Notes under the pieces: model-generated | What the model was told of the DNA's origin: nothing | Seen by the model: only the letters and a program-made list of their open reading frames with translations | Databases searched by the model: none | Assembly: GCA_050011435.1 (NCBI GenBank) | Contig: JBEKJC010000006.1 | Span: forward strand, 86,754 to 150,753 | DNA: 64,000 bases | Reading direction: 5' to 3' | DNA from: Candidatus Binataceae bacterium | Lineage (GTDB): Bacteria > Desulfobacterota > Binatia > Binatales > Binataceae | Position numbers and translations under genes: made by a program | Shown here: positions 1-64,000 of the stretch, piece by piece | Position numbering within the stretch: the first letter of the stretch is position 1 | How the letters are laid out: every line of letters starts with the position of its first letter

Positions 1-194
1 TGACCGAAATCGGATGAGAGCCTGGCAACCAGGCGACTCGTCGCCGTCGAGCGTTTAATTAGCGCGAGCCGCCCGTCACCGCAAACAAAACTTAGATTGC
101 TGCGAACGTTCGGGCGCGGTCGTTCCGGATAGGTGGAGCCGGGGCGGCGGCGAGGCGAAAGAGGCCCGGGCCTTGGGTGCGAATTACAACCGGA

Positions 195-1145
195 TCAGTT
201 GATGCAGCTTCGTGGTTCTACTTGGCCGATGGTCGGCTCCGCAAACCAATAGTTGCTCGCACAATCCTGATTCGCGTCGAACAGATCCAGGTGATCGTTC
301 AGCCAGGCGGCGACGTTGACGACGCGATTGAAGTTATTTCCGGTGTCAATGGCGACACCGTATTGTTGGACGCCGCTGCTGGAAATTCCCGCGAGGCCCG
401 AGAAGACATAATTGTAATCACTCGCAACCGCGCCGCGCGGGCACAAGCCCTGCGGGCCCGTCGTCGAGCATCCGACATAGACTCCCGCCTGCGCGTTGTT
501 CTGGACCGAGAAGTTGCCGATGCTGTTGTGGCTCGAACTCTGCACCCAGACGCCATATCTGCCATTGCCGGAAGTCAGCGGCATTTGCAGAACGTCGTAG
601 CCGCCGCCGTCGATCCTGACCCCGTCGTTGAGGTTATTGGTCGCGGAAAAATTTGAAAGGTCGGCCTGTTGCACGTGATTGAGCAGGATGCCGGCGTCGG
701 TATTGGACAGCACGATGAAATTATCGGCCAACGCGCCGGCCGCGTCGATTTGGAGACCCACGCCGAAAGTCCGAATGGTTGAGCCGTTGCCCTCAATAAA
801 CGCCTTCGCCGCGGTTTTCATTACGTGAATCCCAACTGCGCTGGTCGCGCCGAAAAGACCGAAGTGGTTGAGATTCAACGAGACATTCGGCGCCGTGATG
901 ACCAGACAATCGCCCGCCGACGGCGACACAGCAACGAGATCGTTATCGACTTCGTAGAGGCCGGCCTTGGTAATTTTGCCGCAAGCCGTAATCGGTACTG
1001 GCGGCAGCGCAAACGCTGGCGCGGACGACCATACCGCTACGGCGGCTGACAGCAGCATGACTATCGCGTACCGGACGAGATCGACGGTTCGCTCCAGCCA
1101 TGTTGGGCGGTTGCGCCCAATCATTGAGAGGCGATTTTCATTCAC
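195..1145 (-). CDS. Secreted right-handed parallel beta-helix repeat protein (pectin-lyase-fold/NosD-like)
   Basis: 316-aa ORF with an N-terminal signal-like hydrophobic segment. Repeated G-x-x-(V/I)-x-x-N/S beta-helix rungs (NHVQQADL, NSIGNFSVQNN, GVYVGCST). Confidence 0.55.
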   Translation of the reverse strand: MNENRLSMIGRNRPTWLERTVDLVRYAIVMLLSAAVAVWSSAPAFALPPVPITACGKITKAGLYEVDNDLVAVSPSAGDCLVITAPNVSLNLNHFGLFGATSAVGIHVMKTAAKAFIEGNGSTIRTFGVGLQIDAAGALADNFIVLSNTDAGILLNHVQQADLSNFSATNNLNDGVRIDGGGYDVLQMPLTSGNGRYGVWVQSSSHNSIGNFSVQNNAQAGVYVGCSTTGPQGLCPRGAVASDYNYVFSGLAGISSSGVQQYGVAIDTGNNFNRVVNVAAWLNDHLDLFDANQDCASNYWFAEPTIGQVEPRSCIN

Positions 1146-1414
1146 GATTTAGCTCGCGACTCGCGCCAAAAAACGGAAGCGCACAATCGATAAAGGCTGA
1201 TAAACCAATCTATAGCAGAACAAGGTTGTCGTTGGCGAGTAGCAAAAATCAGCTATTTGAAGAATTTAATCTCAGGTTGGGGTTGATCGCGCGGACAACG
1301 GCAAACCTCCCGCCTTTGAACGCGCAATCGGCGTCGACGAAGCCCGCCTCGCTGAACCACTGTAGTGGTGTGGCCAACGGCGCGGTGTAATCGAACTTCA
1401 TCCTTTTCAGGTCA

Positions 1415-2554
1415 TCAAATCAGGGGGCCGCGGCGGGTGCGGCGCAGGTGCGTATACGCGCGCTGTGTGGCGACGCGGCCGCGCGCCGTGCGCGCAAGAA
1501 AACCCTCCTGCAACAGGTAGGGCTCGTACACCTCGCCGATAGTATCGGCCTCCTCGCCGACCGCCGCGGCGAGGCTCTCGACGCCGACCGGACCGCCGTC
1601 GAACTTATCGATGATCGCGGCCAGGATCGCGCGGTCCATGCGGTCAAATCCGCAAGCGTCGATTTCGAGCAGTTCGAGCGCCGCCAGCGCGACCTCGCGC
1701 GTGACCACCGCGGCACCGTTGACCTGGGCAAAGTCGCGCACGCGCCGGAGCAAGCGATTGGCGATACGCGGAGTGCCGCGCGAGCGGCCGGCGACTTCTT
1801 GTGCGCCGAGGTCGTCGAGGCGCACGTTCAGCAGGCGCGCCGAACGATGAACGATTTCGCTCAGGTCGGCACGGTCATAAAAGTCGAGATGGAAATGCTG
1901 GCCGAAGCGATCGCGCAACGGCGAACTGAGGAGTCCCGAACGCGTGGTCGCGCCAATCAACGTGAAAGGTTTTACCGCCAGACGCATGGAACGCGCCCCC
2001 GGCCCCTTGCCGACGACGATGTTGAGCTCGAAATCTTCCATCGCAGGGTAAAGGATTTCTTCGATTTGGCGCGCGAGACGATGAATCTCGTCGATGAAGA
2101 ACACGTCGCCCTCGTCGAGATCGTTGACGATCGCGGCGAGATCGCCGGCGCGCTCGATCGCGGGACCGGAGGTGGCGCGCAGGTTGACGCCGAGTTCGCG
2201 CGCGATGATGTGCGCGAGCGAAGTCTTGCCGAGCCCCGGCGGTCCGGAGAAGAGCACGTGATCGAGCACCTCGCCACGCTGGCGCGCAGCCTCGATCGAC
2301 ATCCCGAGGATTTTCTTGAGGCGCTCCTGACCGACGAAATCGTCGAGCGAACGCGGCCGCAGCGAAAGGTCAAAGACGACCTCTTCCTCGACGGCGGGCG
2401 GCGCTTCCACCAGCGCGCCGTCCTGGTCGCGAACAGCTTTGGCCTTGCGACCGGCTTTCGGCTGCGGCGCCACCTTGGTGGTTTCCCGAGGCGCGTCGCC
2501 GACTTCGATCCCGGTTTCGATTTCCGCGGTTTCGATTTGATGCTTACTTTTCAC
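1415..2554 (-). CDS. ruvB: Holliday junction DNA helicase RuvB (with ~45-aa K/A/P-rich N-terminal extension if the first ATG is used)
   Basis: Walker A ([11 protein letters not shown]), RuvB sensor motifs, and a conserved LRPxxLDDFVGQ start region. Sits in the yebC-ruvCAB operon context. Confidence 0.9.
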
Positions 2555-3161
2555 CGAGCAGCACCGCGAGCGATTTTCGAATCAGCGCCTCGAGTCCCTC
2601 TGGCACGCTGTCCGCACCGATCGAATCGACCGCGCGCTTGGCTTCGACCGGCTTGTAACCGAGATTGACCAGCGCCGAAAGCGCGTCATCGAGCATCGGA
2701 TTTGCGCTGCCGTGCCCGTTAGCGGATGCGCTCGGACGTTCGGCCACGGACACGTTCAGCGCGGAGATTTTATCGCGCAATTCGCGCACACAACGCTCGG
2801 CAACCTTGGGACCAACGCCCGGCACGGCGTCGATTCGATCGACGTCCTCCTGCGTAATCGCGTCCACCAGATCCTCGGGCGACAGCACCGAGAGAATCGC
2901 AAGAGCGAGCTTTGGACCGACGTGCTGGACGCCGAGCAAAAGATCAAAAGCCTGCTTTTCCGACGCGGTCGCAAATCCATAGAGCGTAATCGAATCTTCG
3001 CGCACGACCTGGCGAATTTCGAGTTCGACCGGCGCGCCGGCCGCAGGGATGCGGTAGTAGGTTGCGAGCGGAATGAAAACCTCGTAGCCGACGCCGGCGG
3101 TATCGACCACGAGCCGGCCGGCTTCGCGAATTTTGACGCGGCCCGAGAGTGAAGCGATCAC
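2544..3161 (-). CDS. ruvA: Holliday junction DNA helicase RuvA
   Basis: Alignment-quality match to the RuvA N-terminus (VIASLSGRV...GVGYEVFIP...[10 protein letters not shown]). A GTG start overlaps the ruvC stop. The longer ORF 5' part is R/A-rich gibberish. Confidence 0.8.
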
Positions 3162-3712
3162 GGCTTCACTCCCAAAAGTGAGACTGAACGGACCGGACGC
3201 CGCGGCATCGACTTGCGGCCCGCGGGCCGTTGCACCGATAGCGGCATCTTGGCGCGGAAGAGATGGCACAGCGAGATCGCAAGAGCGTCGGTGGCGTCTT
3301 CGGCGAGATCGCCGGGGACGCCGGCGCCGATCGTGCGCTGGACCATTTCCTTGACTTGCCGCTTATCGGCGCGCCCGTAGCCGGCGATTGAAAGCTTCAC
3401 GTCGGTGGGAGTGTATTCGAAAAGATCCAGTCCACGATGCGCCGCCGCCAGCATCACCATCGCGCGCGCCTCGCCTAGCTTGAACGCGCTTTGAATGTTA
3501 ACGGCGACGAAGCTGCGCTCCAGACTAATCGCGTCGGGAGCGTGGGCGTCGATTACGTAGATCAATTTTTCGTAGATGGCAGCGAGCCGGGCCGGACCGC
3601 GCAGCGTGCCGGCGCGAATCGTTCCCGCGGTGATGTAGGTTAGATCACCGCCGCGATCGACTATGCCAAAGCCGGTGATCGCGTTGCCGGGGTCCACTCC
3701 AAGTACCCGCAT
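3158..3712 (-). CDS. ruvC: Crossover junction endodeoxyribonuclease RuvC
   Basis: MRVLGVDPG...GFGIV RuvC N-terminus with a GAGGTG SD 9 nt upstream. Conserved RNaseH-fold acidic residues. Confidence 0.9.
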   Translation of the reverse strand: MRVLGVDPGNAITGFGIVDRGGDLTYITAGTIRAGTLRGPARLAAIYEKLIYVIDAHAPDAISLERSFVAVNIQSAFKLGEARAMVMLAAAHRGLDLFEYTPTDVKLSIAGYGRADKRQVKEMVQRTIGAGVPGDLAEDATDALAISLCHLFRAKMPLSVQRPAGRKSMPRRPVRSVSLLGVKP

Positions 3713-3766
3713 TCCCACACCTCAACCACCACCGCCCGTCACTTCAAGTGCAACGCGCAAGGGCAT

Positions 3767-4519
3767 TTACGCCGCCGAGAATTGCGCCATCACTTCGTCA
3801 TCGATATCAAAATTGGACGAAACGCTCTGAACGTCGTCGTGATCTTCGAGCTCTTCCATCATCTTGAGGACCTGCTCGGCGGCGTGGCCTGAAACCTTGA
3901 CGGTGTTCTCCGGCATCATGGTTACTTCGGCGCCAACCATCGCGATACCGGCCTTTTCGATGGCGTCGCGCACGGTCTGAAACTTCTCCGGCGCGGTCAT
4001 TACCTGGTAGCCCTCTTCTTCGCTGAGCACGTCGTCGGCGCCGGCGTCGAGCGCCAATTCGATGAGCTTGTCCTCGTCGGCGGCGCCCTTTTCGACCGAG
4101 ATCACGCCACGCTTCTTGAACATCCACGCGACGCATCCGGACTCGCCGAGGTTGCCGCCGTGACGCGACAAGATATAGCGCAATTCGGCGACGACACGGT
4201 TGCGATTGTCGGTGAAGACGTCGATTATCACGGCGACGCCGCCGGCGCCGTAACCCTCGTAAACGATTTGTTCGAGCTGGCCGCCGCCAAGTTCTCCGGT
4301 GCCCTTTTTGATCGCGCGATCGATGTTATCGTTGGGCATCGACTGTTGGCGGGCGGTGAGGACCGCCGTGCGCAGGCGCGGATTAGCGTTGATGTCGCCG
4401 CCGCCGAGGCGCGCCGCGATAGTGATTTCCTTGATCAGCTTGGTGAAGAGCTTGCCGCGTTTGGCGTCGCGTGCGCCCTTCTTGTGCTTGATCGAGCTCC
4501 ACTTGGAATGACCTGACAT
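3767..4519 (-). CDS. yebC: YebC/PmpR family DNA-binding transcriptional regulator
   Basis: [28 protein letters not shown] hallmark N-terminus. The ORF upstream of the internal Met is non-homologous. Start estimated by codon arithmetic (+/-1 nt). Confidence 0.9.
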
Positions 4520-4704
4520 GACCGTTAGCCTCCGGGGCCGCCCTTGCATGGCGATTCCCGTCCGCTGGCAGCGTAGCATAGACGGCGGGCGCTGGGGGAG
4601 CAGGTCAAGCGCGCTCAGCGGAGAGGCAGCAACCGTTGCGCGCGGAGGGCGGTCGTGGCGGAGGATATAGTCGTCGGCTACATCCTCCGCCATCTATGGG
4701 ATGG

Positions 4705-5220
4705 CTATGGGGTTTGCCTGGGCGGCTTCGCTTCGTCGAACTTCAGTGACAGCTCCGCGATCCCGGCGGCGACATTGAGGCCGTTCTGGCCCTCGATCGA
4801 GACCGGCTGAAGCGCGATCGACGTCTTGAATCCGCCAACGAGGACGTTAGCGCCGGCACCTACGCCGAGCGCCACACTGGCGGTGGCACCGCCGTAATGG
4901 CCAGCCAGCGCACCCGGGTTAAGATTGCTGGTGGGGGCGACCACGGCCCACAGAATGACGGCCGAGGAGAGATAGCCAATGTCGGCGCCAAACTTGGTGA
5001 TCGAGCCCGTATAGTATTCGGTGTAGTTCTTGTCCCTTGCGTAGGCGCACTTGACGTCACGCGAGGAGCCGAAGACAAAGCCCCATCCGCTCGCGACGTG
5101 GCAGGTCAGGTAGCCCGCACGGACGGTCGCCTTATCCTGCGCATGCGCGGAAGGCACGCACAGTCCTATCGCCGCCATCATTAGGGCAGCGCTGACGAGG
5201 TTGCGAATTCGTACGTTCAT
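4705..5220 (-). CDS. Secreted DUF992-like protein (signal peptide, conserved Cys pair)
   Basis: Signal peptide MMAAIGLCVPSAHA. The GYLTCHV..GSSRDVKC pattern is typical of the DUF992 family. Gly/Ala-rich C-terminus. Confidence 0.55.
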   Translation of the reverse strand: MNVRIRNLVSAALMMAAIGLCVPSAHAQDKATVRAGYLTCHVASGWGFVFGSSRDVKCAYARDKNYTEYYTGSITKFGADIGYLSSAVILWAVVAPTSNLNPGALAGHYGGATASVALGVGAGANVLVGGFKTSIALQPVSIEGQNGLNVAAGIAELSLKFDEAKPPRQTP

Positions 5221-5695
5221 TCAGATCCTTCTCCTTGCGCTGGATACTTCGCACACGGCCCGTTCCAGCTTTACGGACAATCGGTTTCGAGGATCGCGCA
5301 CGGCGGCCGTACACACTTGAATCTCTTCGGCAGGCGATTCCGGTCCAACGGGCCGGACTGCGATCCGGGAAGAATCTCGAGTTCGCGCTCACTGCCGATG
5401 CCTTTGCGGTTGGAAGCCGCCGGCAATTAGGAATCTGCGGGAAATGCGGCGGTCGGCAAACTTCACTCAGTCTCGGTCGAAAACGAACGATCGGTAGTTC
5501 GGTGGCAAGACTAGCGCCAGATTGTTGCGGGAGGCAAATTATTTCTACTCGACCGATACAGGTGACAGATGTTTGATTTGGCCGGGTAATGCCGCGATCG
5601 CGCGTGGACGGCGGTCGAAGTGCTCTCGATCGTCAACCGTAGCCGCCCCGGTTCGAGTCGCGTCGCATGCGTTTATGCTATTTGGATGGTCGACG

Positions 5696-6226
5696 ATGAA
5701 ACGGTTGTTCTGTTCCCTCTTCCTGGCGTTAGCCGCGGCCGGGTGTTTTTATCCACCGACAGCAAAGCCGGTGGCCGACGATAAATACCAACTGACGCTC
5801 GCGCTGCCGTTCGACCTCGCCTGGGATGCGGTGCATACGGTGATCGCCGATAACGGCCTTCACATCATCGCCGAGGATCCGAACAACGGGATTATCGAGA
5901 GCCAGGCGGTCACCGGCTTCGATCTGAAGGACGCCGACTGCGGCGACCTCCGAGGAATCGCGACCAAGTATCACGCCGAGCCGGATGCCGGATCTTCAGC
6001 GGTCTATAATTTCGCGGTGAAGCCTCAGGGCAATGAAGCGAGCGTCGTCAGTCTGCAGGCGGTCTTCACTTCACCGCTGCACGTGCCGCTGCGTACCATG
6101 AGCGAGGAGAATTGCGTTTCACGCGGACTGCAGGAGGCGCGGTTGTTGAAGGAGATCGCGCAGCAGGCGCAGAGGGAGCATCGGCCGGAGTTCAAGCCGC
6201 CGGAGGAGGGGGAAAGGAGATCGTGA
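5696..6226 (+). CDS. Lipoprotein of unknown function
   Basis: MKRLFCSLFLALAAAGC lipobox at an internal ATG (5696). The upstream ORF part lacks coding character. Confidence 0.5.
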   Translation: MKRLFCSLFLALAAAGCFYPPTAKPVADDKYQLTLALPFDLAWDAVHTVIADNGLHIIAEDPNNGIIESQAVTGFDLKDADCGDLRGIATKYHAEPDAGSSAVYNFAVKPQGNEASVVSLQAVFTSPLHVPLRTMSEENCVSRGLQEARLLKEIAQQAQREHRPEFKPPEEGERRS

Positions 6227-6420
6227 AACCTTTGAAAGGTTTCACACTTCCCACAGTGATAGACCCAGTCCCACAGTGATAGACCCAGGTCGGTCTTGCG
6301 GATCGTGTCGATAACACCCTTCGCGGACACGGAAGCGAGGTGCTTTTTTTCAGTGATTGACGAGCAGACCAACAGTCTTGACCTGACTTTTCGGACCGCT
6401 CGCGATGCTCGGGTAAGCGG
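6223..6420. repeat. Intergenic repeat element, copy 1 (hairpin module + tandem 19-bp duplication + inverted box module)
   Basis: GTGAAACCTTTGAAAGGTTTCACACTTCCC hairpin, then 2x CCCACAGTGATAGACCCAG. It also contains the reverse complement of CCCGAGCAnCGCGAGCAGTCCGAAAAGTCAGGTCAAGACTGTTGG, which occurs at 33.8 kb and 10.7 kb. Confidence 0.8.
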
Positions 6421-6544
6421 CCAAGCCCAACGGTAGCGGCGAGCGCAAATGCCTGGAATACGCGCGCAGCATCGCGCGAGATCCTTCGCGGCCTCAGGAT
6501 GACACAAGAAACGCTTTCATCACTAGTGACGACGTGGACGCCCG

Positions 6545-7318
6545 TTAGGTCTCCGACACGCTTGCACTAAAAAGCCACCATCCGACGGCGGCGAGAATTA
6601 TGAAGGCGACGAAGACCGCGACGAGGCTCCAGGTCTGGCCGATCGGTCCAGTGACTTCGTCCTTGCGGATCTGTTCGAGATTGAACACGTATTTTTCACC
6701 CGGCGGCGGACCGTCAACTTTGACGACGCTGGCGCGGCGAAAGAAGGCCTTGCCGCGGTTGAGGTTCATGAAGCCGCCGAGTCGCAAAGCCACGTCGACG
6801 TCGCCGCCTTTCGGGCCGACGCGAAGATAAAAGCCGAGTCTGGTCCAATCATTGGTGCGCTTGAGATCGGCCGACATGATGCTGTCCTCGAGCACGCTGA
6901 TGGTCGCGCCGATGAAGAAGGGCAGGATCTTATCGGTGCGCGCCTCGACGCTGACGTAATACCATCCGGGGCCGAGTGACACGGTCTGCAGCCAGCGCGC
7001 GTCGTTGTCGTGATGAGTGTCGATCTCGACCTCGGCGGGTTCCGCGCCGACGGGCGGGATCCATTTGAATTCCGTAGCCGTGGGCGAGAGGATCCACGCG
7101 TCCACGCGCCATCCGTCGCAGGAGGCGCCCGAGCGGCGAGCGAAGTCGCCGTTGTTGAGCAGGTTGACGTTGGCGGGGCGGGCAACTCGCGGCCCCATTA
7201 TCACAGCCAGCGTCACCGCCGCGATCGTGAGGGCAATACGGACGGCGCCGCAACGCGCCATTGGTCGGATTTTGCGCGCGCCTAAGCGTTCAAAGTTGTA
7301 CTCGTTCCGGCGACTCAT
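6545..7318 (-). CDS. Bitopic membrane protein with CBM4_9/galactose-binding-like domain, translationally coupled to the upstream glycosyltransferase
   Basis: N-terminal TM (IALTIAAVTLAVIM), an NLLNNGDFA..GW motif typical of CBM_4_9 domains, and a C-terminal TM (LVAVFVAFIILAAVGWWLF). Its ATG lies 4 nt after the upstream gene stop. Confidence 0.5.
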   Translation of the reverse strand: MSRRNEYNFERLGARKIRPMARCGAVRIALTIAAVTLAVIMGPRVARPANVNLLNNGDFARRSGASCDGWRVDAWILSPTATEFKWIPPVGAEPAEVEIDTHHDNDARWLQTVSLGPGWYYVSVEARTDKILPFFIGATISVLEDSIMSADLKRTNDWTRLGFYLRVGPKGGDVDVALRLGGFMNLNRGKAFFRRASVVKVDGPPPGEKYVFNLEQIRKDEVTGPIGQTWSLVAVFVAFIILAAVGWWLFSASVSET

Positions 7319-7322
7319 GATG

Positions 7323-10300
7323 TCAGATCCAATTCCGCAGGCCGGGGCCCTCGAGCCACATGCGCGCGTAGTAGCCCGCGCGCGCAATCGGCAGAGCGAT
7401 CCACACTGGCAAGTAGTAGATGAAGATGCCGAACGCGCAGCCGAGGAATGCGAGACAAACAAAGCGGCCGCTGAGTTGTGGTCGTTTCCTGAGCGGAATC
7501 CATGCGAAGGTCAGCAGCAGCACGAACGGCAGGCCCGCGGCCGGGCGCAGGCTTTCAGAGATGAAGCTCGGCTTGAGTGCGACGGCTATATGCCCGAGTC
7601 CGAGGGCGAGCGCCGGCAGCATCGTCAGCAGCACGGCGAAGGTTTCCCACAGCTCGCAGTTGCCTTCCCAGAAATCGGCTAGTATGGCGCCGAGCGCGAG
7701 ATAGCCGAGAAAGATCGAAGGCATGTAGTGATAGAGAAACAGGATGCGGCCGATGGGGATCCAGATTACAAAGTTCGCCAGATAGCCAATCACGAGGAAA
7801 GTGCGGGTCAGGCCAGGACGTTCAAGCGCGCGCACCGCGGTGATCGTCATCGCGGGAATCACGCCCCACCACAGGATCGGATTGCCGGCGCCCCAGATGG
7901 TCGCGACGTCGCCTTTATCGGGGAAATTCTGCCAATAGGCGACCGGCCGCAGCATCAGCGGCCAGCTCCACCAGGGCGAAGCATAAGGATGCGTCGCGGT
8001 CGAGACGCTTTTCTCGTACCACATCACGTCCTTGTAGTAGTGAAAGAGGTCCGCGATGCCGCCCCACCATCCGAGGTAGTAATGCGGCAGAAAGCAGGCG
8101 AGATAGAAGACCGCCGCGATTCCACCCAGCATGAGGACCGCGCCGGCGATGCGCCGATCGCGCACTTTTGCGCTAATCGCTTTGGCTCGCGCGAGTTCCG
8201 GCCGGGCCAGCGTGTAAACGATAAATCCGGTGACCAGCATGAAGGCGATCGCCGGCACGTAAAGTTTCGAACCCAGGCAGAGACCGAGCGAGATACCGAG
8301 AAAGACCAGAGTGCGGCGACGATCGCGCCAATCAGGATTCTGGATAAAGCGGAACATCAGCAAGTAGGAGATCGCGGCGAAGGTCAGGTACACGATATCG
8401 ATCACGGCGATGCGTGAATCGACGAGGAAGAAGCCGTCGGACACGATGAAGCTTGCGGCCAGCGCGGCGGCCAGACGCGAGCGGAACATCCTGCGTCCAA
8501 GCAGATAGGTGACGCCGGCGAGGATGGTGCCCATCGTCGCGACGCCGAGGCGCCAGGCCCATGGAACATCGCCGAAGAGTTTGATGCCGAGCACGATCAG
8601 AATCTTGGCCAGCGGCGGGTGCGGATCGAGAAAGGTCTCGCCGCGCAGGTAATGGCGCGCCTGCCCGACGAAATGAACTTCGTCGAAGACCAGTTCATTG
8701 GGATGGCCGAGGTGCCAGAAGCGCAGGGCGGCGGCGACCGCGAGCACCACGAACAGCACGATGGTATCGGTATGCAGCCACGGAAAAGGGGTGTAGGTCT
8801 CCGCCGGCGGCGGACCGAGTTTGAACCAGCCGTGGCTGGTCGCGATCGGAGTATCGCCAGCCTTGCCTATCGCGGCGACCTTGGCCGCGCTTTTTTTGGG
8901 CGCCCCGCCTTCTTCCTCTGCAGCCATCTCCGCCCCCGCCAGATTCGCGTTTGCCCGGGCCCAGCCGTAACCGGCCACTGCCGCGAACGCAACCAGATTA
9001 ACCAGTGACGCGGCCATCGCAAAGATGTCGCGCGAATCGAGGAAAACCGCCAACTGAAGCGCGTGCAGCACGTACGCAAGATTGAACAGGCAGGTCAGCG
9101 TCAGCAGGACGAAGACCCCCAACATCGCGGGTTCGGCCAGCGCGAGCGGCAACGCAAATACGACGGCGGCATAAAAGTAGCGCTCGTGCATGCGCGGCGC
9201 CAGCATGAAAAATCCAAACATCGCGAGAAACGAGCAGAACAGCAGATTGCGCTGGTCGGGCGCGCGCCACAGGAGCCACGCGACAAACGCATAAAACGGC
9301 ACCAGCGCCGTCATCCCGATGGCGAAATACGATATGCCGAACACGGTTTGCGCGTCCGATTCGCGCAATCCGCCGATCAGCGCCATCAGGTTGAACGCGT
9401 TGACCGAAGTTTCGCGGTAGTAGGCCGCGCCGCTGACATAGAGGTCCGGAAGCCAACTCAACGGATGACCAATCTGGAACGGTGCCGCTCCGATCACCAC
9501 GATAGCCGCGAACGCCAGGATGGAGCGCCACCATTTGCGCGGCTCGAGGCGTAGCAGCGTCCACAGTCCGAGCATCGGCATGAGCGAAAATGCCTGTGGC
9601 TTGATCAGGACCGCGAGCGCGGCGAGACCCCAGCCGACTTCGAATTCGGCTTCGAGCATCATCGCGACGCTGAGAAAGAGCGTCAACGTGAGCGGCGAAT
9701 CGGTCTGTCCCCACACCACGGAATCGAACAGGAGCGCGGGATTGAGTGCGACCAGGGCGAGGGCAATCCAGGCTGAACGCAGGCCCAGCAGACGCCGGAC
9801 GAACAGATACACCGCGAGCGCGAGCGCAAAGTCGCCGATCAGCGGCGGCATCTGGATGATGACTTTGAGGGCCTGGCCGCCGTCGATGCCCAGCGCGCTC
9901 GCCAGCGCGCCCGCAGCCCATAGCGCATAGAGATAGCCCGGCGGGTAGTCGAGAAAGTAGCCTTGCTGATAGGTGCGTGCCGGACCCACGGCGGTGATCT
10001 TAAGCGCCCACGCCTCGTAGGTGCCGAGGTCAACGCTGAAGCCGCTGAACAGCGAGAGCGCAAAGGCTTTGAGCGCGAGCAAGCCGGTGAGCAGCAGCAG
10101 GACGCGCTTCAGATCGCGATCGCGCTCATGCACGAGCGGCCGTGCGAGCAGCCAGAGCGCATAGCACAGCAGCGCCGCCAGGATTGCTCCCGCGACGACG
10201 CCGGCGGGCTTACCGGTCGCCATGGGCGCGGACTGGCCGGCCGCGTAAGCGTACGCGCTGCGCGGCATCGCGAGGGTCGCGAACGCGATCGCCAAACCGA

Positions 10301-10406
10301 TCGCGCTAATCGCGGTTGACGACGCCGCGTTACTCGAACGCATCATCTTGCGAATGCATAATTCTGCCGATGCCAAGGCTTGCGCGGCCGCCTCCTCCTG
10401 CCTCAT
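7323..10406 (-). CDS. Large polytopic membrane protein: tandem fusion of two GT-C-fold glycosyltransferase modules (C-terminal half PMT/GT39-like with FDEVHF motif)
   Basis: 1027-aa continuous ORF, hydrophobic throughout. The C-terminal half has the PMT-family DE motif (FDEVHFVGQARHY) and a PMT_4TMC-like tail. The N-terminal half has a first-loop DYPPGYLY motif, as in GT87/Gpi18-like families. A low-complexity hydrophilic linker (AEEEGGAPKKSAAKVAAIGKAG) joins them. Confidence 0.7.
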   Translation of the reverse strand: MRQEEAAAQALASAELCIRKMMRSSNAASSTAISAIGLAIAFATLAMPRSAYAYAAGQSAPMATGKPAGVVAGAILAALLCYALWLLARPLVHERDRDLKRVLLLLTGLLALKAFALSLFSGFSVDLGTYEAWALKITAVGPARTYQQGYFLDYPPGYLYALWAAGALASALGIDGGQALKVIIQMPPLIGDFALALAVYLFVRRLLGLRSAWIALALVALNPALLFDSVVWGQTDSPLTLTLFLSVAMMLEAEFEVGWGLAALAVLIKPQAFSLMPMLGLWTLLRLEPRKWWRSILAFAAIVVIGAAPFQIGHPLSWLPDLYVSGAAYYRETSVNAFNLMALIGGLRESDAQTVFGISYFAIGMTALVPFYAFVAWLLWRAPDQRNLLFCSFLAMFGFFMLAPRMHERYFYAAVVFALPLALAEPAMLGVFVLLTLTCLFNLAYVLHALQLAVFLDSRDIFAMAASLVNLVAFAAVAGYGWARANANLAGAEMAAEEEGGAPKKSAAKVAAIGKAGDTPIATSHGWFKLGPPPAETYTPFPWLHTDTIVLFVVLAVAAALRFWHLGHPNELVFDEVHFVGQARHYLRGETFLDPHPPLAKILIVLGIKLFGDVPWAWRLGVATMGTILAGVTYLLGRRMFRSRLAAALAASFIVSDGFFLVDSRIAVIDIVYLTFAAISYLLMFRFIQNPDWRDRRRTLVFLGISLGLCLGSKLYVPAIAFMLVTGFIVYTLARPELARAKAISAKVRDRRIAGAVLMLGGIAAVFYLACFLPHYYLGWWGGIADLFHYYKDVMWYEKSVSTATHPYASPWWSWPLMLRPVAYWQNFPDKGDVATIWGAGNPILWWGVIPAMTITAVRALERPGLTRTFLVIGYLANFVIWIPIGRILFLYHYMPSIFLGYLALGAILADFWEGNCELWETFAVLLTMLPALALGLGHIAVALKPSFISESLRPAAGLPFVLLLTFAWIPLRKRPQLSGRFVCLAFLGCAFGIFIYYLPVWIALPIARAGYYARMWLEGPGLRNWI

Positions 10407-10573
10407 CGTACGGCCATCGCCATCGCTCGCGGGTGTTCACCGAAAAAAACGACAACCGCCTCGCGCGCGGAGATAACATATCGCAGGGTGAATGGCAGAT
10501 GAACGGGCGCGGTGCGCGTCTATCCGCGCAGAGGTTGTTGAGGAACTTAAGACCTTTGGTTTCTTTCCGGACA

Positions 10574-10780
10574 CTGAAACCGCATTGAGGTTTCAGACTC
10601 CCCTCTGGTAAAGATGCGGGCTTCGCCCTGTAAAAAGGGGCCGCATAAGATTGCGAGATCGCTCAGCGCCGAACGCATGATACAGGATGCGGGCGATGAT
10701 AGCGGGATCGAGCAGCGCGAGCAGTCCGAAAAATCAGGTCAAGCAAGACTGTTGGGCTGCTGGTCAATCATTGAAAAACG
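10574..10780. repeat. Intergenic repeat element, copy 2 (divergent promoter region)
   Basis: Contains CTGAAACCGCATTGAGGTTTCAGACTCCCC, GATGCGGGCTTCGCCCTGTAAAAA, ATCGAGCAGCGCGAGCAGTCCGAAAAATCAGGTCAAGCAAGACTGTTGGGCTGCTGGTCAATCATTGAAAAACG. Confidence 0.8.
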
Positions 10781-10843
10781 CAACTGGCGGGTGACGCCAT
10801 CGGCGATCTATGATTGTGCCTGCCACAAAGGAGACAAATCCGC

Positions 10844-11506
10844 ATGAAGCTTGTTCACGCCACTTGGGAACCGTCGGGCCCCGGCCCGTTTCCGACGATT
10901 TTCGCGATGCATGGGTGGGGCTCCAACGCGATGGACCTGCAGGGGCTCGCGCCATTCGTCGCCGACGGCCGCTTCCTCGTCATCTGCCCGCAAGGATCGT
11001 TCGAAGTCGAAATCGGTGCGATCAACGGATATGGCTGGTACCAGATGCGCCCGGGTTCGCAGCCCGACCCTGAGAAAGTCGATGTGGCAGTGGATCAATT
11101 GCGCGAGTTCATCGACGACGCTTGTGCACGCTATCCGGTTGATCCGAGCAAGATCGTGGTGGCGGGATTCAGCCAGGGCGGCTATATGGCGTACAGCCTC
11201 GCGATGCGCTGGCCGGAGCGCTTCGCCGCGCTGGTCGGAATCGCGACCGCGTTTCCCGAGCGCCTCACGAGCCTGGTCACGAATCATGAGGCGGTGCAGA
11301 AATTGCCCACGATGGTGCAGCATGGACGCGCCGACCAGGCGATTGATATGACCCGCGCGCGCAAGTCGGTTGAGGCGCTGCGTGAACTGAAAGTGCCGGT
11401 TGTATTTCGCGAGTACGATTGCGGTCATGAAGTCGCGGCCGACGGCATACGCGATCTCTCCGCCTTCCTGATCGACAAGGTCGCGGGGCCGATCAAACAG
11501 CCGTAG
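10844..11506 (+). CDS. Phospholipase/carboxylesterase family alpha/beta hydrolase
   Basis: GFSQGG nucleophile elbow with a conserved His near the C-terminus. GGAG SD before the ATG at 10844. Confidence 0.8.
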   Translation: MKLVHATWEPSGPGPFPTIFAMHGWGSNAMDLQGLAPFVADGRFLVICPQGSFEVEIGAINGYGWYQMRPGSQPDPEKVDVAVDQLREFIDDACARYPVDPSKIVVAGFSQGGYMAYSLAMRWPERFAALVGIATAFPERLTSLVTNHEAVQKLPTMVQHGRADQAIDMTRARKSVEALRELKVPVVFREYDCGHEVAADGIRDLSAFLIDKVAGPIKQP

Positions 11507-11537
11507 CGGCCGGCCGCGTTTTGTTGGATTTTCGCGC

Positions 11538-12341
11538 ATGAGCGATGACACTTCGCAGGCCGCCGATCGGGAATTCGCGCGACTCTTGACTGTGCTGCGG
11601 GAACTTCGGCAGCGCTGCCCCTGGGATCGCGAGCAGACTATCGCGAGTCTCGGCAAGCATCTGGTCGAAGAGGCTTACGAGGCGCTCGACGCGATCGAGC
11701 GCGACAACGGGCACGCGATCGTCGATGAGTTGGGCGACCTCATCGCGCAGGTACTCGCGGTCGCCGTGATCGCGGAGGAGCGGCAGCGCTTTCGCATCGC
11801 GGAGCTGTTCCAATGGGCGGCCGACAAACTCGTGCGACGCCATCCACACGTTTACGGGGACACCGAGGCGGCGACCTCCGCCGACGTCATCGATAACTGG
11901 AACCGCATCAAGCAGGAAGAACGCGCGGTAGCTGGGGCGACCTCGGCCCTCGACGGCGTCGCGCGGGCGATGCCGGCGCTCGCGCGGGCGGAAAAGCTCG
12001 GTTCGCGCGCGCGTCACGCCGGGATGGACTGGCACGACATTCACGATGTGCTCGCCAAGGTGCGCGAGGAGATGGACGAGGTCGAGGGCGCGCTCGCGAA
12101 CAACGATACTGACGCGGCGGCCGGCGAACTCGGCGATATGCTGCTCGCGTTGGCGAATGCGCCCCGCTTCATCGATCACAACGCGGAGGAGACGCTGCGG
12201 CGCGCGTGCGACAAGTTCACCCGGCGTTTCGTTGCGGTCGAGCAACTCGCGGAGAGTCGCGGACTCGACTTGAAGCAGATGCACCCCGAGGAGATCGACG
12301 CCCTCTGGAATGAGGCGAAGCAAAATTTGCGTGGGAACTAA
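11538..12341 (+). CDS. mazG: Nucleoside triphosphate pyrophosphohydrolase MazG
   Basis: Tandem MazG domains (EExxEALDAIE, RRHPHVYGD, EExGDxLLAL). Confidence 0.85.
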   Translation: MSDDTSQAADREFARLLTVLRELRQRCPWDREQTIASLGKHLVEEAYEALDAIERDNGHAIVDELGDLIAQVLAVAVIAEERQRFRIAELFQWAADKLVRRHPHVYGDTEAATSADVIDNWNRIKQEERAVAGATSALDGVARAMPALARAEKLGSRARHAGMDWHDIHDVLAKVREEMDEVEGALANNDTDAAAGELGDMLLALANAPRFIDHNAEETLRRACDKFTRRFVAVEQLAESRGLDLKQMHPEEIDALWNEAKQNLRGN

Positions 12342-12342
12342 C

Positions 12343-12537
12343 ATGAAGCTACGCCGCGCTGCTGCGCTTGTGCTTGTGCTCCTGCCGATTCTCAATGGAT
12401 GCGGCTCTGACTCCGAGTCTCAGCGGCCACACTTCGTCGATCATTTCTGTCCGGGAGCTTGTCCGCCCTCTACCAATGAGGTCCGATTTCCTGCGGAGAG
12501 TATTCGTGTTCGGACTTATGGACAGCAACGATATTAA
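12343..12537 (+). CDS. Possible small lipoprotein (atypical codon usage)
   Basis: MKLRRAAALVLVLLPILNGC lipobox. A/T-ending codons unlike neighbouring genes and a weak SD. May be spurious. Confidence 0.25.
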   Translation: MKLRRAAALVLVLLPILNGCGSDSESQRPHFVDHFCPGACPPSTNEVRFPAESIRVRTYGQQRY

Positions 12538-12642
12538 GACACCCTGCATTTCAAACTAAGGCACTCAGCCCGAAATTAACCCAGTACCCTATAGACTACA
12601 GATATTGATCGGGGGCGCGCGGGCTGTTAGGTATGACTGGTT

Positions 12643-12957
12643 ATGCCGCATATTCCAATTCATCCGTCAGCCGAGAAGCGCCACCGCCAGAGCCTGAAGC
12701 GCCAGCAGCGCAATCGCTCGATCAAGACCCGCGTACGGACCGCCTCCAAGAACGCCCTTGAGGCGATCGAGGGCAGCGACAAGCAGGCCGCCGCGACCGC
12801 GCTACAGAACGCAATGAAGGTGCTTTACAAGGCCGCGAGCAAGGGCACGCTGCGCAAAAATACGGTCGCGCGCAAGGTTGCGCGTCTCTCGCGTCGCTAC
12901 CATCGCACGCACGAAGCGGCAAAGTCGGAGTCCGCGCCGGCCGCATCGAAGAGCTAG
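12643..12957 (+). CDS. rpsT: 30S ribosomal protein S20
   Basis: Basic KRHRQSLKRQQRNRSIK N-terminus and an AxxKGxxHKNxAARxxxRL core typical of bS20. Confidence 0.85.
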   Translation: MPHIPIHPSAEKRHRQSLKRQQRNRSIKTRVRTASKNALEAIEGSDKQAAATALQNAMKVLYKAASKGTLRKNTVARKVARLSRRYHRTHEAAKSESAPAASKS

Positions 12958-12982
12958 TCGTTTCTGCTCGGCCGGCGGCTCG

Positions 12983-14053
12983 TCAGCTTTCCGCCGGCGC
13001 CATCAGATCAAGCAGCATCGATGAAATGGCCGATTCACGCTCGTGAATCAGGCCATTCTTGAATTTTGCGTCGAGCTCGCAGGCGCGCCTATGCGCGCGC
13101 ATCAGACGCTGCGCACCGAAGCGCCGTCCACCATCAACCGCGCGCACGACTAACTGGCTGGTCGGCTGCATCCCCAGGACGCGGGCCACATCGGCGGGAG
13201 ACTTGCGCTTTTCCAGCATCGACGCCGCCACCAACATCCGCCGCACCAGCGGAATTACCTCGACCGCGAGAACTTCGATAGGATCGCGCCCGGTCTGAAT
13301 CGCTCGATCGAAGAGTGCCAGCGCCTCGTCCGGTCGGCCGCGCGCCACGCTCTCCGCCAATTCGAACAAATCCGGAATTCGCGTGGGGCCCCCAGCCCCA
13401 AAGTCCGAGCTTTCGATCTTGGCGCCATCGGCGCTCGAGATTGCGGCCTTGGCGAGCGCGTTGGAAATCGCAGCGAGGTCGCTGCCATGACGCCCGATCA
13501 GCAGATCGATTGCGGTTGACGTCAGTTTGAGCCCGAGCTTTTGCGCGAAGACTTCGACGTACTGTCCGATTTGATTATCATACGGCCGTAGGCAGTTGAT
13601 GACCGTGCCGATCTTCTCAACCACTCGCCGAATCTTCGCCGGCGCGTTGTCGCGCTCATAGACCAGGGCGACGTGTACCGGTCCGGATATCCGTTCCAGC
13701 GCGGCGCCCAGCGCTGATTCATCGGCAGCACCACCGGATTTGCCTTCGACGCCGTCGCCGTCATCATCATCGGCGGCACTCGCTCGTTCGCGATGGGTTT
13801 TCAGGACGCGACACGCGATCAGCCGCTTGGGTGCGAAGAGGTCGGCGCCTTCGAGTTCGCTGATCGCGCCGCCATATCCGTCGGCGCCGCCGACCTGAAA
13901 CGGCCGGTACTGGAAACCCGCGGACGCCAGATGCAGGCGCACGGTATCGAGGACGTATTCGCGCAGGAACGGCTGGGGCCCGGCGATCAGAAATACCGGC
14001 GGAGCCGCACGCCCGCCGCCGCGCAGAAAGGCGAGCGCGTTCTCAACCGCCAT
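12983..14053 (-). CDS. holA: DNA polymerase III subunit delta
   Basis: HolA-like N-terminus (VFLIAGPQPFLREYVLD). Conserved gene order lptE-holA. Confidence 0.8.
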   Translation of the reverse strand: MAVENALAFLRGGGRAAPPVFLIAGPQPFLREYVLDTVRLHLASAGFQYRPFQVGGADGYGGAISELEGADLFAPKRLIACRVLKTHRERASAADDDDGDGVEGKSGGAADESALGAALERISGPVHVALVYERDNAPAKIRRVVEKIGTVINCLRPYDNQIGQYVEVFAQKLGLKLTSTAIDLLIGRHGSDLAAISNALAKAAISSADGAKIESSDFGAGGPTRIPDLFELAESVARGRPDEALALFDRAIQTGRDPIEVLAVEVIPLVRRMLVAASMLEKRKSPADVARVLGMQPTSQLVVRAVDGGRRFGAQRLMRAHRRACELDAKFKNGLIHERESAISSMLLDLMAPAES

Positions 14054-14106
14054 CGCGCGCTTCCCGGCAAATCGATTCGCGAGCGCGCCCCGAACTCATC
14101 GGCCGG

Positions 14107-14793
14107 CTAAAAGCCCTCGCTCATCGAGGAGTAGAGATTCTGCGCCAGCATCTGCATCGCCTGCTCCTGCGAGGACGCCTGCTGACTTTGAGCGACCTGG
14201 ATATCCTGCATGCTCGCGATCTCCCGCGAGCGCAGGTTTTGCTGCACGAAATACGGCGACGTGGTCACCACGGCTTCGCCCACCGTCGGTGTTTGCTGGC
14301 TGCTGCTGATGCCGTGCGTGGCCCAGATTACCTTGTGGTCATGGGCGTCGGTCAACTTCGCATCGGCGCTGATCGTCTGCGTATAGATGGTCGGTTCGCT
14401 GGCCGAGTTGAAGCCTACTGGCAGCGAATCCGAATAGACGATGTCGCCGCTCAGGACGAGGTCGGCCTCCGACGCGCTATCGACCATTTCGAGGCGCTTG
14501 TGATTCGCGATCTCGTCTTCGACGAAGCGCATGAACTCGTCGTTGATGCCGGTGTGGCGCGTGCGATTACCGAACCTCTCGACGTAAATGGTTTTCGCCT
14601 GGGGCGGCAGCCCGCTGCCCTCGGCCGCGAAATGATAGCCGCACCCTGACGCAACGATCGCAATCGCGGCCAGCGCGATCCGCGAAATTATTGCGGAAGG
14701 CTGCGCGCATGCACCGATCCGCGCAAACGCTCGGTGGATCGGCGGCGCACCCTGATTAAGCCTGGTGGGGTTTGGCCGGATTACTTTCCTCAC
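14107..14793 (-). CDS. lptE: LPS-assembly lipoprotein LptE
   Basis: Lipobox IVASGCGYHF (E. coli LptE has SGCGWHL). LptE-like fold region GDIVYSDSLPVG. Sits between nusB and holA. The start overlaps nusB by 38 nt and the N-region is unusually long, so the true start is uncertain. Confidence 0.6.
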   Translation of the reverse strand: MRKVIRPNPTRLNQGAPPIHRAFARIGACAQPSAIISRIALAAIAIVASGCGYHFAAEGSGLPPQAKTIYVERFGNRTRHTGINDEFMRFVEDEIANHKRLEMVDSASEADLVLSGDIVYSDSLPVGFNSASEPTIYTQTISADAKLTDAHDHKVIWATHGISSSQQTPTVGEAVVTTSPYFVQQNLRSREIASMQDIQVAQSQQASSQEQAMQMLAQNLYSSMSEGF

Positions 14794-15208
14794 CTTTTTC
14801 CTTCAGCCTGAGCCGCGTCGCAACCTGATCGAGCACGCCGTTGACGAAGCGACCCGATTCCTGGTCGCCATAAGTCTTGGCCAGTTCGATCGCCTCATCG
14901 ATAGTTACGCGCGCGGGAATGTCTTCCATCCGCTGCAATTCGAAAATCGCGAGCCGCAAAATATTATGATCGACGCGCGAGAGCCGTCCAATCGACCAGT
15001 GCTCGAGCACGTCGGCAATCTGCTTGTCCAGGGCGGCCTGCTCTCCGCGCACTCCCGTCACCAGATTTACCGCGAACTTGCGCGCCACGTCCTCGGCCGG
15101 AAATGTATCGAAGAACAGCGCGAGGTCCTCGGTCGAGGCGCCGCCGCGCAGATCGATTTGATACAACGCCTTGAGCGCGAGTTCGCGGCCTATGTGTCTG
15201 GTTCCCAT
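14756..15208 (-). CDS. nusB: Transcription antitermination factor NusB
   Basis: GRELALKALYQIDLRGG...RLAIFEL NusB signature. Confidence 0.9.
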   Translation of the reverse strand: MGTRHIGRELALKALYQIDLRGGASTEDLALFFDTFPAEDVARKFAVNLVTGVRGEQAALDKQIADVLEHWSIGRLSRVDHNILRLAIFELQRMEDIPARVTIDEAIELAKTYGDQESGRFVNGVLDQVATRLRLKEKGEESNPAKPHQA

Positions 15209-15285
15209 CGTCGCAATCGTGTCGAGGCGCCGTCAAATCCCCGCGATGCAGTGCGGGCGTCTGCGCGCCGACGCGCTCCCGGCCG

Positions 15286-16506
15286 TCAAGTGGCGACCTT
15301 GAGTTGCGTGAACATGTGGCCGAGCTTTTCCTTCTTGGTGCGCAGATAATCGATGTTGCCGATGTGCGGCACCACTTCGAGCGGCACCCGCGTCACGGTC
15401 ACGCCATAACGTTGCAGGCTTTCAATCTTGTGCGGATTGTTGGTCAGCAGACGGACTTCTCCGATCCCCAAATCGCGCAGAATCTGCGCCCCGATTCCAT
15501 AGTCGCGCAGGTCGTCCTTGAAGCCCAGTTCCAGGTTCGCTTCGACCGTATCGAGACCCTGATCCTGCAACGCGTAGGCCTTGATTTTGTTTCCGAGCCC
15601 GATCCCGCGCCCCTCCTGATGGAGGTAGATGATGACGCCGGCCTCCGCCGCCATTATCTGCTGGATCGATTGAGAGAGTTGCTCGCCGCAATCGCAGCGG
15701 TTGGAACTGAAAACGTCGCCGGTCAGGCATTCGGAATGCAATCGAACCAGAGCCGGACGGCCATTGCCGACGTTGCCCTTGACCAGCGCCAGATGCTCGC
15801 GTCCATCGACGATATTGCGGAAGACGACCGCTTGAAGATCACCTTCCGGAAGGGTGAAACGGCTTTCGCCGACCCGCTGAACCAGGATTTCGTTGGTCAG
15901 GCGATGGGAGACGAGCTGGCTGGTGAATATCAGCGGAAGTTCGTGGGTGGTGGCAAACTCGCGCAGTTCAGGCAGGCCCGCCGATTCGCCGTCTTCACGC
16001 AGAATCGCACAGAGCGCGGCCGCCGGACGCATCCCCGCACTGCGCACGAGATCGACCGCTCCTTCAGCGCGCCCCATCCGCATCATCACGCCGCCGCTCA
16101 GCGCCATCAAGGGCAGCACATGACCCGGCATCACGAGGTCTTCGGGTCCGGATTTGTCGGCGGCAAGCACTCCGATCGTCATGGAGCGATCGGCGGCTGA
16201 GATTCCCGTCGTGACGCCTTCGCGCGCTTCGACCAGGGCCCCGGCCTGCTCGACCATTTCGCCGCCGAGACTCGACGGCACCAGTGGGATACCGAGTTCT
16301 CGCAGGCGCTTTTCGGGAAGCGCGACCGAGACCACGCCACGCCCCTGCGTCACCATGAAATTTACATGTTGCGGAGTGACTTTCTCCGCCGCCATCACCA
16401 GATCGCCTTCGGCGTTCTCGCTGTCGTCTGAAACCAGCACGACCATGCGGGCGGCGCGAATCTGGCTGAAGACGTCCTCCAATACCGTTGCGATCACTTG
16501 TTTCAC
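15286..16506 (-). CDS. ribBA: Bifunctional 3,4-dihydroxy-2-butanone-4-phosphate synthase / GTP cyclohydrolase II
   Basis: RibB motifs ([22 protein letters not shown]) and the RibA Zn motif ([18 protein letters not shown]). Start taken at the GTG just downstream of the ribD stop. The ORF 5' extension is non-homologous. Confidence 0.85.
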
Positions 16507-16538
16507 TCTCCGAACGACAATCTTATCACCGGGATCGT

Positions 16539-17702
16539 TCAGCGCAAATTCTTTCTCGAGCGTGGCGCCGGCTTCGATCCCCGCTTGCTCCGGCGTTTGA
16601 GCTTGTGCGTAGGCACACTCGCGCGCGTGACCTCGGCTTCGACCAGCAGGTCGGCGCCGATCGGGCTGGTGCGTAAATTGGTCAGGCGGACTGCGCTGCG
16701 CACCTTGCGCGACAGCAGGCCTTCGACCGCCGGCAAACCGCATCCGAGGATAAGCGGCGCAATAAAAAATGCCACGCGATCGACGATCCCGGCGGCAAGC
16801 GCGGCGCCGGCCAGATGTGCGCCGCCTTCAAGCAGAATCTTCGACCACCCGCGACCTGCGAATTCGCGCATCAGGGCAGTCAAATCGATCTTGCCGGCCG
16901 CGGATTTCGCCGTCACAATTTCCACCGGACCGCCGGCTCGGCGCGGTCTAACGAAACGGCGTTCGGCGCGCCCGCGATTCACTGGCGTCGTGACGATTAT
17001 TGTCGGTGCCGGCGAGCGTTGACGAAAGACCGTCGCCGCGGCGGGCGTTCTCAATCGCCCATCGATAATCACCCGCGCCGGATCGCGACCGCCCGCAATG
17101 CGGCAGGTCAGGCGCGGATTGTCGGCGATTACCGTCGCCGCACCAACCATCACCGCATCGGCTTCGCGGCGCCATCGATGGACCAGTACGCGCGATTCGG
17201 GCGAGCTGATCCAGCGCGAGTCGCCGCCCGCGGCCGCGATGCGGCCGTCGAGCGAGGTCGCGAGCTTGAGCGTGACGAACGGACGTCCACGCGTCACTCG
17301 GGCGAAGAAGCCCTCGTTCAGGCTGCGGCATTCGTCCTCGAGCACACCCTCGGTGACCGCGATTCCCACCGCACGAAGAATCGCGGTACCGCGGCCGCGC
17401 ACGGCGGGATACGGATCGCGACAGCCCACGACTACGCGTACGACTCCCGCATCGACCAGCGCGCGCGCACACGGTGGAGTCTGCCCCTGATGGGCGCACG
17501 GTTCGAGCGTGACATAAGCCGTCGCTCCGCGGGCGCGATTACCCGCCTCTGCCAATGCATTGGTCTCCGCATGCGGACGTCCGCCGGCGACCGTTGCACC
17601 CTGCCCGACAATCACGCCGTCGCGCACGATGACACAGCCGACAGCCGGGTTGGGCGTCGTCAGACCCAGCATCGGGCGCGCCAGATTCAGAGCCTCGCGC
17701 AT
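16539..17702 (-). CDS. ribD: Riboflavin biosynthesis protein RibD (deaminase/reductase)
   Basis: CMP/dCMP deaminase Zn motif ([11 protein letters not shown]...[14 protein letters not shown]) plus the RibG reductase domain. Starts MREALNLAR. Confidence 0.9.
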
Positions 17703-17838
17703 AAAACGCTCATCGCGCTCACGCTCCACCGGCGTCCGCACCGGGGCGTCCGCGCTGGAGGCCGGGGCGGCTGATGATCGACGGGGTGCCACTGGAGCAG
17801 TTTCTCACCAACGAGCGTGGTTGAAGTATGGTCGGAGA

Positions 17839-18366
17839 TTACGAGATCGGATCGCCCTTTTTTTCGCGCGGTCGCGGCGTATCGATCAGATTTTCCTCGC
17901 GCAGGTTGTCCTTGCGCAGACGGATCAGATCCTCGAGCTCGTGCATGAATTCATCGATGTCCTTGAACGATCGATAGACCGACGCGAAGCGCACGTAGGC
18001 GACCTGATCAATCCCGTGCAGTTCGTTCATCACGGCGCTGCCGACGAACGAACTCGGCACTTCCTTACCCCCGAGTTCAGCGGCCGCAGCCTCGATGCGG
18101 TCGGCAATCTGCTCGATCGTCTCCATCGAGACCGGCCGCTTCTCGCACGCGCGCTTGATTCCCGCGATGACCTTGAGGCGATCGTAAGGCTCGCGGCGAT
18201 TATCCTTCTTGACCACCATCGGCGCGGCCTCTTCAACCCGCTCGTAAGTGGTGAAACGCCGCTTGCACGAGTAGCACATGCGGCGGCGCCGGATCGTCGA
18301 GCCGTCGCCCGACATCCGGGAATCGACGACGCGGTTACCACGATGGCGGCAGAAGGGGCAGCGCAT
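17839..18366 (-). CDS. nrdR: Transcriptional repressor NrdR
   Basis: MRCPFCxxxxxRVVDSR zinc ribbon and ATP-cone. Conserved nrdR-ribD linkage. Confidence 0.95.
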
Positions 18367-18583
18367 GACTAGAGTTTATCGCGAACGCGCGCTGCGGAGC
18401 ATCGCGGCGCTGCGCCCGATAGCAGGCGGCGCGAGGCAGTTTCGCATCCACGCGAGGCTACTTCGCGCGGGCGAAAGTTCGGCCCGCCGGCGTTGAGTCC
18501 GGTGGGCCAAATCAAAGCGCAATGGCCGCGGAACCCCACGGCCACCAATTGTTTGCGGAAACGTGCGGGGTAAGCGGCGGCGC

Positions 18584-18823
18584 TCAGCTCTTGTGCGCCT
18601 CTATATAGGTGACGACATCCTTGACGGTGCGGATTTTCTCGGCGTCCTCGTCCGAGATCTCCATACCGTATTCTTCCTCAAGGGCCATCACGAGTTCGAC
18701 GATATCGAGCGAATCGGCGCCGAGGTCTTCGATAAAGGAGGCCTCAGAGGTCACTTCATCCGCTGCCACACCGAGCTGCTCGCTGATAATCTCACGAACC
18801 TTCGATTCGACGTCACCGGCCAT
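18584..18823 (-). CDS. acpP: Acyl carrier protein
   Basis: [20 protein letters not shown] phosphopantetheine-attachment motif. GGAGGG SD. Confidence 0.95.
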
Positions 18824-19078
18824 CGTATTATCATCCCTCCTGCCTGCCCGGGCATTTGCTGCCAGAGCCGGGAATCGTAACCGCCGCCGGGCGCCCACCC
18901 GGATTTCCGCTCGCACTCAATTGTTCACCCCGAAGGTGTGACGACACGGTGCTGCCGCAGCGGCTTGACAGGGCAGCTTATGTACTTGGGAGCTTGCAGG
19001 CAAGTTGAATGCACCGTGGAGGCCTCAATACTTTCATGATCCCGTATTTTCCCACCGCATTCCACAATCGAAACGCGA

Positions 19079-20029
19079 TTATTCCGCGGGACCCGCCGTG
19101 AGCGCATGAATCGTCGCGCGCACCGAGGCCGCATCTTCAGCCGAGCGCACCTTGATATTGCGGTTGATCCGCCGCATCAGGCCCGCCAGTACCCGTCCCG
19201 CGCCAAATTCGATCGTTTCGGTAATGCCGGCGGCGGCCAGCGTCGCCATCGACTCTTCCCAGCGCACCGGACCGGTGATCTGTTCGAGCAGGAGCGGTTT
19301 GGCCTTCGCGGCGTCGCGATTCACCTCGGCAGTGACATTGGCGATGACGCCGAATTGCAGCGGTCGGACGGCCAGGCGATCGAGCACCGGCTCCATACCG
19401 TCGCGCGCCGGGCGCATCAGCGGGCAATGGAACGGGGCGCTCACTTTGAGTTCGACCGAGGCGCCCGCACCGCGCCCCTTGGCAGCTTCGAGAGCACGGC
19501 GAACCGCACCTGCATTGCCGGAGATAACGATCTGGCCGGGGGCGTTAAGGTTGGCGGCAACCGCGATCTCGCCATCGGTCGAGGCCTCGGCGCAGACTTC
19601 CCTGACGGCGGCAAGGTCAAGCCCGATCAGAGCGGCCATCGCACCCTGCCCCGGCGGACACGCCGCCTGCATCAGGCGGCCGCGCTCGCGCACCGCGCGC
19701 AACGCGTCGCCGAGCGTCAAGGCCCCGGCCGCGACCAGCGCGCTGTACTCGCCGAGGCTATGGCCCGCGGCCACCTCCGGCGTAATCGCGCATTCGGACT
19801 GGAACGCACGCAGTGCTGCGATCGACGTCGCGAGCGTCGCCGGCTGCGTATTCGCGGTGAGGCGCAAGTCCTCTTCGGGTCCTTCGAAGCACATCCGCGA
19901 GAGCGCAAACCCCAGCGCCTCGTCGGCCTCCTCGAAAACCCGGCGCGCGGCCGCAAACGCCTGCGCCAAATCGGCGCCCATCCCTACTTTTTGCGATCCC
20001 TGACCGGGAAACAGAAAGGCAACTTTCAT
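19079..20029 (-). CDS. fabD: Malonyl-CoA:ACP transacylase
   Basis: FPGQGSQ and GHSLGEYSALVAAG motifs. Confidence 0.9.
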   Translation of the reverse strand: MKVAFLFPGQGSQKVGMGADLAQAFAAARRVFEEADEALGFALSRMCFEGPEEDLRLTANTQPATLATSIAALRAFQSECAITPEVAAGHSLGEYSALVAAGALTLGDALRAVRERGRLMQAACPPGQGAMAALIGLDLAAVREVCAEASTDGEIAVAANLNAPGQIVISGNAGAVRRALEAAKGRGAGASVELKVSAPFHCPLMRPARDGMEPVLDRLAVRPLQFGVIANVTAEVNRDAAKAKPLLLEQITGPVRWEESMATLAAAGITETIEFGAGRVLAGLMRRINRNIKVRSAEDAASVRATIHALTAGPAE

Positions 20030-20059
20030 CTTTATTGGATACTTCTTGGCGGCATGCTT

Positions 20060-21469
20060 TCAGGAGGTCCCGCCCTTGGGCGAATGGCCGGGATGGGGCG
20101 ACCGGTCGCCCTCGTGATGTTCGCCCGCTCCGGCCGCGGCTTCGTGGGTCTCGGCGGCCAGGTGATTCGCGTCGGCGAGATTGCCGTTGGGCGACGACCC
20201 CGTCGCTACAGACGGATTCACGTGAATGGCCGCGCCCCCATCGGCATGGCTTTCTTCAGGCACAGGCGTGGCGCTCGATGGCCGCGCCGCATGACTTGCA
20301 TCAAGGTTCTCGCGGGCGAGTTTTTCGGCCCGCTCGGACTTGTCGCTCTTGCTGAACCGCTCGATCTTGCGCTCGGGATTGGCCTCGCGATGGAGATGGA
20401 GCCGGTCCCGCATACGCGCAAACATCCCGCGCAGACCCTTGCTCGAGGGCTTCGAGATCATGGTCTCGGGACTGTGCGCGGCGAGAATCTCGATAATGTC
20501 CGAATTGACGTGGCGCACCAGCGCCTCATTGGCGGCGGCACGGATCGCGTTGCGAATCGCCCGCGCATTGGACGAGCCGTGCGCAATTATCGCGACGCCG
20601 TTGACGCCGAGCAGCGGCGCTCCACCATATTCCGCGGGGTCGAGCCGCTCGCGCACAGCCGTCAATTTCTTGCGCACCATCAGATAGGCCAGGCGCTGCA
20701 TCATTCCGCTGGAAAAGATCTCACGCAGATTCCCCAGCATAAACGCGGCGAAGCCTTCCATCGTCTTGAGCGCGACGTTGCCGGTGAAACCGTCTGTCAC
20801 CACCACGTCGGCCTTGGCCCGATTGATGTCGCGGCCCTCGACGTAGCCGATGTAGTTGACGTGCGGCGCCATCTGGGTGAGCGCATGGGCGGCGGCGCGG
20901 GTGAGTTCGGTGCCCTTGGACGGCTCTTCGCCGTTGGAGAGAATACTGACGCGCGGGTTCACGCATTTGTGCACGCGATGAAAGTAAACGCTCCCCATCA
21001 CGCCGAACTGCATCAGGTGGATCGCCTTGACGTCGGTGTTGGCGCCCGCATCGATCAGCAAAGCAAAGCCCGCGGTGGTCGGAACCAAGGAGGCGATTGC
21101 CGGGCGGTCAACGCCGGGCAGCGTGCCCAGGATCGCCATCGCGGCAGCCATCATCGCGCCGGAATTGCCCGCGCTAACAAAGCCGTCGGCTTTGCCCTGC
21201 TTGACCATTTCGAGGCCGATGTGAATCGAAGAATCGGGTTTGCCCAGCACCGATTCCAGCGGCAAGTCGTCCATTGCGACGACTTCACTGGCGTGTTGGA
21301 TCTCGATCGCGAGGCCGCTGGTATTGTGCCCGGCGAGTTCGCGCGCGATTACGTCGCGGTCGCCCGCAAGCACGATCTCAATCTGAAAGTCGCGCGCCGC
21401 GAGCACGGCGCCTTCGACAATCGCCTTGGGGGCGAGATCACCCCCCATCGCGTCGAGCGCGATTTTCAC
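20060..21469 (-). CDS. plsX: Phosphate acyltransferase PlsX with ~125-aa His/Glu/Ala-rich disordered C-terminal tail
   Basis: MKIALDAMGGD...PlsX core of ~340 aa. The ORF continues into a low-complexity tail rich in H, E, A, S, G (HLHREANPERK...GEHHEGDRSPHPGHSPKGGTS). Confidence 0.85.
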   Translation of the reverse strand: MKIALDAMGGDLAPKAIVEGAVLAARDFQIEIVLAGDRDVIARELAGHNTSGLAIEIQHASEVVAMDDLPLESVLGKPDSSIHIGLEMVKQGKADGFVSAGNSGAMMAAAMAILGTLPGVDRPAIASLVPTTAGFALLIDAGANTDVKAIHLMQFGVMGSVYFHRVHKCVNPRVSILSNGEEPSKGTELTRAAAHALTQMAPHVNYIGYVEGRDINRAKADVVVTDGFTGNVALKTMEGFAAFMLGNLREIFSSGMMQRLAYLMVRKKLTAVRERLDPAEYGGAPLLGVNGVAIIAHGSSNARAIRNAIRAAANEALVRHVNSDIIEILAAHSPETMISKPSSKGLRGMFARMRDRLHLHREANPERKIERFSKSDKSERAEKLARENLDASHAARPSSATPVPEESHADGGAAIHVNPSVATGSSPNGNLADANHLAAETHEAAAGAGEHHEGDRSPHPGHSPKGGTS

Positions 21470-21486
21470 GATTGGGCCTCTGCCAC

Positions 21487-21666
21487 CTACTCCTTGGCGG
21501 TGGCGAGTTCACGCCCCCGATAGGTCCCGCAATGTCCGCAGATGCGATGGGGCATGGCGGGCTCCCCACAGTTGGGACAGGCGATCGGGTTGACCGGGCG
21601 CAGCGCGTCATGGGAGCGGCGCATGTTGCGCTTGGATCGGGAGGTGCGGCGTTTGGGTGCTTGCAT
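21487..21666 (-). CDS. rpmF: 50S ribosomal protein L32
   Basis: Not in the ORF track (59 aa). Translation MQAPKRRTSRSKRNMRRSHDALRPVNPIACPNCGEPAMPHRICGHCGTYRGRELATAKE matches bL32. Canonical yceD-rpmF-plsX order. Confidence 0.85.
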   Translation of the reverse strand: MQAPKRRTSRSKRNMRRSHDALRPVNPIACPNCGEPAMPHRICGHCGTYRGRELATAKE

Positions 21667-21750
21667 GGCGGTTAACTTCCCAGGGCTAAAATGATTGGCG
21701 TCTCACCAAATGGTTCGCAAATGTAACGCAAGTGGAAACGGATGCGCGCG

Positions 21751-22290
21751 CTAATTCGGCCGGCGGAGCTTGATCGAACGCAGCGCACTCAGGCGCGCGT
21801 CGGCGCTTTCGATCACGCAGCCGCAATCGCGCTCGTTAAGATTCGCGCCGCATCGCGGACACAGCCCGCGGCAATCCTCGCGGCACAATGGCCGGGTCGG
21901 TAGCGCGAGCAGCATCTGTTCACGAATCAGCGGCGTCAAATTGACCTCTTCTCCCTCGTACAGCGAAAACTCGAGGTCCTCCGCGCGGAGATCGGCTTTG
22001 CCATCGTCACCGATCGAGCGCGGGGCCAGCACATAACGGAAACTGCGGCCGCTCGGCGCGATAAATTCCTCCGCACAGCGCGCGCAGGTGGCTACCGTGG
22101 CCGCCGTCAGTTCACCGCGAAAGAACAGTTCCGTGCCGGCTCGATAGTACGACAGCACAACACTCACCGGTCCTTCCAGGCGATATTCCCTGATCGGTCC
22201 GAGGCCGAGTGCGCGGTTGATCTCGCCCTCCGGCTCGGAAAAGGCGATTTCCCTCGCATCGGCCGTAATATCATCTACCCGGAGCTTCAC
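21751..22290 (-). CDS. yceD: DUF177 (YceD-family) protein
   Basis: C-terminal CxxC...CxxC pairs (CARCAEEF; CPRCGANLNERDCGC) and a location upstream of rpmF. GTG start at 22290. The longer ORF overlaps nth and is R/S/P-rich. Confidence 0.7.
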   Translation of the reverse strand: MKLRVDDITADAREIAFSEPEGEINRALGLGPIREYRLEGPVSVVLSYYRAGTELFFRGELTAATVATCARCAEEFIAPSGRSFRYVLAPRSIGDDGKADLRAEDLEFSLYEGEEVNLTPLIREQMLLALPTRPLCREDCRGLCPRCGANLNERDCGCVIESADARLSALRSIKLRRPN

Positions 22291-22403
22291 GGCCTCAAAC
22301 GCCCCCTGTGGTCCCGGGCGCGACCGTCGATTATTACACGTCGTCGAGTGAGGTCCAATACGCCGCGCGGACGCCGAATCCGGCGCGCCGACGGCGCTCG
22401 GAA

Positions 22404-23135
22404 TCACTCGGCGGGAACCGCTTTGCGGCGGCGAACGCGAAGGTTGGCGGCGACGCCGACTTGCGGACAGTCGGGCAGCAGCGCGCAATCGGTGCAGCGC
22501 GGACCGCGCGCGAAACAGACGCGGCGCCCGTGCAGGATCAGCCGCATCGAAAAGCCAGTCCATTCGCTCGGCGGCAATAGTTTTTGCAAACCGAGCTCAA
22601 TCTTTTCGGGATCCATCTCGCGCGTGAGACCGAGGCGGCGCGAGAGTCGGCGCACATGCGTATCGACCACCATCCCGGGCTGCCCGTGGATGTGGCCGAG
22701 AATGACGTTGGCGGTTTTGCGTCCGACGCCTGGCAGCGTGACGAGATCCTCCATGCGTTCGGGCACGTTGCCGCCGAAGCGCTCGACGATCGCGCGCGCC
22801 GCCGACTGCAACGACTTCGCCTTCTGACGGAAGAAGCCGGTGGTCACAATCAACTCCTGGATTCGTTCGAGCGGCGCCGCGGCCATCGCGGCAACGTCGG
22901 GGATTTGGCGGAACAGTTCGGGCGTGACGCGATTTACGCGCTCATCGGTGCATTGAGCGGAGAGGATCGTCGCCGCCAGGCATTGCCACGGCGTTTCGAA
23001 ATCGAGGCTGATGCGCGCGGCGGGATAAAGTTGCGCGAGCGTCGCCGCGATGCGGCCTGTCCGCGCGAGCAGCGCGGCGCCGGCATTGCGCGGAGTTCGC
23101 GCGCGCATTCGCTTAGCGGTGCGCCCATCTGTCAT
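22404..23135 (-). CDS. nth: Endonuclease III
   Basis: HhH-GPD (LPGVGRKTANVIL) and [4Fe-4S] CX6CX2CX5C (CFARGPRCTDCALLPDC). Confidence 0.85.
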   Translation of the reverse strand: MTDGRTAKRMRARTPRNAGAALLARTGRIAATLAQLYPAARISLDFETPWQCLAATILSAQCTDERVNRVTPELFRQIPDVAAMAAAPLERIQELIVTTGFFRQKAKSLQSAARAIVERFGGNVPERMEDLVTLPGVGRKTANVILGHIHGQPGMVVDTHVRRLSRRLGLTREMDPEKIELGLQKLLPPSEWTGFSMRLILHGRRVCFARGPRCTDCALLPDCPQVGVAANLRVRRRKAVPAE

Positions 23136-23166
23136 CTAATGCGGGTACGGAACTCACGCGCGCGCC

Positions 23167-23772
23167 TCAGTCTTCGGGCTCTTCCTGAAAGGAGTAGCGC
23201 TGCTCGGTCCACGGGTCGCCATGATTATGGTAGCCGCGAACTTCCCAGAAGCCGCGCCGGTCGTGAATCGTAAACTCGATCGCGCGCACCCACTTGGCGC
23301 TTTTCCAGCCGTAGAGCTTGGGCACCACCAAGCGCAGCGGAAAGCCGTGGTCGGGGTCCAGATCCTTGCCGTCATGGCCCCACGCGAGCATCACGTCGTC
23401 GTCGAGAAATTCCTCGAGCGTGAGATTGGTGGTGTAGCCGCCGTCGCACAGGACAATAACGTGGCGCGCCTCGGGCTTGAGTTTGACTTGCCCAATCAGG
23501 TCGCGGACCCTGACGCCTTCCCAGCGATTGTCGTAGCGCGACCAGGTGGTGACGCAATGGAAATCCGAGACCTGCACGGTCCGGGGTAGTTGGCGCACCT
23601 GATCCCAGCCGAGCACCAATGGCTGCTCGACCTGTCCGATAATGCGGAAGTCCCACTTCTGCGGGTTGAAGCGTGGCGTCGGTCCGTAGCTCAGGACTGG
23701 AAACTGCGCCGTCAGGTACTGGCCCGGCGGAAGACGGTCTCCCGCCTCCTTTCGTGTAAGCGGCTTCGCCAT
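23167..23772 (-). CDS. Sulfite-oxidase-family molybdopterin-binding oxidoreductase (cytoplasmic, YuiH-like)
   Basis: Oxidored_molyb-type Moco domain (SDFHCVTTWS with the conserved Cys ligand). No signal/Tat peptide. Confidence 0.75.
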   Translation of the reverse strand: MAKPLTRKEAGDRLPPGQYLTAQFPVLSYGPTPRFNPQKWDFRIIGQVEQPLVLGWDQVRQLPRTVQVSDFHCVTTWSRYDNRWEGVRVRDLIGQVKLKPEARHVIVLCDGGYTTNLTLEEFLDDDVMLAWGHDGKDLDPDHGFPLRLVVPKLYGWKSAKWVRAIEFTIHDRRGFWEVRGYHNHGDPWTEQRYSFQEEPED

Positions 23773-23897
23773 AGGGTTGATACATAGCGAAGCGACGACT
23801 TGAGCGGAAGAGTTACGCGCGTGTTACCCCGGATTTCCACCTCCGGCGGTGGTTTGATTCTGGTGCGTGAGTTCAAAACCGGGCTCGAACTTCGCAT

Positions 23898-24626
23898 TTG
23901 CAAATTACCTGGAGTGGAGCGAATCTGATTCAGGATTTCAAAACGGAAAAGCCATTGGAGCGAACCGTGAGCAAGATTTACAGCGAAGGGCATCGTGCCT
24001 TGCAGGAGATGTTTGATACCTCACGCCTGGCCGATCGTGTGGAAGATCTGATCGTCCGACCGGAGATTCCGGACGATAGCAAAGGCTTTATCGAAAGCCG
24101 CGATATGTTCTTTCTCACCTCAGTCGATCACCGTGGTTATCCAACTTGTTCTTACAAAGGGGGAGCGCCCGGCTTCGTCAGGGTGGTGGATCCCAAGACC
24201 ATCGTTTTCCCAAGCTACAATGGCAACGGCATGTTCCTGTCCATGGGCAATATTATCGGCAACAACAAGGTCGGCATGTTGTTCCTGGATTTCGAGACGC
24301 CGCATCGCGTGAGGGTGCATGGCGTCGCTGTGGTCGAGAAGAACGATCGGTTGCTGGCAGAGTTCGCGGGTGCGGAACTTTTGGTCCGCGTCACGGTCAC
24401 AGAAACGTTCATCAATTGTCCGCGCTACATTCACAAATACCAGCGCCTGCAAACCTCCATGTATGCTCCCCAGGCAGGTTGCGTAGCTCCGCCACCCCCG
24501 CAGTGGAAGCGCATCGATGCGATTCAAGACGCACTGCCGGAGCGCGAAAGAGGCATTGCAAAGGAGATCGGGGGAACCATCACCTTCGAAGACTACGGGG
24601 CCCTAGTGATTAAAGGCGAGGGCTAA
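23898..24626 (+). CDS. Pyridoxamine 5'-phosphate oxidase-like FMN-binding protein
   Basis: PNPOx-like split-barrel motifs (FLTSVDHRGYP, VGMLFLDFETPHRVRVHG). Start may be the internal MFDTS. Confidence 0.6.
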   Translation: MQITWSGANLIQDFKTEKPLERTVSKIYSEGHRALQEMFDTSRLADRVEDLIVRPEIPDDSKGFIESRDMFFLTSVDHRGYPTCSYKGGAPGFVRVVDPKTIVFPSYNGNGMFLSMGNIIGNNKVGMLFLDFETPHRVRVHGVAVVEKNDRLLAEFAGAELLVRVTVTETFINCPRYIHKYQRLQTSMYAPQAGCVAPPPPQWKRIDAIQDALPERERGIAKEIGGTITFEDYGALVIKGEG

Positions 24627-24658
24627 CAACGTTACAGGGAGCCTGCCGGCGCAAATCA

Positions 24659-25981
24659 TCAGTAGTTGACTAATGCGACGAAGATGTCGGCGACGTTGGT
24701 GCCGGTGGGGCCAATGATTATCAGGTCGCCCAGGGCCTTGAAAAATTCGTAAGCGTCGTTACGGCTGAGCGCGGTGTCGGGATCGATGTGCGCCTCGGCC
24801 GCGCGCGCGATGGTTTCGGAGGTGGCGATCGCACCGGCGGCGTCGGTCGGCCCGTCGATGCCGTCGGTACCGGCGAACATTGCCATCACCTTGGCGATAA
24901 CTTTTTTGGTGTTCGGGGGGCCGCCCGCGAGGCTCGCCATTTCGATCGCGAATGACAACGCGGATTGCTGAGCGCGCCCGCCGCGGCCATCGCCTTTGAC
25001 CGTCACGACCGGCTCGCCGCCCGTCACAACGCATACGCGATCGGCGCTTATTTCGCTTAGGTGCCGCGCCAAGGCGCTCCCCAATTCATCGGCCTCGCCG
25101 TCGAGTTCGCGTGCCCCTTCAACCTGATATCCAAGAGCGGCGGCGGCTTGGGCCGCGGCGTTCACCGCCATCCGGTTGTCGCCGACGATCACGTTGGTTA
25201 CCCGCGTCAGCGCCGCGTCACCGGGCTTGACGGTCTCGCTGAATTCGCCCGCGGCGCCGCGCTCGAGGTGGTCGCGTATCGCTTCAGGCGCGCGTCCCCA
25301 AAGGCGGCGGCGCTTGAGCACGCCGACGGCGTCGATATAGGTGGTCGGATCGGCGGCCGTCGGACCCGAACCAATCGTCGCCAAGTCATTGCCGGGGACA
25401 TCGGAGAGAACCAGACTGAGCACCTCCACACCCTCCGCGGTGGCCGCGAGCAGGCGACCGCCTTTGATCGCCGAGAGATGCTTGCGCACGGTGTTCAGCT
25501 CGCGGATGTTCGCGCCGGCGCGCATCAGGCCGGCGCTGATTGTAACCTTGTCATCCAGAGTAACGGCACCGGCGGGAGCCGCGATGAGCGCCGAGGCGCC
25601 ACCGCTCAAGGCGAGCATCACGAGTTCGCCCGGCTGCGCCCGCGCCGCCAACTCCAGAGCCGCGCGCGCCGCCGCTATCGAGGATTCGTCGGGCAGCGGA
25701 TGAGCCGCCACCATCACGCGCGATCGCAGCGGTGCGGCGCCGGCATCAGTCGGAGTGTCGGCGGGCGCGATCACGAGGCCCTCGATAATCCGCTCGCCCA
25801 GCAAATGCTCGGCCTCGGCGGCCATCCCGAGCGCCGCCTTGCCGATCGCGAGGAGCCGGACGCCGCGCGCCTTCGAAACAATCGCGGGGACCGGTTCCGC
25901 GCCGGGGATCGTACCGGTCAGCGCCTGCGCCATCACGCCGCGCGGGGAAACCGCGGCGACCGCAGCAGCATAGATACGCAT
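24659..25981 (-). CDS. Glycerate kinase (MOFRL/GckA family)
   Basis: MOFRL family motifs (LLAIGKAALGMA, GGEPVVTVKG). Start MRIYAAAVAAV; an alternative is M at 26032. The ORF 5' extension overlaps a repeat element. Confidence 0.8.
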   Translation of the reverse strand: MRIYAAAVAAVSPRGVMAQALTGTIPGAEPVPAIVSKARGVRLLAIGKAALGMAAEAEHLLGERIIEGLVIAPADTPTDAGAAPLRSRVMVAAHPLPDESSIAAARAALELAARAQPGELVMLALSGGASALIAAPAGAVTLDDKVTISAGLMRAGANIRELNTVRKHLSAIKGGRLLAATAEGVEVLSLVLSDVPGNDLATIGSGPTAADPTTYIDAVGVLKRRRLWGRAPEAIRDHLERGAAGEFSETVKPGDAALTRVTNVIVGDNRMAVNAAAQAAAALGYQVEGARELDGEADELGSALARHLSEISADRVCVVTGGEPVVTVKGDGRGGRAQQSALSFAIEMASLAGGPPNTKKVIAKVMAMFAGTDGIDGPTDAAGAIATSETIARAAEAHIDPDTALSRNDAYEFFKALGDLIIIGPTGTNVADIFVALVNY

Positions 25982-26084
25982 CAGATCGGCGCGCGCGCGC
26001 GATCGCGCAGGCGGTGAATTAAGAATGGTCATTACAGGAGGATTGTTCGGAAGAAGGGGATGGTGGTCAAGGAACTCAAAACTT

Positions 26085-26272
26085 TGAGATTTTTCTGAAA
26101 CCTCACAAGATTTCAGACTTCCCGTTTGTAGGATGCGGGCTTCGCCCTGTGAAAACTCCATCATCGTTTGGCGCCACATGACCCGGTTCCCGCACGACTG
26201 AGGCATCCTCCCGAGCATCGCGAGCGTCAATACCTGATCGGAAGTTTGAAACCTCGTGAGGTTTCAATGAAA
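26085..26272. repeat. Intergenic repeat element, copy 3
   Basis: CTGAAACCTCACAAGATTTCAGACTTCCC, GATGCGGGCTTCGCCCTGTGAAAA, CCCGCACGACTGAGGCATCCTCCCGAGCATCGCGAGCGTCAATACCTGATCGG, and the perfect hairpin GAAACCTCGTGAGGTTTC. Confidence 0.8.
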
Positions 26273-26288
26273 TAAAGTTTTGGGTTCC

Positions 26289-26993
26289 TCAACGACTCTC
26301 CCGCTCTTTGGGCGGGCGAAGCGTTTTGATGGTGCCGTCGCGCATCGCGACCAGCACGAGGTCGGCGACGCCGACGAAGAGACCGGTTCCGACCACGCCG
26401 GGGATCGCGAGGAGGTCGCGCTCGAGGCGCGCCGGATTGCGAATCTCGCGCACCGCGCAATCGAGAATGAGGTTGCCGTTGTCGCTGACGTATTCGGCGC
26501 CGCCCGCGCTCAAGCGCAACTTGGGCTTGAGTCCGAGCTTCGCGATCCGGCGCTGGGCAAAGGCCAGCGCGAAGGGCACGACTTCGACCGGAAGATTCCC
26601 GCGCGCGCCAAGGCGCTTGACCAGCTTTTCCTCGCCAATCAGAAAGATGCGCTTGCGCGAAGCGGCCGCGACCACTTTTTCACGAACCATCGCGCCGCCG
26701 AGCCCCTTGATCATGTGCAGGCACGGATCGACTTCGTCGGCACCGTCGAAGTCGGCGGCGAGCGATGGCGCGTCGCGCAATTCCACCAGATCGAGCTTGA
26801 GCGAACGCGCCAGATCCGCACTCGCCTGCGAGGTCGCGACCCCGCGCACTTTCATACCGCTCGCGCCGAGCGCGCGGATAAACGCACTGGCGGCGCGACC
26901 GGTGCCGAGTCCTATGGTCTGCCCATCCTTGACGTAGCGCAGCGCGTGGCGTCCGAGCGCGTCAAGCGCGTCGGGATGGGTCGAAGGCTTCAT
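26289..26993 (-). CDS. rpiA: Ribose-5-phosphate isomerase A
   Basis: GLGTGRAA and KGLGGAMVREK motifs. Confidence 0.9.
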   Translation of the reverse strand: MKPSTHPDALDALGRHALRYVKDGQTIGLGTGRAASAFIRALGASGMKVRGVATSQASADLARSLKLDLVELRDAPSLAADFDGADEVDPCLHMIKGLGGAMVREKVVAAASRKRIFLIGEEKLVKRLGARGNLPVEVVPFALAFAQRRIAKLGLKPKLRLSAGGAEYVSDNGNLILDCAVREIRNPARLERDLLAIPGVVGTGLFVGVADLVLVAMRDGTIKTLRPPKERESR

Positions 26994-27015
26994 CGATGGT
27001 CGATTCGCTTCGCGC

Positions 27016-27591
27016 CTAGCCCTTCGCGTTGCGCAGCAGGTTCATGAACTCCTGACGCGTTCCCTGATGGGTGCGAAAAACGCCGAGCATTGCCGACGTG
27101 GTGACGTACGAATTCTGTTTTTCGACCCCGCGCATCCGCATGCACAGATGTTCGGCCTCGAGCACGACGGCGACGCCGAGCGGTTCGATTTCATCCATGA
27201 TGGTGTGCGCGATCTGGGTGGTCATCCGCTCCTGCACTTGCAATCGCCGCGCGAAGATTTCAACCATCCGTGCGATCTTCGAGAGCCCGACGATGCGCCG
27301 GTTGGGCAGGTAGGCGACGTGCGCCTTGCCGAAGAACGGCAGCAGGTGATGCTCGCACAGCGAGTAGAAGTCGAGGTTCTTGCACAGGATCATCTCCTGG
27401 TACTCTTGCTCGGTGAAGAGCGCGCCGTTGATGGCGACCTTGGGATCCTCGTGATAGCCGCGCGTGAGAAATTCGAGCGACTTGGCGACGCGCAGCGGCG
27501 TGCGCTCGAGTCCCTCGCGTTGGGGGTCTTCCCCGCAATACCTCAGGAGGACGCGGATTGCCTCCTCGACGGATGCCCGATCTTCAGCCAT
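27016..27591 (-). CDS. folE: GTP cyclohydrolase I
   Basis: [18 protein letters not shown] active-site motif. Confidence 0.9.
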
Positions 27592-27617
27592 GGTTGCTCC
27601 CTCTGGGCCGGCGCGGT

Positions 27618-28520
27618 TCAGTCACTGGCCGGCCTCTGCCGGCGGGTCCATTCGAGCGCGAGCTCGATTGCGAGCGAGGGTCCGCCGCCGCTCATAATAT
27701 TGAAGCCCGCGACCTCCCCGGCCAGCGTGCTCATCAGGGCGATGTTCTGTGCGATCGACATCCGCCTCGCATCCTCATCCGACATCCCGGCGTAACGGTC
27801 AAGATGATGGGCGGCTGCGCTCAGGTCGGCGATGCGGTCTTTGAGGTAATTGGCCATCGCTTCGCGCTTGACCGGCAGGATGCCGAGAATCACCTTGAGG
27901 CCGCATGCGCGCGCCTTTTCGATAAAGGGCAGCGCCGTCGCCGCCTCGAACACCGGTTGCGTGATGACGAAGCGCGCGCCCGCCGCGGCCTTGCGCTCGA
28001 GCAGTTCGAACTCACGGCCGATCGCCTTGCGATTGGGATTGCCGACGACTCCCGGCAGGAGACGAGGCAGGGTTTTCAGCAGGCGTTTGCCCTCGCCGGT
28101 ATCGCCGCGATTCAGATCCGCGATCATCTGGAGCAGGCCGAAGGTATCGAGGTCGTGCACCGGCTGCCCGCCCGCCCCAGCGGTGGGCGCGAGCTTGTCG
28201 CCTTGCAACGCGACCACCGCGTCGATGCCAAGCGCCGCGGCGCCGAGCAGGTCGGCCTTGAGCGCGAAGCGATTGCGGTCGCGGCACGAGACGTTGAGCA
28301 CGACCGGGATGCCCAGGCGCGCCTTGATCATCGAGCCGAACACCAGCCCCGACAGCTTGACGTGACCGAGCGCGTTATCGACCAGATTGATGGCGCCGAC
28401 GTGACCGCGCACCGCCGCCAATCGAGCGAGCAGCGAATCCACGGCGATGCCGCGCGGCGGCGAAGTCTCGAGCCACAGGGCCGGCGCGGCGCCCGCGAGC
28501 GAATCGATCAGGGCGGTCAT
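27618..28520 (-). CDS. metF: Methylenetetrahydrofolate reductase-like protein
   Basis: TIM-barrel MTHFR-like signature ([31 protein letters not shown]). May be a divergent family member. Confidence 0.7.
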
Positions 28521-28701
28521 CGGATTTCTTCCAGGAATGCTTCCGGCAGCACCCGCGTGATAAGCGCAGCGTTCAGCGCTGGCGTCGTGAAGCAGCGGCT
28601 CGCGCCAGTCACGATCGGCAGGCGGAAAAAGCAGGCGCGGTGGCGCGAAAAGATTGAAGTCATGCGACAGGCTCGCGGGGGCGGCGAAGGGGGAATTGCG
28701 C

Positions 28702-29736
28702 TCAGGCTTTGAGCCGTTCGTTGGCCTTCACTTTCTGATACTTGCGATAATCGTAGCCGGTGGCCATCGCCATCAGGAGCGCTTCCATGCCGCCCTCCTT
28801 CTCGCGCCTCAGCACGCGCAGGCGGTCGAAGAACTCGCGGAAATCCTTGTCCACACGCGCCCCGCCGGCGGTCGGCTTGAGGAAGAAGTCATGCAGGCGC
28901 GTGACGGTGAAACGCAGCGAGGAATAGCGCAACTCGTTGGGAAAGGCGTCCCATTCCGCGAGCGACAGCGTGCGCACCGATTCATAGCCGCGCAGCAGGT
29001 AGCGAAAGCGATCGAGCGAGTAGCCGCCATCGACGAAGCACAGCGCGTTGACGGCGGTCGCGATATCGAAGATGAATTTGCCGCGGCAGGCGGCCTCGAA
29101 ATCGAGGACCGCGGTAAGTTTTTCGCCGCGAAACAGCAGGTTGTCGGCGAACATATCGCCGTGGATTATGCCCTTGGGCAGCTTGCCTTCCAGATAGCGC
29201 GTGAGGTACTCGATTTCGTCCTCGAGCGTGCGCATGGTTTTGCGGAAGTAATTGGGCAGGCGGTCGCGCACAGTGAGGTAGAGGTCGGCGATGCGCTCGA
29301 AGCTGAAGCGATTGTCGATACCCTTTTTGTAGCCCTTGCCGATCACGTGCAATTCGCCGAGCGTGCGCCCGATGGTCTCGAGCTGGGTCGGACGCAGGCG
29401 TGCGGCTACCAGGACGCGGCCCTCATTGTATTTGTAGAGCGAGACACACTTGCCCTCGTAGTCGCGATAGTAACGGCCCGTCCGGTCCTGCATCGGATGG
29501 GGGCATGGAAAGGCATGCTTGCGGAGGAACGCCAGGAGATCGATCTCGCGGCGGACTTCGCTCTCGCTTTTGACCTCGTCGACGCGCAGCAGGAATTTGC
29601 CCTTGGCAGTTTCCAGCAGGTAGTTGGAATTGACCGAGCCTTCGGGAATGCCGGCCACTGCGCCGAGCCGCCCGAAGTTGTAGTCGTTGGCGAGCTCTTC
29701 GAGGAAGGATTTGTGGAGCTCGGTATAGACTGCCAT
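28702..29736 (-). CDS. Homoserine kinase type II-like / aminoglycoside phosphotransferase-fold kinase
   Basis: APH-fold motifs HGDMFADNLLF and DFE. Confidence 0.7.
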   Translation of the reverse strand: MAVYTELHKSFLEELANDYNFGRLGAVAGIPEGSVNSNYLLETAKGKFLLRVDEVKSESEVRREIDLLAFLRKHAFPCPHPMQDRTGRYYRDYEGKCVSLYKYNEGRVLVAARLRPTQLETIGRTLGELHVIGKGYKKGIDNRFSFERIADLYLTVRDRLPNYFRKTMRTLEDEIEYLTRYLEGKLPKGIIHGDMFADNLLFRGEKLTAVLDFEAACRGKFIFDIATAVNALCFVDGGYSLDRFRYLLRGYESVRTLSLAEWDAFPNELRYSSLRFTVTRLHDFFLKPTAGGARVDKDFREFFDRLRVLRREKEGGMEALLMAMATGYDYRKYQKVKANERLKA

Positions 29737-29961
29737 TGAAATGAGTTCGGTTTCTGGAATCCGCCGCAAGTCTAGGGCCGAATCGGCGGTTCGTCAACTA
29801 CGGATCGCGGGAAAAGCACGTTCGATCGCGCGATTTCGTCGAGGTCAGCCTATCATCGACCGTCGTTAGAGTGGCGAATCGGTTTGCGGCATAATCTCGT
29901 ACCGGAATCGCTACATCCAGTCTGCGAGAGACCGTAAAGCGTTTACCGGAGGATCCGACCG

Positions 29962-30573
29962 ATGGCGTCAAAGATCAAGAAATCAACCAAGCCCGCAGGC
30001 AAGTCGACGGCCGTGAAGGCCACGGCAGCGAAGCCGGCGGCGGTCGCTAAGCAGAAGCCAGCGGCAGCCGCGCCAAAGAAGCCGGCGGCAGGCAAAGGCG
30101 CCCGCGTCGAGTTAACCGGTATGAAGGCGCCGGCCTTCACCTTGCCCGATCAGGACGGCAATCCGGTAACGCTGGCGTCGTTGACGGCGCGCGGTAACGT
30201 GGTGCTGTACTTTTATCCGAAGGACATGACGCCCGGATGTACGGTCGAGGCGTGCAGCTTTCGCGATAATCTGGGCGAGCTGCGCGCGCTGGGGGCGCAG
30301 GTCGTCGGGGTCAGCGCGGACTCGGGCGGATCGCATCAGAAGTTCATCGCGAAGCAATCACTTAACTTCCCGCTGCTGAGCGACCCTGGCAACGTCGTCA
30401 CCAAGGCCTACGGCGTGTACAAGATGAAGTCGCTGTATGGGCGCGAGTTCATGGGTATCGAGCGCACCACGTTCATCATCGGGCGTGACGGCGTGGTCAA
30501 GCGGATCTTCGCCAAGGTGAAGGTCAACGGGCACACGGACGAGGTTCTCGCGGCGCTCAAGCAGTTGGGCTAG
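29962..30573 (+). CDS. bcp: Thiol peroxidase Bcp (peroxiredoxin) with 50-aa Lys/Ala/Pro-rich N-terminal tail
   Basis: FTLPDQDGNPVTL...YFYPKDMTPGCTVEAC peroxidatic Cys motif over the C-terminal 150 aa. The N-terminus is KKSTKPAGKSTAVKATAAKPAAVAKQKPAAAAPKKPAAGKG. Confidence 0.85.
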   Translation: MASKIKKSTKPAGKSTAVKATAAKPAAVAKQKPAAAAPKKPAAGKGARVELTGMKAPAFTLPDQDGNPVTLASLTARGNVVLYFYPKDMTPGCTVEACSFRDNLGELRALGAQVVGVSADSGGSHQKFIAKQSLNFPLLSDPGNVVTKAYGVYKMKSLYGREFMGIERTTFIIGRDGVVKRIFAKVKVNGHTDEVLAALKQLG

Positions 30574-30645
30574 GAGCGGGCATTGCTCGCGCTTTAATTT
30601 TGCGGACGCGCAGAAAGCAGAATTGCAGATCGAGCGGTCGGCCGT

Positions 30646-31614
30646 TCAAGGCGTGACGCTGGGCGGCCCGAGCAGGTTATCGCGCAGAAAATTGCGCAGC
30701 GGTAAATCCACTCCGCGGCCGAGTTCATGCGCGCCCTTGGGGAAATAATGGGCTTCGACATGGGCGCCGCGTTCCGCCAGCGCCTGTTCGAGTTGCTCGG
30801 CCTGCACAATTGGCATCTTGCGGTCGCGGGCGCCATGCAGAATCAGCACGCTGCACTCGAGATGAGCCGGCAGATGTTCGATTACGCTGCGCTCGCGCAG
30901 CACCCGCTTGGACGGCCAGACCTGACGCAGAATCGAGAGCTTGGTGCCGAGTGGGGCTTCCGGCCACAGCTTGAGCATATCGTAAGCGCCGGACTGCAGA
31001 ATCACCGCCCGCAGACGCTTGTCGGAGTCCATCAGAAGGCCCGCCGCGACCGCGCCGTCAGCAAGGCCCCAGACCGCCAGGCGCGCCGGATCGACGTCGG
31101 CGCGCGCCGCCAGCAGGTCGAGCGCATGCCGCGCCGCGGCCACCGATTGTTCACCGACGAAGCGACTCGGCCCCGAAGATTTGCCGTAGCCGGGGAGGCT
31201 GATGCATGCCACCTGCATGCCCATCGAGACGAAATGGCCGGTGTTGTCGATACATTCGCGGGCGTTGCCGCGGTCGCCGTTGAGCACCAGGACTGCGGGC
31301 AGCGACCCAGCTCCCTTGGCAAGGGCGATGAAGCCTTCGATTTGATATTGATCGGCGCCCGACGATATCTGAAAGTTGAAGGGAACGGATTCGACCTTGA
31401 CGGCAACGGCGGGCGCGGATTTAGGCGGCGCCGCCGGGGATGGCGCAACCGGGGCCGATGCAGGATTGCTCCGACACGCGCCGAAAAACAGCAGCGTTAC
31501 GAGCGCCAACGCCAGCCTCAGATATTGCGCTGCCCCGCCGGCCCCGTCGAAAACGATCGGCGACCGTCTGCGACCTGCCAACGCCATACGCCGCAGCGCC
31601 TGCGGGGAATCCAT
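30646..31614 (-). CDS. Lipoprotein alpha/beta hydrolase (dienelactone hydrolase/S9-like fold)
   Basis: Signal/lipobox LLFFGAC, then an alpha/beta-hydrolase core. The nucleophile elbow reads GLADG rather than GxSxG. Confidence 0.65.
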   Translation of the reverse strand: MDSPQALRRMALAGRRRSPIVFDGAGGAAQYLRLALALVTLLFFGACRSNPASAPVAPSPAAPPKSAPAVAVKVESVPFNFQISSGADQYQIEGFIALAKGAGSLPAVLVLNGDRGNARECIDNTGHFVSMGMQVACISLPGYGKSSGPSRFVGEQSVAAARHALDLLAARADVDPARLAVWGLADGAVAAGLLMDSDKRLRAVILQSGAYDMLKLWPEAPLGTKLSILRQVWPSKRVLRERSVIEHLPAHLECSVLILHGARDRKMPIVQAEQLEQALAERGAHVEAHYFPKGAHELGRGVDLPLRNFLRDNLLGPPSVTP

Positions 31615-31727
31615 ACGCGAGTTAATCTATCTTCGATTGACGGGATTTGAAACGGCTGCGCCAAGTGGGCACGGTTTCGTAGGCGGAACCGCAACGCGGC
31701 TGCGCCGGCGCGTGTGCAGCAAACCCG

Positions 31728-31895
31728 CTAGCGGAGGTGCGCAGCGTGACCGAGACCGCCGCTGACCAGAAATACGATCAGGAAGATCGCGAGCACCCAC
31801 ATCAGCAAGCTGCCGCGGTCGCGATAGCCATGATGATAGGTGCGATAACCGCCGCCGCCAAAGAGCAGAATCAAGAGGATGATAAGTATGAGCAT
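31728..31895 (-). CDS. Small hydrophobic membrane protein (DUF3309-like), 55 aa
   Basis: Not in the ORF track (<60 aa). MLILIILLILLFGGGGYRTYHHGYRDRGSLLMWVLAIFLIVFLVSGGLGHAAHLR. AGGAG SD 8 nt upstream. Two TM helices. Confidence 0.5.
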   Translation of the reverse strand: MLILIILLILLFGGGGYRTYHHGYRDRGSLLMWVLAIFLIVFLVSGGLGHAAHLR

Positions 31896-32311
31896 AAGGC
31901 TGACTCCTGCCGCCCCGGATCAAACGACCCCAGCGGCAAGCTGTGATGCGGTGGCAACTGAGGGGGGACTCCGACGGGACCGCGCGTTCGACCCGTCTGA
32001 ATGATGCGCCCTTCGGTGCTGCAAAACGCGCGACCTTGGGCACTAAGTTCCTCACCCTAGGCTTTGTTTCAAGACCGGCGCAATTGCCGATCGGTTACTC
32101 CAGGAACAGGATGTGGGAAAGGTGCAATAAGCGGCTGCTGATTCTGTTCTTTTGGGAACAATAGACACCGCAAACCTCGTCGATATGGAAGACGTATCGA
32201 CTCAAAGGGGGCATCGGAATTAACTCGCGCGTAGCGATCGGTGGCGTTGAATCGGTCCCTAAATTCACCGATACTTACGGATTCTAATCGGACGAAAGGC
32301 CGGCGGGTAAC

Positions 32312-32734
32312 ATGGACACTGTAGCGGCAACGCAAATCGACTTCGAAAAGGGCGGCGGCGTGATTCCGGTCGTCACCCAGGACTATCTCAGCGGGAAACT
32401 GCTGATGGTCGCATATATGAACCGCGAGGCTTTCGAAGAAACTGTTGCCAGCGGACACGCCTGCTACTTCTCGCGCTCGCGCAACCGGCTGTGGCGCAAG
32501 GGCGAGGAGTCGGGCAATTTTCAGTCGGTGCGCGAAATCCGCATCGACTGCGACGCCGACACAATCCTGCTGCGGGTCGAGCAGCATGGCGATGGCGCCG
32601 CCTGCCACGAAGGCTACGAATCGTGTTTTTTCCGCGTGCTCGACGGCGGCGGTTGGCGCGTAACCGACGAGCGCAAGGTGGATCCCGCCAAGTACGGCTC
32701 AAACTACGGCCATCACAACAAGCCCGCCACCTGA
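32312..32734 (+). CDS. hisI: Phosphoribosyl-AMP cyclohydrolase (monofunctional HisI)
   Basis: PRA-CH motifs ([43 protein letters not shown]). Confidence 0.85.
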
Positions 32735-32794
32735 CGGCCTGAAGAGGGCTCAATAAGATGACGAGATCGCTCTGCGACAGATCGGAAACAGAAT

Positions 32795-32875
32795 GCGGGT
32801 GAGGATCGAGCGGTCGAGCAACGCGAACGTCAATCACTGAAAAAAAAGCGATCGAGCAGCGCAAGCGTCAAAAAT
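32795..32875. repeat. Intergenic repeat element, copy 4 (two box modules, between hisI and hisG)
   Basis: GTCGAGCAACGCGAACGTCAATCACTGAAAAAAAA and ATCGAGCAGCGCAAGCGTCAAAAAT immediately abutting the hisG ATG. Confidence 0.75.
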
Positions 32876-33778
32876 ATGGCGACCAACGGCAACGCACTGA
32901 AATTCGGCATTCCCAAGGGCAGTCTCGAAAACCAGACGATCGAGCTGATGCGCAAGGCGGGTTGGCGGATCGCGGTCGGCGACCGCTCATATATCCCGCG
33001 TTCCGACGATCCCACGTTGAGCTGCCGGCTGCTGCGCCCGCAGGAGATGCCGCGTTATATCGCCGACGGCACGCTCGACGCGGGGATCACGGGCAGCGAC
33101 TGGATCGTCGAGAATGGAGTAGATCTGGTAGAGATCGAGAGCTTCATCTACTCGAAAGTCTCGCTGCAGCCGACGCGCTGGGTGTTGTGCGTGCCGGATC
33201 GATCTGCGGTGCGCAAGCTCGAGGACCTCGAGGGCAAACGGGTCGCGACCGAGATGGTCGCCTTTACGCGGCGGATCTTCGCCGAGCGGAAAGTCAAAGT
33301 AGATGTTGAGTTTTCGTGGGGCGTCACCGAGGCCAAAGCCGCCGATGGGCTGGTGGACGCGGTGGTCGAGGTCACTGAAACGGGATCATCGCTGCGCGCC
33401 AATGGCCTGCGAATCGTTGAGGAGTTGCTGACCTCGTCACCGGTGCTGGTGGCCAACCACGCGGCCTGGTCCGACGGCTGGAAGCGCGAGAAGATCCGCC
33501 AGATTGGCGTCCTGATGAAGGGCGCGCTCGACGCCGAGAGCCGCGTCGGGATCAAGATGAACGTCTCCCGCGAACATCTGGAAGCGGTCATCGGATTGCT
33601 GCCGTCGATCACCGCGCCGACCATATCGCAGCTTTACCCGAGCCCCAATCTGAAGGGCAAGGAATGGCTCGCGGTCGAGACCGTCATCAGCGAGCACACC
33701 GTGCGCGAGTTGTTTCCGAAGCTGATTGAGGCAGGCGCGGTGGGGATTATCGAGTTCGCCCTCAACAAGATTCTGTAA
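32876..33778 (+). CDS. hisG: ATP phosphoribosyltransferase (long form with C-terminal regulatory domain)
   Basis: LKFGIPKGSL N-terminus, the PRPP-binding region, and a C-terminal HisG_C regulatory domain. Confidence 0.9.
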   Translation: MATNGNALKFGIPKGSLENQTIELMRKAGWRIAVGDRSYIPRSDDPTLSCRLLRPQEMPRYIADGTLDAGITGSDWIVENGVDLVEIESFIYSKVSLQPTRWVLCVPDRSAVRKLEDLEGKRVATEMVAFTRRIFAERKVKVDVEFSWGVTEAKAADGLVDAVVEVTETGSSLRANGLRIVEELLTSSPVLVANHAAWSDGWKREKIRQIGVLMKGALDAESRVGIKMNVSREHLEAVIGLLPSITAPTISQLYPSPNLKGKEWLAVETVISEHTVRELFPKLIEAGAVGIIEFALNKIL

Positions 33779-33822
33779 CCGCATTTGCGATAGATACGCC
33801 GCTATCGCCGCAATTCCCGCGA

Positions 33823-33918
33823 TCCCGCACGACTTGGCTATCCACCCGAGCAACGCGAGCAGTCCGAAAAGTCAGGTCAAGACTGTTGGGCTGCTCGTCC
33901 GGCATTGAAACAAGCGGC
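33823..33918. repeat. Intergenic repeat element, copy 5
   Basis: CCCGCACGACTTGGCTATCCACCCGAGCAACGCGAGCAGTCCGAAAAGTCAGGTCAAGACTGTTGGGCTGCTCGTCCGGCATTGAAACAAGCGG. Inverted copy at 6355-6410. Confidence 0.8.
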
Positions 33919-34288
33919 GTCGCGCACTTGGCGGACGCCGCTCGGTTGCGAGGTCGTTGTTTGGAACTCAAAGCCCAGGGCCGCAGGTGCCGAGGGAGTC
34001 AGGCGTTCCCTGTGTTATCCGTCCGCCGGTGAGGGAGATCACCCCGGCAGCCATGCGGTCTGCGGTCGCATGGCCTGTCGCAGGCGGGTTTGTATGGGGA
34101 CCCGCCGGCGATGGTGCGGCGCGGCATTGGCTCTCCGCGGCCCCGGGCAACTCTAACCGCGCGCCGGCTGAATTCGAGCTTGATGCGCTTGGGTCTTGCG
34201 AAAATGGCCGTGAGCGCGAATCGATTCAGGCGGCCAGGCGCCGTATTGGCGAGCGCTTGCGACGCTCGCCAATACGGGTTACTGACAC

Positions 34289-36063
34289 TTAGAGCAGGTT
34301 AAAGTTGTACTGGAACTGCGCGAGCAGCATGCTCTGACCCTTCAAGATACCACCGCCTGCGGCATAGTTCATGTCGCCGCCGAGGATTTCGATCGCCTGC
34401 AGCTTCAAGAAATACTGCTTGGTCCACGGCGGATTCAGCACTACTGACGGGAACAGCAGGAAGGTTTTCCCTTTGGGACTGTAAACCATCGTCCACGCCG
34501 GCTGGATATCGTTCCACAGCCACGAGGTACCAATGTTTAGCAGCGTGCTGACGTTGTTCTTGATGGTCGCTTCGGATTCCAGCGCACCGCCGGTCCATGG
34601 CCCAGCGGTCGCCTGGCAGGAATTGCCACAATCCAAGGCGATGTTGTCGTAGACCTCGACATTAGCCGACAGATTGCCCGTGGCCGTGAGCCACGGTGCA
34701 TAGGCCTGGTCGACATCCAAGGCGAGCATCCAGTTGATCGTATCGGTATACTGGACACCATCCGGGTTGCTAATGTAATTCCAAGTGGCGGTCGCCTGAT
34801 GGTTGGTATAGACGCCTTCGGCGCGACCGACCAGCGGCAGATATTCCCCGATCGCTGCGGGCACGGGCAGCGGCATGTCAGCCGTCACCCCGAACATATT
34901 CTCGGGGACGAACTTGTTCATGAAATTCAGCGTGTACTGCTGCCAGAAGCTGTTCGGATAGAGGTTCCAGGCGTTGTAGTAGAAGGCAGTCGCCTCCAGC
35001 GGACCGACCAGCGTGTGGAAGCGAAGACCCTCGTTCCAGTTCGCCACCGTCGAGGCAGGAATCTTCCACTGGGGTTCACCCGCACTGAAGCCGGGTCCGC
35101 CGCTACAAGGTTTCTGCAGTTTCACCGGCACCGGGTTGAACGGCTGAGAAGCCGAACCGAGGTTGGTGCAATAGAAGAACGCGTTGGAGTACGGCTGGTT
35201 GAAGAAGGCGCTCCTCTGTTGCGGATAGCCTTGCGGCGTATATATCGAACCAGGCCCGGTTGCCCCCGATATTGCGGTCACGCCCGGAACATATTTCGTG
35301 TCGAAGTGCGCGCCGAAGCGGCCGGTCGGGAGGAAGCCGATGCCCGCCGGGAAACCGTTGTTCACGCTACCGCCGTTGACGTTGCACTCGCCGTCATACC
35401 GATGGTCCGCGTAGTCGCAGCTATTCCACATCGGCTGCAGGCGCGGCAGCAGAATGCCCTCGACAAAGTTCGAATTGAACGGTCCAAATTCCGGCAGGTT
35501 CAGGATCGGATGGATCATCCACTGCGGAATGCGCGACTGCTCGAGGTTGGCGAAGCCGAAGGCCCAGGTCGTGTCCTGCGGATTGACCACGTCGCCCACG
35601 CGAAACGCCAGCGACTGGCCCCACACCACGATCTGGTTGCCTCAAACGCATACGGCGGCTCGTAAACGAACCACTCGCGCATGAACAGGTTGTTGTTCTC
35701 GTTGAGCCGCAGGTTCTCGTCCACCTGCAGCCACGTGCGCGACGTCGCCAGGCTGTTGCGGCTGGTAGTGAACGACCGCAGACCCTCCGGGTTCTGCCAC
35801 ATGGCGAAGGTCTGGCTGAGAAAACCCGAGACGTGGAATCCGCTCAACCAACTGTTCTCTGCGGACGTACCGCCCGCCGGCGTCTGCGGCAATACCGATG
35901 CCGCCGCCCCGGTTACGTTGAGAGTGTTACCTGGAGTTGCCGAAAGGTCTGCGGCGAACGCGCGCACACCGGTTGAAATGACCAAAGCCAGAGCCACCAT
36001 TGCGGCAGCCATGACGCCCCCTCCGCCTCGGGATATCCCGACGGTCGGAACACTTGTCCCCAT
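34289..36063 (-). pseudogene. Outer-membrane beta-barrel protein gene (DUF1302-like) interrupted by a single-nt frameshift near 35638-35643
   Basis: ORF 35515..36114 has a signal peptide (MAAAMVALALVISTGVRAFA) and an aromatic/Asn-rich OMP N-terminal part, then R/S/P gibberish. ORF 34289..35629 continues the Gly/Asn/aromatic-rich barrel in the -1 frame. Restoring one G in the GAGG|CAACC run gives continuous ...PYAFEGNQIVVWGQ.... Confidence 0.6.
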
Positions 36064-36540
36064 TAGTCTCCTCCTCTGAGCAAATAAGTCGCTCGTGTCA
36101 TCCCCCGACGACACGCCGAATGCCCTGCGAATAAACGACTCGCCCTGGCGTTTTACCCCCGCAACCAGTCGAGCCTTGCGCCGCGCCCCTGGGGCCGGCG
36201 CCCTCCCCGCTTCATGTTTCGAAACGGGACGGTACTACGCGATTCAGAGAAACTACGAGTTGGTTCTTATAAAAACCGGCGAGACTTTACAATAGGTGCG
36301 CAACTAATTTTTAAAAATTAGTTTTCTCTGCAAATTTGACCGCCTGGGCCCGCCACAGCATGAATGCGGGAGATGAAACAGAGACTCCCCGCGAACTCTA
36401 CGGAAAGCGCATCCGGACGATCCGGCAAATTCTTATTGCCGCCCGGTTACTACTGCGTGAATTTAAATCCTACCTGTCATTAAGCGCGAAATGCTCGTGC
36501 GGGAACTGAACCAGGCCGATCGAATTGGTAAAGTGCACAT

Positions 36541-36580
36541 AAAAAATGGCCTCCTCAATAAGCTGAGGAGGCCGTTTTCA
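36541..36580 (-). terminator. Rho-independent terminator downstream of the enoyl-CoA hydratase gene (bidirectional-capable)
   Basis: Perfect GC-rich hairpin GGCCTCCTCA-ataa-GCTGAGGAGGCC flanked by an A6 tract on the + strand (U6 on the - strand transcript) and TTTT on +. It begins 17 nt after the stop at 36598. Confidence 0.8.
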
Positions 36581-36597
36581 AGGTCACCGAAGTTGGG

Positions 36598-37377
36598 TTA
36601 TTCATTGCGCCAGTTGGGCTTGCGCTTTTCGGCGAAGGCGCGCGGACCCTCGATCAGGTCCTTGGACTGGAACAACTTTTTGGTCGCGGGGAAGTTGGTT
36701 TTGCAGGCTTCCTCGAGCGACAGATGGAGACCCGCGTAGGCGGCTTCCTTGCTCGCCTGCACCGAGAGCGGCGAACATTCCATGATTTCCGCGGCCCATT
36801 TCTCGGCAATCGCGCGCAGATCCTTGAGCGCGACGACCTCGTTGGCGAGGCCCCATCGATGGGCTTCGGCAGCCGTGATGTGACGTCCTGTCAGCATCAT
36901 CCCCATCGCGATTTTGAGCGGGATGTGGCGCGGCATGCGATGGACGCCGCCGGCGCCCGCCATCAGGCCGACGCGGGGCTCGGGTAGTCCGAAGCGCGCA
37001 TGATCCGCCGCGATGATGATGTCGCAGGCGAGCGCGATTTCGCATCCGCCGCCCAGCGCGAAGCCGTTGACCGCGGCGATGATCGGCTTGTTGATATCGA
37101 ATCGCGAGGTGATGCCGGCGAAGCCACCCTTGCTGCGTGCAAACGGCTCCCCGGCATGAGCGGCGGTGTATTTCAAATCGTTACCGGCGGAAAAAGCCTT
37201 GTCGCCCGCGCCGGTGACGATCGCCACCCAGAGATTGCGGTCGGCAACGAAATCATCCCACACGCTGTCCATTTCGAGATGGCAGGGCGGGTGCATCGCG
37301 TTCATCACCTCGGGGCGATTGAAGGTGATGTAGGCCAAATGATCCTTTTTCTCATACTGGATGTACTTCAGATCCAT
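36598..37377 (-). CDS. Enoyl-CoA hydratase/isomerase (crotonase family)
   Basis: Crotonase motifs (AIVTGAGDKAFSAGNDL, AAVNGFALGGGCEIALACD). AGGAGG SD upstream of the ATG at 37377. Confidence 0.85.
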   Translation of the reverse strand: MDLKYIQYEKKDHLAYITFNRPEVMNAMHPPCHLEMDSVWDDFVADRNLWVAIVTGAGDKAFSAGNDLKYTAAHAGEPFARSKGGFAGITSRFDINKPIIAAVNGFALGGGCEIALACDIIIAADHARFGLPEPRVGLMAGAGGVHRMPRHIPLKIAMGMMLTGRHITAAEAHRWGLANEVVALKDLRAIAEKWAAEIMECSPLSVQASKEAAYAGLHLSLEEACKTNFPATKKLFQSKDLIEGPRAFAEKRKPNWRNE

Positions 37378-37526
37378 CTTGTGCGGCGCCTCCTGGCGAA
37401 CGGTCCAAATGCTTGAAAGGCTTCGCACAAACGGCGCGTTTTCTCAACTGCGGCGCCGCGCCCAGGTCTATCGGGGTCTAGTCTTTCGGGGTCTAAATGA
37501 TGGGAAAGGGATCAGCAAGGCCGGGG

Positions 37527-37769
37527 TTAGCGCGCGGGCTCCTCGTCGAGGAGCTCGAAGAAGGCATCGATGCTTTGCATCAACTGGCGGCGAATTTGGG
37601 CGCGCGTGCCCTCGATCAGATGCATCGTGACGCGGCGCTGGGAGCCGTCGGCGAGGCGGACCTGAGCGTCATCGACGAGGGCGACCTCGGCCGGTTCGAA
37701 AATTCGCATCCCATAGATGAGCGCGCTGCGCTGTGCTGCGCCCTTGACCAGTTTGAGCTTGCGCGCCAT
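37527..37769 (-). CDS. Small (80 aa) hypothetical protein, possibly AbrB/MazE-like swapped-hairpin
   Basis: MARKLKLVKG... with a strong GGAGGAGG SD 8 nt upstream. Acidic C-terminus. No confident family assignment. Confidence 0.45.
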   Translation of the reverse strand: MARKLKLVKGAAQRSALIYGMRIFEPAEVALVDDAQVRLADGSQRRVTMHLIEGTRAQIRRQLMQSIDAFFELLDEEPAR

Positions 37770-37936
37770 CTGGGAACCTCCTCCACCCGCCGGGGGGGCG
37801 GCGAACTGCCGTATAGCATACATGGGTGCGGCGCCTGAGGCCTCGGGCGGCGATAGCTCGCGCCCGGCATTGCACGAACCGCTCGTAACCATGGGGCGAT
37901 TGACAAAGCGGCGGCGCGACAAAGACAATTCCCCGG

Positions 37937-38368
37937 ATGCGTGATCGGTTGATGCTTGTTGCTGCGATGGTCCTCACGAGTTGCCTGATGTCGCTCTGCG
38001 GATGCGGTCTGGCCTACCAGGCCGGGTCGCGGATCAAAACGAGCCACATGGAGGATACGCTCAAGCCCGGAGCAACCACCACGGAAATTCGTAGGGATTG
38101 GGGCGAGCCCGATCTGCGCAAGGATCTGGGCGCCAATTCGGCGATCTGGAGCTATGCGCGGCGCCCTAACAGCAACGACTTCGCCGCGACGATCTTCTAC
38201 ACGTCAACCAAGTCCGGCGACGAGAGCAAATTCCTGGATTTGAAGTTTACCGACGGCAAACTCGTCTCATGGTCGGAGTCCGAGCGCACAATGCCGGCGA
38301 AACAGGGAGCCGGCTTCAGCTACGGATTTGGGCCGGGCGGTGCGGTCTCGCCGGTCACGCGCTATTAG
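37937..38368 (+). CDS. BamE/SmpA-OmlA-like lipoprotein
   Basis: Lipobox LMSLCGC. KPGATTTEIRRDWGEPD...WSY...LKFTDGKLVSW matches the BamE fold pattern. Confidence 0.55.
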   Translation: MRDRLMLVAAMVLTSCLMSLCGCGLAYQAGSRIKTSHMEDTLKPGATTTEIRRDWGEPDLRKDLGANSAIWSYARRPNSNDFAATIFYTSTKSGDESKFLDLKFTDGKLVSWSESERTMPAKQGAGFSYGFGPGGAVSPVTRY

Positions 38369-38535
38369 GCTGGAGCGCCCGTGCGAGTGCACCCTTATTG
38401 CAACAGGCTCAGCGCATCATGTCTAATTGTGTAAAGATGATTTTCAGAGCCGCGCGAGATGTGCGCGGCGCAAGTAATGCCAGCTTCAGGCGGCGGGATC
38501 GGAGGCTCAAGGCGTAGGTTGGGAAAGGTGTTTTA

Positions 38536-40251
38536 ATGGCGACTGCGCGCAGCGGCTTCGAATCGATCCTGCTCGATCGCTCGTGGGTATCGCCACAAGA
38601 TCTCGCAAAGGCTCATCAGCGCAAGAAACCGGGACAGGAGATTGCCGACGTCCTGATTGACATGGGCGCGCTCGAACCGCAGCGCCTGGCCCGCGCGCTG
38701 GCGCAGGAATACGGCCTGCCCTTTCAGGCCCATATCGACGCCGCCACTCTCGAAAACGACTTGGTCGCGAAAGTCCCGATAAATTACGCCAAGCGCAACC
38801 GCTTGCTGCCGGTCGCGAGCGATGGCGCGACGGTCACGGTGGCGATAGCCGATCCCGCCAATTACGAACCGCTCGACGACCTACACGTGCTCTTCGGCAA
38901 GCCGATCGTGGCGGTAGTGGCGCCGGCCGAGGTTATCAACGAGGCGATCAACCGCGCCTACGACCAGGCGGCGACGACCACGGCCCATGACCTGATGATC
39001 GATCTCGAGGAGGACCGGCTCGACCAGGTCGCGAGCGAACTGGCGTCGGAGCCGCGCGACTTGCTCGAGGCCGACGATGCCGCGCCGATTATCCGGCTGG
39101 TCAACGGGCTGCTGTCGCAGGCGGTGAAGGACCGCGCGAGCGATATCCATATCGAGGTGTTCGAGCGCGACCTGGTGGTGCGCTTTCGCGTTGACGGCAT
39201 GCTCTTCGACGTGTTGACGCCGCAGAAGCGTTTTCACGCGGCGATCGCCTCGCGCATCAAGGTCATGTCGGGCCTCAACATCGCGGAGAAGCGGCTACCG
39301 CAGGACGGGCGCATCCGGCTGCGCATCGCCGGGCGCGACATCGATATCCGGGTCTCGACCATCCCGACGGCATTCGGCGAGCGGATCGTGCTGCGATTGT
39401 TGGACCGGGCGCAGGCGCTGGTCGATGTGAACCTGGACCGGCTGGGATTCTCGGGCGACAATCTGCCCAAAATCGAGCGGCTGATTCATCAGAGCCATGG
39501 CATTATCCTGGCGACTGGCCCGACCGGTTCGGGCAAGACGACGACGCTGTACGCATGCCTCAGCCGGATCAATTCACCTGAAAAGAACATCATCACGATC
39601 GAAGATCCGATCGAGTATCAGCTCCACGGTGTCGGCCAGATGCAGGTCAGTCCGAAGATCGAGCTGACCTTCGCCAACGGGCTGCGTTCGATTTTGCGCC
39701 AGGATCCCGACGTGATCATGGTCGGTGAAATCCGCGACAGCGAGACCGCCGAGATCGCGATCCAGGCGGCGCTAACCGGGCATCTGGTGTTCTCGACGCT
39801 GCATACCAACGACTCCTTCGGCGCGCTGACGCGGCTGATCGACATGGGGATCGAGCCTTTCCTGGTGTCGTCGTCGGTAATCGCGGTGCTGGCGCAGCGC
39901 CTGCTGCGCGTGGTGTGCAACGATTGCCGCCAGCCGTACAACCCGACCGAAGCGGAGCTCACCCGGATCGGTCTCGGCGGAGTGCGCCTGACCAAGCCGA
40001 TCTATCGGCCAGCCGGATGCAAGGCCTGCCGCAATACCGGATATCGCGGCCGTACCGCCATCACCGAACTGATGGTGGTCGATGACGATGTGCGGGGCCT
40101 CGTGATGCAGAAGGCTGACGGCTCGATGATCCGGCGCGCGTGCACCGCCAAGGGCATGAAGCTGCTGCGCCAGGATGGCGCCGATCGCATCCTGGCGGGG
40201 CAAACCACGGTCGAGGAGTTGTTGCGCGTTACGCAGGAAGACCTCGCCTAG
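38536..40251 (+). CDS. gspE: Type II secretion system ATPase GspE
   Basis: N1E domain, Walker A GPTGSGKTTTL, Asp/His boxes, and a tetracysteine motif (CNDCRQ...CKACRNTGYRGR). Confidence 0.95.
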   Translation: MATARSGFESILLDRSWVSPQDLAKAHQRKKPGQEIADVLIDMGALEPQRLARALAQEYGLPFQAHIDAATLENDLVAKVPINYAKRNRLLPVASDGATVTVAIADPANYEPLDDLHVLFGKPIVAVVAPAEVINEAINRAYDQAATTTAHDLMIDLEEDRLDQVASELASEPRDLLEADDAAPIIRLVNGLLSQAVKDRASDIHIEVFERDLVVRFRVDGMLFDVLTPQKRFHAAIASRIKVMSGLNIAEKRLPQDGRIRLRIAGRDIDIRVSTIPTAFGERIVLRLLDRAQALVDVNLDRLGFSGDNLPKIERLIHQSHGIILATGPTGSGKTTTLYACLSRINSPEKNIITIEDPIEYQLHGVGQMQVSPKIELTFANGLRSILRQDPDVIMVGEIRDSETAEIAIQAALTGHLVFSTLHTNDSFGALTRLIDMGIEPFLVSSSVIAVLAQRLLRVVCNDCRQPYNPTEAELTRIGLGGVRLTKPIYRPAGCKACRNTGYRGRTAITELMVVDDDVRGLVMQKADGSMIRRACTAKGMKLLRQDGADRILAGQTTVEELLRVTQEDLA

Positions 40252-40281
40252 CGTGCGCGCCGTCCATCTGGACTAATCCCA

Positions 40282-41511
40282 ATGCCGGTATTCGCTTACC
40301 GCGGTTTGTCCGCCAACGGGCGCTCGATCGCCGGTGTGATCGACGCCGACAGCGCCCGCAGCGCGCGCGGCAAGTTGCGCGACCTCGGGATTTTCCCGAC
40401 CGACCTGGGCGAAGAGGCGGCCGCCGCGCGCGGCTCGGGATGGTCGCTGCGCAGCCTGCTGCCGGTAATGCAGCGCCGTATACCGGCGACGGAACTGGCC
40501 CTGATGACGCGGCAGATGAGTGCCCTGCTGGGCGCCGGCGTGCAACTGACCGAAACCCTGGGCACGCTCGCGGAGCAGGCCACGCGGCCCGCCGTCAAGC
40601 GGATGCTCTCGCAAGTGCGCGAGGCCGTGCGCGAGGGCTCTTCGCTGGCCGACGCGCTAGCGGTGCATCCCGACATCTTTTCCGATCTTTACGTCGGGAT
40701 GGTGCGGGCAGGTGAGACTGCCGGAGCGCTCGAGGCGGTGCTCGATCGGCTGGCGGAATACAGCGAGCGCCAGGCCGAGTTCGTCTCCAAGGTACGCGGC
40801 GCGCTGACCTATCCGATCATCATGATGTGCGTCGGTCTCGCGATCATGGGCTTTCTGGTCAGTTACGTGGTGCCGCAAATCGCGACGATCTTTCAGCAGC
40901 AGCATGCGGCGCTGCCGACCATGACGCGTTGGCTGATAGCGTTCTCCGACTTCCTGACGACGTACTGGCTGGTACTGTTGATCGCCCTGGTGGGGCTGGC
41001 GGCCGCAATCCTGGCCGGACTCTCGAGCAAGCGCGGACGCCGGCTCTACGATGGGTGGCTGCTGCGCGTGCCATACCTCGGCCCGACCGTGATTCGAATC
41101 ATCTGCGCGCGGTTTGCGCGAACGCTCGCGACCCTGCTTTCGAGCGGCGTGCAGTTACTGCCGGCACTGACGGCCGTGCGCCGCGTCGTCACCAACGGCC
41201 TGCTGGCCGATGCGGTTGACGAAAGCCGCGAAAGTATCCGCGAGGGCCATGGCATGGGCCAGACGCTCGCCCGCAGCGGACTCTTTCCGCCGCTGTTGAT
41301 CGAGATGATCAAGGTCGGCGAACGATCCGGCGATCTCGAGCGGATGCTCGAACGGGTGGCCGACAATTATGAGCGCGAGGTGGAATCCTCGCTGCGCCAG
41401 ATGACCACCATGATCGAGCCGTTGATGACACTGGTGATGGCCGGGATGATATTGTTTATGATGTTGGCAGTACTGATGCCAATCTTTCAACTCAACCAGC
41501 TTATGCAGTGA
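40282..41511 (+). CDS. gspF: Type II secretion system inner-membrane platform protein GspF
   Basis: Two T2SSF repeats and three TM segments. Canonical position after gspE. Confidence 0.95.
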   Translation: MPVFAYRGLSANGRSIAGVIDADSARSARGKLRDLGIFPTDLGEEAAAARGSGWSLRSLLPVMQRRIPATELALMTRQMSALLGAGVQLTETLGTLAEQATRPAVKRMLSQVREAVREGSSLADALAVHPDIFSDLYVGMVRAGETAGALEAVLDRLAEYSERQAEFVSKVRGALTYPIIMMCVGLAIMGFLVSYVVPQIATIFQQQHAALPTMTRWLIAFSDFLTTYWLVLLIALVGLAAAILAGLSSKRGRRLYDGWLLRVPYLGPTVIRIICARFARTLATLLSSGVQLLPALTAVRRVVTNGLLADAVDESRESIREGHGMGQTLARSGLFPPLLIEMIKVGERSGDLERMLERVADNYEREVESSLRQMTTMIEPLMTLVMAGMILFMMLAVLMPIFQLNQLMQ

Positions 41512-41581
41512 TGGCTGCCTTCGGTGTTAATTGGCGCCAGTGATAATTGCGGCAATGATGCCCAACTCAAGGATGAAAACG

Positions 41582-42022
41582 ATGCGTGACAGGCTCCGCC
41601 GATCTCAGGAAGGTTTCACCCTGATCGAACTCATGGTGGTCATCTTGATCATCGGACTGCTGGCCACGATCGTGGTACAGAACCTCAAGGGCGCGACCGA
41701 CAAGGCCAAACGAATCAAGGCGCAGGCGGATATCTCGGCGTTCAAGACTGCGCTCGATCGCTATTACCTCGACAACGGCGCATACCCTTCAAGCGACCAA
41801 GGACTGGCGGCGTTGGTCAGCGCACCGCAAAACGGCAAGGTGCCGGCCGATTATCCTTCTGGCGGATACATCGAAAAAATTCCGAACGATCCGTGGGGCA
41901 ACCCATACGTCTATCAGAGCGACGGCGACAATTACGTGCTGAAGTCGTACGGCGCCGATGGAGTCGAGGGCGGCACCGGGAAGAACGCGGATATTGACGG
42001 CAGCAGCAACGGCGGCGGCTAG
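41582..42022 (+). CDS. gspG: Major pseudopilin GspG
   Basis: Prepilin leader + GFTLIELMVVILIIGLLA. The GspG-specific DPWGNPYVY calcium-binding region. Confidence 0.9.
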   Translation: MRDRLRRSQEGFTLIELMVVILIIGLLATIVVQNLKGATDKAKRIKAQADISAFKTALDRYYLDNGAYPSSDQGLAALVSAPQNGKVPADYPSGGYIEKIPNDPWGNPYVYQSDGDNYVLKSYGADGVEGGTGKNADIDGSSNGGG

Positions 42023-42087
42023 CGCAAGCGCGACCCTTGCCGAAGCTTTGGCGCCATTGGGCCACAAGGCGAATCGTTGACAATTTG

Positions 42088-42645
42088 ATGCGCGAAACAC
42101 GACCGCCGCGAGCTTATCGACGCTTCCAGCGCGGCTTCACGTTGCTCGAACTGGCGGTCGTGATGTTCCTGATCGGGCTCGTGATGACGATCGCGATGCC
42201 CTACTTCGGCAGCATGCAGACCTCGCAGATGCGCAGCGAAGCGCGCCGCCTGGCCAGCCGCGCCAACTATCTTTATCAGGAGGCGGGGGCGCAGAAGGTG
42301 ATCCTGCGCCTGACCTTCGATCTCGCCAATAACGGATACTTCGCCTCGCGCTTAGACCCGTTCGCGGTCAAGCCCGCGTTCCTTCCGGAAAATGGACCGG
42401 CCGGCGTGCGCGTCGTGATGCCCGCGGGTGTCTGGATTCGCGATGTCACGGTCGAGGGGCTGGGGACCGTGCGGCGCGGACTCGTGAGCGCCCAGTTCTA
42501 TCCGGGCGGTTCCGTGGACGCGACTCTGATTCATCTGGCCGACAGCAAGGGCGAGGTCTTCACGCTGGCGATCGATCCATTCAGCGGCCACGTTTCGATC
42601 GTTCGGGGCGACGTGGGTCCCACACGCGGCGGGGCCTCCCAGTGA
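42088..42645 (+). CDS. gspH: Minor pseudopilin GspH-like
   Basis: RGFTLLELAVVMFLIGLV prepilin N-terminus at an internal ATG (42088). Confidence 0.75.
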   Translation: MRETRPPRAYRRFQRGFTLLELAVVMFLIGLVMTIAMPYFGSMQTSQMRSEARRLASRANYLYQEAGAQKVILRLTFDLANNGYFASRLDPFAVKPAFLPENGPAGVRVVMPAGVWIRDVTVEGLGTVRRGLVSAQFYPGGSVDATLIHLADSKGEVFTLAIDPFSGHVSIVRGDVGPTRGGASQ

Positions 42646-43139
42646 AGTGCGAAGAGGTTGCGCACGCCGATCGGGCGGCCGTCGCAAACGGGGCATCGTG
42701 CAACGCGCGCAGTGGTTTTACGCTGCTGGAGGTGATGATCGCGGTCGCCTTTATCGGAATCGCGATGCTCGCGCTGCTGTCGCTGCATCAGAGCAACCTC
42801 GCCTCTGTAATTCGCGCGCAAGACCTGACCCGCGCGTCGATGCTCGGGCAGCAATTGATGAGCACGGCCGAGGCGGAGCGTTTCCCGCTACCGGGGCAGA
42901 CCCGCGGCGACTTTTCCCGTGATTATCCGGGCCTGTACCAGAATTTCCGCTGGGAGCGCACGGTTGATGTGCTGCCGGAGTTCCCCGACGTGCGGCGCGT
43001 GCGCATCAGCATCATCTACGGCCATCGCTTCGGCCGCCGCTTCAACTTGCTGGAATTCATGCACAACCCCACTCCTCCGCAAATTCCCGGACTGAACGCC
43101 GGCGCCAATTCAAGCGCCTCGGACGATGCGGTCCAATGA
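42642..43139 (+). CDS. gspI: Minor pseudopilin GspI-like
   Basis: SGFTLLEVMIAVAFIGIAMLALL prepilin N-terminus. GTG start overlapping the gspH stop. Confidence 0.75.
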   Translation: MKCEEVAHADRAAVANGASCNARSGFTLLEVMIAVAFIGIAMLALLSLHQSNLASVIRAQDLTRASMLGQQLMSTAEAERFPLPGQTRGDFSRDYPGLYQNFRWERTVDVLPEFPDVRRVRISIIYGHRFGRRFNLLEFMHNPTPPQIPGLNAGANSSASDDAVQ

Positions 43140-43819
43140 TGCGTGCCCCACGCCTCCGCGAGCATCGCCCCTACGCCGCCGCGTTTACGCTGATCGAGAT
43201 CATGCTCGCGGTCGCGATCCTGGGGATGGTGCTGCTGATGCTCGCGGAATCGTTTCATGCGGTGGCAGGCAGCAAGGTCCACGGGGAGAATCGGATTGCG
43301 ATCGATCAGGCGGCGCGCACGATACTGTCGCAGATGAGCAACGAATTGCGTGGCGCGGTGCAAACTCCGTTTATCGCGAGCCGCGTAATTCTGCTGGGTA
43401 ACGCGCGCAAGGAAGGGGGCGCGCCAATGGACACCTTCACCGTATCGACGCTCGACCCGGGCCATCGGCGCAGCCTCGAGGGCTTCGGGCCGGAAGATAC
43501 GGTTGCCTACGTCACCACGCCAAATCCAGACCATCGCGGATGGTTCCTGTTGAAGCGGATTCAGTACAGTAGCCTGCTGACAAAGCCACCCACTCTCGAA
43601 AATTCGTCGCCAGTGCTGCTGGCCAACAACCTGATCTCACTCCATCTCCGTTATTTTGACGGCACGAACTGGCGCGAAAGCTGGGATTCGACCAGCCTCG
43701 CAGCCGGGCAAGCGCTGCCCGCGGAAATCGCCATTGACCTCAAAATGGGTTCGGGCGGCGGCGCCGCGCTCACGCTGTCCACCGCGGTCTCACCGCCGAT
43801 GGCTTTCCAGGCATGGTAG
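43136..43819 (+). CDS. gspJ: Minor pseudopilin GspJ
   Basis: AAFTLIEIMLAVAILG prepilin N-terminus. GspJ-like LRYFDGTNW...W region. ATGA overlap with gspI. Confidence 0.8.
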   Translation: MMRAPRLREHRPYAAAFTLIEIMLAVAILGMVLLMLAESFHAVAGSKVHGENRIAIDQAARTILSQMSNELRGAVQTPFIASRVILLGNARKEGGAPMDTFTVSTLDPGHRRSLEGFGPEDTVAYVTTPNPDHRGWFLLKRIQYSSLLTKPPTLENSSPVLLANNLISLHLRYFDGTNWRESWDSTSLAAGQALPAEIAIDLKMGSGGGAALTLSTAVSPPMAFQAW

Positions 43820-44787
43820 CGCCGGTCTTGAAGCTGATTCGGCGGGCGCGCCGGCCCGAGCGCGGAATCGCCCTGCTCGCGACGCTGCTTGCAATCGCGC
43901 TGATGACGATCCTGGTGGTCGATTTTGCCACCTCGGCGGCGCTCGGCTATCGTGCCGCCGCCAACCAGGCGGACGAATTGCGCGCGCTCTACCTCGCACG
44001 ATCGGCGATCCAGGTAGGGATCGCGATACTCGAGCGCGACTCGATCAGCGACGCGCAGCAGAAGACCCCATACGACTCGCTCACGGATGTCTGGGCAATC
44101 AAAGTTCCGCCGATTCCGGTCGAGGGCGGGACGGTCTCAGTCTCGATCATTGACGAGGCGCGCAAGCTCAATATCAATCAGCTTTACAATTTGCGTGCGC
44201 GCCAGGTTGACGACAAATTCGCCCAGGTGATTGCGCGGCTATTCGAGGGTATCGGCGTCTCAACCGATCTCATCCCGGTGCTGGTTGACTGGCTGGATCC
44301 CGACAGCGTCGAATCGCCGGGAGGCGCCGAAGCCGATTATTATTTGGGCCTGACGCCACCGTACGAGCCGCGCAACGGTCCGATGCCGACGATTGGCGAC
44401 CTGCGCGCGCTCAAGGGCGTGGACGACGCGGCCTTCATGCAACTCGCGCAATACCTGACCACGGCGCCCGAGGCGCGCATCAACGCCAACACCGCGTCGC
44501 CGGAGGTGCTGGCGGCGCTGACGCCGGAGTTGTCGAATAGCCCCGATCTGGTCAAGGCCATCATCACAGCGCGCGAGTACCGTCCATTTCTCGCGGTAAC
44601 CGATGTCGCGAATCTGCCGGGTATCGGACAGTTCGCCGCGCGTCTGACCCCGCTGTTAACCACGCGCAGCTCTTACTTTACGATTATCGGTCAGGGAGAA
44701 TTTGCCGGGGCGCGCCGGCGCATCTATGCGGTCTTTCGGCGCAATTCGAATGGCTCCGCGATGCTGATAAGCTGGCACGAAGATTAG
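43813..44787 (+). CDS. gspK: Minor pseudopilin GspK
   Basis: GIALLATLLAIALMTILVVDFA N-terminus. GspK size and position. NINQL... helix-hairpin-helix-like C-terminal region. Confidence 0.85.
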   Translation: MVAPVLKLIRRARRPERGIALLATLLAIALMTILVVDFATSAALGYRAAANQADELRALYLARSAIQVGIAILERDSISDAQQKTPYDSLTDVWAIKVPPIPVEGGTVSVSIIDEARKLNINQLYNLRARQVDDKFAQVIARLFEGIGVSTDLIPVLVDWLDPDSVESPGGAEADYYLGLTPPYEPRNGPMPTIGDLRALKGVDDAAFMQLAQYLTTAPEARINANTASPEVLAALTPELSNSPDLVKAIITAREYRPFLAVTDVANLPGIGQFAARLTPLLTTRSSYFTIIGQGEFAGARRRIYAVFRRNSNGSAMLISWHED

Positions 44788-44834
44788 GCGTGCGGCGGGA
44801 CGACGAAGGTCATCGCGGAGAAGCGGAGATAAGG

Positions 44835-46298
44835 ATGGGGCTGCGAATCATGGCGCTGGAGTTGGCCGGCGAGCGGGTGCGCGCGGCGATTGCCGATCGC
44901 TCCTGGAACTCGCTCGAGCTGATCGGCGCGTGGGAGCAGCAACGCGGGCAGGACGAAGCCGACCTCGTGCCGGCGATCATGCGGATCATCGACGCGGCCG
45001 GCCATCCCGATATCCTGGTCTCGGCGCTGCCGGGCGAGTTCGTCGCCAAGCGGGTGCTCGCGCTGCCCTTTAGCGATCGGCGCCGGCTCGCGCAGGTGGT
45101 GCCATTCGCGCTCGAGGAGCATCTGCCGTTTCCGGTTGACGACGCCGCAGTCGCCTTCGCGCGCGTCGGCCGCGAGGATGCCAAGACCCTCGTCATCGCG
45201 GCCATCGCCCGCAAAGCGGATGTGCAAAGGCATCTCGAATTGCTGGCACGCGCGGGACTCGATCCCAAGGTCGTCACGCTCGGGACGCTCGCGTTGGCGG
45301 GCTTGCTGGCGCGTGCGCGCAACGGCGCGGGCGGCGCTCATCTGGTGGTCGACATCGATCACGCTTCGACCTCGATGGTGCTGATCGACTCGCGCGGCAC
45401 GCCACGGGCGGTGCGCACCGTCAGCCGCGGCATCGATCCGCACGACGGCGACGCCGCCCTGCCCATACCCGCAGCCGCGGTGATCCTGGGCGCGGTGCGC
45501 CAGACCCTGCTCGCGCATGGCTCGGACGAGGCGCCGCCCGATCTCGTGTTGACCGGCGCGGCCGCGGCCACGCCCGCGGTTCGCGAACAGATCGGCGGCG
45601 GACTGGCCGTGCCGATCCATTACGTTGACGAATTCGATTGCTCGTCGTTCTTCGCCGGCAGTCGCACGGAGCCGGTCGCCTTCGCGCCGTGTCTCGCGAT
45701 GTTGCTGGCCGAGGCCCCCAGCAAGCCGCTCGAGCTGCTGAATTTCCGCCAGGGCGAATTTGCCTTTCGCGGACTGACGGGCCGGCTGGGTCCGCTGCGG
45801 CTCACGACCACGCTGGCCGCGGTGGCAATCGTTCTTGCGTTGCTGAATTTCCTGATCGGGGTCGCGGTCAACGCTCGGCAGTTGCATCTGTTGAATCGCC
45901 AGATCGCGGAGGTCACCGCACCCGCTCTGGGTGACACGGACCCGGCCATGGCGCAGACCGCGCTGAAGCAAAAGATTGCCGCGATGCGCAAGCGGCTGCA
46001 TCTGATGGGCGGTAACCTCGGCCACGGGTCGCCGCTCGACGAGCTGCTCGCGCTTTCCCGCGCGATTCCGCCCGGAGTGCCGATGCAGGTGAACGACCTC
46101 GTGGTGGACGACAGCGGACTCAAGATTGAAGGCACCGCGGATTCCTTTGCCACGGTTGACCAGGTCAAAAAGGCGCTCGAACGGACGCCGGAATTCGGAT
46201 CGATCCAGGTCGAACATGCGACCGCCGGTTCGGATCCCGGCAAGATCGATTTCCGACTCAACGTGACGCCGCGGGAAAGCGCGACGGGAGCCGACTAG
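44835..46298 (+). CDS. gspL: Type II secretion system protein GspL (PilM-like cytoplasmic actin-fold domain + TM + periplasmic domain)
   Basis: MGLRIMALELAGERVRAAIAD actin-like N-domain, a single TM (TTLAAVAIVLALLNFLIGV), and a periplasmic C-domain. GGAGA SD. Confidence 0.75.
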   Translation: MGLRIMALELAGERVRAAIADRSWNSLELIGAWEQQRGQDEADLVPAIMRIIDAAGHPDILVSALPGEFVAKRVLALPFSDRRRLAQVVPFALEEHLPFPVDDAAVAFARVGREDAKTLVIAAIARKADVQRHLELLARAGLDPKVVTLGTLALAGLLARARNGAGGAHLVVDIDHASTSMVLIDSRGTPRAVRTVSRGIDPHDGDAALPIPAAAVILGAVRQTLLAHGSDEAPPDLVLTGAAAATPAVREQIGGGLAVPIHYVDEFDCSSFFAGSRTEPVAFAPCLAMLLAEAPSKPLELLNFRQGEFAFRGLTGRLGPLRLTTTLAAVAIVLALLNFLIGVAVNARQLHLLNRQIAEVTAPALGDTDPAMAQTALKQKIAAMRKRLHLMGGNLGHGSPLDELLALSRAIPPGVPMQVNDLVVDDSGLKIEGTADSFATVDQVKKALERTPEFGSIQVEHATAGSDPGKIDFRLNVTPRESATGAD

Positions 46299-46301
46299 GC
46301 C

Positions 46302-47009
46302 ATGGCCGTGAACTTGAGGGAACTGCCGGAGAAGCTGCGGACGGCGGCGGGCGAGCGGATGCGCGCGCTCGCGGGCGCCCCGATGGTGCGCAAATCGATC
46401 GATCGCGCCAAGACCATCGTTGGCCGCGGGGCCGAGGAGTTGGGGCGCCGCATCGCGCCGGCCTGGCAGGCCGCGCACGGCTGGTACTCCAAACGCGAGC
46501 AGCGCGAAAAGCTCTTGCTGCGCATCTTCGGTGCGGTCCTCGGGGTGATCGTGCTCTACAATTTCATCTATCTGCCGTTTGTCGGCCTGGGCGAGGGTTT
46601 CGGCGACCGGGTGGTGACGCGCCAGCAACAATTGGCCGAGGTCCGCACCATGATGCGCTCGTACCAGCAAATTAAAGTCGAACTCGCCGCGACCGAAAAG
46701 CGCACCGTGCGAAGCAAGGACTTTTCGCTCTTTTCGATCATCGAGCAGTCCCTGACCAGGAGCGTCGGCCGCGACAAAATCAGCTCGATAACGCCGTCGG
46801 ACCGGACGGTGCCGGGCGGTTATCAGCAGTTCACGGTCGATCTCAAGTTGGCGGGACTTAACCTTGCGCAAATTGTCGACGCGCTTTACGGCGTGCAGAC
46901 GCTGCCGATGCCGGTGACGGTCTCCAACCTGCACCTGCGTCAGCGCACCCAGGACCCGCATTCCTACGACGTCGATATGACCTGCATGTCGTTGGGCCGC
47001 AATGGCTGA
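46302..47009 (+). CDS. gspM: Type II secretion system protein GspM-like
   Basis: Single TM (ILLRIFGAVLGVIVLYNFIYLPF) plus a periplasmic domain. Canonical position. Confidence 0.7.
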   Translation: MAVNLRELPEKLRTAAGERMRALAGAPMVRKSIDRAKTIVGRGAEELGRRIAPAWQAAHGWYSKREQREKLLLRIFGAVLGVIVLYNFIYLPFVGLGEGFGDRVVTRQQQLAEVRTMMRSYQQIKVELAATEKRTVRSKDFSLFSIIEQSLTRSVGRDKISSITPSDRTVPGGYQQFTVDLKLAGLNLAQIVDALYGVQTLPMPVTVSNLHLRQRTQDPHSYDVDMTCMSLGRNG

Positions 47010-47871
47010 AAAAGCCGCAACGATGCCGGCCGCGGGATCGATTCGCGGGCGCTCTGCAATCATCGCATGTGCGGTGATTGGCGTGGCGGTCTTCGCGGCC
47101 TTCCTGGTCGCCGACTTTCCCTATAGCGATACGCTCACGTCGATGCTCGCCCCGTACCAATTGAAGCTCACCTACCAGTCGCAGCACCTCAGTCCGCCGA
47201 TCGGCGCTACGCTGACCGACGTGCGCCTGTTCTCGACCGCGGGAATCAATGACGAGGCGTTGCTACAAAGTCCTGCCGTGACGCTCGCACCAACGCTCGC
47301 GGCGCTGCTGCTCGGGCGGCGGGGTATGCACGTGCATGCAGAACTCTATGGCGGTACGGTCCATGTGACGATTTATCAGTATGCTGACAACGTCGATTTG
47401 AAATTCAACCTGGATTCACTGAAGCTCGGGGAGAGCCCGCCGCTAAGGCAGCTGGGCGTGATTTTGAACGGCGATTTGTCGGGTGCCGGCACCGCGCATA
47501 TCGCCGGGCCGAAGCTTCCCGACGATCGCGCCGCGATGGTGATAACCGGCGATAACCTCGCGTTTTCGGTCGTCCGTGGCTTCCCCGCGATCCATCTCGG
47601 GACGCTGACCGGAAATCTCCAATTGGATCAGGGCGCGATCAAGCTGACCGATATCGTCGCGCATGGTGCGGACCTCGACCTCAAGGGCGCCGGCACTATT
47701 GAACTCGGCGACAGCCCCGACGACAGCACCATCGACGTGACCTTCTATCTCATTCCGACACAGAGCGGCCGCGATCATTTCGGCTTCTTCCTCAAGCTGC
47801 TGCCGCATCCGCCGGGCCCCGACGCACCCTATATCCTCCAGGGCTATCTGCGGTCGCCGTCGATCAACTGA
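47002..47871 (+). CDS. gspN: Type II secretion system protein GspN-like
   Basis: N-terminal TM plus a periplasmic domain. Last gene of the gsp operon. Overlaps the gspM stop. Confidence 0.65.
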   Translation: MAEKAATMPAAGSIRGRSAIIACAVIGVAVFAAFLVADFPYSDTLTSMLAPYQLKLTYQSQHLSPPIGATLTDVRLFSTAGINDEALLQSPAVTLAPTLAALLLGRRGMHVHAELYGGTVHVTIYQYADNVDLKFNLDSLKLGESPPLRQLGVILNGDLSGAGTAHIAGPKLPDDRAAMVITGDNLAFSVVRGFPAIHLGTLTGNLQLDQGAIKLTDIVAHGADLDLKGAGTIELGDSPDDSTIDVTFYLIPTQSGRDHFGFFLKLLPHPPGPDAPYILQGYLRSPSIN

Positions 47872-48201
47872 AAAGATCATTTCGCCCGAATAGGCATGCG
47901 CGCCTATCCTCGCGCACTTGGTCAACCGCCGCCGCTCCGTCACACACAGACTTTAGAAGCTGAAGCCGGGCCAAGCCGCCGCGCAAACATCTTTGCGCGC
48001 GGCGCCCTACAAAAAGGAGTACACTGTTTCGAAGTGAGTGCAGGGGGGCCGGATTCCGCAGCCCGCACAGGGCGAGTCCCGAGCCGAAAATCTTTTTTTA
48101 CAAAACAAACCCATTCCATGAGCCTTGCCGCGAGGTTTCCGTCGAGACACAATCGCTATCGGCGCATTTCGGCGCGATTTTCACCCGATCTTGGAGTCAT
48201 T

Positions 48202-49206
48202 ATGGCCGCAGCCGCAACGAAATTGGGACTGGAGATGTCGATTGCCTCAACCGCATTCGCCGAGTGTCCGCGCCTCGCCCGTGAGGCCGAAGATCGCGGC
48301 TACGCGTCGATCTGGGTGCCCGAGGTGAGCGGCCCCGACGCCTTCGTCACGCTGGCGACGATCGCGCAGGCGACGACCAAGGCCGACCTCGCGACCGGGA
48401 TCGTGCCGATTCAGATTCGCACGCCCGGTGCGATGGCGATGGGCTTTCTAACCCTCAACGAGCTCTCGGGCGGACGCGCGATCGCGGGCCTCGGCGTTTC
48501 GAGCCCGGTGATCGTTGAACGCTGGCACGGCGCTGCCTACCACAAGCCAATCACGGCGATGCGCGAGTGCGTCACGATCATGCGCCAGCTCTTCACCGAA
48601 GGACGCTGCAAATTCGAGGGCAAGGTCTATCGCAGCGACTTCCGCCTCGGGTTCCAATCGAAATATCCGCCGCCGCGAATCTACCTGGCCGCGCTGAATC
48701 CGCCGATGCTGCGGCTGGCTGGCGAACTCGCCGACGGCGTGCTGCTCAACTATTCGCCCCCCGAAGCGATTCCGCCGATGATCGCGGAGATTCGCGCCGG
48801 GGCGGAAAAGGCCGGACGCAAGCTCGCCGATATCGACGTCGGCATTTACCTGCGGATGTGCATCACGGAGGACGAGGCGGCCGCCGTGAGTGCGTTCAAG
48901 CGCGAACTCGCGACCTACGCCTTCGTCGATCAGTACAACGCCATGTTCGAGCGCTACGGACTGCAGGACGAGTTCGCCGAGGTGCGCCGGCTGTGGCGCG
49001 AGGGCAAGCGCGACGACGCCCCCAACGCCTTGAGCGATGCGGCGGCGCGGCGCCTCGCGGCGTTCGGACCGCCTGCGGCCGGGCGGAAGTTCGTCGAGAG
49101 CTTTCGCGCCGTCGGCGTGAATCATCCGGTGATTTTTCCGATCGGGCCGGGACGCTCCTTAATGCAGCACTTCACAACCACCGTGGACGCACTCGCCGGC
49201 GCCTGA
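48202..49206 (+). CDS. LLM-class (luciferase-like) flavin/F420-dependent oxidoreductase
   Basis: TIM-barrel LLM motifs (ASIWVPE, GLGVSSPVIVERWHG). GGAG SD before the ATG at 48202. Confidence 0.8.
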   Translation: MAAAATKLGLEMSIASTAFAECPRLAREAEDRGYASIWVPEVSGPDAFVTLATIAQATTKADLATGIVPIQIRTPGAMAMGFLTLNELSGGRAIAGLGVSSPVIVERWHGAAYHKPITAMRECVTIMRQLFTEGRCKFEGKVYRSDFRLGFQSKYPPPRIYLAALNPPMLRLAGELADGVLLNYSPPEAIPPMIAEIRAGAEKAGRKLADIDVGIYLRMCITEDEAAAVSAFKRELATYAFVDQYNAMFERYGLQDEFAEVRRLWREGKRDDAPNALSDAAARRLAAFGPPAAGRKFVESFRAVGVNHPVIFPIGPGRSLMQHFTTTVDALAGA

Positions 49207-49394
49207 GGTTACACTGCCTGAAAAGGGCCTGCGGTTTGCGCGTGTCAGCCGGCTAGTGTGTATTTCGCTGGACCATTGACCCGCTATGATGCGTAACGGA
49301 AACTGGAGCCCACCCGTTTAGATGATCCCGCGCGGCCAACGGTCGTGCGGGGTGAATAGAACACGCCTCGATGACGATTCAAAAGGAAACAAGT

Positions 49395-50913
49395 GATGGC
49401 CTACGGGAAGTTGGGAAGGCTGTGCCTGGTCCTCGGTGGCATCTGGATTATCGCCTCGGTGCGTCCGGCAAATGCGGTCGCTGCAAGCGAGGCCCAGACG
49501 CTCAACCGGATCATGCACGAAGTGGATGAGCTGAAGGCCGACAAAGAACAGGACGAAAAGAAAATCCAGGATCTCGAACAGAAGGTCGGCGAGATCCAGG
49601 GTCAGAATCAGCAACTGAAGGCAGCAAATCAAAAGCTGCAAACCGATACCAGCGCGAAGATCGAAACCCTGCAGACGAAGGTCGAAGCGCCATTGGCGAC
49701 ATCGCAGTTTGGCGATGCCTTCGATCGATACCTGGGCTCACACACCTTCACGGTGACCGGGGCGGCCGGCGGCGACTTCATCTATAACCAACAAAGCAGC
49801 GCCCTCGACGGCCTTCATCATGCCTCGCAGAACTCGTTCTTTTTCGACTGGGAGCCGATGATTCTGTACCGCCCGACCGACTGGATCCTGTTTCAGGGCG
49901 TGCTTAGCGCGGGATTTGGAAGTACCGGGACGGGCACTGACCTGTCGACCGCCGATTTCCAGATCACGGTTAACGACTATTTAACAGTCGTGGCCGGTCT
50001 GTTCGATCAACCGTTCGGTGACTGGTACGAGAACCAGAGCCCGATGTGGGTGAATCGGTTTGTCACAGCGCCGCTGCCGTTTGGAGTTGAGCCGGTAGTG
50101 CCGCCGGCGGAGCTTGGAGTCCAGCTGCGGGGCGGCCTGCAGTTCGCCGGCCTCGGTCAGGATTTCGACTATACGGTCTGGGGCGGCAACGGCCCGAACT
50201 ACAGCTCGCCAGTCCTTGGCGCGGCGGTCTCGAGCCCGACGGCAGTCGCCAACAGCCAGACCAACGGCAAATCAATCGGCGCCCGTTTTCGTGTCTATCC
50301 GCTGCCGGTTGATTTGGAAATGGGCCGGCTTGAACTCGGAGCATCCACCTATAATGGCAAGTGGGCAAATGGAAATTGGTTGAACTCATGGGGCGTGGAT
50401 TTCAACTATTTCGTCGATAACCTGCAAACTCGCGGCGAATGGCTGGAATCGTACCGCCAGATGCCCAACGGACAGGCCTCCGACAATCGCCAGGGATGGT
50501 ACCTACAGGCCGGTTACTTCTTAAACAGTCTTAATGTTCCGTTCCTACCCGATAGGCTCAACACCTATCTCCATCGATTAGAGCCGCTGGTGCGTTATTC
50601 GGGAGTTAACCAGCACGGCGTTTCAACCGACGACATCGCCGGGGCTACCGGTGTCGGCCTGGGCGGCATGCAGGTCGGGCTGATTCCCGATTTCGGCCTT
50701 AACGGTTCCCCGGCATTATACGCACCGCACTCTCGCGAAGTGGCTTTGGCGCTCGACTATTGGTTCGCACCATCGATCGTTTGGCAGAACGAATTCGACA
50801 TCGAATTGCCGCGGGCAGGAGGAGTATTCGTTTCATCGACTGGTGCCGAGACACCCGTGGGCGCAACTCCGAACGATCGCGCCTTCCTCACCCAATTCAC
50901 GGTCGGATTCTGA
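49395..50913 (+). CDS. Outer-membrane porin with N-terminal coiled-coil (OprO/P- or bbp2-like)
   Basis: Signal peptide and a 70-aa coiled-coil (ELKADKEQDEKKIQDLEQKVGEIQGQNQQLKAANQKL). Aromatic/Gly-rich barrel ending in a terminal Phe (FTVGF). Confidence 0.7.
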
Positions 50914-50937
50914 GTGGAGGCACCGTCTTGAGAAAAA

Positions 50938-51209
50938 TACTGGCGGCAATCGTACTTGCGACTCTCGCATTCGGATCGGTGGGCGCTCGCGCTTCGGCGC
51001 AAGAGAATCCCAGTCCGGCTGAGCAGAAACGCCTGTTCCGGGAGGGCGCGAAGCTGTGGCCGATTTACTGCAATACTTGTCACAACGCGCGGCCGGGGTC
51101 GGAGAAGGCTCCCTATGAATGGGACCAGATCATAATGCACATGCGGACGCTCGGGAACATACCGCCCGACGACGCCAAGGCGATCCTGCTATACTTGAAG
51201 GCACGATGA
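50938..51209 (+). CDS. Small mono-heme c-type cytochrome
   Basis: TTG start with a GGAGG SD. Signal peptide. CNTCH heme motif and a distal Met (MHM). Confidence 0.65.
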
Positions 51210-51613
51210 AGACGAATTTTAAAGGCGAGGAAGCATTTGTGAGAAAAGCGCGAATTTTTACAGCAATGGTGGCACTCGTGTGTGCTATCGGAATCGCGGG
51301 AGCGGTTCAGCGCGCGTCGGCAGCCGGTGACGATGAAAACCCAAGCGAGCAATACATGGTTTATTGCGCGAAGTGCCATGGCCCGGGCGGTCACGGCGAC
51401 GGCGCAAACGCGTCAACGCTCAAGACACCGCCGCGCAATTTCAGCGACTGCGCGACGATGACGAAAATCTCCGACAACACCATGTTTACGGCGATCAAGG
51501 AAGGTGGAACCGCGGTCAATCTTCCGGGCGATATGCCGCCGTGGGGACAGGCTTTCGACGACAGCGAGATCAAAGGACTGGCCGCCTATGTGCGCAGCTT
51601 CTGCAAGAAGTAG
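51206..51613 (+). CDS. Class I c-type cytochrome (c551/c552-like)
   Basis: ATGA overlap with the upstream cytochrome. Signal peptide. CAKCHGPGGHGDG heme motif and a MPPWG distal Met region. Confidence 0.8.
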   Translation: MKTNFKGEEAFVRKARIFTAMVALVCAIGIAGAVQRASAAGDDENPSEQYMVYCAKCHGPGGHGDGANASTLKTPPRNFSDCATMTKISDNTMFTAIKEGGTAVNLPGDMPPWGQAFDDSEIKGLAAYVRSFCKK

Positions 51614-51780
51614 CGTGGGCTGTCGCTACTGAAAATAACCACCGAAACTGAGCTCTAGCGGAAACCACGTCTGAGCCGTACCGCCTATGACAACGACACG
51701 GCTCGTCATCGCAACTACCTGATCTCCCGCGATTCCCCGCCGAACCCCACGCATAAGTCTCTCGCGCGCTTTTCGTCAGG

Positions 51781-52740
51781 TTACGGCTCCGCCTTGAAGA
51801 TTCCCGCCGCACCCTTGTATTGGCTCGCGCGGTTGAGGTCCATGAAACTATAAATTCCGGGCTCGTTGACGGTGAATTCGAACACGGCGCCGTCGCTCGG
51901 CGCCACTTCGAAGGTGCTGATGCCGTGCATCGCATTGGCCGGATTGCCACCGCGATAGACGGTGCTGAACAGGACGCCGGCGACATGCCACGATGAGGTC
52001 ATATTGGGTCCGGCGTTGACAAAGAATACCCGCACCAGTTTGCCGACCTTCAACTTAATTGGATGGTCGCGGTCATACTTGTTCATCGCGCCGTCAAAGA
52101 CGATGAAATCGGGCTGCGCCGCAATCATTTTCGTATGGTCGCCGGTGATTAAACCCCGCTTGTCGGGCAAGCCGTAAAACTCGCTCTGCACCAGCGTCAC
52201 TTCCTGGGCGTCGCCGTCCGGCCATCCATCCTTCGGCTCAACGATCATCATCCCATACATGCCGCTGGCAATATGGTCGAGAATCGGCGGCGCGTAGCAA
52301 GTGTAAGCAAACACGCCCGGAACGGTGGCCCGGAACGTATAGCCGACCGGCTTGATCGGATCCCCGGCAAAATGTGAGGGGGCAACCTGCGCCGCGTGAA
52401 CGTTGATGCCGTGCGCGTCGCCAGTGTGATTGGCCAGAGCGATAGTCACGTCGTCGCCTTCACGCGCCTTGAGGACCGGCCCGGGCACGGTACCGTTGAA
52501 GGTCGTCGCGTTGTAGGTCACGCCAGTGCCAAGGCGGACGGGCTTGCTTTCGACGGTGAGCGTGAACTTTTGATCAGCCGCATCGGCCCGGAGCGAAAAT
52601 CCCGCCACGACCAGCATAACGGCGGCCGCCGCGGCGAGCGCGCGACCGACGAAATGCTTTGCAGTGTGCGCCATGAGGCGTCCCGCAATCCCATCCCCGT
52701 TATCGCAACGGCGCAGTGAATCCGAAGTCAGTAGGGCCAT
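51781..52740 (-). CDS. NirK-like two-domain cupredoxin (copper nitrite reductase homologue with apparently degenerate type-2 Cu site)
   Basis: HGINVHAA (cf. NirK HNVDFHAA) and YTCYAPPILDHIASGMYGMMIV (cf. [23 protein letters not shown]). The T1 Cu ligands H/C/H/M are retained. The T2 His next to the Cys is Thr, and the catalytic Asp of HNVDFH is Asn. Confidence 0.7.
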   Translation of the reverse strand: MALLTSDSLRRCDNGDGIAGRLMAHTAKHFVGRALAAAAAVMLVVAGFSLRADAADQKFTLTVESKPVRLGTGVTYNATTFNGTVPGPVLKAREGDDVTIALANHTGDAHGINVHAAQVAPSHFAGDPIKPVGYTFRATVPGVFAYTCYAPPILDHIASGMYGMMIVEPKDGWPDGDAQEVTLVQSEFYGLPDKRGLITGDHTKMIAAQPDFIVFDGAMNKYDRDHPIKLKVGKLVRVFFVNAGPNMTSSWHVAGVLFSTVYRGGNPANAMHGISTFEVAPSDGAVFEFTVNEPGIYSFMDLNRASQYKGAAGIFKAEP

Positions 52741-53193
52741 GTAGTTACCTCTTCCCGAGGCAGCGCAAGCTGCGTGAATACTTAGGTCATTGCTAGTCTT
52801 CCGGAATCCTAATCGAAAGGCGAGACCCGCGCGATGACGACAGGCGCACATACCCCAACTCGCGCTTGCGACCGCGTCGTTGTGCATCGCAGTTTAACGG
52901 GTGGCGCCGATCGAGACAGGGGGACTGATGCTTTTGGACGCAATAGCAAAGCTCTCGAGTCACAGAAATACTAATTTCAATGACAAATATATCTTAATCA
53001 ATGGAACATTTTATGCTGCGAAATGCCTTGGACCTATCGGGTTGCGCGACCGAAGGGAGCCAAGCATTTGCTTTGACTCCCCTCGTAGTCAAAGTTGCTC
53101 AGTTCTGTGATATAGGCTGAGATTAAGGACACGAGGGCCGCGGTAATGGTGAGGCCCGCGGTCGCCCGCGCCAATTTAGGGGGCGGGAAGTAT

Positions 53194-54681
53194 ATGAAAG
53201 AGTCCTCGGCGGCTCTGGTTCTCATTGCTGCTCTTGCAACTACGCAGTTCGCAGTGGGCTGCGTGGGGATCGAATCCGCATCGACGAGATCTACGGTCGG
53301 CGCGCCTGCGGTATCTCCGAACCGCCTCGAATTAGAAGGTTTTTCGATTCTCCCTCCGCAAGGCGACGGATGGCACCGACTGTCGGGTAGTGGAGTCTCG
53401 CGCCTGCTCCTGGGCTTCGACGTACTCTACGTCAAGGCAGTCAGCCCAACCTCATTCGCCCATGCATATGTCGTCGCGCATCGAGTTCCCGGCGACTCCG
53501 ACAATCCGAAAATCCTGGAAGATTCGTTCACGCGCTTCATCGAATCGAGAGGCACGTCGTCGGTAATCGTACGGAGCAGCCGCGATCCGCCCAACTGTCT
53601 GCGGTGGGAAATGGCGCACGAAGCTCGGGACCGATTTCAGGGGGTTCGGTTCGATGGTGAGACGGCGCGCGTATCGCAATATCGGGGTTATCTTTGCTCG
53701 CATCCCGACGACCCTGCATACGTAATCGAAATCGGGTACTTCGACACAGTTTTAATGGGCGCGGCGAAGCCGGCGATCGCTGAGGGCGAAGCGTTCCTTC
53801 ACGGCGTTGCCTTGATGCCACTCGGCGTTAAACTGCGCCAGTATTCGGCGGGTGAAAAGCCCCGCGGAGTGGCCTTGGCAGGCGGCGAGCTTTGGCTAAC
53901 TGAGGAGGACGTGGGGACGGTTGTGCGAGTCGAGCCCGCAAGCGGCTCAATCGCCGCAAGCATTGCGGTGGGAGTGAGGCCTGAGGGACCGGCGGCAGGG
54001 CCGGACGCGGTATGGGTGCCGAACTGGGCAAGCGATTCAGTCTCGCGCATTGACACGCAATCGAGGCAGGTCGTCGCAGCGATTGCGGTCGGGCAGGGGC
54101 CGACGGACGTGGCCGTGAGCGGAACGTCAGTGTGGGTCGCCAATGAGAAGAGCAATTCGGTCTCACGCATCGACGCGATTACCAATCACGTCACGGCGAC
54201 CATCGTGACTGGTGACAGGCCAGTAGCAATCGCCGCCAGCGAGGCGGCGGTTTGGGTCGAAGATTTCGGCACCAACAGGATCTGGCGGATCGATCCGCGG
54301 ACCAATCAGGTCGTGGCAACGATCCGCGTGGGTCAAGGCCGCCACTTGATTGCGATCGCGCCGGACGGCGACGCAGTATGGGCGTCAAACTCTCGAGAGC
54401 GGTCAGTATCGAGAATCGACCCGTCAACCAATCGGGTTATAGCCACCGTCGCGGTCGGGCGTACGCCGATCGGACTCGCGGCAACGGACGGTGTGGTGTG
54501 GGTCGCGAACTTTGGCGACAGCACGGTCTCAAGGATCGATTCGCAGACCAACCTGGTCGTCGGAAAACCCATTCCCGTAGGAGAAAATCCATTTCTGATC
54601 GGCGCTAATGACAAGACGGTCTGGGTACTCAGCGTATGGGACTGGGATCTCGGAACGCTCTCCCGGATCACGGATTTTTGA
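53194..54681 (+). CDS. Lipoprotein with novel N-terminal domain and C-terminal YVTN-family beta-propeller repeats
   Basis: Lipobox FAVGC. About 6 repeats of ~40 aa (VSRID..TN.VVATI.VG..P..VAV....VWVAN). Confidence 0.7.
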   Translation: MKESSAALVLIAALATTQFAVGCVGIESASTRSTVGAPAVSPNRLELEGFSILPPQGDGWHRLSGSGVSRLLLGFDVLYVKAVSPTSFAHAYVVAHRVPGDSDNPKILEDSFTRFIESRGTSSVIVRSSRDPPNCLRWEMAHEARDRFQGVRFDGETARVSQYRGYLCSHPDDPAYVIEIGYFDTVLMGAAKPAIAEGEAFLHGVALMPLGVKLRQYSAGEKPRGVALAGGELWLTEEDVGTVVRVEPASGSIAASIAVGVRPEGPAAGPDAVWVPNWASDSVSRIDTQSRQVVAAIAVGQGPTDVAVSGTSVWVANEKSNSVSRIDAITNHVTATIVTGDRPVAIAASEAAVWVEDFGTNRIWRIDPRTNQVVATIRVGQGRHLIAIAPDGDAVWASNSRERSVSRIDPSTNRVIATVAVGRTPIGLAATDGVVWVANFGDSTVSRIDSQTNLVVGKPIPVGENPFLIGANDKTVWVLSVWDWDLGTLSRITDF

Positions 54682-54805
54682 GCCGTGGCCAGACGACGGA
54701 CTGCGGATCGAGCGAACGATCCTTGCCGGACGGATGTGTGCGTGATACTGGCGTGCTGAGACCGGTGCCGGCCAGGCCGGACCCAAATCCCGCTCCGAGG
54801 TTGCA

Positions 54806-56099
54806 ATGGTTAAAGTAATACTTCAGCTTTATCCGGTAATCCCCGCCAAGAATGAAGAAGAACGCGCGGCCCTGAGGCCGATCGGACGCAACCGCGAACG
54901 CTACCAGGAAACGCTCACCGGCTGGCTATCATTCGCGCAGCCGACAACCTGGGACTCTGGGGCGTCGCCACCATCGAGCATCATTTCTGGTCCGAGGGCT
55001 ACGAATGCGGCCCCAATCCGGGGGTCCTCGACGCCTACTGGGCCGCGATCACGAAGAACGTGCGGGTCGGGCAGATGGGTTATGTGATGAGCACGCAGAA
55101 CTCGATGCGCGTCGCCGAAGAGACCGCGATTATCGACCACTTGACGCGCGGGCGCTGTTTCGTGGGCTTCGCGCGCGGCTACCAGTCGCGATGGACCAAT
55201 GTTATCGGGCAGCATCTCGGCACTCGTGCGACGATTTCGCCGACGGCCGGCGGCGGCGATGAAAACCATATGTTCGCGGGCGAAAAGCAACAGAGCGACG
55301 TTGACGACGACGCCGTCAATCGCCGCATCTTCGAGGAAGAGGTCGATATCGTCGTCAAAGCGTGGACCGAGGACAGTATCTCGTACAAGGGCGAGTCGTG
55401 GCAGATACCGTTTCCGTTCGACAAGGGCGTTGACGATTGGCCGCTGGCGCGGGCGGGCGTGACGGGCAGATTCGGTGCCCACGGCGAGGTCGGCGCTGAC
55501 GGCAACATCCACCGCATCAGCGTGGTACCGGCGCCCTACACGCGGCCGCATCCGCCGGTATTCGTGGCGACGGCGGGTAGCCCTGAAAGCGCGCAATATG
55601 CGGGCCGCCGCGGCTTCATCCCGCTTTACTTCACGAGCCTCAAAAATGCGATCGCGCTGGGCACGGAGTATCAGCAGGCGGCGACTGCCAGCGGCCATAA
55701 TTTCGCGTTCGGGCAGAACCAGGCCGTCGTGCGCATGCCCCATCTGGGCGCGACGATGGAGGATGCGAAGCGCTCGCTGATCGATTACGACGGCGACATT
55801 TTCCGCAATTTCTACGCCTCGATGGGCGGCGGAAGATGGATACCAGCGACGTTTACAAATCGACCACGCAATTCGGCATGTGGGCGGTCGGAACGGTTGA
55901 CGACGTGCGGCGGCAATTGGTCGAGGAGTGGAAGAAGTTTCCAGCCGAGTATCTGACGCTGATCTATCATTACGCGCAGATGCCGAAGGAAGTCGTCATC
56001 CGCAATCTCGAACTCTTCATGCGCGAGATCAAACCCGCACTCGACGAACTGACGCCCTACACCGAGAAAGAGACGGCGTCTGCCGCGGCGGGCCGCTAG
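54806..56099 (+). pseudogene. LLM-class flavin/F420-dependent oxidoreductase gene with two frameshifts (near 54915-54925 and 55830-55840)
   Basis: Three consecutive ORFs in frames 2, 1, 2. LLM N-terminus (MVKVILQLYPVIP...RERYQETL). The middle part (LGLWGVATIEHHFWSEGYE...) is open from 54856. The C-terminus (GTVDDVRRQLVEEW...LELFMREIKPAL). Both shifts fall in G/C runs. Confidence 0.7.
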
Positions 56100-56149
56100 G
56101 CGCGGCGTAAACGAGCGACGGAGAAAAAGGGAAATTTGTTGAGGAGCGC

Positions 56150-56345
56150 GGGACTTTGCGGCCTGCCCGAGCATCGCGAGCGTCAACTATGATGAGGTTT
56201 CAGACTTCCCTTTTGTTGGGCACGGGAAATACCCGCACGGCTGCGGTTGCGACGCAGCCGAGACGCATTGGCAATCATGACGCGCGGGACTTTGCTGCAT
56301 GCCCGAGCGTCGCGAGCGTCAATTATGATCGGTTCCGAGCGAAAA
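56150..56345. repeat. Intergenic repeat element, copy 6 (tandem partial duplication)
   Basis: GCGGGACTTTGCGGCCTGCCCGAGCATCGCGAGCGTCAACTATGATGAGGTTTCAGACTTCCC, followed by a second GCGCGGGACTTTGCTGCATGCCCGAGCGTCGCGAGCGTCAATTATGATCGG. Confidence 0.8.
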
Positions 56346-56358
56346 TCGGGCGCAGCGG

Positions 56359-56958
56359 CTAGGCGACCTTGGTGTTGCGCCCCTCGATCACTTCATCGAT
56401 CAGGCCATACTCCACCGCCTCCTTGGCACTGAGATAATTGTCGCGGTCAGTGTCCTTTTCGACCTTCTTGAAGGCCTGCCCGGTGTGGCTCGAGAGAATC
56501 TGATTGAGCAGATCGCGCAGACGCAGGGCCTCGCGCGCCTGAATATCGATATCGGCAGCCTGCCCTTCAAAACCGCCCGAGAGCTGATGAATCATGATAC
56601 GCGAATGCGGCAGCGAATAGCGCTTGCCCTTCGCGCCCGCCGCGAGCAGCACCGCGGCCATGCTCGCGGCCTGGCCAACGCAGAGCGTCGAAACCGGAGG
56701 CTTGACGAACTGCATGGTGTCGTAAATCGCGAGCCCCGCGGTGACCGATCCGCCGGGCGAATTGATGTACATGTTGATCTCGCGCTCGGGATCCTCGGAT
56801 TCCAGGAAGAGCAGTTGCGCGGTGACGACGTTGGCGAGGTCGTCGCCGATCTGACCGCCGACGAAAACGATGCGGTCCTTCAGCAGCCTCGAGTAAATGT
56901 CGTAAGAGCGTTCGCCGCGCCCCGTCTGCTCAACCACGAATGGAATCAGAATGCTCAT
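56359..56958 (-). CDS. clpP: ATP-dependent Clp protease proteolytic subunit
   Basis: Ser-His-Asp triad context ([16 protein letters not shown]). No adjacent clpX or tig. Confidence 0.9.
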
Positions 56959-57033
56959 GGAAGCTACTTTACTCCCCTGCGGCATGGGTGGTCGATAACG
57001 ATTGCGCAGGGCCCTGTAACTTTACGCAGCGCA

Positions 57034-57825
57034 TTACCAGGACGGACCGGTGCCGAGGAGGCTCGGGATCGAGTTGACAGCGGTGCTGCCGCCGTCGACG
57101 ACCAGGGCGATACCGGTAACGAATGAGGCTTCGTCGGAAGCCAGGAAGAGGACGGCGTTGGCGATCTCATGCGGCTCGCCCATGCGGCCCATCGGGATGG
57201 CATCGGCCAGACGGCCCATGAGTTCCGGTTGATCGCGGCGCAGCTTCACCAGCGGCGGCGTCGCGATCGGCCCCGGACATACGCAGTTACAGCGGATACC
57301 CTTGCGGGCGTACTCGATCGCAGTCGAGCGAGTCATATTAATGACGGCGGCCTTAATGATGTTGTAGGGGCCGAGACCATAGTCGGCGTTGACCCCCGAG
57401 ATCGACGCGGTGTTGACGATCGCGCCGCGCCCCCGCGGCACCATCAGGGCGAGCGCGACCTTGGTGCAGTACCAATAAGATGTCAGACCGACGTTGATCG
57501 CCTTCTGCCATTGATCGATCGTGACGTCGCCGAGACGGCCCGGAACGAAAACGATCGCGTTGTTGTGGAGGATGTCGAGCTGGCCAAATTTGTCGGTGGC
57601 GAAACGGAACGCCGCATCGACTTCGGCCGGACGGCCGATATTACAGCGCACGAACTCGGCCGTGCCTCCGGCTTGCCGAATTTCGCTGACGACGCGCCGG
57701 CCACCTTCTTCGTTGAGGTCGGCGACGACGACCGCGGCGCCTTCGCGGGCGAAGGTTTTGGCGGTAGCCTCTCCGATACCCGAAGCGGCGCCGCTGACCA
57801 ATCCGACTTTGCCTTTCAGACGCAT
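57034..57825 (-). CDS. SDR-family oxidoreductase
   Basis: GAASGIGEA Rossmann motif and a YxxxK active site. CGGAGAG SD. Confidence 0.85.
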   Translation of the reverse strand: MRLKGKVGLVSGAASGIGEATAKTFAREGAAVVVADLNEEGGRRVVSEIRQAGGTAEFVRCNIGRPAEVDAAFRFATDKFGQLDILHNNAIVFVPGRLGDVTIDQWQKAINVGLTSYWYCTKVALALMVPRGRGAIVNTASISGVNADYGLGPYNIIKAAVINMTRSTAIEYARKGIRCNCVCPGPIATPPLVKLRRDQPELMGRLADAIPMGRMGEPHEIANAVLFLASDEASFVTGIALVVDGGSTAVNSIPSLLGTGPSW

Positions 57826-57889
57826 CTTAAACTCTCCGATTTCAATTGAACTGACAGGTCGGCCTCGCCCGGCGACAGGTGGGCATGGT

Positions 57890-58681
57890 TCACCGGAGGC
57901 GGAAGCGCTCGCCGAGGAAGACTTCGCGCACACGTTCGTTATCGACGATCTCGTGTGGCGTACCTTCGAGGAGGATCTTGCCGGCGTGGATGACGTAGGC
58001 GCGATCGATGATCGAAAGCGTCTCCTGCACGTTGTGGTCGGACATCAGGATGCCGATGCCGCGATCCTTCAGGTAGGTGATGATGCGCTGGATTTCGATG
58101 ACCGTAATCGGATCGATTCCGGCAAATGGTTCGTCGAGGCAGAGGAACAGCGGATCGAGCACGAGCGCGCGCGTGATTTCAACTTTGCGCCGTTCGCCGC
58201 CGGACAGCACGCCGGCCGGTGACTTGGCGAGGTGCGCGATATCGAGTTCACCGAGCAGCGATTGCAGGCGCGTGCGGCGCTCGCCGTCGGTCAGCGGGAG
58301 CGTCTCGAGCACCGCCATCAGGTTCTGCTCGACCGTCAGCTTGCGAAAGACCGAGGGCTCCTGTGGCAGATAGCTGATGCCGCGGCGCGCGCGCTGGTAC
58401 AACGGCAGCATCGTGATGTCGTGACCGCCGAGAGAAATTGTGCCGGCGTCGGGCTTGAGCAGCCCCACCAGCATGTAGAAGGTGGTGGTCTTGCCAGCCC
58501 CGTTGGGTCCAAGCAAACCGACCACCTCACCCTTGCCGATGCGGACCTCGACCTTGTTTACGACGATGCGGCCGCCGTAACTCTTGGTCAGGCCGTGCCC
58601 CTCGAGTGCGGCTCCTTCGGCGACCACCGGGACGATCGCCGAGGTGGGCAGATTGCGGTCAACTTGCTCAAGCCTGGCCAT
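57890..58681 (-). CDS. lptB: LptB-like ABC transporter ATP-binding protein
   Basis: Walker A GPNGAGKTT, LSGGERRKVEI signature, and the LptB-type C-terminal extension. N-terminal ~20 aa probably not translated (alternative GTG start). No lptC/lptA/rpoN neighbours. Confidence 0.7.
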   Translation of the reverse strand: MARLEQVDRNLPTSAIVPVVAEGAALEGHGLTKSYGGRIVVNKVEVRIGKGEVVGLLGPNGAGKTTTFYMLVGLLKPDAGTISLGGHDITMLPLYQRARRGISYLPQEPSVFRKLTVEQNLMAVLETLPLTDGERRTRLQSLLGELDIAHLAKSPAGVLSGGERRKVEITRALVLDPLFLCLDEPFAGIDPITVIEIQRIITYLKDRGIGILMSDHNVQETLSIIDRAYVIHAGKILLEGTPHEIVDNERVREVFLGERFRLR

Positions 58682-58834
58682 TAAACAAATGCGCTCAAAA
58701 ACAGCGTCATGAAGGTTTTACCGGCTTTAGCGGGACAGGGAAACTCATCGGGCGGTTTTATATAGATAGTTATTCTCAATACGATCCCGCGAGGAAAACG
58801 TTTCGCGGCACCAGCGCGAATCAGGAGCGCGGGA

Positions 58835-60421
58835 TCAGGGATCCAGCCATTCGCGGCCATCGGCCTGAATCAGTTTGTCGGCGGCTTCCGGACCATGCGA
58901 TCCGGCAGGGTATTCGTGCATCGGGATCGCCGAATCTTCACGCCACTGGTCGAGAATCGACTGGACGAAACCCCACGACTTCTCGACGAACGGGGCGCTG
59001 ACGAAGAGCGTGTGGTCACCGCTCATCACGTCCAGCAGCAGGCGCTCATAAGCCTCCGGCGAGGGGCCGTAGAATTCGCTGTCGTAGCGCAGATTCATCC
59101 GCACGGGGCGAATCGCGATATCCAATCCGGGCTGCTTCGCCAGAACTTCGAAGGAAAAGCCCTCGTCGGGTTGAATCCGGATTGTCAGGGCGTTGGGCGG
59201 AATCTTTGCCTCACGATTAAAGAGGATGCGCGGCACGTCCTTGAACTGAATGAAAATGACGCTGCCGCGCGACGGCATCCGCTTGCCCGTGCGCAGGTAG
59301 AAGGGCACGCCGGCCCAGCGCCAATTGTCGATGGCGGCTTTGAAGGCGACGAAGGTTTCGGTGCGCGACGACGGTGGGATGCCCTTCTCCTGCGCATAGC
59401 CGGGGACCGGCTCGCCATCGACGATACCGGCCGCATAGCGGGCGCGTACGACCAGGTCGCGCGCCCCGCCAGGTGGCAGCGGCCGCAACGCCCGCAGAAC
59501 GTTGAGCTTGGCGTCGCGAACCGCGTCGGAGTCGAGCGAGATCGGCGGCTCCATCGCGATCAGCGCGAGCAACTGCAGCATGTGATTCTGCACCATGTCA
59601 CGCAGCGCGCCAGCCGGGTCGTAATACATCGCGCGCGCACCGACGCCATCGTTCTCGGCCACGGTGATCTGCACATGGTCGACATTGCGCGCGCCCCACA
59701 TGCGCTCGAAGATCGTATTGGCGAAACGCAGCACGAACAGATTCTGGACGGTCTCCTTGCCCAGATAATGGTCGATACGGAAAATCTGCGATTCGTCGAA
59801 GAACCGCCGCAGCAGCCTGTCGACTTCGAGCGCACTCTCGAGGTCGGTACCGATAGGTTTCTCGACCACGACGCGGGTAAAGTTGGCCGCTCCGGGCTTG
59901 GCGATGAGGCCGGCGGCATCGAGACGCTCGACGCATTCCGGCACGGCCTCGGGTGGAATCGAAAGGTAGTAGATGCGATTGGGCGGGAGCCCGCGCGTGG
60001 CTTCGATGTGCTCGAGGCGTTCCTTGAGCCGGCGGAAGCCGTCGGGTTCGTCGAGACCCGAGACATAATCGAGGCCCGCGGCAAACTCATGCCAGCATTT
60101 CCGGTCGAGTTCGAGCCGCGAAAACTGCGCCGCCGCGACGCGCGCGCTTTCGCGGAACTCTTCCAAAGCCATTGGACGCCGCGCGAATCCGAGCACCGCA
60201 AATTCATGCGGCGCGACTTCCTGTCCGCACGCACGCAGATTGTAGAGCGCGGGCAGCAGCTTGCGTTTCGCAAGGTCGCCGGAGGCGCCAAAGATAACGA
60301 CGGTGCACGGCGGCGCGGACTGGGCCTTGGCAATTTGAATCGTTTCAGTCAACGGATGAATCCACCTCTCAAGGAATGCGGCTGCCGGCAGGCTTGATCG
60401 AACGGCGCCAGCCGACCACAA
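58835..60421 (-). CDS. zwf: Glucose-6-phosphate 1-dehydrogenase
   Basis: VIFGASGDLAKRKL NADP-binding motif and RIDHYLGKE active site. TTG start as given by the ORF caller; the true start may be downstream. Confidence 0.9.
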   Translation of the reverse strand: MWSAGAVRSSLPAAAFLERWIHPLTETIQIAKAQSAPPCTVVIFGASGDLAKRKLLPALYNLRACGQEVAPHEFAVLGFARRPMALEEFRESARVAAAQFSRLELDRKCWHEFAAGLDYVSGLDEPDGFRRLKERLEHIEATRGLPPNRIYYLSIPPEAVPECVERLDAAGLIAKPGAANFTRVVVEKPIGTDLESALEVDRLLRRFFDESQIFRIDHYLGKETVQNLFVLRFANTIFERMWGARNVDHVQITVAENDGVGARAMYYDPAGALRDMVQNHMLQLLALIAMEPPISLDSDAVRDAKLNVLRALRPLPPGGARDLVVRARYAAGIVDGEPVPGYAQEKGIPPSSRTETFVAFKAAIDNWRWAGVPFYLRTGKRMPSRGSVIFIQFKDVPRILFNREAKIPPNALTIRIQPDEGFSFEVLAKQPGLDIAIRPVRMNLRYDSEFYGPSPEAYERLLLDVMSGDHTLFVSAPFVEKSWGFVQSILDQWREDSAIPMHEYPAGSHGPEAADKLIQADGREWLDP

Positions 60422-60516
60422 TTAACCAAGCGGCCGCGAGCGCCAGCGCCGGACACCCCGATTCAATCGCACAGCAGTATTCAAGCCCACTGATCGAGTT
60501 AACGCCGGAAGCACAA

Positions 60517-60990
60517 ATGGAGCAAGCGGACCGTTCCCCCCAGGCGCCGGACGGCGTTGAGAATCTGAACGGCGCGACGGTCCCGCGATCATCGTTCAAG
60601 GACTGGGTACCGGCGATTCTATGGATGGCGGTGCTGTTCACCCTTTCGACCACGTACTTTTCGTCGGCAAACACCTCGAAGATCATCGAACCGATTCTGC
60701 GCTGGACTTTTCCCGGCGCCTCGTTCGCGACCATTTCGCTGATGCACAACCTCATCCGTAAGGCTGCGCACTTCGCCGATTACGCCATCCTCTTCTGGCT
60801 GCTGATTCGCGGCCCGCTCGCGAAACGACCGTATACCGCCCTCGCCTGCTGCGTGATTTATGCGTTCCTCGACGAGGGCCATCAGATTTTCGCGGTGGGA
60901 CGCGGACCGTCCCTTTATGACGTCGCGCTGGATTCCAGCGGAGCGCTGTTCGGCCGCTTTCTGAACGAGGCGGTCTATCAAGGCACCTGA
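60517..60990 (+). CDS. VanZ-family membrane protein
   Basis: Four TM helices and a VanZ-like motif (RKAAHFADYAILFWLL...YAFLDEGHQ). Confidence 0.65.
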   Translation: MEQADRSPQAPDGVENLNGATVPRSSFKDWVPAILWMAVLFTLSTTYFSSANTSKIIEPILRWTFPGASFATISLMHNLIRKAAHFADYAILFWLLIRGPLAKRPYTALACCVIYAFLDEGHQIFAVGRGPSLYDVALDSSGALFGRFLNEAVYQGT

Positions 60991-61047
60991 CGCCGGCAGG
61001 GACTGGCGCGCAATGAGCTGACCTGAACCTGAACCGACGGGCACTGC

Positions 61048-61719
61048 TCAGGCGTTGGGATCGAGCGCCGCGGTGATGCGATCGACGCGGCCGTAGTAGG
61101 CGCGCAGACTCGTCATTTCACCGGGAATCTTCAGAACGCCGCTAATCGCGAGAGAACTCAACTGGCCGTACAGCGCGAAATCGGCGTACCCGATGCGCCC
61201 GAGCAGGAAAGCCCGCTCGCGCAGGGTGTCGTCGAGCGCCGCCAACAGTTCATGCGCGCGGGTCCAATGCAACGCGTGGTTACTGACAACCTCAGCGCAA
61301 AAGCCGGCGCCGTATTTGCGCTCGCGGATCAATCGATAAAAGGCCTCTCGGTCGCGACCCTGGCGCGCATAGTGGACGATTTCGTCGGGCAGCGCAGCGC
61401 GAAACAGCGCATCCTCGAATTCACCGTCGAAGTAGCGCGCCAGCGCCAGATGAATCCCGCGCCACTCCGGCGGGAATAGCGTTGGCTCAGGATAAAGCTC
61501 GTCGAGCCGCGCCGCGATCCGATCCGAATCGACGATGGTCTCGCCGGTCTCCAAGGTCAACGCCGGGACCATCAATTGACCCGACGCGAGAATCAACTCC
61601 TTGCGTTCGAGATAGTCGACTTCGACCACGCGGTAATCGAGCCCTTTGAAGTCGAGAATCTTGCGCACCTTGGCGCAGAAGGGGCTGGTCGCGAACTGAT
61701 ACAGCGTAAGCGTCGCCAT
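61048..61719 (-). CDS. Glutathione S-transferase family protein
   Basis: N-terminal thioredoxin-like GST fold (LYQFATSPFCAKVR) plus a C-terminal helical domain. Confidence 0.8.
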   Translation of the reverse strand: MATLTLYQFATSPFCAKVRKILDFKGLDYRVVEVDYLERKELILASGQLMVPALTLETGETIVDSDRIAARLDELYPEPTLFPPEWRGIHLALARYFDGEFEDALFRAALPDEIVHYARQGRDREAFYRLIRERKYGAGFCAEVVSNHALHWTRAHELLAALDDTLRERAFLLGRIGYADFALYGQLSSLAISGVLKIPGEMTSLRAYYGRVDRITAALDPNA

Positions 61720-61750
61720 GGATTAGCGCGTGGGCAGTTGCCCATGAAGG

Positions 61751-62641
61751 CTACATGCGCGGGGGCTGCATGCCCGTCCCCAGCGTCGATTTGAAAATCT
61801 TGAACAGTTGATCGATATCCCACGGCCCGTTGCTGCTGAGAATTCGATCGGGCTCGATGTGGGTATAGCGCGTGATCCGATACCCCGAAGCGCCGAAGCA
61901 TTGGCCGTTAACCGCGGCGGCTTCGTCGCTTGCCAGGAAGACGATGATTGGGGGGACGTTCGCCGGGTCCATCGGAGTGCCACTGGACTGCTCGCTGGCC
62001 GGGCGAGTACCGGGCAGGCGGCCCTCCGGGATCGTGTCGGTCATCCGGGTGGCGGCACCGGGCATGATTGCGTTGACGGTGATTCCATATTTTTGCAGGC
62101 TGTTGGCGGCGCTGTAGGTGAGGCCGAGGATACCGGCCTTGGCGGCGGCGTAATTCGGCTGGCCGGGGGCGCCCAGCGCCGAGTTCGACGAAAAGTTGAT
62201 GATGCGGCCGAACTTGCGCTCGCGCATATGCGCGCTCGCCGGTCGCATGGTGCAGAAATGGCCACGCAGATGAACCCGAACCACCGCGTCCCATTCCTCA
62301 ATCGTCATGTTGAAGATCATGCGGTCGCGCAAAATCCCGGCGACGTTCACCAGGATATCAAGCTTGCCGAATTCCTTGATCGCCTGTTCAACCAGACCCT
62401 CGCCACCCTCGGGCGTTGAAATGTCCAGGTGATTTGCCGCAGCGTTACCACCCGCAGCCTTGATTTCTTTGGCGACGTCGTCAGCCGGCGACACGGTTTC
62501 CTTCTGCCCCGCGACCGACACCCCCAGATCGTTGACTACGACCGCGGCGCCTTGCGCCGCAAGCGCCCGGCAAACTTCGCGGCCGATGCCACGCCCGCCG
62601 CCGGTAACGGCGGCCACCTTGCCTTCGAGATGACGAACCAT
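61751..62641 (-). CDS. SDR-family oxidoreductase
   Basis: TGGGRGIG Rossmann motif and a NYAAAKAG catalytic YxxxK. Confidence 0.85.
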   Translation of the reverse strand: MVRHLEGKVAAVTGGGRGIGREVCRALAAQGAAVVVNDLGVSVAGQKETVSPADDVAKEIKAAGGNAAANHLDISTPEGGEGLVEQAIKEFGKLDILVNVAGILRDRMIFNMTIEEWDAVVRVHLRGHFCTMRPASAHMRERKFGRIINFSSNSALGAPGQPNYAAAKAGILGLTYSAANSLQKYGITVNAIMPGAATRMTDTIPEGRLPGTRPASEQSSGTPMDPANVPPIIVFLASDEAAAVNGQCFGASGYRITRYTHIEPDRILSSNGPWDIDQLFKIFKSTLGTGMQPPRM

Positions 62642-62752
62642 CGTAAGTTCCCTCCAGTACGGCCCTTAAGGGTGCCAGGTTCCGCGAGTGTTGCGCTTAC
62701 GCTTATAGCGCAAAACGCGATGAGGGTGACAACCAGCGCGCCCCTTCCGGGC

Positions 62753-63904
62753 TTACGGATGCGACATCAGCAAGTCCTTTCTGGGCGCAACCGCAACAGC
62801 CTCAGTGGCTCCCGCGGAGTTATTCGCGGTCTCGCCAGAGACCGGAAATTCAGTCAGCGCCCCGGCGGGTGTGAGGCGCCCGATCTTTCCGGTCGGCTCG
62901 GTGAACCACAAGTTGCCGTCGGGGCCGCTGGCGATAAAGCTCGGCACTACCGTCTCCGGAAGATAGAAGATCATCGCGTGTCCATCGGGACTGATTTTGC
63001 ACACCGCATGAGCCTGCGGCTCGGTGATCCACAGAGCATCGCCCGGACCGGCGGTGATGCTCAGGGGCGTTCCACTACCGGGCAGCGGATACTCGGTGAG
63101 ATCGCCGGTCGGAGACAGACGTCCGAGCTTGCGGCTCGCCAGTTCGGTAAACCACATATTTCCGTCGGAGCCGGCCACGATTCCATTGGGCAGGCTTCCG
63201 AGGTTCGGCAACTTGAACTCGTCCACGCGCCCCTGCGGTGACATCCGATCGATGCGGTCACCACTATTCTCAGCAATGTAGAGGTTCCCGTCGGGGCCGG
63301 TGGCGATTCCCGCAGGACCGCCCGGATGTAGCAGGACGAATTCCGTCAAGGTACCAAGCGGCGTAATGCGGCCGATGCGATTGGCCGCATGCTCGGTGAA
63401 CCAGAGATTACCGTCAGGCCCGCGTGTAATCGCTGCCGGACCGCTGTTGACGGTCCGCAGTGGGACATAGGCCTGTGCACCACCGGGATCGAGGCGTCCG
63501 ATCCGATTGCCGGCCGGATCGGTGAACCAGATGGCCGCGTCGGGACCAGCGACTAATCGCTCCGGCAACACATCGCGATTCAACTCGTAGGGCTTCGAAT
63601 CGCCTTGGGGTGTGATCCGCCCGATTTGATGCGAGCGAAATTCGGTGAACCACAAATTACCGTCGGGACCTTGTGCGATTGCGAACGGCGCGGGGCCCTT
63701 CGGCGCCGAAGCCGCCGATGACGAAGCTGGCGGTGGCGGCGCGATGGTCGGCGCGGCCGGAGGCAATACGGGCGTCGCCTTCGCGGCAGAGGGCAAAGGC
63801 GGCGGATTTCGCGCACCGCAGCCGCTCACTGCCAGCACGAGGATTGACGCGCCCACGAACGTGACTGCGGAAATCGCCACGGCGCGCGGGCCGCCAAGTA
63901 ACAT
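62753..63904 (-). CDS. Lipoprotein with Vgb (streptogramin B lyase)-like 7-bladed beta-propeller repeats
   Basis: Lipobox LAVSGC and a Pro/Ala-rich linker. Then ~7 repeats of GPDGNLWFTE...NRIGRITP.G. Confidence 0.7.
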   Translation of the reverse strand: MLLGGPRAVAISAVTFVGASILVLAVSGCGARNPPPLPSAAKATPVLPPAAPTIAPPPPASSSAASAPKGPAPFAIAQGPDGNLWFTEFRSHQIGRITPQGDSKPYELNRDVLPERLVAGPDAAIWFTDPAGNRIGRLDPGGAQAYVPLRTVNSGPAAITRGPDGNLWFTEHAANRIGRITPLGTLTEFVLLHPGGPAGIATGPDGNLYIAENSGDRIDRMSPQGRVDEFKLPNLGSLPNGIVAGSDGNMWFTELASRKLGRLSPTGDLTEYPLPGSGTPLSITAGPGDALWITEPQAHAVCKISPDGHAMIFYLPETVVPSFIASGPDGNLWFTEPTGKIGRLTPAGALTEFPVSGETANNSAGATEAVAVAPRKDLLMSHP

Positions 63905-64000
63905 GAAACTCCGCCTTATCCGCCATGCGGCTCGTTTATGCACATTCACTCAGCCATAATCCCCTATTCAACCGACACAAACTATCGAACGGAATCAAAA

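Follow-up and report, generated by a model that had tools for sequence, protein, structure and literature searches.

Six intergenic loci in a 64,000-nucleotide (nt) stretch of DNA from an uncultured Binatia-type bacterium (hereafter the window) probably, at a probability of roughly 0.7, carry clade-restricted, short, noncoding, nonautonomous mosaic repeats that are REP/BIME- or MITE-like and are cotranscribed in untranslated regions (UTRs). A REP/BIME/ERIC- or MITE-like nature had been proposed in an initial annotation of this DNA, and it accords with the intergenic position of the copies, their presence in multiple genomes, the filled, empty, or differently filled orthologous sites, the use of both orientations, and the inverted doublets. 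The family is a new example of a familiar element type, comparable to the repeats of Escherichia coli, Pseudomonas, and Neisseria, and not a new principle: a known phenomenon is extended to a new lineage, and the general principle is unchanged.

Direct reading of the sequence located the modules described in the initial annotation at all six loci, and they were also borne out by self-BLAST and by shuffled controls. Self-BLAST of the window aligned positions 6345-6414 with 33913-33844 (88.6% identity over 70 nt; E = 1e-18), recovering the previously noted reverse-complement pair 6355-6410/33845-33895. Further pairs were 6346-6411 with 10778-10709 (E = 2e-15), 10709-10776 with 33847-33910 (E = 3e-14), 10574-10636 with 26095-26155 (E = 3e-7), 26051-26122 with 26240-26308 in inverted orientation (E = 1e-6), and 56146-56193 with 56282-56329 (92%; E = 4e-12). 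The only other significant self-matches in the window were two palindromes and periodic repeats within one open reading frame (ORF). The similarity survived comparison with shuffled sequence: the box CCGAGCANCGCGAGCG, allowing ≤2 mismatches, was observed 10 times, against 1.77 ± 1.46 expected (0 of 100 shuffles reached 10), and the hairpin flank GGTTTCAGACTTCCC, also at ≤2 mismatches, 5 times, against 0.08 expected. Eight of the ten box matches fall in the flagged loci; the remaining two are at chance level and lie inside genes. Altogether, the window holds eight box cores, four complete hairpins and one half hairpin, two copies of module iii, and three of module iv. In a census against other Binatia loci, the repeats occupied exactly 6 of the 43 intergenic regions of the window and no genes, covering 671 of 8,069 intergenic nt. 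Their description as dense was overstated, about one locus per 10 kb being ordinary for such elements; REP and Correia-type families typically have around one locus per 10 to 12 kb.

The repeats resolve into two main units. The hairpin (HP) unit is ∼75 to 80 nt long and reads cTTaCCAAn-GGGAAGT-[CTGAAACCTC-loop-GAGGTTTCAG]-AAAAA-nnTAnAGTTTTGnGTTCCTCAACAACTTC; it is thus longer than first described, extending ∼45 nt further, to ...AGTTTTGnGTTCCTCAACAACTTC. Of its conserved flanks, one is GGGAAGT and the opposite one is an A-tract, and its GAGGAAC and TAnAGT segments are conserved without RNA pairing. It is sometimes preceded by M3 (module iii), a small 24-nt GGGC/GCCC hairpin that always lies 9 to 10 nt from the GGGAAG end of the HP unit and in the same orientation. 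The box unit (∼55 to 65 nt) reads (GTTCCCGC)nnGACTTGGCCnCnnnC-CCGAGCATCGCGAGC-GTCAAT(CAYTGAAAAA), lacks dyad symmetry, and occurs both in a plain form and with a 36-nt hairpin, M4, placed between GCGAGC and GTCAAT. Module iv, proposed as an independent module, is really this 36-nt hairpin inserted into the box unit. In the window, the units are arranged as follows.

6223..6252, minus strand: HP unit, GTG variant; the plus strand reads GTGAAACCTTTGAAAGGTTTCAC (6223-6245) and then ACTTCCC
6345..6428, minus strand: box unit with the 36-nt insert; PRE GGGCTTGGCCGCTTA (6428-6414), box core CCCGAGCATCGCGAGCG (6414-6397), M4 hairpin (6397-6362), tail GTCAATCACTGAAAAAA (6361-6345)
10535..10603, minus strand: HP unit whose spacer is unusually long; the plus strand reads GTTGAGGAACTT (END, reverse complement), a 27-nt spacer, CTGAAACCGCATTGAGGTTTCAG, and ACTCCCC
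10613..10636, minus strand: M3; the plus strand reads GATGCGGGCTTCGCCCTGTAAAAA
10645..10778, plus strand: second type of box unit; M5 leader ATAAGATTGCGAGATCGCTCAGCG...GATGCGGGCGATGATAGCGGGA, box variant TCGAGCAGCGCGAGC (10708-10722), M4 hairpin (10723-10762), tail GTCAATCATTGAAAAA (10763-10778)
26051..26308, no strand assigned: composite inverted doublet between the rpiA stop and the glycerate kinase start; two HP units with END outward (26067-26123 and 26239-26293), and, in the interior, M3 (26132-26155) and a PRE+box unit (26188-26232, plus strand)
32752..32875, plus strand: hisI-hisG spacer; M5-like leader, box 1 TCGAGCAACGCGAACG (32814-32829), tail GTCAATCACTGAAAAAAAA, box 2 TCGAGCAGCGCAAGCG (32852-32867), and a shortened tail continuing into the hisG ATG (32876)
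33823..33913, plus strand: box unit in the hisG 3' region; PRE TCCCGCACGACTTGGCTATCCA, box CCCGAGCAACGCGAGC (33845-33860), M4 (33861-33896), tail-like GTCCGGCATTGAAACAA
56138..56210, no strand assigned: rearranged HP unit; on the minus strand GGGAAGTCTGAAACCTCA (56210-56193), reverse-complement PRE+box (56192-56146), and END remnant TCCTCAACAA (56147-56138)
56282..56329, plus strand: second PRE+box unit, GCGCGGGACTTTGCTGCATG-CCCGAGCGTCGCGAGCGTCAATTATGAT, ending ∼30 nt short of the opposite-strand clpP stop

The same units and junction grammar were found in BP6.bin67, Binataceae SMAG_U5149, MFD05513, MFD02416, and MFD09495, so that the motifs are present in at least five other Binatia-like metagenome-assembled genomes and are not confined to the window; the remaining genome matches to the box were single chance matches inside coding DNA. 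(L-numbered entries herein are loci from other Binatia-type sequences or strains; L016 is BP6.bin67.) Three junctions recur across six genomes, namely, box-GTCAA-N7-HP, M3-N9-HP (also in L016, L033, L049, L057, and L066), and PRE-box-tail. The HP apex is a junction at which box units or another small repeat join: a repeat is nested within the HP loop in L008, L043, and L050, and rearrangement at the apex was seen in L066 and L035 and between the window and strain L160. The latter encodes an identical ClpP and shows an intact HP unit exactly where 56138..56210 lies; in the window, a 47-nt box unit takes the place of 34 nt of that HP unit. The HP copy at 6223..6252 lacks the A-tract and the ...GTTCCTCAAC extension; its GTG variant, with compensatory closing pairs, recurs at L043 5011-5049 and L050 3237-3275, and the arrangement of M5 and TCGAGCAGCGCGAGC recurs at L049 404-480.

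Pfam matches and gene calls gave the context that had been claimed, with copies strictly intergenic within operons, in a divergent spacer, and between convergent pairs. The six loci lie between rpiA and the glycerate kinase gene, between hisI and hisG, after hisG, in one divergent spacer (flanked by a PMT-family glycosyltransferase gene and a hydrolase gene), and between two convergent pairs. The units occupy insertion-tolerant places: immediately downstream of stop codons, in convergent intervals, and in operon spacers. Most box units (14 of 27) are flanked by convergent genes, 22 of the 27 are directed toward the 3' end of a gene, and the tail or END adjoins the stop codon at a distance of 0 to 25 nt. 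The stop TGA of a 176-amino-acid gene (5696-6226, plus strand) falls inside the hairpin of 6223..6252, and that of rpiA (26289-26291, minus strand) inside the GTTGAGG of the right END of the doublet. Relative to transcription, the HP orientation is unbiased in codirectional gene pairs (about 10 versus 11). The doublets read GTTGAGG ... CCTCAAC. We rejected an integron attC site, which has RYYYAAC ... GTTRRRY core sites around an imperfect palindrome following a cassette ORF, as the order in the doublets is opposite on either strand and the neighbors are housekeeping genes in conserved operons.

Orthologous spacers of relatives differ in their content. In the spacer downstream from hisG, the window has a box with M4, and BP6.bin67 (∼87% nucleotide identity) has a box without M4, a precise 36-nt difference; the PRE+box of its ortholog of 33823..33913 (L016 6408-6485) is identical, with 0 differences in 46 nt, and the flanks of this unit are ∼13 to 18% divergent and coding DNA differs by 13%. 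The same spacer holds a forward HP unit in L081, a reverse HP unit in L083, and a decayed box in L113, and it is empty in L084 and L085. The hisI-hisG spacer likewise varies in length among relatives, from 14 nt to about 225 nt; strain L002 has 8 extra tail bases, CATCACTG, and BP6.bin67 has one box plus tail, with the hisG TTG start inside the tail. A search of 263 kb from relatives with <85% HisG identity yielded no unit. Among strains sharing the flanking proteins, the called-gene spacing was identical at the 6223-6428, 10535-10778, and 26051-26308 loci. The within-population exceptions were one 8-nt indel and the variant strain L160; therefore, movement of the units is inferred from differences between species. 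The lack of other polymorphism within the population counts against the mosaic-repeat reading. By sequence comparison, the orthologous spacers show that the units proliferate, degenerate, and recombine in the DNA between genes.

On the mosaic-repeat reading, the units would propagate on a single-stranded hairpin, as REP/REPIN sequences do when a HUH tyrosine transposase (RAYT) encoded by a single-copy gene mobilizes them in trans, and homologous recombination or gene conversion between copies would then reshuffle the modules. Because they are sited in UTRs, the units would be cotranscribed, and RNA-level side effects are likely. Hairpins and doublets in the mRNA would be expected to protect 3' ends or to be processed by RNase III-type enzymes, and END could in some copies provide an outward −35 box; such transcript effects would be side effects and not the reason for the existence of the family.

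We searched for known families and for a mobilizing enzyme. Covariance models of Rfam 15 gave no match at the gathering threshold across the whole window, neither plasmids nor viral contigs matched the repeats, and we found no literature report of such a family in the candidate phylum Binatota; nothing in these searches contradicted the earlier statement that the family was previously undescribed. A tblastn search for RAYT in ∼1 Mb of sequence with an E. coli RAYT (YafM) query, a weak test on incomplete genomes, gave no match. Target-site duplications flanking copies, which were to be looked for according to the initial annotation, were not seen at the doublet ends or at the M4 indel, where the nearest approach was an offset 4-nt GTCC, and the difference from L160 is a replacement without such a duplication; short duplications could be missed because the flanks have diverged. 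No clean insertion boundary was definable at the orthologous sites compared or at the doublets. The failure to find a mobilizing enzyme, a target-site duplication, or a clean boundary in the sequence examined counts against the best reading, as do the absence of a 5' GTAG and the short, low-complexity terminal inverted repeat of single HP units.

The architecture can be compared with several known systems. BIMEs are mosaic arrays in which a palindromic unit is joined to further short motifs, and the Binatia family shares with them palindromic units and a few conserved motifs in recurrent arrangement; the likeness is one of architecture only, without sequence relation to the E. coli motifs. REPINs are defined as inverted doublets predicted to form hairpins in single-stranded DNA or mRNA (PMC3116915, PMC3337134). 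Like the RAYT-mobilized REP/REPIN/BIME elements of E. coli and Pseudomonas, the Binatia repeats are multicopy extragenic palindromes at gene 3' ends, in convergent spacers, and in operons, are frequently inverted doublets, form lineage-specific families, and have a comparable density (about 1 per 8 to 12 kb). However, the sequence is dissimilar to REP (the conserved flank is GGGAAGT where REP sequences typically have a 5' GTAG), the unit exceeds REP in length, having a conserved nonpalindromic extension of 45 nt and a perfect 10-bp stem, and no RAYT gene is linked to the family in the sequence examined. Pneumococcal BOX (boxA-boxB(n)-boxC) is a modular noncoding intergenic repeat with variable combinations in fixed order and orientation; the Binatia family likewise has few sequence-defined modules in variable combinations, but its units occur in both orientations, are nested, and have halves swapped at the apex, and there is no sequence similarity.

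A different origin, as classical cut-and-paste MITEs, is unlikely but deserves to be weighed. HP-END would then be the terminal inverted repeats of 200- to 300-nt elements, such as 26051-26308, the DDE transposase would come from a full-length insertion sequence (IS) elsewhere, with ends expected to match GAAGTTGTTGAGGAAC..., and solo HP and box units would be products of decay or recombination. This fits the inverted HP doublets with END outward (window 26051-26308, L028, L032 twice, and L050) and the consistent position of END as the outer boundary beside genes. It also fits the stop codons that sometimes lie within or directly beside END or the tail, as if TA-rich or stop-like sites were targeted in a GC-rich genome, and the promoter-like hexamers facing outward in END; one sigma-70-like TTGACC-17-AACAAT overlaps the left END of 26051..26308 and faces the glycerate kinase gene. 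Correia elements are 100 to 300 nt long, have inverted ends, occur ∼1 per 10 kb beside or between genes, are cotranscribed as long RNA hairpins, and in some cases carry outward promoter hexamers. The Binatia repeats resemble them, and ERIC, RUP, and Nezha, in size, inverted ends, placement beside or between genes, density, expected cotranscription as long RNA hairpins, and outward hexamers, but neither a TA nor any other duplication of the target was observed, and most copies are single "ends." Inverted doublets account for 12 of the 35 HP copies, and the solo copies (two thirds) are equally well conserved. Terminal inverted repeats give a mixed picture: the doublets carry 60- to 70-nt inverted HP-END arms, and a single HP unit has only the 6- to 7-nt, low-complexity GGGAAGT/ACTTCCC. 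The inner content of the doublets is completely different from copy to copy, target-site duplication was seen at no doublet, and no transposase gene with HP-type ends was present in the sequence examined, which includes about 280 kb from the clade.

One could also envisage a self-nesting, hairpin-targeting system driven by neither RAYT nor DDE enzymes, an idea that we regard as distinctly improbable. An unrecognized recombinase would take the HP apex as its integration site and place units beside stop codons, and the box unit, with its semivariable PRE, would carry a guide-like RNA, or be what is left of one, comparable to IS110 bridge RNAs or TnpB omega RNAs. If true, this would explain the junctions exactly at hairpin apices, the one exact position of the 36-nt hairpin in the box, and the one box copy frozen between species. 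IS1397/ISKpn1 and the IS110/IS621 family target the apex of the repeated REP hairpin; the Binatia repeats share the apex of a repeated palindrome as the specific joining site, but here the inserts are 36- to 60-nt noncoding units or tandem arrays without a transposase.

The HP core, a 22- to 24-nt palindrome, is 95.9% paired in the stem over 34 distinct copies, and slid controls collapse. Compensatory changes (base, CG/GC/AU/UA; top, CG/UA/AU) maintain the stem, and the loop length varies by 2 to 5 nt; therefore, this is not a fixed-spacing dimer site. In the RNA of the transcribed strand, the doublet 26051-26308 is predicted to fold as one long 271-nt hairpin (−112 kcal/mol; z = −6.7), and it would form ∼60 bp of double-stranded RNA in the rpiA-glxK transcript. 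M4 is predicted to be stable only on the strand sense to the neighboring gene in all three window copies (at 6345..6428, z = −2.44 on the minus strand and −0.60 on the other). The conservation of the hairpin and the fold of the doublet accord with the mosaic-repeat reading. The maintained stem, the double-stranded RNA of the doublet, and the one-strand stability of M4 would also be expected of host-selected RNA elements (3'-UTR stabilizer or processing hairpin, translational element, or small RNA) that are similar through a shared protein or RNase partner and not through mobility, as would the UTR-like transcribed position of every copy, the location of the hisG copies past the stop codon and ahead of the terminator-like hairpin of hisG, and the hisG-downstream box unit that is identical in two species. 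We nevertheless consider this reading, and with it the structured small-RNA family suggested at first, very doubtful: HP units show no orientation preference and no G-U strand asymmetry (5 versus 5), the orthologous spacers of close relatives hold different units or none, and no Rfam family matched. The stem is followed by AAAAA in one direction and ACTTCCC (ACUUCCC in RNA) in the other, without the U-tract of an intrinsic terminator, and a terminator scan of the window from 24 to 38 kb did not flag 26051-26308, the hisI-hisG spacer, or the hisG-downstream copies, and did find a canonical terminator at 36548-36573. The frozen box unit after hisG and the one-strand stability of M4 hint at selection on some copies.

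The E. coli sigma-E/ECF-type promoter is GGAACTT-N16-TCTGA; promoters of this type face a gene and keep their GGAAC −35 element and their −10 element at a constant spacing of 16 to 17 nt. It is most improbable that the loci are dispersed regulatory DNA of one regulon, with reverse HP (GGAAC-N17/18-(T)CTGA) as such a promoter and the box as a transcription factor site: the spacer from GGAAC to CTGAAACC is 16 to 19 nt in 19 of 24 copies (mode, 18) and GAGGAAC and TAnAGT are conserved, but spacers as short as 12 nt and as long as 27 nt occur, the putative promoter is mostly directed away from the stop codon, into the convergent gene or other repeats, its −10 would sit within a perfect hairpin of variable loop length, the nonsymmetric box faces gene 3' ends, and turnover between close relatives disfavors a conserved regulon.

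As far as we found, the mosaic repeats are the first of the REP/BIME-like type to be described in the uncultured phylum Binatota, and they come with a usable unit grammar. The apex junctions and the precise 36-nt indel provide a tractable case for module exchange in mosaics. Long hairpins within the conserved operons rpiA-glxK, hisI-hisG, and gatC-gatA make an effect on mRNA processing likely. The units break or mis-join metagenome assemblies and could serve as lineage markers for binning; contigs were seen to break or switch locus inside the repeats.

The modular repeats that the initial annotation had placed at six intergenic loci of the window (A, 6223-6420; B, 10574-10780; C, 26085-26272; D, 32795-32875; E, 33823-33918; F, 56150-56345) are real. 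Direct reading of the sequence found the quoted modules present at all six, and a self-BLAST of the window gave significant matches almost solely among these loci, including the reported reverse-complement pair (6345-6414 versus 33913-33844; 88.6% identity over 70 nt, E = 1e-18).

Further self-BLAST matches within the window
6346-6411 versus 10778-10709, E = 2e-15
10709-10776 versus 33847-33910, E = 3e-14
10574-10636 versus 26095-26155, E = 3e-7
26051-26122 versus 26308-26240, inverted, E = 1e-6
56146-56193 versus 56282-56329, E = 4e-12

Expectations for motif counts were taken from dinucleotide-preserving shuffles of the window. The box motif was matched 10 times against 1.8 expected (8 matches inside the loci, the remaining 2 in genes at chance level) and the hairpin flank 5 times against 0.08 expected, so that the excess of both persisted under the shuffled control. 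A census against other Binatia loci found repeats in exactly 6 of the 43 intergenic regions, the flagged ones, with a coverage of 671 of the 8,069 intergenic nt in the window. One further box unit lies in the flanking 18.6 kb of the same contig; the copy just beyond the window begins immediately after a TAG stop. Unbiased sequence totaling 83 kb holds about 7 loci, an ordinary density rather than the high one that had been claimed. Gene contexts were confirmed by Pfam and the collections' gene calls: the repeat-bearing spacers lie from rpiA to glycerate kinase, from hisI to hisG, after hisG, between divergent genes (for a PMT-family glycosyltransferase and a hydrolase), and between two convergent pairs (a 176-amino-acid gene and a 257-amino-acid gene; a luciferase-like gene and clpP).

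The motifs also extend beyond the window. In a box scan over one genome per GTDB species, most of the matches listed were single matches in coding DNA of unrelated GC-rich genomes, and among them only five metagenome-assembled genomes (MAGs) had multicopy intergenic matches: "Deltaproteobacteria bacterium BP6.bin67" (coding DNA about 87% identical to that of the window), "Candidatus Binataceae bacterium SMAG_U5149," and three "uncultured delta proteobacterium" MAGs. Exact-protein look-ups with window proteins additionally matched many near-identical metagenome contigs.

Pooling the window with 18 loci of the five MAGs showed a clearer grammar of larger units than the four-module scheme proposed initially, whose modules are nevertheless present. 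The hairpin (HP) unit reads cTTaCCAAn-GGGAAGT-CTGAAACCTC-loop-GAGGTTTCAG-AAAAA-nnTAnAGTTTTGnGTTCCTCAACAACTTC, the last part being its END extension; module ii thus makes up only the first third of a unit of ∼75 nt. Module iii is a 24-nt hairpin (M3) that shares the orientation of the HP unit and always precedes its GGGAAG by 9 to 10 nt; the M3-bearing HP is a long form of that unit. The box unit, a PRE leader, box core, and tail, reads (GTTCCCGC)nnGACTTGGCCnCnnnC-CCGAGCATCGCGAGC-GTCAAT, with CAYTGAAAAA frequently behind it; in a second subtype, the leader differs (M5) and the box takes the variant form TCGAGCAGCGCGAGC. Module iv is a box unit into which a 36-nt hairpin (M4) is set, precisely between GCGAGC and GTCAAT. 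The junctions that recur are box-GTCAA-N7-HP, M3-N9-HP, and HP-END-N20-PRE-box. A 20-nt unit, ACAGTGATAGACCCAGTCCC, stands in tandem (1.85 copies) at 6253-6289, adjoining a GTG-variant hairpin.

The 10-bp HP stem is paired to 95.9% across 34 distinct copies, with compensatory changes at its base (CG, GC, AU, and UA) and top (CG, UA, and AU), and the pairing was lost when the stem partners were slid as a control. With a loop that varies from 2 to 5 nt, the unit cannot be a dimeric protein site of fixed spacing on duplex DNA; a hairpin formed in single-stranded DNA or RNA is indicated instead. Wobble pairs in the HP stem (5 versus 5) show no strand preference and are uninformative as to the functional strand. 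The M4 fold is significantly stable on the box-forward strand only (z of −2.2 to −2.45 versus −0.07 to −0.6). Locus C is an inverted doublet of HP units whose RNA folds as one 271-nt hairpin (−112 kcal/mol, z = −6.7).

Several readings of the units were rejected. An intrinsic terminator is excluded by the lack of a U-tract after the HP stem in either orientation; canonical terminators do exist in this organism, for example, at 36548-36573. The 10-bp inverted repeat was rejected as a dimeric transcription factor site (of LexA or a similar type) because its half-site distance varies by 1 to 3 nt. A small ORF of 34 codons across hairpin and box, seen in the reverse orientation of one locus (L008) behind GAGGAAC-N7-ATG, lacks its start codon elsewhere and is broken by HP-box spacers of 6, 7, 8, and 9 nt. 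The GTG-variant hairpin reads V/M-K-P-L-K-G-F-T-L-P, like a prepilin, and this frame, which is lost in locus L043 and in the window ends after 18 codons, was treated as a coincidence. Reading the sequences gave no convincing IHF site (WATCAANNNNTTR) in the tail or A-tract region, the spacings in PRE plus box do not fit a sigma-54 or sigma-70 promoter, and the core sites are in the wrong order for attC.

The decisive evidence comes from orthologous spacers, which are differently occupied. Across 80 metagenome hisG loci (66 to 100% HisG identity), the spacer that follows the hisG stop and reaches to a conserved, terminator-like hairpin has contents that differ among relatives.

Contents of the spacer downstream of hisG
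Window: box unit with M4
BP6.bin67: that box unit minus M4, differing by exactly 36 nt
L081 (98% HisG identity): HP unit, forward
L083 (93% HisG identity): HP unit, reverse
L113 (95% HisG identity): decayed box unit
L084 and L085 (91 to 93% HisG identity): no unit

The conserved hairpin, GCGGCGTCGCGCACTTGGCGGACGCCGC followed by TCGGTT at 33920-33950, is probably the hisG terminator, and repeat units lying between it and the hisG stop would therefore belong to the hisG 3′ untranslated region. The length of the hisI-hisG spacer runs from 14 nt, where it holds no repeats, to about 225 nt, where it holds HP, M3, and box. Relatives with a HisG identity below 85% had no HP or box unit in 263 kb of sequence. 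Downstream of clpP, the HP unit is intact in strain L160, whose ClpP is identical; the window has a 47-nt box unit, reversed, in place of 34 nt of that HP unit, with the junction at the hairpin apex, and two other metagenome sequences (L066 and L035) have the apex junction of the window. Three other MAGs have an additional small repeat within the HP loop (L008, 7338-7645; L043, 5112-5230; L050, 5823-5909), in either orientation and single or in tandem, that reads CAC..AGGCGAGCTyGCGAGCCGAGCTAACGAGTCTGCGAGGTGCG and is absent from the window. At loci A, B, and C, the spacing of called genes is identical across the sampled population with two exceptions: one strain has an 8-nt indel, and one contig (L169) changes locus exactly at an HP END. 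As strain-level empty sites, the exact-protein look-ups yielded only variant strain L160 and the 8-nt indel in L002. Several short metagenome contigs from the clpP and rpiA look-ups (L165 to L167 and L169) terminate within repeats or, as L169 does, change locus at an HP END; short-read assemblies break or are misjoined at these repeats.

Placement was counted on our own codon-usage gene calls, which are wrong in a few cases and make the counts approximate. In 19 of 35 HP copies, the END side lies ∼0 to 25 nt from the stop codon of an opposite-strand gene, and the stop is sometimes within the unit (the rpiA TGA in GTTGAGG; that of the 176-amino-acid gene in GTGAAACC). The remaining copies have a gene start 0 to 70 nt from an END that faces it, and the GGGAAG side always faces the spacer interior. 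Twelve of the 35 copies form inverted doublets with END outward. In codirectional gene pairs, the two HP orientations are equally frequent (about 10 versus 11), without bias relative to transcription. Of 27 box units, 14 lie between convergent genes and 22 point at the 3′ end of an opposite-strand gene. Genes starting just downstream of a forward HP unit (glxK, gatA, hisG, and truB) lack a GGAGG ribosome-binding site and have C/T-rich leaders, e.g., caatcctcctgtaATG and tatcccccaATG (window, 26005-26052; L066, about 2660-2700; L083, about 2460-2500; L008, about 6620-6680); their transcripts could be short or leaderless and begin near END.

The units are repeated, conserve their hairpin, turn over, and exchange modules at its apex. 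We consider the family, with a probability of about 0.7, to be nonautonomous repeats of the REP/BIME/REPIN or MITE kind, because it is strictly intergenic and clade restricted, with orthologous spacers differently occupied, both orientations, and inverted doublets, and because it combines perfect hairpins of variable loop with modular mosaics, apex nesting, and assembly breaks. Its architecture and behavior are of the kind of its nearest systems, REP/REPIN-RAYT (defined in PMC3116915 and PMC3337134), E. coli BIMEs, Neisseria Correia elements, and pneumococcal BOX elements. The family had been called previously undescribed, which the searchable literature did not contradict, as no match was found there, sequence-string search included; Rfam, plasmids, and viral contigs gave no match to its sequences either. 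What is new is a repeat family of a known kind in a phylum (candidate phylum Binatota, to which Binataceae belong) with none found described.

The units would propagate through a single-strand hairpin, with a RAYT-like HUH enzyme acting in trans, and recombination between copies may operate in addition. RAYTs occur in 24% of species (PMC5581495). Membership of a REP-RAYT system is not established, because an E. coli RAYT query found no such gene in about 1 Mb of sequence, a weak test, and the REP-typical GTAG motif is absent from the family. The main rival, itself unlikely, is a DDE-type MITE model, under which an IS ending in GAAGTTGTTGAGGAAC... would be expected; the flanking 18.6 kb of the contig holds no transposase with matching ends. 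The single-strand mechanism is favored because most palindromic units stand alone, target duplications are not seen, and loop length varies. A guide-like or other functional role of the box unit keeps a small chance because the site E unit is identical over 46 nt in two species whose flanking spacer differs by ∼18% and coding DNA by ∼13%, the M4 fold is strand specific, and the hisG TTG start of BP6.bin67 lies within a box tail. That the family is primarily an RNA element is improbable, and that it is an ECF-type promoter (GGAAC-N17/18-TCTGA) is still less likely, given for both the lack of orientation bias, rapid turnover, and variable spacing. Judged from position, cotranscription of the units is nearly certain, and RNA-level side effects, such as 3′-end protection or an RNase III-type cleavage of the rpiA-glxK doublet, are therefore plausible. 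A putative outward −35 element (TTGACC) in the END upstream of glxK is likewise plausible.

The most notable by-product is a noncoding block of ∼190 nt (GCCCAGGGCCGC...GCGGCCCCGGGCAAC, 33972-34170). Six relatives, with HisG identities as low as 91%, have it almost unchanged beside a spacer that is not conserved. RNAalifold predicted a closing stem and four hairpins, with four compensatory pairs; the fold has z = −0.53 on the plus and −2.38 on the minus strand, and Rfam gave no match at E ≤ 1. We regard the block as a candidate unclassified structured RNA.

Further features of the window and contig were recorded. The same contig carries a tyrosine integrase gene (Arm-DNA-bind_3, Phage_integrase; L175, 17654-18850), ∼7.6 kb beyond window position 1, with no HP or box units flanking it. 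A perfect 22-nt palindrome at 36302-36323 (spacer 36116-36597) and a 37-nt palindrome, 86% matched, at 4656-4692 are not related to the family. Five or six repeats of a 123/126-nt period (TCGGTGAACCAC..CCGTCGGGxCC) within one minus-strand ORF at 62753-63949 look like a repeat-domain protein, also unrelated to the intergenic family. ARAGORN called a doubtful 98-nt tRNA-Trp at 48987-49084, within a long ORF (47896-49206). A 36-nt motif recurs near the 5′ end of three neighboring ORFs (41625-41660, 42146-42181, and 45829-45864); it probably codes for N-terminal segments of prepilin type in a secretion or pilus gene cluster.

Follow-up and report, generated by a model that had tools for sequence, protein, structure and literature searches.

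The gene at 7323..10406 of the window (the 64,000-nucleotide stretch of DNA analysed here), on the minus strand, is real and conserved; its product is a single chain in which a PimE/ALG6-like membrane glycosyltransferase is followed by a protein O-mannosyltransferase (PMT). We lean, modestly, toward the view that it encodes a natural single-chain bacterial protein O-mannosylation complex, with priming by the PMT module and, probably, extension by the GT87-like one. The donor sugar, the protein acceptor, the order of the reactions, the contact between the modules and the role of a downstream partner are all inferred.

A conserved two-module reading frame

The host is a soil Binataceae bacterium. 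In the open-reading-frame listing and translation of the window, the gene runs from an ATG through 1027 codons to its stop with uninterrupted translation, while the plus-strand translation of the same interval is full of stops. The initial annotation's single continuous frame therefore stands, with its strand corrected to minus. The true start is probably not the annotated ATG, however, but Met21/Met22 (MMRSS...), since homologues begin there with a signal-peptide-like segment and residues 1-59 are unconserved and modelled at low confidence. That segment (aa 21-53, 10248..10346, minus strand; MMRSSNAASSTAISAIGLAIAFATLAMPRSAYA) has the basic n-region, hydrophobic core and AxA-like end seen in homologues, is poorly conserved and of low pLDDT, and would presumably be cleaved.

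Could the fusion simply be two neighbouring but separate genes that an error of sequencing or assembly within the linker has run together? In favour of this, several database entries are split or labelled 'partial', at 507, 587 and 766 aa. The comparative data nonetheless refute this reading for practical purposes, and we regard it as extremely improbable. JGI data contain an identical 1027-aa protein (P0121), and independent assemblies supply over 115 full-length homologues with the fusion, 950-1089 aa long and 52-90% identical. The two modules lie adjacent and in synteny in about 70 species-level Binataceae genomes, mostly in one reading frame (the frame is shared in most of the 77 fused loci counted in species-representative genomes), and cultured Paenibacillus has this fusion too, in closed genomes whose contigs measure 5.6-5.8 Mb. 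Split versions are found at three long-read MAG loci (507+129, 130+766 and 587+396 aa), and three different breakpoints in indel-rich long-read assemblies fit indel errors rather than real gene boundaries. A stop codon missed in the linker, the concern raised at the outset, is thereby excluded.

Such fusions had been called rare, a claim that did not survive comparison. Among the 150 nearest representatives of the N-terminal module family, taken at 50% identity, 70 carry a PMT module, 28 of these 70 also carry the partner domain described below, and the PMT-fused set includes proteins from cultured Paenibacillus (RefSeq) and from Candidatus Aerophobetes; tandem proteins with two N-terminal modules occur in the family as well. 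By these sequence counts, the GT87-like/PMT arrangement is common in uncultured and in some cultured bacteria. It has also been mentioned once already, in a July 2026 preprint that points to a Paenibacillus GT87-GT39 fusion (UniProt V9WAU2) in support of dimerisation (bioRxiv 10.64898/2026.07.15.738315). RefSeq labels the fused proteins just 'glycosyltransferase family 39 protein', a name that misses half of each.

Two GT-C modules and their candidate active sites

The C-terminal module (aa 545-1027, 7326..8774, minus strand) was predicted from the start to be of the PMT/GT39 type, with an FDEVHF motif and a PMT_4TMC-like tail, and Pfam, phmmer against the PDB and Foldseek all agree. Pfam PMT (PF02366) matches aa 616-776 at 94.5 bits against a cutoff of 22.7 (E 1e-26), PMT_2 scores 50.5 bits, above its cutoff, and PMT_4TMC (PF16192) covers aa 789-1019 (7350..8042, minus strand) at 70.3 bits against 32.4 (E 2.1e-19); PF02366 with PF16192 forms the prototypical PMT core (PMC12331936). 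The PDB sequence matches are C. thermophilum Pmt4 (1.4e-19) and yeast Pmt1 (3.5e-13), Pmt4 and Pmt2, and Foldseek returns Pmt4 (E 1.9e-11) along with Pmt1/2, ArnT and STT3. FDEVHF (aa 574-579, 8670..8687, minus strand) is the catalytic DE motif of loop 1 in PMTs; it shows no variation among 69 homologues, comes straight after TM1 (helix 545-567) and falls at the beginning of helix 573-588. In M. tuberculosis PMT, the Asp of the motif, D74, is essential. At the same time, the NCBIfam equivalog for actinobacterial Pmt, NF058602, is not reached, at 72.3 bits against a cutoff of 800. On these scores the module is a member of the GT39 family and not an equivalog of the characterised bacterial Pmt, so its acceptor and sugar may differ.

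The N-terminal module (aa 98-498, 8913..10115, minus strand) resembles GT87, ALG6, ALG3 and PIG-M, and has 12 predicted TM helices. Its AF2 model (pLDDT 95.5, pTM 0.94) has a PimE-like fold: Foldseek places it with ALG6 (E 3e-6, TM 0.60-0.66) and PimE (9DM7_A, E 3.5e-5, TM 0.60/0.68; 9DM5, E 1.3e-4), the other top matches being ALG3, GPI-MT-I, AglB and ArnT. The best of these, ALG6, PimE, ALG3 and GPI-MT-I, are all enzymes of polyprenyl- or dolichyl-phosphate sugars. Every one of the 29 matches with a probability of at least 0.98 is to a GT-C enzyme or to PIG-U, which is GT-C-like, and on this evidence a transporter identity was rejected. A profile of the module's family finds GPI-MT-I (E 6.7e-11) and ALG6 (E 6.8e-9) among PDB sequences. 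Against Pfam, the window module itself matches neither GT87 (PF09594) nor, at threshold, Alg6_Alg8, and its sole match is to ALG3 (E 0.0057, 16.6 bits, below the cutoff of 23.6), so that 'GT87' is used here as a label for a family neighbourhood and not for membership. Homologues match Pfam GT87, ALG3 and ALG6/8; of 35 family members, 26 give a GT87 match (E<=0.01, best 5e-12), close fused homologues carry a precomputed PF09594 match, and JGI names homologues 'Gpi18-like mannosyltransferase'. The GT87/Gpi18-like character first suggested for this half is thus upheld. Ahead of the canonical GT-C TM1 lies an extra helix, TM0 (aa 66-93, 10128..10211, minus strand; DSSP helix 66-93), followed by the basic cytoplasmic loop HERDRDLKR. 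In relatives with a beta-rich domain fused at the N-terminus, the HMM of that domain and the HMM of the N-terminal module overlap on this helix.

That the chain fuses two GT-C modules, as originally proposed, is supported by their first loops as well as by fold matches to solved GT-C_A enzymes: each has the GT-C_A arrangement, with helices 124-140 and 156-171 and D126 in the N-terminal module, and helices 573-588 and 599-611 and D575/E576 in the PMT module. Asp126 (10029..10031, minus strand; within GFSVDLGTYEAW), which opens juxtamembrane helix JM1 of the first periplasmic loop, aligns with Asp69 of ALG6, the catalytic base, and is invariant in 69 fused homologues, in 35+35 distant members and in 68/68 diverse fused representatives. 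The acidic/aromatic loop-1 motif singled out by the initial annotation, FLDYPPGYLY (aa 151-160, 9927..9956, minus strand), is present at the start of the second juxtamembrane helix and aligns with 'LDYPPLTAF' of ALG6. Y154, P156 and Y158 are invariant or nearly so, and D153 is kept in 67/68 fused forms, less so in standalone paralogues. The likely catalytic acid is nevertheless Asp126, rather than primarily the Asp of this motif. Candidate donor-phosphate-binding residues (9177..9602, minus strand) extend from Lys269-Pro-Gln (9594-9602) to His407-Glu-Arg-Tyr410 (9177-9188), at periplasmic helix ends; each residue is found in 68/68 fused representatives, and HERY aligns with VHEK, the HEK motif of ALG6. 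In PimE, the catalytic Asp at the JM1 tip and the phosphate-binding Lys and His are D58, K195 and H322, and by analogy with K195/H322 the Lys269/His407 region may bind the donor phosphate.

These residues bear on whether the N-terminal half is an enzyme at all. Perhaps only the PMT module is catalytic, and the GT87-like module serves, as a non-enzymatic and Pmt2-like partner, to recruit or place the acceptor polypeptide, with the fusion ensuring 1:1 stoichiometry. This has been proposed likewise for mycobacterial Rv0051/ML2687c: the preprint describes ML2687c as a GT87-family protein without catalytic residues that is still needed for much of the pmt phenotype, cites the Paenibacillus fusion as an instance of the same organisation, and notes unequal roles for the protomers of yeast Pmt1-Pmt2 (bioRxiv 10.64898/2026.07.15.738315). 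A dead enzyme, on the other hand, would be expected to drift at its former active site, where we find Asp126, Asp153, Gln234, Asp236, Lys269, Asn339 and His407-Glu-Arg-Tyr kept in 67-68 of 68 diverse fused representatives, no less strictly than in standalone paralogues, with Asp126 falling on the catalytic base of ALG6 and HERY on its HEK motif. We consider such a non-catalytic role unlikely, at perhaps one chance in four. Because a full active-site-like set is kept (Asp126, Asp153, Gln234, Asp236, Lys269 and His407-Glu-Arg-Tyr), the N-terminal module is most likely active.

Topology, the partner gene and a proposed mechanism

The hydrophilic, low-complexity linker reported between the modules was recovered, at about aa 499-544 (8775..8912, minus strand), as an Ala/Lys/Glu-rich and variable segment whose pLDDT is below 50 over aa 499-527 and which is the least conserved stretch of the protein, without an alignment consensus among 69 homologues. 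It carries six Lys and Arg residues and lies between an out-to-in helix and TM1 of the PMT module. With twelve helices following TM0, the linker falls on the cytoplasmic side and both first loops on the outer side, and the density of Lys and Arg (28/152 inside versus 28/348 outside) and the experimentally cytosolic N-terminus of MtPMT agree with helix counting on the periplasmic location that had been anticipated for both loops. In line with this topology, a beta-sandwich-like insert in Paenibacillus relatives follows TM1 of the PMT module and precedes the DE motif. The whole-chain model reaches a pTM of only 0.67.

Directly downstream, a conserved gene of 257 codons (6545..7318, minus strand) begins with an ATG 4 nt after the fusion-gene stop. 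Its product comprises a signal peptide, a domain of about 170 aa (NLLNNGDF..GSG.S.DGWR.DAW...) predicted to be beta-rich and periplasmic, and a C-terminal TM anchor, and also holds a conserved GPPPG..VFDL.QIRK.EVTGPIG segment. The partner has 264 homologues, and one follows the fusion gene in 68 of the 77 fused loci, that is, wherever the contig continues past it. Neither the window protein nor 34 homologues match Pfam, CBM_4_9 (PF02018) included, and a profile of the partner finds nothing significant in the PDB; a weak, sub-threshold CBM_4_9 match (E 0.006) appears in just one fused relative (P0107). Elsewhere, the same domain and its TM helix are fused N-terminally to GT87-like modules (hhalign against a fused paralogue, probability 99.8, E 4e-29), the 150 representatives including 21 of the form 'domain-Nmod' and 28 of the form 'domain-Nmod-PMT', which suggests that the system has three parts. 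The partner is annotated 'hypothetical' everywhere.

A general pathway can be proposed from these parts. At the periplasmic face, the GT39/PMT module would draw on a polyprenyl-phosphate donor for a sugar that is most likely mannose, and would pass it to Ser/Thr of exported proteins by way of the Asp575-Glu576 loop-1 motif. The cytoplasmic linker of about 45 residues would tether the N-terminal module to the PMT module, so that the two polytopic modules would lie side by side in the membrane, as do Pmt1-Pmt2 or mycobacterial Pmt and its GT87-like partner. The N-terminal module could then add the next sugar, an elongation like that performed by mycobacterial PimE. The two successive transfers suggested by the initial annotation are plausible, by analogy with mycobacterial Pmt and PimE. 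The co-transcribed downstream gene would supply a membrane-anchored, beta-rich periplasmic domain that may sit over the active sites and help to select or hold the acceptor, much as do the MIR domains of eukaryotic PMTs or, as proposed, the Rv3212-type beta-propeller. A scan of the window for GT2 N-terminal motifs, as candidates for polyprenyl-phosphate-mannose synthase, found nothing.

The acceptor might instead not be a protein. Both modules could act on a lipid-linked or cell-envelope glycan (a glycolipid, lipoglycan or exopolysaccharide), with the beta-rich partner holding the growing chain in the manner of the CBMs of EmbC/AftD. The nearest structural relatives of the N-terminal module (ALG6, ALG3, PimE and GPI-MT-I) all add sugars to lipid-linked glycans, and domains of carbohydrate-binding type turn up repeatedly around the family (weak CBM_4_9, NPCBM, weak F5/8 type C). 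Tandem N-module proteins exist as well, and the Pmt equivalog score is far under its cutoff. Against this, the C-terminal module is clearly GT39 by Pfam, by PDB sequence matches, by its DE motif and by PMT_4TMC, and all characterised GT39 enzymes are known to O-mannosylate proteins. We judge a non-protein acceptor to be improbable, more so than a non-catalytic N-terminal module.

Returning to protein O-mannosylation, a stronger form of the preferred reading, which we put forward tentatively and hold to be somewhat short of an even chance, is that both GT-C modules are active and, together with the trans-encoded beta-rich subunit, make up, within a Gram-negative-type phylum (Binatota), a self-contained machine that primes and extends O-glycans. 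If so, it would be the first case of an enzyme whose single chain has two working GT-C active sites, and a naturally tethered model of the Pmt/GT87 heterodimer, and the states of fission and fusion in the family (partner separate, partner fused, tandem N-modules) would preserve a record of the complex's evolutionary assembly. For cryo-EM and mutagenesis, the fusion is a target whose stoichiometry is fixed. The practical worth lies in a better annotation rule and a testable model; there is no new principle.

Comparison with known O-mannosylation systems

Only in Actinobacteria has bacterial protein O-mannosylation been studied well. There, according to the proposal of a 2026 preprint, Pmt acts together with a GT87-like partner and a periplasmic cap; in pull-downs, mycobacterial Pmt brings along a GT87-like protein and a periplasmic beta-propeller, the complex comprising Pmt (Rv1002c), GT87-like Rv0051, beta-propeller Rv3212 and DivIVA-like Rv1209 (bioRxiv 10.64898/2026.07.15.738315). 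The window system likewise combines a GT39 enzyme, a GT87-family-like polytopic protein and a putative periplasmic all-beta accessory. The mycobacterial components, however, are separate polypeptides, their GT87-like subunit is reported to be without catalytic residues, where the window module keeps the putative ones, and their accessory is an eight-bladed propeller rather than a domain of about 170 aa; no DivIVA-like component was seen beside the window gene. The natural covalent fusion in Binataceae, Paenibacillus and Aerophobetes gives independent comparative support for the Pmt/GT87-like partnership, the cap-like domain being sometimes fused and sometimes the next gene across these lineages, and residue conservation suggests that the GT87-like partner is still an enzyme in them.

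The Paenibacillus fusions (V9WAU2; WP_192701364.1, WP_345587066.1; triple-fusion WP_127464583.1) have the same order, GT87-like then PMT, and the same conserved N-module residues. Compared with P0394, the N-terminal module shows 30% identity across 457 aa (E 3e-36), and the PMT module shows 31% across 356 aa (E 2e-39). The Paenibacillus type has a beta-sandwich-like insert of about 140 aa in PMT loop 1 (a weak F5/8 type C match), and many of its members carry the beta-rich partner domain at the N-terminus, for a total of 1250-1335 aa; the window protein, in contrast, has a short linker, no insert and only a signal peptide and TM0 at its N-terminus, its partner domain being a separate downstream gene.

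The yeast Pmt1-Pmt2 heterodimer and Pmt4 homodimer (6P25, 9E61, 9I5K) share with the window protein a homologous C-terminal module, the loop-1 DE, the PMT_4TMC tail and the pairing of GT-C units. Unlike them, the window protein is without a MIR domain, and its partner unit is GT87/ALG6-like rather than a second PMT and is covalently linked. PimE (GT87, 9DM5/9DM7) and ALG6 (GT57, 6SNH), finally, match the N-terminal module in fold and in 12 TM helices with both ends inside, at an identity of only 16-18%, and its Asp at the start of JM1 aligns with D69 of ALG6; the window module differs from both in its extra TM0 and signal peptide and in its fusion to a PMT. Its conserved Lys and His-containing motif at periplasmic helix ends may correspond to K195 and H322 of PimE, and PimE elongates protein O-mannose in Mycobacterium.

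The fusion gene, its locus and its spread

The fusion gene occupies 7323-10406 on the minus strand, an ATG-initiated ORF of 1027 aa in the ORF listing, in whose translation FLDYPPGYLY is seen at aa 151-160 and FDEVHF at aa 574-579. The initial annotation had described one continuous ORF here, and the continuity stands, as the minus-strand translation is uninterrupted; the strand has to be added, as translation of these positions on the plus strand is full of stops. Judging from homologue N-termini, the true start is probably Met21/22, 20-21 codons downstream of annotated aa 1 (annotated start to end of the signal-peptide-like segment, window 10248-10406, minus strand). Homologues begin at a Met of the MMRSS/MRSN type, followed by a signal-peptide-like segment with an AxA-like end. 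This implies that the N-terminus is periplasmic and that one more helix, TM0, precedes the canonical GT-C helices. Such a start is unusual in a polytopic GT-C protein.

The surroundings are those of a housekeeping region. GC content near the gene (0.61-0.63) matches the remaining window, and the neighbours within window positions 1-20000 are ruvB, ruvA, ruvC, yebC, a DUF992 protein gene (4705-5220), an esterase gene (10814-11506), mazG (11538-12341), holA, lptE, nusB, ribBA, ribD, nrdR and fabD. Across Binataceae loci the divergent esterase and MazG genes lie upstream, followed by holA, lptE, nusB and ribBA, with yebC and ruvABC on the downstream side. Because this neighbourhood is kept, the fusion gene is part of the core genome, and not of a glycosylation island.

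Searching with the whole protein retrieved a JGI protein identical to it, together with more than 115 fused homologues that are 950-1089 aa long and come almost exclusively from soil metagenomes and MAGs of Candidatus Binataceae. Many of these have a double name at JGI ('...O-mannosyl transferase/Gpi18-like mannosyltransferase'), while NCBI calls them 'phospholipid carrier-dependent glycosyltransferase'. A one-genome-per-species scan yielded no fewer than 580 relatives, and the 80 top-scoring loci all come from Binataceae or 'delta proteobacterium' MAGs; with three long-read loci added, the two modules are adjacent in 77 of 83 loci, usually in the same frame. In those three long-read MAG assemblies (L001, L002 and L003) the gene does appear split, together with frameshifted and fragmented neighbours such as the ATP synthase genes in L001, and the breaks fall at differing positions; the split copies are indel artefacts. 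Thus, the idea that a missed stop or an assembly error has joined two adjacent genes is rejected, and we consider it wildly improbable in view of the identical JGI protein, the fused homologues, the adjacency of the modules and the variable split points. Many database 'partial' proteins of this family (500-850 aa) are likewise such frameshift artefacts or products of contig ends.

An exhaustive profile search of 1.84 billion representatives extended the N-module family to 12,746 members at E<=1e-3 (3,234 at E<=1e-30), and HMMs of the three parts (N-module, PMT module and the periplasmic domain of the downstream partner gene) were used to sort the best 150 of the 12,746 by architecture. Standalone N-modules account for 53, N-module plus PMT for 42, partner domain plus N-module plus PMT for 28 and partner domain plus N-module for 21, with about 4 tandem N-modules and a single partner, N-module, partner arrangement. 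PMT, PMT_4TMC and GT87 were confirmed by Pfam in sampled members. Carriers include Candidatus Aerophobetes and the cultured Paenibacillus sp. OAS669, P. vulneris and P. pasadenensis, the last with a 1286-aa triple fusion found in closed genomes; these named members are all labelled 'glycosyltransferase family 39 protein', and one Paenibacillus member is 30-31% identical to the window protein in each module. Given these counts and carriers, the earlier description of such fusions as rare is incorrect. The family also holds another double GT-C type, two tandem GT87-like modules without PMT (P0373, P0376, P0377 and P0383), and another carbohydrate-binding-type appendage: the GT87-like protein P0117 ends in an NPCBM/NEW2 domain, a strong match at E 1e-39.

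Two GT-C modules and their membrane topology

The C-terminal half had been taken for a PMT/GT39 module with FDEVHF and a PMT_4TMC tail, and this is borne out by Pfam matches above cutoff to PMT (94.5 bits, cutoff 22.7) and PMT_4TMC (70.3 bits, cutoff 32.4), with PMT_2 also matched, and by the invariance of the DE motif (Asp575-Glu576) and many other positions among 69 homologues. Its PDB sequence matches by phmmer are Pmt4 of C. thermophilum (1.4e-19) and yeast Pmt1, Pmt4 and Pmt2, and Pmt4/Pmt1/Pmt2 proteins again come first in Foldseek with the full-length model. The NCBIfam equivalog of actinobacterial Pmt scores 72 bits against a cutoff of 800. Together, these results place the module in GT39, though not among the orthologues of the bacterial enzyme that has been characterised.

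In isolation the N-terminal half matched only Alg6_Alg8 in Pfam at E<=10 (E 4.3, meaningless), and phmmer against PDB sequences returned nothing relevant. Its standalone relatives of about 440-470 aa from the first homologue search carry GT87, ALG3 and ALG6/8 Pfam matches and the JGI name 'Gpi18-like mannosyltransferase'; among 35 aligned family members GT87 is matched in 26 (best 5e-12), ALG3 in 23 and Alg6_Alg8 in 12, the window module itself matching ALG3 alone, below threshold. An AlphaFold model of aa 61-491 (pLDDT 95.5, pTM 0.94) retrieved ALG6 (E 3e-6), PimE (3.5e-5), ALG3 and GPI-MT-I in Foldseek, followed by AglB/STT3, ALG9/12 and ArnT. A transporter identity is rejected, the Foldseek transporter matches lying at noise level (probability <=0.16, TM <=0.17), and the resemblance to GT87/Gpi18-like enzymes first noted for this half is supported by its relatives' GT87 matches and by fold similarity to ALG6 and PimE. 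The fusion is also no tandem copy of one module, since BLASTP detected no similarity between its two modules (E>4).

Among PDB sequences GPI-MT-I was the sole match of a narrow family profile (A2), whereas a broader one (A4) matched GPI-MT-I at 6.7e-11 and ALG6 at 6.8e-9 across 314 positions. In the A4 alignment invariant Asp126 is paired with the Asp of 'DFEAQRHW' in ALG6, and 'MHERY' of the N-module with ALG6 'VHEK'. The aligned ALG6 residue, SEQRES 87, is native residue 69 if 18 extra construct residues precede the native N-terminus, and Asp69 is the catalytic base of ALG6 (PMC12653191). In PimE the base is Asp58, located at the JM1 tip, and Lys195/His322 serve the phosphate (PMC12041525). 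In the window model Asp126 lies at the start of JM1, with Lys269 and His407, both invariant, at periplasmic helix ends, and we infer that Asp126/Lys269/His407 are equivalent to the PimE residues; phmmer of P0377, the strongest GT87-matching relative, against PDB gave no match and hence no residue alignment to PimE. Among 68 diverse fused representatives, D126, Q234, D236, K269, N339 and HERY are each kept in all, and D153 in 67.

By DSSP of two models, the signal-peptide-like segment (aa ~21-53) is followed by TM0 (66-93), a basic loop, twelve GT-C helices, a 45-residue K-rich linker and the PMT helices, an order that places both first loops and all conserved motifs (WGQxD, KPQ, HERY, DE) in the periplasm and the linker in the cytoplasm. 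Lys and Arg make up 28 of 152 residues in predicted inside segments against 28 of 348 outside. Experimentally, M. tuberculosis PMT has a cytosolic N-terminus and a periplasmic C-terminus (PMC12331936), so the linker must be cytoplasmic. With the helix count and charge bias, this places both first loops in the periplasm. A signal peptide and two hydrophobic segments ahead of the putative catalytic Asp are common to most homologues. In Paenibacillus relatives a beta-sandwich-like insert separates PMT TM1 from the DE motif, which is what a periplasmic loop would lead one to expect; in P0394, P0398, P0386 and P0389 this insert, in catalytic loop 1, is about 140 aa long and weakly matches F5/8 type C (discoidin).

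The putative periplasmic partner encoded downstream

The ATG of the partner gene (6545-7318, minus strand, 257 aa) lies 4 nt past the fusion gene stop. Its product has a signal peptide, a beta-rich domain of about 170 aa, the strongly conserved stretch GPPPG...VFDLxQIRKxEVTGPIG and a TM anchor at the C-terminus; profile searches of Pfam and PDB gave no match, and its 264 homologues, all from Binataceae, are all 'hypothetical'. Of the 77 fused loci, 68 have a homologue of it after the fusion gene, and in the remaining nine the contig stops within that gene or shortly beyond it. One Binataceae genome has a further, paralogous cluster (locus L079, 8001-13406, MAG CAWHNS010000024.1) in which N-module(+PMT) and partner are followed by a standalone PMT of 518 aa and again a partner, so that the PMT-then-partner order occurs twice.

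In distant paralogues the partner domain and its TM helix are fused ahead of the GT87-like module (hhalign probability 99.8, E 4e-29), and there the partner and N-module HMMs share one helix, the counterpart of TM0. The window protein thus resembles a triple fusion in which the periplasmic domain has a gene of its own. A carbohydrate-binding jelly-roll fold for this domain is only a lead: one relative weakly matches CBM_4_9 (E 0.006), and its 'NLLxNGDF' start resembles modules of this kind.

Proposed mechanism and comparison with the mycobacterial Pmt complex

The fusion architecture is already in RefSeq and IMG, and the single mention we found in the literature is one sentence in a July 2026 preprint, on Paenibacillus GT39 enzymes translationally fused to a GT87-family enzyme (bioRxiv 10.64898/2026.07.15.738315). 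Our literature searches found no characterised member of the fusion family and nothing relevant on Binatota glycosyltransferases, nor did they show in print the Binataceae clade, the conserved putative active site of the N-module, a periplasmic partner that recurs either fused or separate, or the TM0 explanation. A crude regex search for a polyprenyl-phosphate-sugar synthase, by the GT2 'xxPxYNE' N-terminal motif in all ORFs of the window that reach 150 aa or more, had no match and was uninformative.

In Mycobacterium, Pmt starts protein O-mannose and PimE, of GT87, elongates it (review PMC12757957). By analogy, the PMT module would prime and the N-module would then extend, with two active sites in one chain. 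For the fusion enzyme we infer sugar and acceptor alike, as well as the order of the reactions and the contacts between its modules; a non-protein acceptor seems to us quite improbable.

The mycobacterial enzyme also offers the closest comparison for the assembly as a whole, in that it is reported to co-purify and co-fold with three partners: Rv0051, a GT87-family protein without catalytic residues; Rv3212, a periplasmic beta-propeller proposed to be a MIR-like active-site cap; and a DivIVA-like protein (bioRxiv 10.64898/2026.07.15.738315). Rv0051 is a precedent for an N-module that is non-catalytic and serves as a scaffold only, a reading we consider unlikely. Unlike Rv0051, the window-type N-module keeps its putative catalytic residues (67-68 of 68), and for this reason we lean, if modestly, towards two active sites that prime and then extend. 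The window gene resembles the mycobacterial complex in that it covalently links a Pmt and a GT87-like part, with the periplasmic accessory domain encoded in trans. The fusion family is of interest mainly because the comparison supports the Pmt-complex model now emerging, and because it makes a good structural target.

What the first reader, a model, noticed from the sequence alone, without database searches (positions are those of the whole stretch)
37937..47871. Ten-gene T2SS operon (gspE-N) without secretin, GspC or prepilin peptidase in the window
gspE through gspN are tightly packed, with several overlaps of 4-10 nt and the remaining gaps of at most 70 nt. The outer-membrane secretin GspD, its partner GspC and the prepilin peptidase GspO are absent upstream and downstream. 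The gene immediately upstream is a BamE-like lipoprotein (a possible pilotin-like factor). Either the secretin is encoded remotely, or this apparatus is a pseudopilus system using a different outer-membrane conduit. GspL is a PilM-like fusion and GspM has a 60-aa cytoplasmic extension.
Basis: partly seen in the sequence, partly recalled or inferred. Interest (0 to 1): 0.55.

Follow-up and report, generated by a model that had tools for sequence, protein, structure and literature searches.

The report
Binataceae type II secretion operon, secretin elsewhere
This is an intact type II protein-secretion operon (gspE to gspN) of an uncultured soil bacterium of the family Binataceae; the whole family keeps it without the outer-membrane pore gene next to it, which is unusual in layout but most likely just means the pore is encoded elsewhere in the genome.

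Summary
Ten tightly packed genes, gspE to gspN (38536-47871, + strand), score as a type II secretion system (T2SS), six of them above curated NCBIfam cut-offs. 37937 is the start of the lipoprotein gene, not of gspE. No secretin, GspC or prepilin peptidase lies in the window or in the stretches read beyond it (6.2 kb and 8.6 kb).

The window comes from a soil-metagenome Candidatus Binataceae (Binatota). The layout enoyl-CoA hydratase(-)/BamE-like lipoprotein/gspE-N recurs in 80 species genomes, none with gspC or gspD within 10 kb. All eleven genes are under purifying selection (dN/dS 0.03-0.27).

The closest relatives outside the family, including other Binatia, carry the ordinary gspC-gspD-gspE...N operon. 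The uncoupling is therefore derived in Binataceae.

I could not locate the family's secretin because the genome-wide search tools were exhausted. A promising "orphan" gspC-gspD pair proved to belong to a different split T2SS, on contigs that mostly do not look like Binataceae.

The best reading is a functional T2SS whose secretin, GspC and peptidase act in trans, as in Legionella. GspL is an ordinary GspL. The GspM extension is real but shorter than claimed. The pilotin idea is untested. I file it as a new member of a known kind, of modest interest.

The parts
37937..38368 (+). 143-aa lipoprotein with a BamE/BLIP-like fold. It always lies upstream of gspE in Binataceae. Whether it acts in secretion is unknown.
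   Evidence: It has a lipobox (LCG|C). Its family has only 129 proteins. It is present in 71 of 71 loci that have sequence upstream of gspE, median spacing 212 nt. The AF2 model has pLDDT 70 and its top Foldseek hits are BamE/BLIP at E 5e-3 to 1e-1. Pfam BamE is sub-threshold. dN/dS is 0.15-0.21. A restriction-modification pair sits between it and gspE in L070, so co-transcription is not obligatory.
38536..40251 (+). gspE, the secretion ATPase, with an N-terminal MshEN domain
   Evidence: TIGR02533 scores 708 bits (cut-off 630). The PilB model scores 597, below its cut-off of 675. Pfam finds T2SSE and MshEN.
40282..41511 (+). gspF, the inner-membrane platform protein
   Evidence: TIGR02120 scores 460 bits (cut-off 424). 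Pfam T2SSF matches twice.
41573..42022 (+). gspG, the major pseudopilin (prepilin motif G|FTLIELMVV)
   Evidence: TIGR01710 scores 157 bits (cut-off 89). The start is taken from the gene call in L001.
42088..42645 (+). gspH-like minor pseudopilin
   Evidence: It has the N_methyl motif. TIGR01708 scores 43 bits, below its cut-off of 80. The assignment rests on position and motif.
42642..43139 (+). gspI-like minor pseudopilin
   Evidence: It has the N_methyl motif. The XpsI and GspI models are sub-threshold.
43136..43819 (+). gspJ-like minor pseudopilin
   Evidence: It has the N_methyl motif. Pfam T2SSJ scores 25.1 bits, below its gathering score of 28.
43813..44787 (+). gspK, minor pseudopilin
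   Evidence: NF037980 scores 208 bits (cut-off 130). Pfam finds T2SSK_1st and T2SSK.
44835..46298 (+). gspL, assembly-platform protein with a PilM-like cytoplasmic domain and a PilN-like periplasmic domain, as in GspL generally
   Evidence: TIGR01709 scores 73 bits (cut-off 65). Pfam finds T2SSL, PilN and PilM_2.
46302..47009 (+). gspM, with a longer cytoplasmic N-terminus than canonical GspM
   Evidence: Pfam T2SSM scores 29.7 bits (gathering score 27.8). The orthologue alignment shows residues from ~24 onward conserved, and the modal length is 214 aa.
47002..47871 (+). gspN of the Leptospira type
   Evidence: TIGR04411 scores 100 bits (cut-off 50). There is a weak AsmA hit and no Pfam hit.

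Best explanation
The locus encodes the inner-membrane and pseudopilus part of a working type II secretion system in a Candidatus Binataceae bacterium. GspE is the ATPase and GspF, GspL, GspM and GspN form the platform. They assemble a GspG pseudopilus tipped by GspH, GspI, GspJ and GspK, which pushes folded periplasmic proteins out through an outer-membrane secretin.

In this family gspC and gspD were uncoupled from the ancestral gspC-D-E...N operon. The secretin, its GspC adaptor and the prepilin peptidase are supplied in trans from other loci.

Shown: the gene identities, the intactness, the purifying selection, the family-wide conservation of the layout without gspC-gspD, and its derived status. 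Inferred: that a secretin and GspC exist elsewhere in the genome, and that the system secretes proteins.
For: - T2SS-specific models are passed by GspE, F, G, K, L and N, and by GspM in Pfam.
- The organism is Binataceae. The same layout is found in 80 species genomes, with GspF 68-94% identical. Of the 52 loci with full flanks, 50 carry the complete E-N set.
- dN/dS is 0.03-0.27 for all eleven genes against four relatives.
- The closest GspE relatives outside the family (53-67% identity) all sit in canonical gspC-gspD-gspE...N operons. These include contigs labelled Candidatus Binatia. The ancestor therefore had a cognate secretin.
- T2SS genes in this family tolerate splitting. L026 and L069 keep only the lipoprotein gene and gspE-F-G at the locus.
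- A related soil lineage has gspC-gspD and gspE-N as two convergent units 6-9 kb apart.
- In Legionella the T2SS genes lie in five loci and pilD lies with the pilus genes (PMC6617341).
- The canonical relatives also lack a peptidase gene in the operon.
Against: - No secretin or GspC gene was tied to any Binataceae genome.
- The 120 best GspD relatives of a canonical query (41% identity or more) carry the labels Binatia six times and Deltaproteobacteria four times, but never Binataceae. Binataceae-labelled proteins are in that database, as 3 of the 120 lipoprotein hits show.
- None of the 80 loci has gspC or gspD within 10 kb.
- The split gspC-gspD contigs that I found do not have Binataceae-like tetranucleotide composition.
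Confidence: 0.72

Rival explanations
1. The operon has no dedicated GspD or GspC. It borrows the secretin of another machine in the same cell, such as a second complete T2SS or a type IV pilus PilQ.
For: The Binataceae proteins are no closer to the canonical T2SS of Binatia-labelled contigs (GspE 55-58%, GspF 39-42%) than to systems of unknown lineage. That fits a separate, possibly secondary, system. No Binataceae-labelled GspD appears among the canonical-type hits. From my own knowledge, secretin substitution is known in Pseudomonas aeruginosa, where XqhA can stand in for XcpQ.
Against: No second T2SS or pilus locus was seen in any Binataceae sequence held here. T2SS platforms normally dock to the secretin through GspC, and no substitute is evident in the operon. 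GspL, GspM and GspN lengths are similar to those of canonical relatives.
Confidence: 0.13
2. Binataceae have lost secretin-dependent secretion. The pseudopilus either works with a non-secretin outer-membrane conduit, perhaps helped by the BamE-like lipoprotein, or serves a periplasmic function.
For: Neither gspC nor gspD is within 10 kb in any of the 80 species. In 71 of 71 loci a lipoprotein restricted to the family sits where gspC-gspD sit in relatives. No Binataceae-labelled GspD was found.
Against: No diderm T2SS without a secretin is known to me. No candidate conduit is conserved at the locus: the porin-like protein downstream is present only in the closest relatives, and the gap genes are hydrolases. 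The lipoprotein is small, BamE-like, and separable from gspE by a restriction-modification insertion. The search that failed to find the secretin was truncated at 120 hits.
Confidence: 0.1
3. The operon is a decaying remnant left after the secretin genes were lost.
For: gspC and gspD are missing. Two species retain only gspE-F-G at the locus.
Against: All genes are intact, and dN/dS is 0.03-0.27 at dS 0.4-1.3. The full set is conserved in 50 of the 52 fully covered species genomes.
Confidence: 0.03

Closest known systems
Canonical Gsp type II secretion operon (gspC-D-E-F-G-H-I-J-K-L-M-N), seen here in L089-L093 and in about 20 metagenome loci
   Same: It has the same ten E-N components in the same order, a Leptospira-type GspN-sized last gene, and no peptidase gene in the operon.
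   Different: gspC and gspD are not attached. The operon sits in a different genomic neighbourhood, after enoyl-CoA hydratase and the lipoprotein gene rather than between lysS and a receiver-LpxC fusion gene. GspE is only 53-67% identical and GspF 39-52%.
Legionella pneumophila Lsp T2SS
   Same: T2SS genes are distributed over separate loci, with lspC alone and pilD with pilus genes (PMC6617341). This shows that trans-encoded components make a working system.
   Different: In Legionella lspD stays beside lspE and the rest is split into several pieces. Here E-N stay together and only gspC-gspD are apart. The organism belongs to a different phylum.
Split convergent T2SS in soil metagenome contigs (L095, L114, L118, L132)
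   Same: gspC-gspD are separated from gspE-N, and one 90%-identity cluster member is labelled Candidatus Binatia.
   Different: There the two units remain 6-9 kb apart next to lysS. Their GspL, GspM and GspK are only 27-35% identical to the window's and closer to canonical ones, and GspN found no window-type match. Their tetranucleotide composition is mostly not Binataceae-like.
Type IVa pilus machinery (PilB/C, PilMNOPQ)
   Same: It has a homologous ATPase, platform and pilin-like subunits. GspL resembles PilM plus PilN.
   Different: The PilB model falls below its cut-off while the GspE model passes. GspK and GspN are present, and the operon has no PilT, PilP or PilQ.
BamE (SmpA/OmlA) lipoproteins
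   Same: The lipoprotein has a lipobox and small size. The predicted two-helix, three-strand core matches BamE structures (TM 0.50-0.56 on the target).
   Different: Pfam BamE scores 13 bits against a cut-off of 23 for the window protein. The conserved Gly-rich C-terminal tail ending in HY or HF is modelled with low confidence. The strict linkage to gspE is not a BamE trait known to me.

Membership tests
Type II secretion system (Gsp) | GspE-type ATPase | tested here: met
   TIGR02533 scores 708 bits, above its cut-off of 630. The PilB model is below its cut-off.
Type II secretion system (Gsp) | GspF platform protein and GspG major pseudopilin | tested here: met
   TIGR02120 scores 460 (cut-off 424) and TIGR01710 scores 157 (cut-off 89).
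Type II secretion system (Gsp) | Minor pseudopilins GspH, I, J and K | tested here: met
   GspK scores 208 (cut-off 130). H, I and J have prepilin motifs and the expected positions, but their family scores are sub-threshold.
Type II secretion system (Gsp) | Assembly platform proteins GspL and GspM (and GspN) | tested here: met
   GspL scores 73 (cut-off 65), Pfam T2SSM 29.7 (gathering score 27.8), and TIGR04411 GspN 100 (cut-off 50).
Type II secretion system (Gsp) | Outer-membrane secretin GspD | tested here: inconclusive
   It is absent from the window, from the stretches read beyond it (6.2 and 8.6 kb), and from within 10 kb of the operon in 80 relatives. The rest of the genome could not be searched.
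Type II secretion system (Gsp) | GspC adaptor linking the platform to the secretin | tested here: inconclusive
   There is no PF11356 hit, and tblastn with two GspC sequences finds nothing in the same stretches. The rest of the genome was not searched.
Type II secretion system (Gsp) | Prepilin peptidase (GspO/PilD) | tested here: inconclusive
   PF01478 is absent from the stretches covered. It is also absent from the canonical relatives' operons, so it is normally encoded elsewhere in this group.
Type II secretion system (Gsp) | Secretion of folded periplasmic proteins | not testable with these tools
   This needs a secretome comparison of a mutant or a heterologous reconstitution. The organism is uncultured.
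Type IVa pilus | PilB above its model cut-off, a PilT retraction ATPase, and PilM-N-O-P-Q | tested here: not met
   PilB scores 597, below its cut-off of 675. No PilT, PilO, PilP or PilQ gene is in the operon.
BamE (PF04355) | Sequence match above the gathering score, and a role in the BAM complex | tested here: inconclusive
   The window protein scores 13.1 bits against 23.2. Of 31 homologues, 18 match at E of 1 or less, best 0.0018. The fold matches are weak. The role is not testable here.
T2SS pilotin (GspS/AspS type) | A small outer-membrane lipoprotein that binds the secretin S-domain | not tested
   No pilotin family appeared in the Pfam or NCBIfam scans. With no secretin in hand, no interaction could be modelled.

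The most novel reading that the evidence does not exclude
Binataceae genomes encode no GspD or GspC at all. A fully conserved, selected T2SS pseudopilus module then works through some other outer-membrane route, such as a borrowed PilQ-type secretin or a non-secretin conduit. The family-specific BamE-like lipoprotein that replaced gspC-gspD upstream of gspE would be part of that route.
Probability: 0.1. Interest if true: 0.75.

Novelty: new member of a known kind. Interest (0 to 1): 0.3.

Why it matters
Secretion systems of the phylum Binatota are not discussed in the main genomic survey of the phylum, and full-text searches pairing the clade names with secretion terms found no paper that treats them. 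This locus shows that the dominant soil family carries a conserved, selected T2SS whose pore genes are uncoupled from the machine genes. It gives a natural case for asking how a T2SS platform finds a secretin encoded in trans. If no secretin exists, the question becomes what else a pseudopilus can use. As it stands the finding is mainly a well-documented operon variant.

Tried and rejected
1. A secretin hidden among the large unannotated ORFs near the operon. The 506-aa ORF downstream is a porin-like beta-barrel with a coiled coil. The ORFs upstream belong to a DUF1302 outer-membrane protein.

2. A secretin in the variable flanks of relatives. The large unmatched ORFs are CoA-transferase, GlgB, FtsH, cytochromes, an ABC transporter, transglutaminase, a restriction-modification pair and an alpha/beta-hydrolase.

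3. Reaching the Binataceae secretin by homology.
- A GspD query from the closest canonical relative gave only canonical-operon secretins for the hits I could look up.
- The tail group of that search gave an apparently orphan gspC-gspD pair. I first took it for the missing partner.
- Its contigs carry their own inverted gspN-M-L-K-J 6-9 kb away, of a type closer to canonical systems.
- A tetranucleotide classifier rates 17 of the 21 such contigs as not Binataceae-like, mean score 0.32. The same classifier recognises held-out Binataceae genes and species in every case.
- I therefore reject that pair as the partner.

4. Anchoring by the conserved neighbour lysS. A LysS profile search returned no Binataceae-labelled hit. 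The one look-up I had left showed a high-GC contig without a T2SS.

5. Literature. The Binatota survey has none of the words secretion, secretin, pili or pilus, and no paper found in the searches treats T2SS in Binatota or Binataceae.

6. Contig-length matching to the megabase-scale Binataceae genomes failed, because those genomes appear not to be in the protein database.

Full report
**What is there.** The + strand between 38536 and 47871 carries ten genes with overlaps of 4-8 nt or gaps of 3-65 nt.
- Pfam and NCBIfam identify them as gspE, F, G, H, I, J, K, L, M and N.
- The curated equivalog cut-offs are exceeded by GspE (708 vs 630 bits), GspF (460 vs 424), GspG (157 vs 89), GspK (208 vs 130), GspL (73 vs 65) and the Leptospira-type GspN model TIGR04411 (100 vs 50).
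- GspM passes the Pfam gathering score.
- GspH, GspI and GspJ carry prepilin motifs but only sub-threshold family scores.
- The type IV pilus ATPase model PilB stays below its cut-off. This is therefore a T2SS, not a pilus or Tad system.
- The coordinate 37937 given in the finding is the start of a separate 143-aa lipoprotein gene (37937-38368), 167 nt upstream of gspE.

**What is absent.**
- Gene calls with precomputed Pfam hits on contigs of the same organism cover window positions -6233 to 72641. They show ordinary housekeeping and metabolic genes and no secretin (PF00263), GspC (PF11356) or prepilin peptidase (PF01478).
- My own scans of the long ORFs agree.
- tblastn with genuine GspC and GspD sequences, obtained later, finds no match in the window, its extensions or 80 related loci.

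**Whose genome.** Identical proteins occur on JGI and ENA soil-metagenome contigs, the longest being Ga0439241_0000071 at 183 kb.
- A scan of one genome per GTDB species with GspF returned 80 loci. Nearly all are labelled Candidatus Binataceae, Binatus, or "delta proteobacterium" MAGs. GspF identity is 68-94%.
- Synteny is striking: enoyl-CoA hydratase(-), a conserved 80-aa ORF(-), the lipoprotein gene(+), gspE-N, and usually a luciferase-like monooxygenase.
- Of the 52 loci with full 10-kb flanks, 50 have all of gspE-N.
- All 71 loci with sequence upstream of gspE have the lipoprotein gene, at a median distance of 212 nt.
- Pairwise dN/dS against four relatives is 0.03-0.27 for every gene at dS 0.4-1.3. 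The operon is maintained by selection and is not a remnant.

**Derived or ancestral?** A search of 1.8 billion representative proteins shows the nearest GspE outside the family at only 53-58% identity.
- The contexts of these and of other relatives are canonical. L087 and L089 carry gspC-gspD-gspE...(N).
- So do contigs labelled Candidatus Binatia or Deltaproteobacteria (L090-L093). There the operon lies between lysS and a receiver-LpxC fusion gene.
- In a metagenome scan, the canonical operons with the highest similarity to the window (GspE 62-67%, GspF 50-52%) again start with gspC-gspD.
- Hence the ancestor of the Binataceae system had a cognate GspC and GspD, and their absence from the operon is a derived, family-wide trait.
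- None of the canonical operons contains a prepilin peptidase. The missing gspO is therefore the norm in this group.

**The hunt for the missing secretin.** I seeded a search with the GspD of L089.
- The 120 listed hits (41% identity or more) carry the labels Binatia, Deltaproteobacteria and others, but never Binataceae.
- Those I could look up were in canonical operons.
- The weakest group (~42%) led to L095, where gspC-gspD is followed not by gspE but by unrelated genes. For a while this looked like the missing half.
- A metagenome scan with an alignment of that group showed its usual context to be lysS(-) gspC gspD, then p644(-) selD(-) selB(-).
- In L095, L114, L118 and L132 an inverted gspN-M-L-K-J set follows 6-9 kb downstream.
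- L118's GspL, GspM and GspK are only 27-35% identical to the window's, its GspN found no window-type match, and all but GspM score highest with canonical systems.
- I trained a tetranucleotide classifier on the flanks of 52 Binataceae loci. It recognises every held-out T2SS segment and all 23 held-out species (means 0.84 and 0.90). It gives the split-system contigs a mean of 0.32, with 19% above 0.5.
- I therefore treat that split system as a parallel case in another lineage, not as the partner of this operon.
- A LysS profile search meant to anchor the ancestral position in a labelled Binataceae genome found none in its 120 listed hits.
- With all genome-wide tools exhausted, the location of the Binataceae secretin remains open.

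**Why a remote secretin is still the best reading.**
- A complete, selected pseudopilus machine in a diderm has no known use without a secretin (my knowledge). The window itself encodes LptE and outer-membrane beta-barrel proteins, so this organism is a diderm.
- T2SS genes spread over several loci make a working system in Legionella, where lspC stands alone and pilD lies with pilus genes (PMC6617341).
- Within Binataceae the cluster is demonstrably breakable. L026 and L069 keep only the lipoprotein gene and gspE-F-G, followed by coaE. L070 has a restriction-modification pair inserted between the lipoprotein gene and gspE.
- The failure to see a Binataceae GspD is weak evidence. The listing was cut at 41% identity, and the Binataceae GspF is itself only 39-52% identical to canonical GspF, so the cognate GspD may fall below the cut.
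- I put 0.72 on trans-encoded cognate GspC and GspD, 0.13 on sharing another system's secretin, 0.10 on no secretin at all, and 0.03 on decay.

**The side claims.**
- The lipoprotein has a lipobox and a family of only 129 proteins, a few of which JGI annotates as BamE.
- Its AlphaFold model (pLDDT 70) has a helix-helix-three-strand core. The best Foldseek matches are BamE and the related BLIP fold, at weak E-values.
- Pfam BamE is sub-threshold in 18 of 31 homologues, and a profile search hits a BLIP-like structure at E 9e-4.
- "BamE-like" is fair. "Pilotin" is speculation. The protein could equally be the cell's ordinary BamE that happens to be linked to the operon.
- GspL is a normal GspL. 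The PilM-like and PilN-like halves are what GspL is (my knowledge), and canonical relatives give the same Pfam hits.
- The GspM N-terminal region is longer than in canonical relatives (214-235 aa against 183-188 aa). Only residues from about 24 onward are conserved, so the true extension is about 30-45 aa.

**Verdict.** The thing is an ordinary T2SS in composition, from a phylum whose secretion systems are not treated in the literature I searched. Its operon layout is family-specific, and the secretin genes are uncoupled from it. That layout is a variant of something already known from other bacteria. It would become remarkable only if complete Binataceae genomes prove to have no secretin, which one simple profile search on OY970324.1 would settle.

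Noticed in passing
window 34289-36114 (- strand): A DUF1302-family outer-membrane protein gene carries a 103-nt deletion, hence a frameshift, relative to the otherwise identical JGI contig, where it is an intact 608-aa gene (L001:5651-7477). This is either a strain variant with a disrupted gene or an assembly difference.
   Followed up: partly
window 37527-37769 (- strand): A conserved 80-aa ORF lies between the enoyl-CoA hydratase gene and the lipoprotein gene, divergent from the T2SS operon. It is also present in L070 and matches no family.
   Followed up: partly
L070 5509-7944: A type II restriction-modification pair (a DNA methylase and a 457-aa nuclease-like protein) is inserted between the lipoprotein gene and gspE in one Binataceae species.
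   Followed up: partly
L026 and L069, downstream of 11700: In two Binataceae species the operon stops after gspG. coaE and a CoA-transferase gene follow, and gspH-N are not at the locus.
   Followed up: partly
L030 ~11230-11800 (also L043, L044, L049, L056): A partial duplicate of about 570 nt from the 3' half of gspF sits between gspF and gspG.
   Followed up: partly
L095, L114, L118, L132 (e.g. L118 9112-22202): Soil-metagenome contigs carry a T2SS split into two convergent units: lysS(-) gspC gspD, then p644(-) selD(-) selB(-), then gspN-M-L-K-J on the minus strand. One 90%-identity cluster member is labelled Candidatus Binatia.
   Followed up: yes
L089 13570-14838 (- strand); also the ends of L090, L092 and L093: The canonical Binatia T2SS operons are followed by a gene that fuses a response-regulator receiver domain to LpxC, an unusual domain combination.
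   Followed up: no
window 49393-50913 (+ strand): A 506-aa outer-membrane beta-barrel protein has a signal peptide and an N-terminal coiled coil. The coiled coil gives a weak hit to the FapF amyloid transporter. The protein is next to the operon only in the closest relatives.
   Followed up: partly
window 38536-38710 (GspE N-terminus): GspE has an MshEN domain. The c-di-GMP-binding motif model NF053729 scores 27.9 bits, below its cut-off of 38. Regulation by c-di-GMP is therefore possible but not shown.
   Followed up: no
window 20060-21469 (- strand): PlsX carries a C-terminal extension of about 140 aa beyond the end of the family model.
   Followed up: no
37 Binataceae loci between gspN and the luciferase-like gene (e.g. 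L063 17767-18693, - strand): An alpha/beta-hydrolase gene occupies the gap in 37 relatives but is absent from the window, where the gap is 330 nt.
   Followed up: partly
window 51781-52887 (- strand), 53146-54681 (+) and 62753-63949 (-): A multicopper oxidase and two NHL/Vgb-lyase-type beta-propeller proteins lie downstream of the operon. At least the last has an N-terminal hydrophobic segment with a lipobox-like motif. They may be exported proteins. A multicopper oxidase homologue also lies downstream of the operon, on the opposite strand, in five distant relatives.
   Followed up: no
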